A stretch of 19,419 nucleotides of DNA from Deinococcales bacterium (GCA_043778225.1 JAYWGM010000067.1:1-19419), one strand, 5' to 3'. Positions 1-19,419 are shown, counted from the stretch's first letter. Notes: generated by a model from the sequence alone, not told the origin. Translations and numbers: made by a program.

Positions 1-73
1 ATACCGAATTAACTTAATCACTCTCGTTTGCCTGAAGAACGGCAAACTGTCGTTCTCGCGTTAAATTCGGTAT
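1..73. repeat. Small inverted-repeat element (MITE/REP-like) with internal hairpin
   Basis: ATACCGAATTAAC (1-13) pairs with GTTAAATTCGGTAT (60-73), with one extra A. Internal stem GTTTGCC (26-32) / GGCAAAC (41-47). May be cut by the window edge. Confidence 0.5.
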
Positions 74-94
74 CGTTAATACTCCCGTTGGTCG

Positions 95-123
95 GGTAAA
101 GAATCAAAAAGCGATTCTTTACC
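95..123. other. Perfect 11-bp hairpin (possible terminator or repeat)
   Basis: GGTAAAGAATC (95-105), 7-nt loop, GATTCTTTACC (113-123). Overlaps the stop codon of the 119-184 minus-strand ORF. Confidence 0.55.
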
Positions 124-184
124 TTAATTTGGGATTATTGGGATTATTTTGCATTTTTTGCAGCAACTTCTGGATTTTTGACAC
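119..184 (-). pseudogene. Truncated HicA-like toxin N-terminus (21 aa)
   Basis: GTG start gives MSKIQKLLQKMQNNPNNPKLR*, resembling HicA-family N-termini (MSK..KLL.K..NNP). It has its own TATCAT -10 box 6 nt upstream. A 9-bp tandem duplication (GGGATTATT x2, 131-148) lies just before the stop. Confidence 0.45.
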
Positions 185-263
185 GCCATGATGATACTAC
201 ACGTAGAACTATTTGACAACAATGAGGTCATCATGCCCCTCACTTGGCGCTTATGCTCGAGAA

Positions 264-1016
264 GTGAAACACCTCGTTTGGGCGTTGTTCTTTTTGCATC
301 TGCTGGTGCAACCAGTCTACGCGCTTTTACCACCGAATCTCGAGCTCACTGGAACACTTTTAATTGTGGCAAGCAGTACAACTTTTGCATTTGCACACCT
401 CTGGGTTACTCGAGGTCTAAAACCAGCCATTACTTTGTTGTTGCTGTGCTTTTTTGTGGCTGGTGGACTCGAGATTTTAAGTGTACACACTGGTTTTCCG
501 TTTGGTATTTATACTTACGGCTCACAACTGGGTTTTGCGGTGCTGGGTGTGCCACTTCTTGTGCCGCTCTGCTGGCAAATGATGGCGCACAATGCCGCCA
601 CACTGGCGCGGCTTGCTAATCCCAAAGCGGCGGTGCTGATTGCCTCCGGCGCACTGGTGGCTTGGGATGTCTACCTCGACCCACAAATGGTGCGCGGCGG
701 GTACTGGACTTGGCAACGAAATTCTGGTGCGTTTACCTATGTTGGCATTCCGCTCGAGAATTATGCTGGCTGGTTTTTAACGGCGCTGATTATTTTTAGT
801 TTGTACTGGAAACTGACCAAGCCACAGCCATTCTCGAGTTTAACGCTTTTTGAAGCCTTACCAATTCTGTCTTTTTTGTGGACTTGGTTTGGCAGCGCCT
901 TGGTCAACATTGTTTGGTGGGGACAGCCAATTGTTGGCGTGGCGGGGTTTTTTTGCATGGGATTATTTGCCATTCCAGCCATTCGCCGTTGGCTCGAGCT
1001 TAAAAGGACTTTTTAG
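264..1016 (+). CDS. cruF: Carotenoid biosynthesis membrane protein, CruF-type carotenoid 1,2-hydratase
   Basis: Multi-TM protein with motifs E..SVHTGFPFGIYTYG, GVPLLVPLCW, WDVYLDP, YWTW and GIPLENYAGW. Start moved to GTG 264 because TATGCT (252-257) lies 6 nt upstream. Confidence 0.85.
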   Translation: MKHLVWALFFLHLLVQPVYALLPPNLELTGTLLIVASSTTFAFAHLWVTRGLKPAITLLLLCFFVAGGLEILSVHTGFPFGIYTYGSQLGFAVLGVPLLVPLCWQMMAHNAATLARLANPKAAVLIASGALVAWDVYLDPQMVRGGYWTWQRNSGAFTYVGIPLENYAGWFLTALIIFSLYWKLTKPQPFSSLTLFEALPILSFLWTWFGSALVNIVWWGQPIVGVAGFFCMGLFAIPAIRRWLELKRTF

Positions 1017-1028
1017 TACGGTAGAATC

Positions 1029-1068
1029 GCAACCGTATGTTTGCTTATATCGCTAAACATACGGTTGC
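1029..1068. repeat. 14-bp perfect inverted repeat downstream of cruF (REP-like or atypical terminator)
   Basis: GCAACCGTATGTTT (1029-1042) / AAACATACGGTTGC (1055-1068). GTAG at 1021; no U-tract. Confidence 0.6.
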
Positions 1069-1091
1069 CCAGATGATCCAGGTTATTTTAC

Positions 1092-1131
1092 TAGACATTT
1101 CTTAGTCATATTGATATATTACATACCAATA
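1092..1131 (+). promoter_or_regulatory. Sigma70-type promoter with overlapping imperfect palindrome (candidate operator)
   Basis: TAGACA (1092-1097), 17-bp spacer, TATATT (1115-1120) with TGn extension. Palindrome TATTGATAT-N5-ATACCAATA (1109-1131) covers the -10 box and the start region. Confidence 0.55.
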
Positions 1132-2249
1132 TGACCGACTCTCAAAGCCTTCTCGAGCAACTGATTGCGATTGATAGTGTCAATCCAAGTCTTGTGCCAA
1201 ATGGCGCTGGCGAAACCAAGATTGCTTTGTTTGTGCAAAACTGGCTCGAGACCAATGGCTTCACCACCCACTGGATCGAGCAAACTGCTGGTCGCCCGAG
1301 CGTGGTTGGCATTGCCAAAGGCACTGGCGGCGGGCGCAGCCTGATGCTCAATGGGCATTTGGACACCGTAACAACAGCGGGGTACGAAGGCAATCCGCTC
1401 GAGCCTCGAATTGAAAACGGCAAAATGTACGGACGAGGCAGCTATGACATGAAAAGCGGCGTGGCTGCCATGTTGGTCGCAGCGGCTCGAGCCAGAGTTT
1501 GGGGTTTGCGCGGCGATATTCTCGTTGCTTGTGTGAGCGATGAAGAAGACTCGAGCATTGGCACAGAAGAAGTTCTGCGTTCGTTTACTGCCAATGCTGG
1601 TATTGTCTGTGAACCCACCGAACTCGAGCTTGTGACGGCGCATAAAGGTTTTGTTTGGGCTACCATGACCACCCACGGCGTAGCAGCCCACGGCTCGAGA
1701 CCACATTTGGGGGTGGATGCGATTGCTAAAATGGGGCGGGTTTTGATTGAACTCGAGGCATTGGACAAACGATTGCGCTCGAGTTCACCACATCCAATTC
1801 TTGGAACAGGCAGTATTCATGCCAGCATTATCAGTGGCGGCGAGGAACGCTCGAGTTACCCAGCAAGTTGTACTCTCGAGCTTGAACGGCGCACGATTCC
1901 TTCTGAAAATACCAGCACCTTAGAAGCCGAAATTAAGGCAATACTCGAGACGTGCCAAAAAGCCGACCCAAACTTCAAAGCCAGTTACTCAATTGGTCTC
2001 GAGCGTCACCCACTCGAGACTCCAGCAGATGCAAAAATTCTCGAGATTTTACAGCGCACAACAGGCGCTAAAATTTCGGGCGCAAGTTACTGGGCAGATG
2101 CCGCACTGATGCAAGCGGCGGGAATAGACACGGTTATGTATGGCGTGATTGGGGCTGGCGCTCATGCCAGTACAGAATGCGTAGATTTAGCCAGCCTCGA
2201 GACACTGACGGATAATTTATTTGAAACAATAAAGGAGTTCTGCTCGTGA
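1131..2249 (+). CDS. M20 family metallo-deacylase (ArgE/DapE-like)
   Basis: Motifs LNGHLDTV, GRGSYDMKSG, DEE, EPT, AHGSRP..G.DAI and C-terminal GAH...E. Confidence 0.92.
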   Translation: MTDSQSLLEQLIAIDSVNPSLVPNGAGETKIALFVQNWLETNGFTTHWIEQTAGRPSVVGIAKGTGGGRSLMLNGHLDTVTTAGYEGNPLEPRIENGKMYGRGSYDMKSGVAAMLVAAARARVWGLRGDILVACVSDEEDSSIGTEEVLRSFTANAGIVCEPTELELVTAHKGFVWATMTTHGVAAHGSRPHLGVDAIAKMGRVLIELEALDKRLRSSSPHPILGTGSIHASIISGGEERSSYPASCTLELERRTIPSENTSTLEAEIKAILETCQKADPNFKASYSIGLERHPLETPADAKILEILQRTTGAKISGASYWADAALMQAAGIDTVMYGVIGAGAHASTECVDLASLETLTDNLFETIKEFCS

Positions 2250-2980
2250 GTATCACAATTGCGGCTTTCCAAATGCCCTTTGCAACTGCCAACCGAGCTA
2301 AGAATCTGGAGTTGGTACTTGAAAGATTGCAATGGGCAGAGATTCGGCAGGTAGAATTGGTGGTTTTCCCAGAGTGTTTTTTAACCGGGTACTTTACGAA
2401 TTTGATTGATGCTAAAGCTGCTGCATTGAACATAGAAAGCTCAGAATTCCAAATGGTGTTACAGCAACTCGAGCCATTCAAAAGTACAATTGTGCTTGGT
2501 CTAATCGAAACCGACGGTATAAATTTCTATAATACGGCTGTTGTCATCTTAAATGGAACATTACTAGGCAAATACAGAAAAACCCATCCGAATGAAAAAT
2601 GTTTTGTAGCAGGTAACGAATACCCTGTTTTTGCAGTTGCGAACTTTCAATTTGGCATCAACATTTGTGCGGATGCCAATTTCCCAGAAGCAGCCTATCG
2701 AGTTGCTGAGGCAGGCGCGAATATCATTGTTTATCCTCTTTATAATGCTTTGCCTGAGGATATTGCGATTCGTTGGAGAGAAAAAAGCCCTGAGAACCTG
2801 CGCCTTCGGGCGATTGAAACGGGTTGCTACATTATTTCTGCTGATGTTATTGGGCATGACCACTCGAGCCTAAGCTATGGATGTACACAAGTTTTTAGTC
2901 CATCAGGTGAACTAATGAGTGCAGTTTCAGAATTTGAAATAGGAGTTGCTATGACAATCATTTCTAGGGAGAAATTATGA
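2246..2980 (+). CDS. Carbon-nitrogen hydrolase (nitrilase superfamily)
   Basis: Glu-Lys-Cys triad motifs VFPE, YRKTH and ICAD.NFPE. GTG start overlaps the upstream TGA (GTGA). Confidence 0.9.
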   Translation: MSITIAAFQMPFATANRAKNLELVLERLQWAEIRQVELVVFPECFLTGYFTNLIDAKAAALNIESSEFQMVLQQLEPFKSTIVLGLIETDGINFYNTAVVILNGTLLGKYRKTHPNEKCFVAGNEYPVFAVANFQFGINICADANFPEAAYRVAEAGANIIVYPLYNALPEDIAIRWREKSPENLRLRAIETGCYIISADVIGHDHSSLSYGCTQVFSPSGELMSAVSEFEIGVAMTIISREKL

Positions 2981-3918
2981 ATCATCGTTTAAGCCTCGAG
3001 TCAATAAAATGCGCCATGCAGACCATTCCAGCAGAATTCCTAAGCAGCCCTCAGTACGAATCTGAAGCCTTGAATGCTGTACTGGGTTCTCGAGTGACGG
3101 TCAAAATCGAAACACTCAATCCAATTCGCAGTTTTAAGGGTCGGGGTGCGGCTCATTTTGTCTCGAGTCTCGAGGTAGGAACAAAACTTGTTTGTGGAAG
3201 CGCTGGAAATTTTGGTCAAGCCATGGCATATGCAAGCCGCGCCAAAGGAATTGACCTGACCGTGTTTGCCAGTGTCAATGCCAATCCGCTGAAACTCGAG
3301 CGAATGCGGGCTTTAGGAGCAACAGTTATTTTGCAAGGACAGGATTTTGACGCAGCGAAACTCGAAGCAAAAAAATGGGCGGTCTTAAACAACGCCTACA
3401 TGGTCGAGGACGGTCTCGAGCCACTTATTTCTGAGGGGGCTGGCACAATCGGACTCGAGTTACTGCAAGGCAACGAATTTGATGCGGTGCTGATTCCACT
3501 TGGCAATGGGGCGCTCTTAAATGGCGTGGCACGGTATATCAAAGCCAACTCGAGCGCCAAAGTGTGGGCGATTTGTGCGGCTGGAGCGCCAAGTATGCTC
3601 GAGTCTTGGCAGACTGGAAAAATTGTTCGCCATGAAAGTGTGGATACCATCGCCGATGGGATTGGGGTACGCGAACCGATTCTCGAGGCGGTGCAGGACA
3701 TGAACGGCATTGTGGATAATGGCTTGTTGGTCTCGGACGAGGGTATTCTAAAAGCCATGAGGTTGCTGCATCAGCACCTTGGCTTGGTGGTTGAACCTTC
3801 TGGCGCGGTTGGGATTGCGGCTTTGCTCGAGCATCCAGAGCAATTTGTCGGTTCTCGAGTGGCGACGATTATTTGTGGTGGAAATTTAACGATTGATCAA
3901 ATGCGAATGTGGCTTTAA
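2977..3918 (+). CDS. PLP-dependent serine/threonine dehydratase-like enzyme (fold type II)
   Basis: SFKGRG (PLP lysine), SAGNFGQ, TIADG, VEPSGAVG and CGGN. ATGA overlap with the upstream gene; no ACT domain. Confidence 0.9.
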   Translation: MNHRLSLESIKCAMQTIPAEFLSSPQYESEALNAVLGSRVTVKIETLNPIRSFKGRGAAHFVSSLEVGTKLVCGSAGNFGQAMAYASRAKGIDLTVFASVNANPLKLERMRALGATVILQGQDFDAAKLEAKKWAVLNNAYMVEDGLEPLISEGAGTIGLELLQGNEFDAVLIPLGNGALLNGVARYIKANSSAKVWAICAAGAPSMLESWQTGKIVRHESVDTIADGIGVREPILEAVQDMNGIVDNGLLVSDEGILKAMRLLHQHLGLVVEPSGAVGIAALLEHPEQFVGSRVATIICGGNLTIDQMRMWL

Positions 3919-4412
3919 TCGGCTGGGGTGAGTGCGATAATCCATTCGGCTTGGTCTGGGTAAACCCCAAGAAAAAAGGCTCTCGGTTGGTCAATATAAT
4001 CTTCGTACTCAAAGCCCGGCGCAACCGTACAACCCAAAAGCGCCCAAGCTCCGCCAGCCACCAGCCTCGAGCCTTGCCAGACATCGGCTGGCGCAAGCAC
4101 TTGTGGGCGTTCGCCACGGGCTAAATCTTTACCAATCAAAATATGTTGACTTGAGCCATCTGGAAATAATTGCAACATTTCTACGCTGTCGCCAGCATAA
4201 TGATGAAAAATTTCGTCACCGCAGAGTTTATGCAGTCTCGAGCAGATTTCTGGGGTCAGCAAATAATAAATCGCGGTACTTTCGAGCCTTGGGTTGGGGT
4301 GGGTCTCGAGTTTTGGCAGATAGCGGCTCGAGCGGTAAGTCTCGAGGAAAAAACCGCCTTCACGCGGATGGGGTTCTAAGCTAAGAATGGCAATCACCTC
4401 AGTGGCAGTCAT
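3915..4412 (-). CDS. Cupin-domain protein (DUF985/Cupin_5 type)
   Basis: L.PHP.EGGF..ETYRS, TAIYYLL, H....DEIFHHY.G, PQ...P...WQGS and GCTVAPGFEYED. Start revised to ATG 4412 (MTATEVI), with TATTAT 6 nt upstream. Confidence 0.88.
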   Translation of the reverse strand: MTATEVIAILSLEPHPREGGFFLETYRSSRYLPKLETHPNPRLESTAIYYLLTPEICSRLHKLCGDEIFHHYAGDSVEMLQLFPDGSSQHILIGKDLARGERPQVLAPADVWQGSRLVAGGAWALLGCTVAPGFEYEDYIDQPRAFFLGVYPDQAEWIIALTPAD

Positions 4413-4430
4413 GGTGGCATAATACCGAGT
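4413..4430. promoter_or_regulatory. Bidirectional overlapping -10 elements for two divergent leaderless genes
   Basis: Plus strand: TGn-CATAAT (4418-4423), 7 nt before ATG 4431. Minus strand: TATTAT (4424-4419), 6 nt before ATG 4412. Confidence 0.7.
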
Positions 4431-5675
4431 ATGAAAGCAGTCATGTTGGGTGCTGGCAATCGCGGCTTTGATGTTTACGGGCGTTATGCGCTCGAACATC
4501 CAAACGAATTAAAGTTTGTGGCGGTGGCAGACCGCAACCCCGAAAAACTCGAGCGTTTTGGTATAGCCCATGGCATTCCAGTCGAACACCAGTTTTTAAG
4601 TTGGCAAGATGCCCTAAGCACCGCCGATGTGGTCTTTGTGTGCTTGCCAGATGCGCTGCACCAAGAAGTAGCGGTGGCTGCCCTGAGCGCCAACAAGCAC
4701 CTGTTGCTCGAGAAACCAGCTGCTACCACACTCGAGGGAACGAAACGAGTTTTAGCGGCAGCGCAGGCTTCGAGTGGAGTCTTGATGCTTGGTTATGTCT
4801 TACGTTACACCGCTTTTTTCCAAAAAGTCCAAGAAATTCTGCACAGCGGTACAATTGGCGATTTAATCAATCTTGATTGGCGCGAGAACGTCTCGAGTAC
4901 CCATTACAGCCACAGTTATGTGCGTGGCAATTGGCGACGCGAAGACACCAGCAGCCCAATGATTTTGGCAAAATGTTCGCACGACCTCGATTTAATTTCT
5001 TGGCTGACCAATACCCAAGTGGCTACAGTATCCAGTTTTGCTGGCTTAAAACACTTTCGGCTCGAGAATGCCCCGCAAAACGCGCCCGAACGCTGCTTGG
5101 ATGGTTGCCCGCATGAATCATGCGAATTTGATGCTGCCAAAATTTACTTACAAGAACCCGTGTCCTTTCCAGCCACGATCATCAGTGCTGACCCCAGTCT
5201 GGCTGCCCGAAAAAAAGCCCTCGAGACCAGCGATTATGGGCGTTGTGTCTACCGCATGGACAACAATGTGGTTGACCATCAGGTTGCCAGTTTTTTACTC
5301 AAAAACGGGGCGAGTGGCACATTTGCAATGCACGGACACAGCAGCCAAGAAGGGCGTTCACTGCGTTTTGACGGCACAAAAGCCACACTGCGCGGCGTTT
5401 TCAAAGCCAGTTTACAAGAACTGCGCTTAGAGCCACACAATTACCAAACCAGTTTTGGCGGCGGGGGACAAACCATATCCTTTGACCATAAGGCTGGACA
5501 CGGTGGCGGCGACGCTGGGCTAACCAAAGCGTTTCTCGAGGCAGTACAGCTTGGGGTGCGCCAAGACCCAAGCCAATACTTTGAAAGCCACCTTTTGGCA
5601 TTTGCGCTCGAGCAAGCACGGCACAGCCATCAAGTTGTAGACCTTATTCAATTCAAAGGCGAAGTGGGCTTTTGA
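4431..5675 (+). CDS. Gfo/Idh/MocA family NAD(P)-dependent oxidoreductase
   Basis: GAGNRG Rossmann motif, LLEKP, AKCSHDLD and GHGGGD. Confidence 0.92.
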   Translation: MKAVMLGAGNRGFDVYGRYALEHPNELKFVAVADRNPEKLERFGIAHGIPVEHQFLSWQDALSTADVVFVCLPDALHQEVAVAALSANKHLLLEKPAATTLEGTKRVLAAAQASSGVLMLGYVLRYTAFFQKVQEILHSGTIGDLINLDWRENVSSTHYSHSYVRGNWRREDTSSPMILAKCSHDLDLISWLTNTQVATVSSFAGLKHFRLENAPQNAPERCLDGCPHESCEFDAAKIYLQEPVSFPATIISADPSLAARKKALETSDYGRCVYRMDNNVVDHQVASFLLKNGASGTFAMHGHSSQEGRSLRFDGTKATLRGVFKASLQELRLEPHNYQTSFGGGGQTISFDHKAGHGGGDAGLTKAFLEAVQLGVRQDPSQYFESHLLAFALEQARHSHQVVDLIQFKGEVGF

Positions 5676-5744
5676 ACTGGTATCTGCTCAAGATTTATCA
5701 AGCCACTTGAGAATCTTTAAGATTTTTGCCGTATGCTGTTGTCT

Positions 5745-6587
5745 ATGCGGTTTGTGATTGTTTCTGGACGCAGTGGCGCGGGTAAGACCACAGCCCTGCA
5801 AGCCCTCGAGGAATTTGGTTATTTTGTGACCGATAACTTGCCGCCAATGCTCTGGACGGCGCTTCTGACTGGTTGCTCGGCACGTGGCTTGGAGCAGGTG
5901 GCGGTAGTCACCGATTCCCGAACCCGATTTTTTTTAGCCGACCTCGAGATGGCGTTTGCGATTGTCCAAACCTCCATTCAGCCCGAACTGGTTTTTTTAG
6001 ATGCCGACGATCACGTGTTGGTGCGGCGCTATGGACTGACACGGCGCAGTCATCCACTTGGCGAACCAACTTTGCTGGGCGATTTACGCGAAGAACACCG
6101 TGTACTCGAGGGTTTGCGCGAACGAGCCGATACGGTGATAGACACCTCCAACCTGAGTGCAAGAGATTTGATCGAACGCTTGCGGAATCTGTATGGCGAC
6201 TCGAGCCAGAAGTTTATCGTCACGCTGTTCAGTTTTGGTTTTAAGCATGGCGCACCGACCGATGCCGATTTGGTGATTGATGCTCGCAGTCTACCCAATC
6301 CTTATTGGGATCAAACCTTAAAAGAGCGCTCTGGACTCGAGCCAGACGTAGCACAGCATATTTTCACCGCCGATGGCACGGCTTTTTATAACGAGTTGCG
6401 CGAATTCATCAGGCTCAATCTCGAGCGAGCCAAAGTTGCCAAGCGTTCAAATTATAGTGTCGCGGTTGGTTGCACTGGTGGCTTTCACCGCAGTGTGGCA
6501 GTGGTCGAGAGTCTGGCGCGGGATTTCTCGAGCTATGCGGTTCAGACCGACCACCGCGATTTGGCACGTGGCGAGGGCGGCGCATGA
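5745..6587 (+). CDS. rapZ: RNase adapter / nucleotide-binding protein RapZ (YvcJ family)
   Basis: Walker A GRSGAGKT, DNLP, RRSHP, SFGFKHG.P.DAD.V.D.R.LPNP and GCTGG.HRSV. Start at ATG 5745 with TATGCT (5732-5737) 7 nt upstream. Confidence 0.95.
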   Translation: MRFVIVSGRSGAGKTTALQALEEFGYFVTDNLPPMLWTALLTGCSARGLEQVAVVTDSRTRFFLADLEMAFAIVQTSIQPELVFLDADDHVLVRRYGLTRRSHPLGEPTLLGDLREEHRVLEGLRERADTVIDTSNLSARDLIERLRNLYGDSSQKFIVTLFSFGFKHGAPTDADLVIDARSLPNPYWDQTLKERSGLEPDVAQHIFTADGTAFYNELREFIRLNLERAKVAKRSNYSVAVGCTGGFHRSVAVVESLARDFSSYAVQTDHRDLARGEGGA

Positions 6588-7894
6588 ACCTCGGGATGTG
6601 GCGCTGGCTGATTCCCGGCTTAAAAGTCAAGCGCTATGTGATTTTAATTACGCTGGGTTTAATCACCTTGGTTCTGGCTTTTGTGGCTTGGGCGCGGGTT
6701 GGTCCTGAGCGCAATAACATCATCAATTGGACAGCGCGGTTAATCGAATTTTCCGAAAGCATCGGCTTTGGGCGTTGGGGCTTAATGGCGCTTGGTTTTT
6801 TTGGCGGCTTATTACTTGGCATGATTGGCATTGCTGGCTTAAACCGCAGTTTACTGAGTGCGGTTGGCTCGAGTCCAACCGAAACACTGGACATGATTTT
6901 TCGCCGTCGGGCATTGACAAAAGGTCCAAGAATTGTCGCCATTGGTGGCGGTACGGGCTTGAGTAATTTGCTGACCGGCTTAAAGGGCTTTACCAGCAAC
7001 ATCACCGCAATTGTGGCTGTCACCGACGACGGTGGCTCGAGTGGGCGCTTGCGGGCGGGTCTCGAGATGCCAGCCCCGGGCGATTTAACCGATTGCTACG
7101 CCGCCCTTTCGGACAGTCCACTCTTAAAAGAGCTTCTGACCCACCGCTTTACCAGAGGCGATATTGCTGGGCATACCTTTGGCAATTTACTGATTGCCAC
7201 CTTAGCCGAACATCGTCAGAATTTTGCCGAAGCCACATTGGCGGTCAATGAAATCCTCGATGTCCGTGGCACAGTCTTACCCGCCAGTCTCGAGTCGGCG
7301 GTCTTGGTGGCGCACTTAGCAGATGGCAGCACCATTCGCGGCGAAAGCACTTTAGCAACCGAACGCCAAAGCAGAAAAATATTGTATATGCAACTCGAGC
7401 CAAGTCATCTGACCGCCCCCAAAGCCGCCATAACAGCAATCCAAAATGCCGAAATTATTTTGCTCGGTCCTGGCAGCCTCTACACCAGTCTGATTCCGCC
7501 TTTACTTGTGCCAGATTTACGCAATGCCTTAAAAAAAACCAAAGCCAAATTGGTTTATATCGCCAACATCATGACCGAACCCGGCGAAACCCAAGACATG
7601 ACTTTACTCGAGCATATTCTGGTGGTGGCGCAGCACCTACAACGCAATCCCGATGCTGTTTTGGTCAACAACGCCACTCTGCACCCTAGCACTGTGCAAC
7701 AATACGCCAAAGTTCACGCCGAGCCAGTCAAACAAGACCTCGATGCGGTGCGTATGCGCGGTATTGAAGTGGTGCAAGCCCCACTCACCAAAGGCGGCAA
7801 TGCCCACCACAACGCCACCCGCTTGGCTCGATCGATCATGGCATATGCTGCCAAACGCCGTATTCGTAACCCCTTGAGTTTTTACTTTGATTAA
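6584..7894 (+). CDS. yvcK: Gluconeogenesis factor YvcK/GlmR family with N-terminal TM extension
   Basis: IGGGTGLS, VTDDGGSSGRLR, PGD, GHTFGNL, GPGSLYTS and NIMTEPGET. Two hydrophobic N-terminal helices; ATGA overlap with the rapZ stop. Confidence 0.93.
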   Translation: MNLGMWRWLIPGLKVKRYVILITLGLITLVLAFVAWARVGPERNNIINWTARLIEFSESIGFGRWGLMALGFFGGLLLGMIGIAGLNRSLLSAVGSSPTETLDMIFRRRALTKGPRIVAIGGGTGLSNLLTGLKGFTSNITAIVAVTDDGGSSGRLRAGLEMPAPGDLTDCYAALSDSPLLKELLTHRFTRGDIAGHTFGNLLIATLAEHRQNFAEATLAVNEILDVRGTVLPASLESAVLVAHLADGSTIRGESTLATERQSRKILYMQLEPSHLTAPKAAITAIQNAEIILLGPGSLYTSLIPPLLVPDLRNALKKTKAKLVYIANIMTEPGETQDMTLLEHILVVAQHLQRNPDAVLVNNATLHPSTVQQYAKVHAEPVKQDLDAVRMRGIEVVQAPLTKGGNAHHNATRLARSIMAYAAKRRIRNPLSFYFD

Positions 7895-7902
7895 ACTTTT
7901 TC

Positions 7903-7967
7903 CCTTTTAACCTTTTGACCTTTTGACCTTTTGACCTTTTGACCTTTTCCCCTTTTCCCCTTAGACT
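7903..7967 (+). repeat. Octamer tandem array (CCTTTTNN x7) ending in a TAGACT -10 box
   Basis: CCTTTTAA, CCTTTTGA x4 and CCTTTTCC x2 (7903-7958), then CCTTAGACT. ATG of nif3 is 7 nt after TAGACT. Confidence 0.9.
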
Positions 7968-7974
7968 CTGCCCT

Positions 7975-8727
7975 ATGCAACGTTCAGAATTGGTGCAGTG
8001 GCTAGACTCCTACCTCGAGACCGCAAAAATCCCAGATGGCAGCCTCAATGGCTTACAATTCGAGGGCAGCCAAACGGTATCTCGAGTTGCCTGTGCGGTG
8101 GACTCGAGCCTTGCCACGATCGAAGCGGCGGTCGAGTCTGGGGCGGATTTTTTAATTGTCCACCATGGTTGGTTCTGGAAAAATGTTCAGCCGATTACTG
8201 GACCTTTTGCTAAGCGGGTCAAGACTGCCGCCGCCGCCAATCTAAACCTTTATGCTTCGCATTTGCCTTTGGATGCTCACCCAGAAGTTGGCAACAACAT
8301 TCAGATGGCTAAATTTTTGTCCTTAAAAAACATCGAACCATTTGGACAGGATAAAAACCTCAGCCTTGGTTTTATGGGGCAGCTACCTGTGCCGCTCAGT
8401 TTACAAGACCTTGCCGATAGCGTCCAGAAAATTACCGGCGAAGTCTGTCTGGTGCATGGTGGCGGTCAAGCCATGGTCTCGAGCATTGGGATTGTTTCGG
8501 GTGGCGCGGCTGGTTTTGTTGACCAAGCAGCGCTGGCTGGTTTGGACTGTTTTATCACTGGCGAACCAAGCCACGCTCATTTTGCCGATGCCTTTGAGTA
8601 CGGCATCAATGCAATTTTTTGTGGACACTACGAATCCGAAGTCTTTGGGGTTAAAGCCCTTGCCATTAAGCTCGAGGATACCTTCAATTTGCCTTGGCAA
8701 TTTCTGCACTTGCCAACAGGGCTTTAA
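7975..8727 (+). CDS. Nif3-like dinuclear metal-centre protein (YbgI family)
   Basis: D.S.NGLQ.EG, VHHG.FW, SHLPLDAHPEVGNN, FITGE and GHY.SE.FG. Start revised to ATG 7975. Confidence 0.93.
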   Translation: MQRSELVQWLDSYLETAKIPDGSLNGLQFEGSQTVSRVACAVDSSLATIEAAVESGADFLIVHHGWFWKNVQPITGPFAKRVKTAAAANLNLYASHLPLDAHPEVGNNIQMAKFLSLKNIEPFGQDKNLSLGFMGQLPVPLSLQDLADSVQKITGEVCLVHGGGQAMVSSIGIVSGGAAGFVDQAALAGLDCFITGEPSHAHFADAFEYGINAIFCGHYESEVFGVKALAIKLEDTFNLPWQFLHLPTGL

Positions 8728-9362
8728 CCTCTTGGCACTTGATGGTGCGTTCCACAGCGCGGCTCATAGCTTTCGGCAGCCCCAACCATAATCACGGGGT
8801 CATCGTAGCGGGCGGGCATTCCATTGACCAGACGCTGGGTGCGGGTGGCGGGTGCGCCACAAATCGGACAAATCGCAGTCAGTTTTTCGACGTGTTCGGC
8901 TCGAGCCAGTAACTCGGGCATGATGCCAAATGGCTCGCCACGAAAATCGAGGTCTAAACCACCACAAATGACCCGCACGCCAGCCCGAGCCAACTCGAGC
9001 GCCAAAGCAACCACACCGTCATCCATAAACTGGGCTTCATCGAACGCCACCACGTTGGGCAGCTTGATTTCGTGGGCATCGGGGTTCTCGAGTCCAAACA
9101 AGGCTGGTTGTGGGGCTAAACCGAGCGCCACACGAATCTCGAGCGTGCTTTGAATCGCTTGGGCTTCGACCGTTCGCCCAGCGTGGCTGGCAAGTGCCGT
9201 GAGGTGATAACGGTCGTCGAGGACTGGCTTAAAAACCCGCACTTGCTGTTTGGCAATCAGGGCGCGGGTCACACGGCGAATCAGTTCTTCGGACTTGCCG
9301 CTAAACATCGGTCCGCAGACCACTTCGATATGACCACTGGGGAAAAAAGGCTCGAGAGGCAT
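8724..9362 (-). CDS. tdk: Thymidine kinase
   Basis: GPMFSGKSEELIRR, DEAQF, GLDLDFRGEPFG, KLTAIC..CG and YEPRC..H. Start at ATG 9362 preferred (TAGTAT 8 nt upstream); 9380 is the alternative. Confidence 0.96.
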   Translation of the reverse strand: MPLEPFFPSGHIEVVCGPMFSGKSEELIRRVTRALIAKQQVRVFKPVLDDRYHLTALASHAGRTVEAQAIQSTLEIRVALGLAPQPALFGLENPDAHEIKLPNVVAFDEAQFMDDGVVALALELARAGVRVICGGLDLDFRGEPFGIMPELLARAEHVEKLTAICPICGAPATRTQRLVNGMPARYDDPVIMVGAAESYEPRCGTHHQVPRG

Positions 9363-9384
9363 GAACTCGAATACTAACATTTTA

Positions 9385-9409
9385 CCTTTTGACCTTTTTG
9401 CCTTAGACT
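9385..9409 (+). repeat. Short copy of the octamer array (2 units) ending in a CCTTAGACT -10 box
   Basis: CCTTTTGA, CCTTTTTG, CCTTAGACT. ATG 9416 is 6 nt after TAGACT. Confidence 0.7.
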
Positions 9410-9415
9410 CTTTTT

Positions 9416-10207
9416 ATGCCTACACAGTCTGTTCGCTTTGATAACGGTCCAAAGCTCTATCCTTTCAAAACCGACCTCGAGTACACCTTAAACACCAGAG
9501 TCGTGGTCAATTCGCGCCGTGGTCTCGAGGTTGCCACGGTGCGCGATACCGCCCGAGGCAATTCTGAACACGTTGGTGGGGAAATTCTGCGCCTTGCCAC
9601 CCCCGAGGACATCACCCGATGGACAAAACTCGACTCCGATGCCAACGACTTAAAATGGTTTTTGCGTGCCAAGGCTCGAGAGTACCGCTTGCCAATTAAG
9701 GTCGTGGCGCTCGAGTTTACTTTGGATGGCAGTAACTTAACTGTTTCGTACTCGAGCGAAGAAAAAGTTGAATTGCGTGTCTTGATTCAAGACTTGAGTT
9801 CGCGCAGTTCGGCACACATTCATTTTCATGCGATTGGCGCACGTGACCAAGCCCGAATTTTAGGGGTCTTGGGGGTCTGTGGGCGCGAGAATTGCTCGAG
9901 TCATCATTTGCAAGAATTTACCCCCGTCACGATTCGGATGTCTCGAGACCAGCAGTTGCCACTCAATCCAGAAAAAATCTCAGGTCCGTGTGGGCGTTTA
10001 CTTTGTTGCTTGCAGTACGAACACGAAATGTACTTGGATTTACTCAAAAATCTGCCGCGCAAAGGTGCAAAAGTGTGCAGCACCGAAGACGAAAGCCAAT
10101 GTGGCAAAGTCATGAAAATCAATCCGCTCAAGCAAAGTGTTGAAGTCAAGTCCGATGAAGGCGCATGGTTTGAAATTGCCAAGGAACACCTAAAAAGTGT
10201 GCGCTAG
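9416..10207 (+). CDS. PSP1-domain protein (YaaT/RicT family)
   Basis: IGARD.A..LG.LG.CGR..C, P.TI.M.RDQ.L.LNPEKISG.CGRL.CCL.YE. Confidence 0.92.
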   Translation: MPTQSVRFDNGPKLYPFKTDLEYTLNTRVVVNSRRGLEVATVRDTARGNSEHVGGEILRLATPEDITRWTKLDSDANDLKWFLRAKAREYRLPIKVVALEFTLDGSNLTVSYSSEEKVELRVLIQDLSSRSSAHIHFHAIGARDQARILGVLGVCGRENCSSHHLQEFTPVTIRMSRDQQLPLNPEKISGPCGRLLCCLQYEHEMYLDLLKNLPRKGAKVCSTEDESQCGKVMKINPLKQSVEVKSDEGAWFEIAKEHLKSVR

Positions 10208-10231
10208 GCTCGAGACGCAAATCTCGAGCCT
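10206..10231. terminator. Hairpin between convergent PSP1 and murA genes, built from two CTCGAG copies
   Basis: AGGCTCGAGA-CGCAAA-TCTCGAGCCT, a perfect 10-bp stem. Weak U-tract. Confidence 0.55.
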
Positions 10232-10247
10232 TGCAGCTGGCTTATTT

Positions 10248-11558
10248 TTAAGCCGCGTTGACCAAAGTCATTTCGTCGCGTCCAATGTTCACACCAAGAC
10301 TCGAGAAGCGCTCAATCAGGCGCTCATAGCCACGGTTAAGGTACTGTACCCCTTCAATTCGGCTTTCGCCTTGGGCGGCGGCAGCAGCAATCACCAAGGC
10401 TGCGCCAGCCCGAATATCGGCGGCTTTGACGGGCGCACCAGTCAGGCTCGAGCCTTCGATTAAAATGCTGTGGTCAAGCACTTCGGTTTTTGCGCCAAGG
10501 CGGTTTAACTCGCCACTGTAACCAAAACGGGTGGTGTACACAGGGTCGGTAATACGGCTATGCCCCGAAACGGTCGCCAAATAAGCTGCCATCATCGGTT
10601 GTAAATCGGTTGGGAAGCCCGGGAAAGACGAAACCGTCACCGAGACTGGTTTAAGAATCATGTCTCGCGCATCAAGGTGAATCGTGGTCTGGTCTAACTC
10701 GAGAATTTTGACCCCGCTTTCGGTCAGTTTAGCGGTCAATGCCCGCAAGTGTTCGGTGTTGGCATGGGTCAAGGTCAGTTCGCCTCGGGTGGCAGCCGCC
10801 GCCAATAAATATGTGCCAGCCTCGAGTCGGTCCGGGATGACACGGTACTCGCCACCGTGCAGCGCAGCAACCCCTTCAATCTCGAGCGTGTGCGTGCCAA
10901 TACCCAAAATTTTTGCGCCAAGGTGATTTAAGAAATTACAGAGGTCAATCACATCGGTGTCTATGCTGGCGTTCTCGAGGCGGACAATGCCAGTTCCTAA
11001 AACGGCAGCGCAAACGGCATTTTGTGTTCCACCAACGGTCAGCATATCAAAAACAAAACGCCCAGAAAGCGGACGGTCACGCACCGCGATAATATCGCCG
11101 TTGTTGTCCACAACGGTCACACCCATCGCCTTTAGGGCTTTGAGGTGCTGGTCTATCGGGCGCACCCCAAAAGTGCAGCCGCCGGGCTGTGGCACTCGAG
11201 CTTCGCCAACTCGGGCAAGCAAAGGACCTAAAACATTAAAGCTGGCTCGCATTTTACTGACCAAGCTGTACGGGGCTTCAACACTGGTGATTTCTGGGGC
11301 GTGAAGTGTCAGCGTATGTTCGCCTTGCCATGCAAATTTGACCCCAAGGCTTGAGACAATCGCCAAGATTACTTCGACATCGGATAAACGCGGAATGCCA
11401 TGCAGGGTAACTGGTTCGGTAAACAAAATACTGGCAGCCAAAATTGGCAGGGCTGCATTTTTACTTGGATTGACAGGTAAAGTTCCCGAAATTGGGTTGC
11501 CCCCACGAATAAGAAGCGGTGCGCTGGACATGGTTTTTGATTCAAACAGTGGTGGCAT
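10248..11558 (-). CDS. murA: UDP-N-acetylglucosamine 1-carboxyvinyltransferase
   Basis: SKNAALP, KMRAS, PGGC.FG.RPIDQH (catalytic Cys present), PDRLEAGTY, PGFPTDLQ, DIRAGAAL and RGYE. GGGAG RBS upstream of 11558. Confidence 0.97.
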   Translation of the reverse strand: MPPLFESKTMSSAPLLIRGGNPISGTLPVNPSKNAALPILAASILFTEPVTLHGIPRLSDVEVILAIVSSLGVKFAWQGEHTLTLHAPEITSVEAPYSLVSKMRASFNVLGPLLARVGEARVPQPGGCTFGVRPIDQHLKALKAMGVTVVDNNGDIIAVRDRPLSGRFVFDMLTVGGTQNAVCAAVLGTGIVRLENASIDTDVIDLCNFLNHLGAKILGIGTHTLEIEGVAALHGGEYRVIPDRLEAGTYLLAAAATRGELTLTHANTEHLRALTAKLTESGVKILELDQTTIHLDARDMILKPVSVTVSSFPGFPTDLQPMMAAYLATVSGHSRITDPVYTTRFGYSGELNRLGAKTEVLDHSILIEGSSLTGAPVKAADIRAGAALVIAAAAAQGESRIEGVQYLNRGYERLIERFSSLGVNIGRDEMTLVNAA

Positions 11559-11625
11559 CGACGTACTCCCTTTTTCCCATTATGGCGGGACACCGTAGTG
11601 TTTGGTACACTATACCCAAATCTCG

Positions 11626-11730
11626 AGTATCAGATGAGTATTATACACATCAACAGTAGAATACGAAAGTGGCTTGCTATTAGCCCTATACTCTTAGCTA
11701 GGTGAACACACAAGTATCACACCAGCATCA
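11626..11730 (+). promoter_or_regulatory. Two pairs of AGYATYA direct repeats with 11-bp period (candidate operators)
   Basis: AGTATCA 11626 / AGTATTA 11637 and AGTATCA 11713 / AGCATCA 11724, in the divergent murA-RHH intergenic region. Confidence 0.4.
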
Positions 11731-11756
11731 TTAAACTCGTGCTAACATAGCGCACA

Positions 11757-11981
11757 ATGCCAAAGAAAGAAAAAAAGCGTCTTCAAGTGGTTATCTCCGA
11801 CGAACAAGACGCACTCCTGACCAAAGCTGCCTATGAACTGAGCAGCCCCGAGCGCCTTGTCTCTAAATCCGAGGTGGTGCGCTTGGCAATCGAAAAAATC
11901 AGTGCCGAACTCGAGAACTCCAGCGCCCTCGAGCCGCTCTTAAAGCAATTGCTGGCTGAAGAAAAAGATGATGAAGACTAG
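11757..11981 (+). CDS. Small ribbon-helix-helix-like DNA-binding protein
   Basis: KRLQVVIS (beta strand), DEQDALLTKAAYEL (helix), SKSEVVRLAIEKI (helix B signature) and an acidic tail. TGn-TAACAT (11743-11748) is 8 nt upstream. Confidence 0.75.
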   Translation: MPKKEKKRLQVVISDEQDALLTKAAYELSSPERLVSKSEVVRLAIEKISAELENSSALEPLLKQLLAEEKDDED

Positions 11982-12384
11982 GAGGAAGGAGGAAGGAGGA
12001 AAGAGGAAAAACCCAATTTTTCTTTTCTCGCTTCTCTTTCCTCTGCTCTGTTCTTGCAGTTTTACTTTTATTCCGTTCGCACCACGCCCACTCGAGATTC
12101 CACCAGCCATCATTATTGGGTCTGAAAGCGCCTTGAGCCGTTCGCAGGACTCGGTCATCCTCAAAGTCAAGTTGCTGCAAGTTCCCAACGAAGGCTACCT
12201 GAGTGCCAGTTTGTACCTCAAGTCCGAGCGCACTGAGCGCCGCATCAGCGAAGACAGCCAACTGATTACCGCCAAATCTAAAAGTCTCGAGTTTCGTTTT
12301 CCAGATGCCAAAATTGGCAGTTATCGCGCTTATTTATTTTGGCAGGGCAGCATTGTTCGCCAATTTGAGTTTGTTCTCGAGTAG
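11968..12384 (+). CDS. Putative lipoprotein with beta-rich mature domain
   Basis: Basic n-region, hydrophobic h-region and LLCSC lipobox (Cys at 12055). Start at 11968 or 11971 overlaps the RHH gene end. Confidence 0.7.
   Translation: MMKTRRKEEGGKRKNPIFLFSLLFPLLCSCSFTFIPFAPRPLEIPPAIIIGSESALSRSQDSVILKVKLLQVPNEGYLSASLYLKSERTERRISEDSQLITAKSKSLEFRFPDAKIGSYRAYLFWQGSIVRQFEFVLE
11981..12043. repeat. Heptamer arrays (GGAGGAA x3 + AGAGGAA, then TTTTCTC/GCTTCTC/TTTCCTC)
   Basis: Purine heptamers 11981-12008 and roughly complementary pyrimidine heptamers 12023-12043. Confidence 0.75.
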
Positions 12385-12404
12385 CGTTTTTACTGGTGTG
12401 CTAG

Positions 12405-14154
<1,750 letters not shown>

Positions 14155-14158
<4 letters not shown>

Positions 14159-15255
14159 AATTTCTTTTGGAAAATTCGATAGCGTTTATAGGGAATTGCC
14201 CCCAAGGCTCGCATCCCGTTGTTAATTGCCTCATTGCTCTCGAGTGTCCAACCAAATTCGCCACTGCTGTACTTTTTTTGCCCTTGCTGGAAAGTTTCGG
14301 CGTACAGCAAAGCATCTAAGCCACGTCCTTGGAAATCGTTGAGGATACCCAAAGCAATCAGCCGCATTCGGGTGTACTTAAAAAATTGCAATTTAAGCAG
14401 CCCGAATGGCAAGAGCTTACCTCCTGTACCGGGCAAGGCTTGATTTAAGTCCGGTAAAACAACACTAAACGCCACCGCTCTACCATCTATTTCGGCAATA
14501 TAGCTAATTTGTTGGTCGGCAGCTTGCCCCAGTTTATTTTTTAATTTCTTAATTTCGGCATCCGTCCACGGTACAAAACCAGCATTTTGACTCCAAGCAC
14601 TGTTATAAATGGCTTGGATATGCACCGCTTCGTCATCTAACTTCTTAAAGTTAATCGGGCGCAAAGTGACTTTTAAGTTGCGTTTGACCCGTTCTGCAAT
14701 CCGCACGATGCGTTCGGGTAAGCCTTGCTGCACCGTCATTTTCCAAGCAAAAGTGTCGTCGTATTTTTGGTAATTGGCAGCCTCAGACCAAGCAATATAC
14801 TCGAGTGGGTTGTAATTCATCATGATCGTTGGCGGGTCGTCAAAGTTTTCCATTAAAAACCCGTGCATATCATTTTGTTCGACTTTGCTCGGACCGATGA
14901 TTTTGGTCAAACCACGTGTCCGCCCCCAATTTTCGACTCGCTCGAGCAGCGCTTTGAAAATAGCGGCGTTATCGGCTTCGAGACTCGAGAATAAAACTGA
15001 ATTTTCTGAGCGAAACTTATTAAAACTTTGATCGAGAATCGCGGCGATGCGTCCAACCACTTTGTTGTTCTCGAGCGCAATAAAAAGCTCAATTTCGGCA
15101 TGGTCAAAAAAAGGATTTTGTTTGGGGTCGGTGTCAGCCCATTCTTGAATCAGTAATGGTGGAACCCAAGTTGGATGGTGACGGTATTTTTGATAAGGGT
15201 ACTCAATCCACAATTTGCGCTCGGCTCGAGTGGTGACACTTTTTATTTCGGTCAT
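14155..15255 (-). CDS. GNAT-fold acyltransferase, YghO / bacterial ceramide synthase-like family
   Basis: WVPPL, NPFF.HA...F.A.....VGRI.A..D, GP, F..PP..MM.YN...Y, YN.AW..N.GFVP, PD.NQ, FQGRG (acyl-CoA motif A) and W.LE.N. TAAATT is 6 nt upstream. Confidence 0.8.
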
Positions 15256-15331
15256 GGCTACAATTTAGCCTTTTTTCGGGGTCGGGTGCAATTTTACAAC
15301 ACAAGAGGTCAAGACATGAGTAAAATGGCGT

Positions 15332-16522
15332 ATGTTCCTATACGCATCTCGGCGAATCGTGGCAATGATTCCGATTCTATTGGCAGTCTCGATGGCTATT
15401 TTTGGCTTGATTCAATTACAACCGGGCGATTTTATCGATGAAATGCGCCTTGCCAATCCAAAGATGACTTCTGCCGATGTGGTTCGACTGCGCCGCGAAT
15501 ATGGTTTAGACCAACCGTGGTATGTGCAGTATGGCAAATGGCTCAATCGTGCAGTGCGCCTTGACTTTGGCTTGTCTCGAGAAAACGGCTATGAACCAGC
15601 TGCCAACTTTGTGTTTGAACAACGCCTTGGCAACACCATCACTTTATCGGCAACAGCTTTTTTTATAGCCCTCTTAATTGGCATCCCAATTGGTATTTAC
15701 GCAGCCGTGCGGCAGTACAGCTTACTGGATTACATCACCACTTTTTTATCGTTTGTTGGTTTTAGTGTTCCAGTCTTTTGGCTTGGCATCATGATGCTGA
15801 TTTTATTTGGTGTAACTTTTAAGATTTTCCCGATTGGCGGAATACAAAGCGAAGATGTCAGTATTTATGTAGAAAGCCCAGTCCAATTTGATGTCACGGG
15901 ACAAGTCAAAAAAATAGCTTCTCGAGACGGCAATAGCATCATTACTATTGGGGTCTACAACGATGCCTCAAAACTCGAGATTCCCAAAGAATTTACACTC
16001 CCATCTGGGATTCGCCCCGCCGTGCTGACTGGCGATTATGTCTCCCAAGGACAAAGCGTCGGGCAGGAAGTCACCGCCGAATCGTGGTGGCGCTGGCTGC
16101 TTGACCGACTGCATCATTTGGTTTTGCCTGCGGTGGCGCTCTCGATTATTTCGATTGCTGGCTGGACTCGTTTTATGCGTGCCAGTTTACTCGAGGTGAT
16201 CAATCAAGATTTTGTGCGTACCGCTCGAGCCAAGGGTTTAACCGAACGAATTGTGATTTATAAGCACGCCCTTCGCAATGCCTTAATTCCGATTGTGACG
16301 CTGGTTGGTTTGTCGATCCCCGGTATCTTAAACGGCGCAGTCCTGACCGAAACCGTATTTAATTGGCCCGGCATGGGAACAGCCCTTTTAGACAGTGTGA
16401 TTAAAAAAGATTACAACGTTGCGATGGTGATTCTAATGATGCTCAGCATTGTAACGCTCGCCGCCAACCTTTTAACCGACCTCGCTTATGCACTGGTAGA
16501 CCCACGCATTCGCTATAACTAA
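15332..16522 (+). CDS. Peptide/nickel ABC transporter permease (OppB/DppB type) with ~70-aa extramembrane insertion
   Basis: PGD, GLDQP.YVQY, HLVLP, EAA loop QDFVRTARAKGL, KHALRNAL, ETVFNWPGMG and DPRI. Confidence 0.93.
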   Translation: MFLYASRRIVAMIPILLAVSMAIFGLIQLQPGDFIDEMRLANPKMTSADVVRLRREYGLDQPWYVQYGKWLNRAVRLDFGLSRENGYEPAANFVFEQRLGNTITLSATAFFIALLIGIPIGIYAAVRQYSLLDYITTFLSFVGFSVPVFWLGIMMLILFGVTFKIFPIGGIQSEDVSIYVESPVQFDVTGQVKKIASRDGNSIITIGVYNDASKLEIPKEFTLPSGIRPAVLTGDYVSQGQSVGQEVTAESWWRWLLDRLHHLVLPAVALSIISIAGWTRFMRASLLEVINQDFVRTARAKGLTERIVIYKHALRNALIPIVTLVGLSIPGILNGAVLTETVFNWPGMGTALLDSVIKKDYNVAMVILMMLSIVTLAANLLTDLAYALVDPRIRYN

Positions 16523-16535
16523 AAAAGGAAAAATA

Positions 16536-17702
16536 ATGACAACCACCATTAAAAAAGACCAAAGTTCTGGCTCAAAAACTTGGCAGCGATTCACCAAACA
16601 CCGTGCAGCCATGATTTCTGCTGTGGTGCTGCTGTTGCTACTGCTGGTTTCGATTTTTGCGCCAATCGTCGCACCGTATGCCCCAGATAAAATAGATTCT
16701 TCAAACCTCTATTCGGCTTCCTCGAGCCTGCACTGGATGGGAACAGATGGCTTAGGACGTGATGTCTTCTCTCGAGTTTTACACGCTGGGCGGGTTTCTT
16801 TGCTTGTCGGTATTTTGGTCGCCATTCTGTCAGCCATCATTGGTGTGGTCATGGGCTTAATGGCGGGTTATTACAGTGGTATTCCGTGGTTACTTTCGGT
16901 TGGGAGTGGTAGCCATCTGTGGGCTGAGCGCAAAAATGCCGAAGGATCAAGTTTTGTCTGGCGCACGGGTGTACGTTGGCTGGTCTGGGTTGGCATTATT
17001 TTTTTCATTTTACAAATCACCAGTCAGTTTGCGGCTACTTTTGTCGGCACAAGCGCGGTACTGGCGTGGGTCGTTGGTGGTGGGCTGGCGGCGACAGCAG
17101 CTTACTTTGCTTTTTATAAGGCAATAGTCATCGACATAGATAACGCCATCTCGAGATTGATTGATGTGATGCTGAGTTTACCGAATATCCCATTTTTACT
17201 GATTTTGTCGGGTTTATTGGCAAATCCAGATGTGCCACTGGGTGATTTTTTGAATGGTATTTTTGGGCAGTCACGCTCGATTGTGCTGATTATTTTTGTG
17301 CTGACACTTTTTGGTTGGCTTGGTACGGCTCGAGTCATTCGTGGGCTGGTTTTAAGTCTGAGGCAACGCGAATTCACCGATGCGGCTCGGGCGCTTGGCT
17401 CGAGCGACTGGCGGATTATGCTGGCGCACTTGTTGCCCAACGCGATTGCACCGATTATTGTACAGGTCACGCTCGATGTTGGCAATAATATCGTTTCAGA
17501 AGCGGCACTCAGTTTTCTCGGTTTTGGGATTCAAGAACCGACCGCCTCTTGGGGCAATATGCTATCTGGGGCGCAGGAAGCCATTTTTCAAAGCCCATTC
17601 ACGGTTTTTTGGCCCGGTCTGTTTATTCTTTTAACCAGCCTGAGCATTAACTTTTTAGGCGATGGCTTACGCGATGCGCTCGACCCGCGCAGTCGGCTGT
17701 AG
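16536..17702 (+). CDS. Peptide/nickel ABC transporter permease (OppC/DppC type) with extra TM hairpin
   Basis: HWMGTDGLGRD..SR, EAA loop REFTDAARALG, HLLPN, EAALSFLGFG, SWG.ML and GDGLRDALDPR. AAGGA RBS. Confidence 0.93.
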   Translation: MTTTIKKDQSSGSKTWQRFTKHRAAMISAVVLLLLLLVSIFAPIVAPYAPDKIDSSNLYSASSSLHWMGTDGLGRDVFSRVLHAGRVSLLVGILVAILSAIIGVVMGLMAGYYSGIPWLLSVGSGSHLWAERKNAEGSSFVWRTGVRWLVWVGIIFFILQITSQFAATFVGTSAVLAWVVGGGLAATAAYFAFYKAIVIDIDNAISRLIDVMLSLPNIPFLLILSGLLANPDVPLGDFLNGIFGQSRSIVLIIFVLTLFGWLGTARVIRGLVLSLRQREFTDAARALGSSDWRIMLAHLLPNAIAPIIVQVTLDVGNNIVSEAALSFLGFGIQEPTASWGNMLSGAQEAIFQSPFTVFWPGLFILLTSLSINFLGDGLRDALDPRSRL

Positions 17703-18071
17703 AATTGCCTACTCAATATCCCAACAGGTGCTGGAGCAAGACCCCAAGCTGTGGTCGTCCCACCAAGTCTCGAGAACAGTTTAATTCGGGTTACTGGTTT
17801 TAGCCCGACCGTCTCGAGTTCAGGTGATTTAACGGTGCTGACTGCGGGTACGCCAGTTTCGAGCAGCATTCCAATCAGTTATGTCTGCTCGAGTGCTGGC
17901 ACGTTTACTGGTTTTGTGAATGTGGTTTACGGCACTGGGGCAACTGATGAGGCTGGTGTGGCTATTCTCGAGAAGGTGGCTGTGTTGGTGAACGTAATTT
18001 TAGAAACCGATAAAGCCGATACTCGAGACGAAAGCACTGTGGATGTGCGAATTGACCACTACGAAATATGA
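17703..18071 (+). pseudogene. Probable fragment of a Ser/Thr/Val-rich extracellular beta-sandwich protein
   Basis: Open frame with no RBS, -10 box or signal peptide. Alternating beta pattern (IPISYVCSSAGTFTGFVNVVYG). Confidence 0.4.
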
Positions 18072-18125
18072 AATATCGAGTACAATAGATTGGGAGTTAG
18101 GTTTGCAAAAGTGCGAGGAGTTCAT

Positions 18126-18536
18126 GTGGATTATTATGAAACTTGGGAGAAAAAACCCGAACCAAAACCAAAGCCAAGCGTTTATGTGCCGTGGTACGAA
18201 TGGATTCTTGTGCCTATTTTGGTGGCTGCGCTAGTGGCGGGTTTGGCAATGTTGGTTGACCCGTTAATGAACCAAAGGCGTTTGTATCCAGAATGGTTTA
18301 TGCCTGCACCACATGATGGCAAGGGTGATTTTATTTGGTCAACCATTAACCCGTGGGTTATTGCCACGTTTTTCATGGCGGCTTTTTATATTGCAGCTTT
18401 GGTTGGGGTGATTATTGCTTGGACTCGTTCGACTTGGTTTGCTTCTTTAATGTGGTTTGGATTATTTCTTTGTCCACCTGCTGAACCAAACACCAATTCA
18501 AATTTATTGTTTACGTCGGGTGCTAGTGGTTCATAG
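18126..18536 (+). CDS. Hypothetical membrane protein (about 3 TM), 3' end interrupted by IS982
   Basis: GAGGAG RBS (18115-18120) before GTG 18126. Hydrophobic helices. The last codons (TSGASGS*) are encoded by the IS end. Confidence 0.6.
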   Translation: MDYYETWEKKPEPKPKPSVYVPWYEWILVPILVAALVAGLAMLVDPLMNQRRLYPEWFMPAPHDGKGDFIWSTINPWVIATFFMAAFYIAALVGVIIAWTRSTWFASLMWFGLFLCPPAEPNTNSNLLFTSGASGS

Positions 18537-19419
18537 CCCTAACCACAACCGAAAATTATGCCCAGCAATTTTACGGCAAACACTCGCCCGAACCGACCAG
18601 AACGAGTTTAATTGATTCAAAACAAGGAACTGCCCTCGAGTTAGGCTCGAAAAAGCTGTCTCAATTAGCTTTCTAGCTGAGTCCATCAAACTGCACCAAG
18701 GCATTGGGTTTAATGCGTTTTTCTTAGGTGGCGTAAAAATACCGCAACCAACATACGCCTTATCCCCCAATACACGCTCTAAATCATCCTCATTATCATT
18801 GAGTAGCATTTGACAGACTTTTGGGTCAGCATGATTAGCAGGCACAATAGCGAACCGACAGAACATCATGGCATTGTTAATCACAGCGTGTAGCTTAAAA
18901 CCAAAGACAGCCCCCATCGTTCCATAGCCTTTAGCTGCTTCGGTCATGGCTCGAGGTTGAGAACGGCGTTTATAGCGACAAATAGGCAATGGTTTACTGT
19001 CCGTAGCATAGGTTGTGTCGTCTTGGGCTTGATTAGCTAAACAAAGTGCAAAATCAGCCCAGATACCCTCGAGATTACGAATAACACGATGGTAGCGTGT
19101 GACATCGGGTAAAATAGGAAATAAGTGTTTTAAGTAATACTTGACATAAATGAACCAATACTCGCTGTGTGGTTCTCGTAATATCTCACCAAGCAAGGCA
19201 ATCGTCATCAATTCTGAGTAACTGGCTTTTTGGTTGCTTGCCTTTGGCAGGGTAAACCGACCATTTGCCAGACTGACCTTGATATAGTCGTCTACTACTG
19301 TGTAAATAGCGGTGAATAGGTCTTCAATGGTATACTTTTCGAGGAGGCTACGGATTCTCATAGACTCGTATCCTCCACTATTTTTGGTTATTTGCCTACT
19401 TATCCACTAGCATCCGACG
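18513..19419 (-). mobile_element. IS982-family insertion sequence (~0.9 kb), reaching the window end
   Basis: Terminal inverted repeats CGTCGGGTGCTAGTGG (18514-18529) and CCACTAGCATCCGACG (19404-19419), 15/16 match, flanking a single transposase. Confidence 0.9.
18531..19361 (-). CDS. IS982-family DDE transposase
   Basis: IY..VDD, SE..TIAL, TDSKPLPIC, GFKLH, GDKAY and R..IET.FS.L (D, D, E). GGAGG RBS. Confidence 0.92.
   Translation of the reverse strand: MRIRSLLEKYTIEDLFTAIYTVVDDYIKVSLANGRFTLPKASNQKASYSELMTIALLGEILREPHSEYWFIYVKYYLKHLFPILPDVTRYHRVIRNLEGIWADFALCLANQAQDDTTYATDSKPLPICRYKRRSQPRAMTEAAKGYGTMGAVFGFKLHAVINNAMMFCRFAIVPANHADPKVCQMLLNDNEDDLERVLGDKAYVGCGIFTPPKKNALNPMPWCSLMDSARKLIETAFSSLTRGQFLVLNQLNSFWSVRASVCRKIAGHNFRLWLGL

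Follow-up and report, generated by a model that had tools for sequence, protein, structure and literature searches.

The question raised by this locus is whether the dense field of one palindromic hexamer, CTCGAG, in the genome of an uncultured member of the Deinococcales, related to Deinococcus, is a highly iterated palindrome (HIP) of the kind known from cyanobacteria, and what could maintain it. Exact string search of the window (the whole 19,419-nt stretch of DNA analysed) returned 128 copies (6.6/kb), from 256 to 19068–19073, which is the number that the initial annotation had given as approximate (∼128, ∼6.6/kb). None of 200 dinucleotide-preserving shuffles reached that count (expectation 2.79, sd 1.6, maximum 9), and the window excess is 46-fold. 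The source genome (G000; 107 contigs, 4,029,277 bp, GC 48.7 per cent, 89 per cent complete) carries 24,877 copies or 6.17/kb, 26.7 times the zero-order expectation from composition, where the initial annotation had estimated ∼25-fold for the window, and above the genome-wide over-representation of at least ∼15-fold that marks an exact palindrome as a HIP. Copies lie on average ∼160 bases apart, within genes and between them, all contigs longer than 3 kb hold 4–10.6 per kb, and CTCGAG is the commonest hexamer of the genome, three times as frequent as any other, the runners-up being its own fragments (GCTCGA, 8,682). Presence beyond the window, on which the initial annotation had made its claim depend, is thus clear across the genome; contigs of the same strain from two runs show 0 differences, and all 19 genomes of the family agree. 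CTCGAG thus truly behaves like a HIP in a lineage other than cyanobacteria, as had been proposed.

Table 1. Features of the window, with positions counted from its first letter.
Feature	Position	Strand	Remarks
Field of 128 exact CTCGAG	256..19073	.	6.6/kb; 63/20/25 in phase 0/1/2 of called ORFs, 20 outside
Longest CTCGAG-free stretch, 607 bp	18028-18634		String search
Tightest grouping of sites, 10 within 423 bp, in M20 peptidase gene (1131-2249)	1623..2045	+	
CTCGAGNCTCGAG, tightest spacing found (7 bp), within PALP enzyme gene	3162..3174	+	
Thymidine kinase gene (tdk), 5 copies	8724..9380	-	Pfam
PF00275 (MurA/AroA-family) gene, 7 copies	10248..11558	-	Pfam; orthologues aligned
Spacer, 3 copies (11622, 11910, 11928), example of non-coding occupancy	11559..11967	.	
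Prolyl-tRNA synthetase gene (proS), 6 copies	12417..13874	+	Pfam; served tree and amino-acid-change test
IS-type DDE transposase gene, 3 copies, 3.6/kb	18531..19361	-	Below surroundings; multi-copy by depth
Dispersed 135-bp repeat at contig end, without CTCGAG	1..135	.	95-96% copies on C21, C94

Assignment to a lineage of Deinococcota follows from ribosomal protein L2, which scores 456 bits against PDB entries 1nkw, 1nwx, 5dm6 and 7a0r (which we take to be the Deinococcus radiodurans 50S subunit), 439 bits against entries assigned to Thermus (presumably 70S ribosomes) and at most 342 bits against others, and from the prolyl-tRNA synthetase (ProRS) of the window, which is nearest to PDB 1h4q. 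The comparison across relatives that the initial annotation had called for shows CTCGAG in 19 of 19 family genomes at 4.3–6.8/kb, and 20 spaced samples of the complete chromosome of a relative gave 4.0–5.9/kb. After codon-usage correction, further genera of the order show the enrichment in weaker form. A sister family (f3) avoids the word (0.01–0.3/kb). CTCGAG is unenriched or avoided in both f3 and g9, presumably Deinococcus-like and Thermus-like, respectively, judging by PDB matches; cultured members of both kinds are naturally competent, and competence alone therefore fails to predict CTCGAG richness. The richness is inherited by the whole family and is weaker in further genera of the order. 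Within the source genome, CTCGAG-free islands consist of recently imported defence and polysaccharide cargo, and because these islands are still bare the force on the word must be slow.

Copies had been placed by the initial annotation in murA, proS and tdk and between genes: the occurrence in conserved genes and spacers holds, and so do the names proS and tdk by Pfam, while 'murA' is recovered only as an EPSP-synthase-family (PF00275) gene. Genes of the source genome as called by a crude in-house ORF caller (3,462 genes, 87.7 per cent coding) contain 22,011 copies, against 2,350 ± 42 after within-gene shuffles of synonymous codons (10 replicates) and 1,042 ± 33 after shuffling of codon order, so that the enrichment persists under the codon-preserving shuffles named beforehand as a possible refutation and codon or dipeptide bias is, as claimed, insufficient. 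All three codon phases are occupied, again as claimed (13,140/4,382/4,489), and density is 5.85/kb in non-coding and 6.23/kb in coding DNA, the presence in every frame and in spacers, beyond codon effects, that is looked for in a HIP. At synonymous opportunities the log-odds of CTCGAG are 4.6 in phase 0 (69 per cent of 19,009 Leu-Glu), 3.9 in phase 1 (56 per cent of 7,763) and 3.6 in phase 2 (43 per cent of 10,527), and ln(O/E) in spacers is 3.5–4.1. The profile about gene starts and stops is flat at ∼6–7/kb, apart from marginally higher values close to stop codons (8.3 and 7.5 versus ∼6.3/kb).

It might be suspected that such a field simply reflects codon usage, an abundance of Leu-Glu, a bias towards TCGA or faulty assembly, given that phase 0 (Leu-Glu) supplies 60 per cent of genic sites and that the maximal-order Markov O/E in the source genome is only 1.16. 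That ratio is circular, because 89 per cent of CTCGA and of TCGAG sit within CTCGAG. Nor does TCGA bias, raised at the outset as a possible explanation, succeed: 68 per cent of TCGA (24,877 of 36,442) lie inside CTCGAG where ∼2,160 are calculated with random flanks, and the hexamer therefore drives the tetramer excess. Outside sites, CTC makes up 9 per cent of Leu codons and GAG 23.5 per cent of Glu codons. The shuffles, the equally rich spacers, the two runs and the agreement of 19 genomes refute this explanation, to which we give practically no credence.

Proteins bear the mark of the word. The O/E of Leu-Glu in the source genome is 2.32 against 0.96 for Glu-Leu, and ranges over 0.45–1.69 in 20 outgroup samples. 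In ProRS, the residues that the family has at ∼6 of 10 motif positions are seldom or never seen in 20 outgroups, and CTCGAG encodes 32 of the 42 Leu-Glu pairs on the ribosomal-protein contig. Codon preference is overridden even in ribosomal-protein genes, and amino acids have been changed by the force on CTCGAG. DNA uptake sequences have also been described as shaping the proteome (PMC2817400, excerpt).

The force is strict. Bases flanking CTCGAG in the source genome are near random, and in 14 genes compared among 8 congeners (3,088 ordered site comparisons) the word is retained at 0.71/0.61/0.72 by phase versus 0.29 for other hexamers, the conservation over control words seen in HIPs, while only 51 per cent of four-fold sites are identical between congeners. 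One-mismatch variants were identical in the congener in 12.9 per cent of cases (n = 1,390), compared with 29 per cent for unrelated hexamers and 69 per cent for CTCGAG, so that the conserved variants of the HIP1* type have no equivalent here; 17 per cent of them were full CTCGAG in the congener, and 33 per cent of outer-position transitions. Transition neighbours number 1,043–1,375 copies each in the source genome and transversion neighbours 132–903. Pairs of sites at 7-bp spacing occur 123 times genome-wide and at 6-bp spacing, which would make the avoided GAGCTC, 0 times. Pair correlation in spacers is 0.50 at 8–11 bp, 0.91 at 12–17 bp and at least 1.0 further out, and sites are by this measure independent at the DNA level; an apparent inter-site exclusion at 20–60 bp is a coding-region cost, because it is missing from non-coding DNA beyond 12 bp. 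The force favours the exact word only, is of similar size across the three reading phases and spacers, and does not act via codons, peptides or RNA signals. Taken jointly, these observations almost certainly describe a strict, flank-independent six-letter word, present about once per 160 bp under a strong directional force on the DNA itself.

Cyanobacterial HIP1 (GCGATCGC) is likewise a hyper-abundant exact palindrome found in three frames and spacers, conserved over control words, scarce in imported DNA and present throughout a large clade (PMC4390886 and PMC5861425, excerpts), and the function of both words has long been a puzzle. CTCGAG differs in having six letters rather than eight, in belonging to another phylum and in reaching 6,174 copies per Mb where HIPs are reported at 300–2,700 per Mb (PMC4390886, excerpt). 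One-off variants of HIP1 are reported to be conserved (PMC5861425, excerpt), whereas those of CTCGAG are unstable, and among five Pfam classes and the matches to a probe of XhoI-linked methylase no co-extensive cognate methyltransferase was found, though specificities are unreadable from sequence and CTCGAG may yet be methylated. The alternate HIP of Calothrix PCC 7103, GGCGCC, is also a palindromic hexamer in the HIP role, confined to a single strain or narrow lineage within the HIP1-bearing phylum and linked by Elhai to methyltransferases (PMC4390886, excerpt), whereas CTCGAG extends through an entire family and grades off across the order. GGCGCC itself has only 3 copies in the source genome.

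Uptake sequences of Pasteurellaceae (USS) and Neisseriaceae (DUS) resemble CTCGAG as short words over-represented genome-wide that mark own DNA, and probably spread in transformation by molecular drive, much as proposed below for CTCGAG; competence machinery is present, with ComEC and DprA each in 18 of 19 family genomes, although these are widespread genes and both searches were positive in Escherichia coli controls too. USS and DUS are 9–12 nt long, asymmetric, variant-tolerant, present at ∼1/kb and often paired in terminators. CTCGAG, in contrast, is a strict 6-nt palindrome at 6.2/kb, near-flat after stop codons, and lacks that asymmetric 9–12-nt form. In E. coli, Dcm/Vsr very-short-patch repair enriches the methylase word CCWGG through repair bias, modestly and at a single position. 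The excess of CTCGAG is far above the pool of its two relevant neighbours, and the pairing of Vsr with a matching C5 methylase was not found (no PF03852 in the source genome, no C5 methylase in relative G010). XhoI and PaeR7I have the identical target, and pairs of XhoI-family nuclease and PF01555 methylase occur in another family (f4) of the order. Restriction targets are normally avoided; CTCGAG is avoided in f3 but rich in a family with the XhoI-family nuclease (PF04555) in 0 of 19 genomes. The search for XhoI-like methyltransferases recommended at the outset also yielded no orthologue of the XhoI-linked methylase in the family, only generic matches of at most 28 per cent identity over the domain.

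There is reason to consider methylation-centred upkeep, Elhai's proposal for HIPs, which track cognate methyltransferases in cyanobacteria (PMC4390886, excerpt): CTCGAG or its inner TCGA would be methylated everywhere and kept for repair-strand choice, replication control or regulation. Both motifs are listed among the methylated ones common to hosts and viruses of a single hot-spring group (bioRxiv 10.64898/2026.06.24.734251, excerpt). DNA methyltransferase genes number at least 20 in the source genome, CTCGAG content is native-like (3–7/kb) in many of them, and the XhoI-type pairs circulate within the order. Strict recognition of 6-bp palindromes is typical of type II enzymes, which the reading of CTCGAG would fit. 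However, the five main Pfam classes hold no methyltransferase orthogroup common to the whole family: for PF07669, PF00145 and PF01555, compared across six genomes of five genera, the largest reaches four of six, and for PF02384 and PF02086, compared across all 19, the best D12 group reaches eight, with a conserved neighbouring gene in six of the eight. True orthologues of the most native-looking methylase, a Type IIG/ISP-like fusion, occur in only 4 of 19 genomes, the enzyme is present too in the CTCGAG-avoiding family, and neither Vsr nor MutH was found in the source genome, which is 89 per cent complete. Distinct enzymes of equal specificity may serve each genome, specificity being unreadable from sequence. 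The methylation-coupled repair and orphan XhoI-, PaeR7I- or TaqI-like methylase suggested by the initial annotation find no support in gene content, and upkeep of this kind appears unlikely.

A function-less molecular drive, in which an enzyme of Vsr-like logic would repair heteroduplexes to the exact word at all six positions without benefit to the cell, is consistent with a force that is per-site and additive on DNA, the same in coding and non-coding DNA, and slow in furnishing imported DNA; one-off variants are less stable than any other class, which conversion would predict, and transition neighbours outnumber the other words one letter away. PD-(D/E)XK nucleases are often missed by profile searches, and such an enzyme could have evaded ours; Vsr itself was not found. 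A single-position bias is arithmetically impossible, with CTTGAG and CTCAAG totalling 2,762 and the remaining neighbours ∼11,000 against the sites in the genome; these pools are too small unless the enzyme acts at every position, and we know of no repair enzyme in nature so biased at all six. Across five genera a neutral process would have had to overcome the cost implied by altered amino acids and by rare-codon use in ribosomal-protein genes, and conservation of HIP1 has been argued to favour selection (PMC5861425, excerpt); drive alone also seems improbable. Chromosome structure, proposed as a function of HIP1 (PMC5861425, excerpt), would make the ∼25,000 sites a platform for a nucleoid protein coating, compacting or protecting its own chromosome, in keeping with the even coverage of contigs and of the relative's chromosome, the flat gene-boundary profile and the bare foreign islands. 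Yet the footprint-like exclusion fails in non-coding DNA, and counts are over-dispersed in windows of at least 2 kb (Fano 1.2–1.56). Nucleoid proteins are usually loose in specificity, unlike a word whose one-off variants are not retained, and an architectural role is doubtful. Known Chi words lack symmetry and show much lower enrichment, although a palindrome would be usable from both directions. A Chi-like role, suggested for HIP1 (bioRxiv 10.1101/2024.09.10.611283, excerpt), would have a RecBCD/AddAB-type helicase-nuclease protecting own DNA ends, but neither PDDEXK_1 (PF12705) nor RecC (PF04257) was found in the 89 per cent complete source genome, control genomes being positive, which largely refutes the classical enzymes and leaves such a signal very improbable.

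The reading that we favour, at a probability of roughly 0.35 and partly by analogy with HIP1, is that CTCGAG may be a watermark of own DNA, read in DNA uptake, recombination or repair. A putative, vertically inherited protein acting in one of these processes would recognize CTCGAG as double-stranded DNA with the strictness of a restriction enzyme, CTCGAG-bearing DNA or strands would be favoured for uptake, retention or template use, and copies would build up via selection and molecular drive, as now proposed for HIP1; methylation could, but need not, be part of the reading. No reader was found among methyltransferases, XhoI-type nuclease, Vsr, MutH and RecBCD/AddAB. The DNA-level force, the strict word, its retention, the mutual independence of sites, the altered proteins, the bare imported islands and vertical inheritance point towards a watermark, as does HIP1, which boosts transformation in a way that depends on methylation (bioRxiv 10.1101/2024.09.10.611283, excerpt) and correlates with competence-pilus genes (PMC13756078, excerpt); ComEC and DprA weigh little because they are near-universal. 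Against it count the mismatch to known uptake sequences, the competent CTCGAG-poor relatives and the lack of a conserved methyltransferase when the HIP1 effect is methylation-dependent, and site retention fits selection or function-less repair bias alike. In this family, then, CTCGAG parallels, at higher density and in a different phylum, the cyanobacterial HIP1 that has long been a puzzle.

An exact count places 128 copies of CTCGAG in the window (19,419 bp), between positions 256 and 19073, the number that the initial annotation had estimated when it proposed a strong enrichment; dinucleotide-preserving shuffles give an expectation of 2.79, and 128 was reached in none of 200. The window is contig C67 of an assembly (4.03 Mb in 107 contigs, GC 48.7 per cent, 89 per cent complete) that as a whole holds 24,877 copies, which is 6.17/kb, or 26.7 times what composition predicts, and every contig longer than 3 kb carries the word at 4–10.6/kb. 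Among hexamers CTCGAG ranks top by three-fold and those that follow are fragments of the word itself, while the bases flanking it are near-random, so that the unit is the bare hexamer. Two sequencing runs (X1 and X2) yield one and the same strain, whose long contigs show 0 differences, together with short contigs of other species; a third, X3, contributes almost nothing.

Crude ORF-based calling of 3,462 genes (87.7 per cent coding) assigns 22,011 of the copies to genes, compared with 2,350 ± 42 when synonymous codons are shuffled within each gene, keeping the protein and that gene's codon usage, and 1,042 when codon order is shuffled. All three codon phases are occupied, as is intergenic DNA, in agreement with the initial annotation: 13,140, 4,382 and 4,489 genic copies lie in phases 0 (Leu-Glu), 1 and 2, and density is 6.23/kb in coding and 5.85/kb in non-coding DNA. 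A bias towards the tetramer TCGA is ruled out as the cause, given that 68 per cent of its 36,442 occurrences lie within CTCGAG and the remainder fall slightly below compositional prediction. A maximal-order Markov ratio of 1.16 was discarded as circular, because the 5-mers on which it rests are themselves built from the motif. The enrichment stands: it outlives the shuffles, the tetramer bias, the step from window to genome and the comparison of runs, which are the points on which the initial annotation thought it might fail, and it is next to inconceivable that composition artefacts produce the excess.

The size of the pull can be read from codon choice. Outside the sites, CTC makes up 9 per cent of Leu codons and GAG 23.5 per cent of Glu codons, and yet CTCGAG spells 69 per cent of Leu-Glu dipeptides (19,009; log-odds shift 4.6), 56 per cent of 7,763 phase 1 opportunities ([SPTA]-R-[VADEG]; 3.9) and 43 per cent of 10,527 phase 2 opportunities (3.6), with ln(O/E) of 3.5–4.1 in spacers. 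Because the pull is equally large in each frame and beyond genes, its target is DNA and not translation or peptides. Density is nearly flat around gene starts and stops (∼6–7/kb), apart from a dip to 4.7/kb over the 30 nt that open a gene and slightly higher values around stops (8.3 and 7.5/kb), so that the word is no signal of promoters or of terminators. Lowest in density (3.7/kb) is the contig with ribosomal-protein genes, because conserved proteins contain fewer Leu-Glu, and it still uses the motif for 32 of its 42; high expression does not weaken the pull.

Most other palindromic hexamers are scarce in this genome, 53 of 64 lying below half of expectation and 34 below a tenth (GGCGCC, 3 copies; GACGTC, 1; GAGCTC, 24), which implies that many restriction systems have acted over a long past. 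Copies of CTCGAG never abut, and a spacing of 6 is absent, because GAGCTC would then arise and GAGCTC is avoided. Close pairs are scarce genome-wide (pair correlation 0.2–0.5 at 8–17 bp), and site counts are mildly under-dispersed at 250–500 bp (Fano 0.82–0.88). The motif spells Leu-Glu in 29–32 per cent of cases with another site 6–11 bp away versus 76–78 per cent at 60–399 bp, an effect on codon choice that replicates in a relative from another genus with a complete chromosome, G033 (0.20 versus 0.56), and control codon choice is roughly flat with distance. In coding DNA the pair deficit reaches to ∼60 bp (0.24, 0.41, 0.68, 0.83 and 0.89 with rising distance). In spacers it is limited to 8–11 bp (0.50) and gone by 12–17 bp (0.91), and sites are therefore almost independent at the DNA level. 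This non-coding control refutes a protein footprint of 20–60 bp as the cause of repulsion; the longer-range interference is a cost of the coding region, which may come from hairpins that two self-complementary copies form in mRNA, or from rare codons in clusters.

Turnover was followed in 14 window genes aligned across eight genomes of the genus, in which four-fold sites are 51 per cent and proteins 87 per cent identical. Between congeners the motif is retained at 71, 61 and 72 per cent in phases 0, 1 and 2 (3,088 ordered comparisons), and all other hexamers of the same genes at 29 per cent. Phase 0 sites remained sites in 1,142 cases, became Leu-Glu with other codons in 246 and changed peptide in 229; in the reverse direction, 246 of 671 non-motif Leu-Glu correspond to a motif in the partner genome. 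Least stable of all are variants with one mismatch: 12.9 per cent of 1,390 are identical in the congener and 17 per cent are a full site there (33 per cent for outer-position transitions). The pull is thus towards the exact word only, near-cognates being transit states, and this instability points to a reader as strict as those of type II restriction/modification. HIP1, the highly iterated palindrome of cyanobacteria, differs in this respect, since its one-off variants are described as conserved in one report (PMC5861425). Behind CTCGAG, then, is a strong directional force that is slow, heritable, independent of frame and specific to the exact word.

Ribosomal protein L2 and prolyl-tRNA synthetase (ProRS), compared with PDB entries that we take to represent Deinococcus and Thermus, probably place the organism in the Deinococcota, nearer Deinococcus than Thermus. 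Its family is rich in the motif throughout (19 of 19 genomes in five genera, 4.3–6.8/kb; 4.0–5.9/kb in 20 spaced samples of the G033 chromosome), and the suggestion of a HIP-like word outside cyanobacteria is borne out in a whole family of this phylum, in spacers as in all frames. Another family, f3, is strongly depleted, with 37–1,193 copies per genome or 0.01–0.3/kb (36 genomes sampled, genus g7 supplying 35), and a quick single-gene ProRS tree makes it the sister of the motif-rich family (SH-aLRT 100). Several genera of families f2 and f5 carry 1.5–3.4/kb. GC-rich codon usage favors CTC and GAG, and strengths outside the family were for this reason expressed as codon-corrected log-odds, from a single 5–20 kb sample of each genome and crudely called ORFs. 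In these small samples they are ∼3.5–4.0 in three low-GC f2 genera (g31, g23 and g27), 1.9–2.2 in f5 genera g13, g22 and g24, 0.7–1.5 in family f4 and further f2 genera, and ∼0 or below in g9, g29 and f3. The pattern outside the family is graded, not all-or-none.

An XhoI-like enzyme or an orphan methylase, to which the initial annotation had looked, did not emerge from the gene surveys. The genome, at 89 per cent completeness, encodes no detectable XhoI-family nuclease, Vsr, MutH, RecC or AddAB/RecB-type nuclease domain, in searches whose positive controls were matched in all but the XhoI case. XhoI-family nucleases occur in 0 of 19 motif-rich genomes, 0 of 36 f3 genomes although f3 avoids the word, 5 of 23 in f4 and 1 of 37 in f2, the last a broken copy with stop codons (G025). 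The PF01555 methylases beside two of the f4 nucleases are 79 per cent identical to each other, and have only generic similarity to loci in this genome and to PF01555 loci of five other genera. The genome has no fewer than 20 DNA methyltransferase genes, none of them in a family-wide orthogroup. Among Eco57I-type, C5 and N4/N6 enzymes the best group covers four of six genomes (five genera compared), and C5 enzymes are lacking from one family member, G010; for N6_Mtase and D12 enzymes across all 19 genomes, the best D12 group is found in 8, with a conserved neighboring gene in 6 of those 8.

Three candidates for a family-wide determinant were rejected: Eco57I-type proteins of ∼500 aa, which are not orthologous; the D12 orthogroup, confined to 8 of 19 genomes; and a Type IIG/ISP-like fusion, with true orthologues in 4 of 19 and also present in f3 and f4. 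The fusion gene is the most native-looking enzyme (19 sites; 15 of 15 Leu-Glu as motif) and is patchy across the order. ComEC and DprA are each found in 18 of 19 family genomes. The DprA gene of this genome lies near one for a D12-class adenine methyltransferase; a similar enzyme of 396 aa occurs only in family member G007, where DprA is on another contig, and the adjacency may be chance.

Coordinates of features in the window, elsewhere in the genome (C, contig) and in two loci of family f4
Feature	Location	Strand	Remarks
Dispersed 135-bp repeat	window 1-135		contig end; short inverted repeats, no CTCGAG
Copies of the repeat (95-96%)	C21:11424-11558; C94:101196-101330		
GFO/IDH/MocA oxidoreductase	window 4431-5675		
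IS-type DDE transposase (PF13612/PF01609)	window 18531-19361	-	multi-copy by depth
Motif-free islands	C40:7693-11073; C41:55252-59552; C70:76689-79170; C11:31446-33837; C44:57429-63066		
Type IIG/ISP-like restriction-methylase fusion (N6_Mtase + Type_ISP_C)	L286:1117-4335 (C1)	-	
DprA gene and gene of 389-aa D12-class adenine methyltransferase	C89:21497-24825		∼1.5 kb apart
XhoI-family nuclease adjoining PF01555 methylase and DeoR-type regulator	L466 (G097:C417); L467 (G015:C1)		family f4

The largest motif-free stretches of the genome span 2.4–5.6 kb and, like genes with the motif at 0 of 6–13 Leu-Glu, hold recognizable cargo: defense-type genes (a GmrSD-HEPN-methylase islet, a NACHT NTPase, a KAP/PifA-like NTPase, and PDC-M60A with response-regulator proteins) and a polysaccharide-synthesis block (glycosyltransferases, EpsG). 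That imported islands are bare indicates that CTCGAG builds up on resident DNA at a slow rate and does not get imprinted on DNA that has just arrived; in these genomes the word sensitively distinguishes native from imported DNA. Within the window, the IS transposase gene is poorer in the motif than its surroundings (3.6/kb), and its copies in other family genomes are 66–86 per cent identical; the 135-bp repeat, whose contig depth is roughly ten-fold higher in the runs, may be a miniature mobile element. The best matches of the oxidoreductase are in Chloroflexota (at most 46 per cent), and in 80 related loci CTCGAG does not exceed 1.04/kb. The window gave no matches in Rfam and tRNA scans. A viral search for tight CTCGAG triplets returned at least 126 stretches, and 80 loci of at least 4 kb were examined; among the matches listed, none near 49 per cent GC had host-like density (maximum 2.0/kb), and motif-rich loci were at 60–70 per cent GC. 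One viral contig (L384, IMGVR_UViG_3300029258_003487; 67.5 per cent GC) holds 71 CTCGAG in 10 kb (7/kb, ∼20 times composition) and 27 GAGCTC; its composition is unlike that of the motif-rich family.

The word distorts codon and dipeptide statistics in these genomes. Leu-Glu is over-represented 2.32-fold (Glu-Leu 0.96) and Ser-Ser, the phase 2 product, 1.59-fold, and 20 samples taken from the order's other genera put Leu-Glu at 0.45–1.69. The ProRS alignment has 10 positions at which 6 or more of 16 family members bear the motif, and at ∼6 of these the family residues are rare or absent among 20 outgroup orthologues (Leu-Gly or Leu-Asp to Leu-Glu, Phe or Tyr to Leu, Lys to Arg, Asn to Ser). As apparent changes in one gene, these illustrate the genome-wide figures and do not prove them.

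For about thirty years HIP1 has lacked an explanation, and to our knowledge it is found only in cyanobacteria. Recent studies report that HIP1 increases transformation, an effect that depends on methylation (bioRxiv 10.1101/2024.09.10.611283) and that it correlates with competence-pilus genes and not significantly with its methylases (PMC13756078). From this literature is borrowed the reading that we rank first, at a probability of roughly one in three: CTCGAG would be a watermark of own DNA, recognized by a strict double-strand reader at work in uptake, recombination or repair, and would accumulate through selection plus drive. Unlike the force itself, this reader and its purpose are what we infer. 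A function centered on methylation is unlikely, and is weakened by the survey of methyltransferase genes; a repair drive towards the word at all positions, serving no function, seems similarly improbable. That CTCGAG is the site of an architectural protein is doubtful, both the strictness of the word and the spacing in non-coding DNA weighing against it, and a role as a classical Chi is very hard to credit.

A more specific form of the watermark reading is speculative. The word would be an orientation-free mark of own DNA with no dedicated methylase, and a core, strict, putative reader, old in the Deinococcales and exerting a graded pull, would bias which DNA is recombined, repaired or kept and so write the word into genes and proteins. 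This pull peaks in the motif-rich family and is less strong in several genera beyond it, and the Deinococcus-like sister family avoids the word.

No description of the phenomenon was found in the literature on HIP, over-representation and Deinococcota contexts, and bioRxiv supplements, which were not seen, may name the phylum; a 2026 preprint lists CTCGAG among methylated motifs of hot-spring communities and, in its accessible text, does not tie it to Deinococcota (bioRxiv 10.64898/2026.06.24.734251). In such DNA XhoI would be expected to cut about every 160 bp unless sites are modified. Compared with HIP1, CTCGAG belongs to another phylum, is a different and shorter word at two to twenty times the density, and follows a quantitative gradient within one order, down to avoidance in a sister family. 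An independent case turns HIP1 from a single curiosity into a comparative system, in which genes or protein variants that track the strength of the pull become searchable and ideas of methylation, uptake, repair bias and architecture make different, testable predictions. If the specific form of the watermark reading is true, HIP-type words would be a general and repeatedly evolved means by which bacteria discriminate kin from foreign DNA, and the motif-rich family would be the most extreme and most tractable natural example of the marking of kin DNA.
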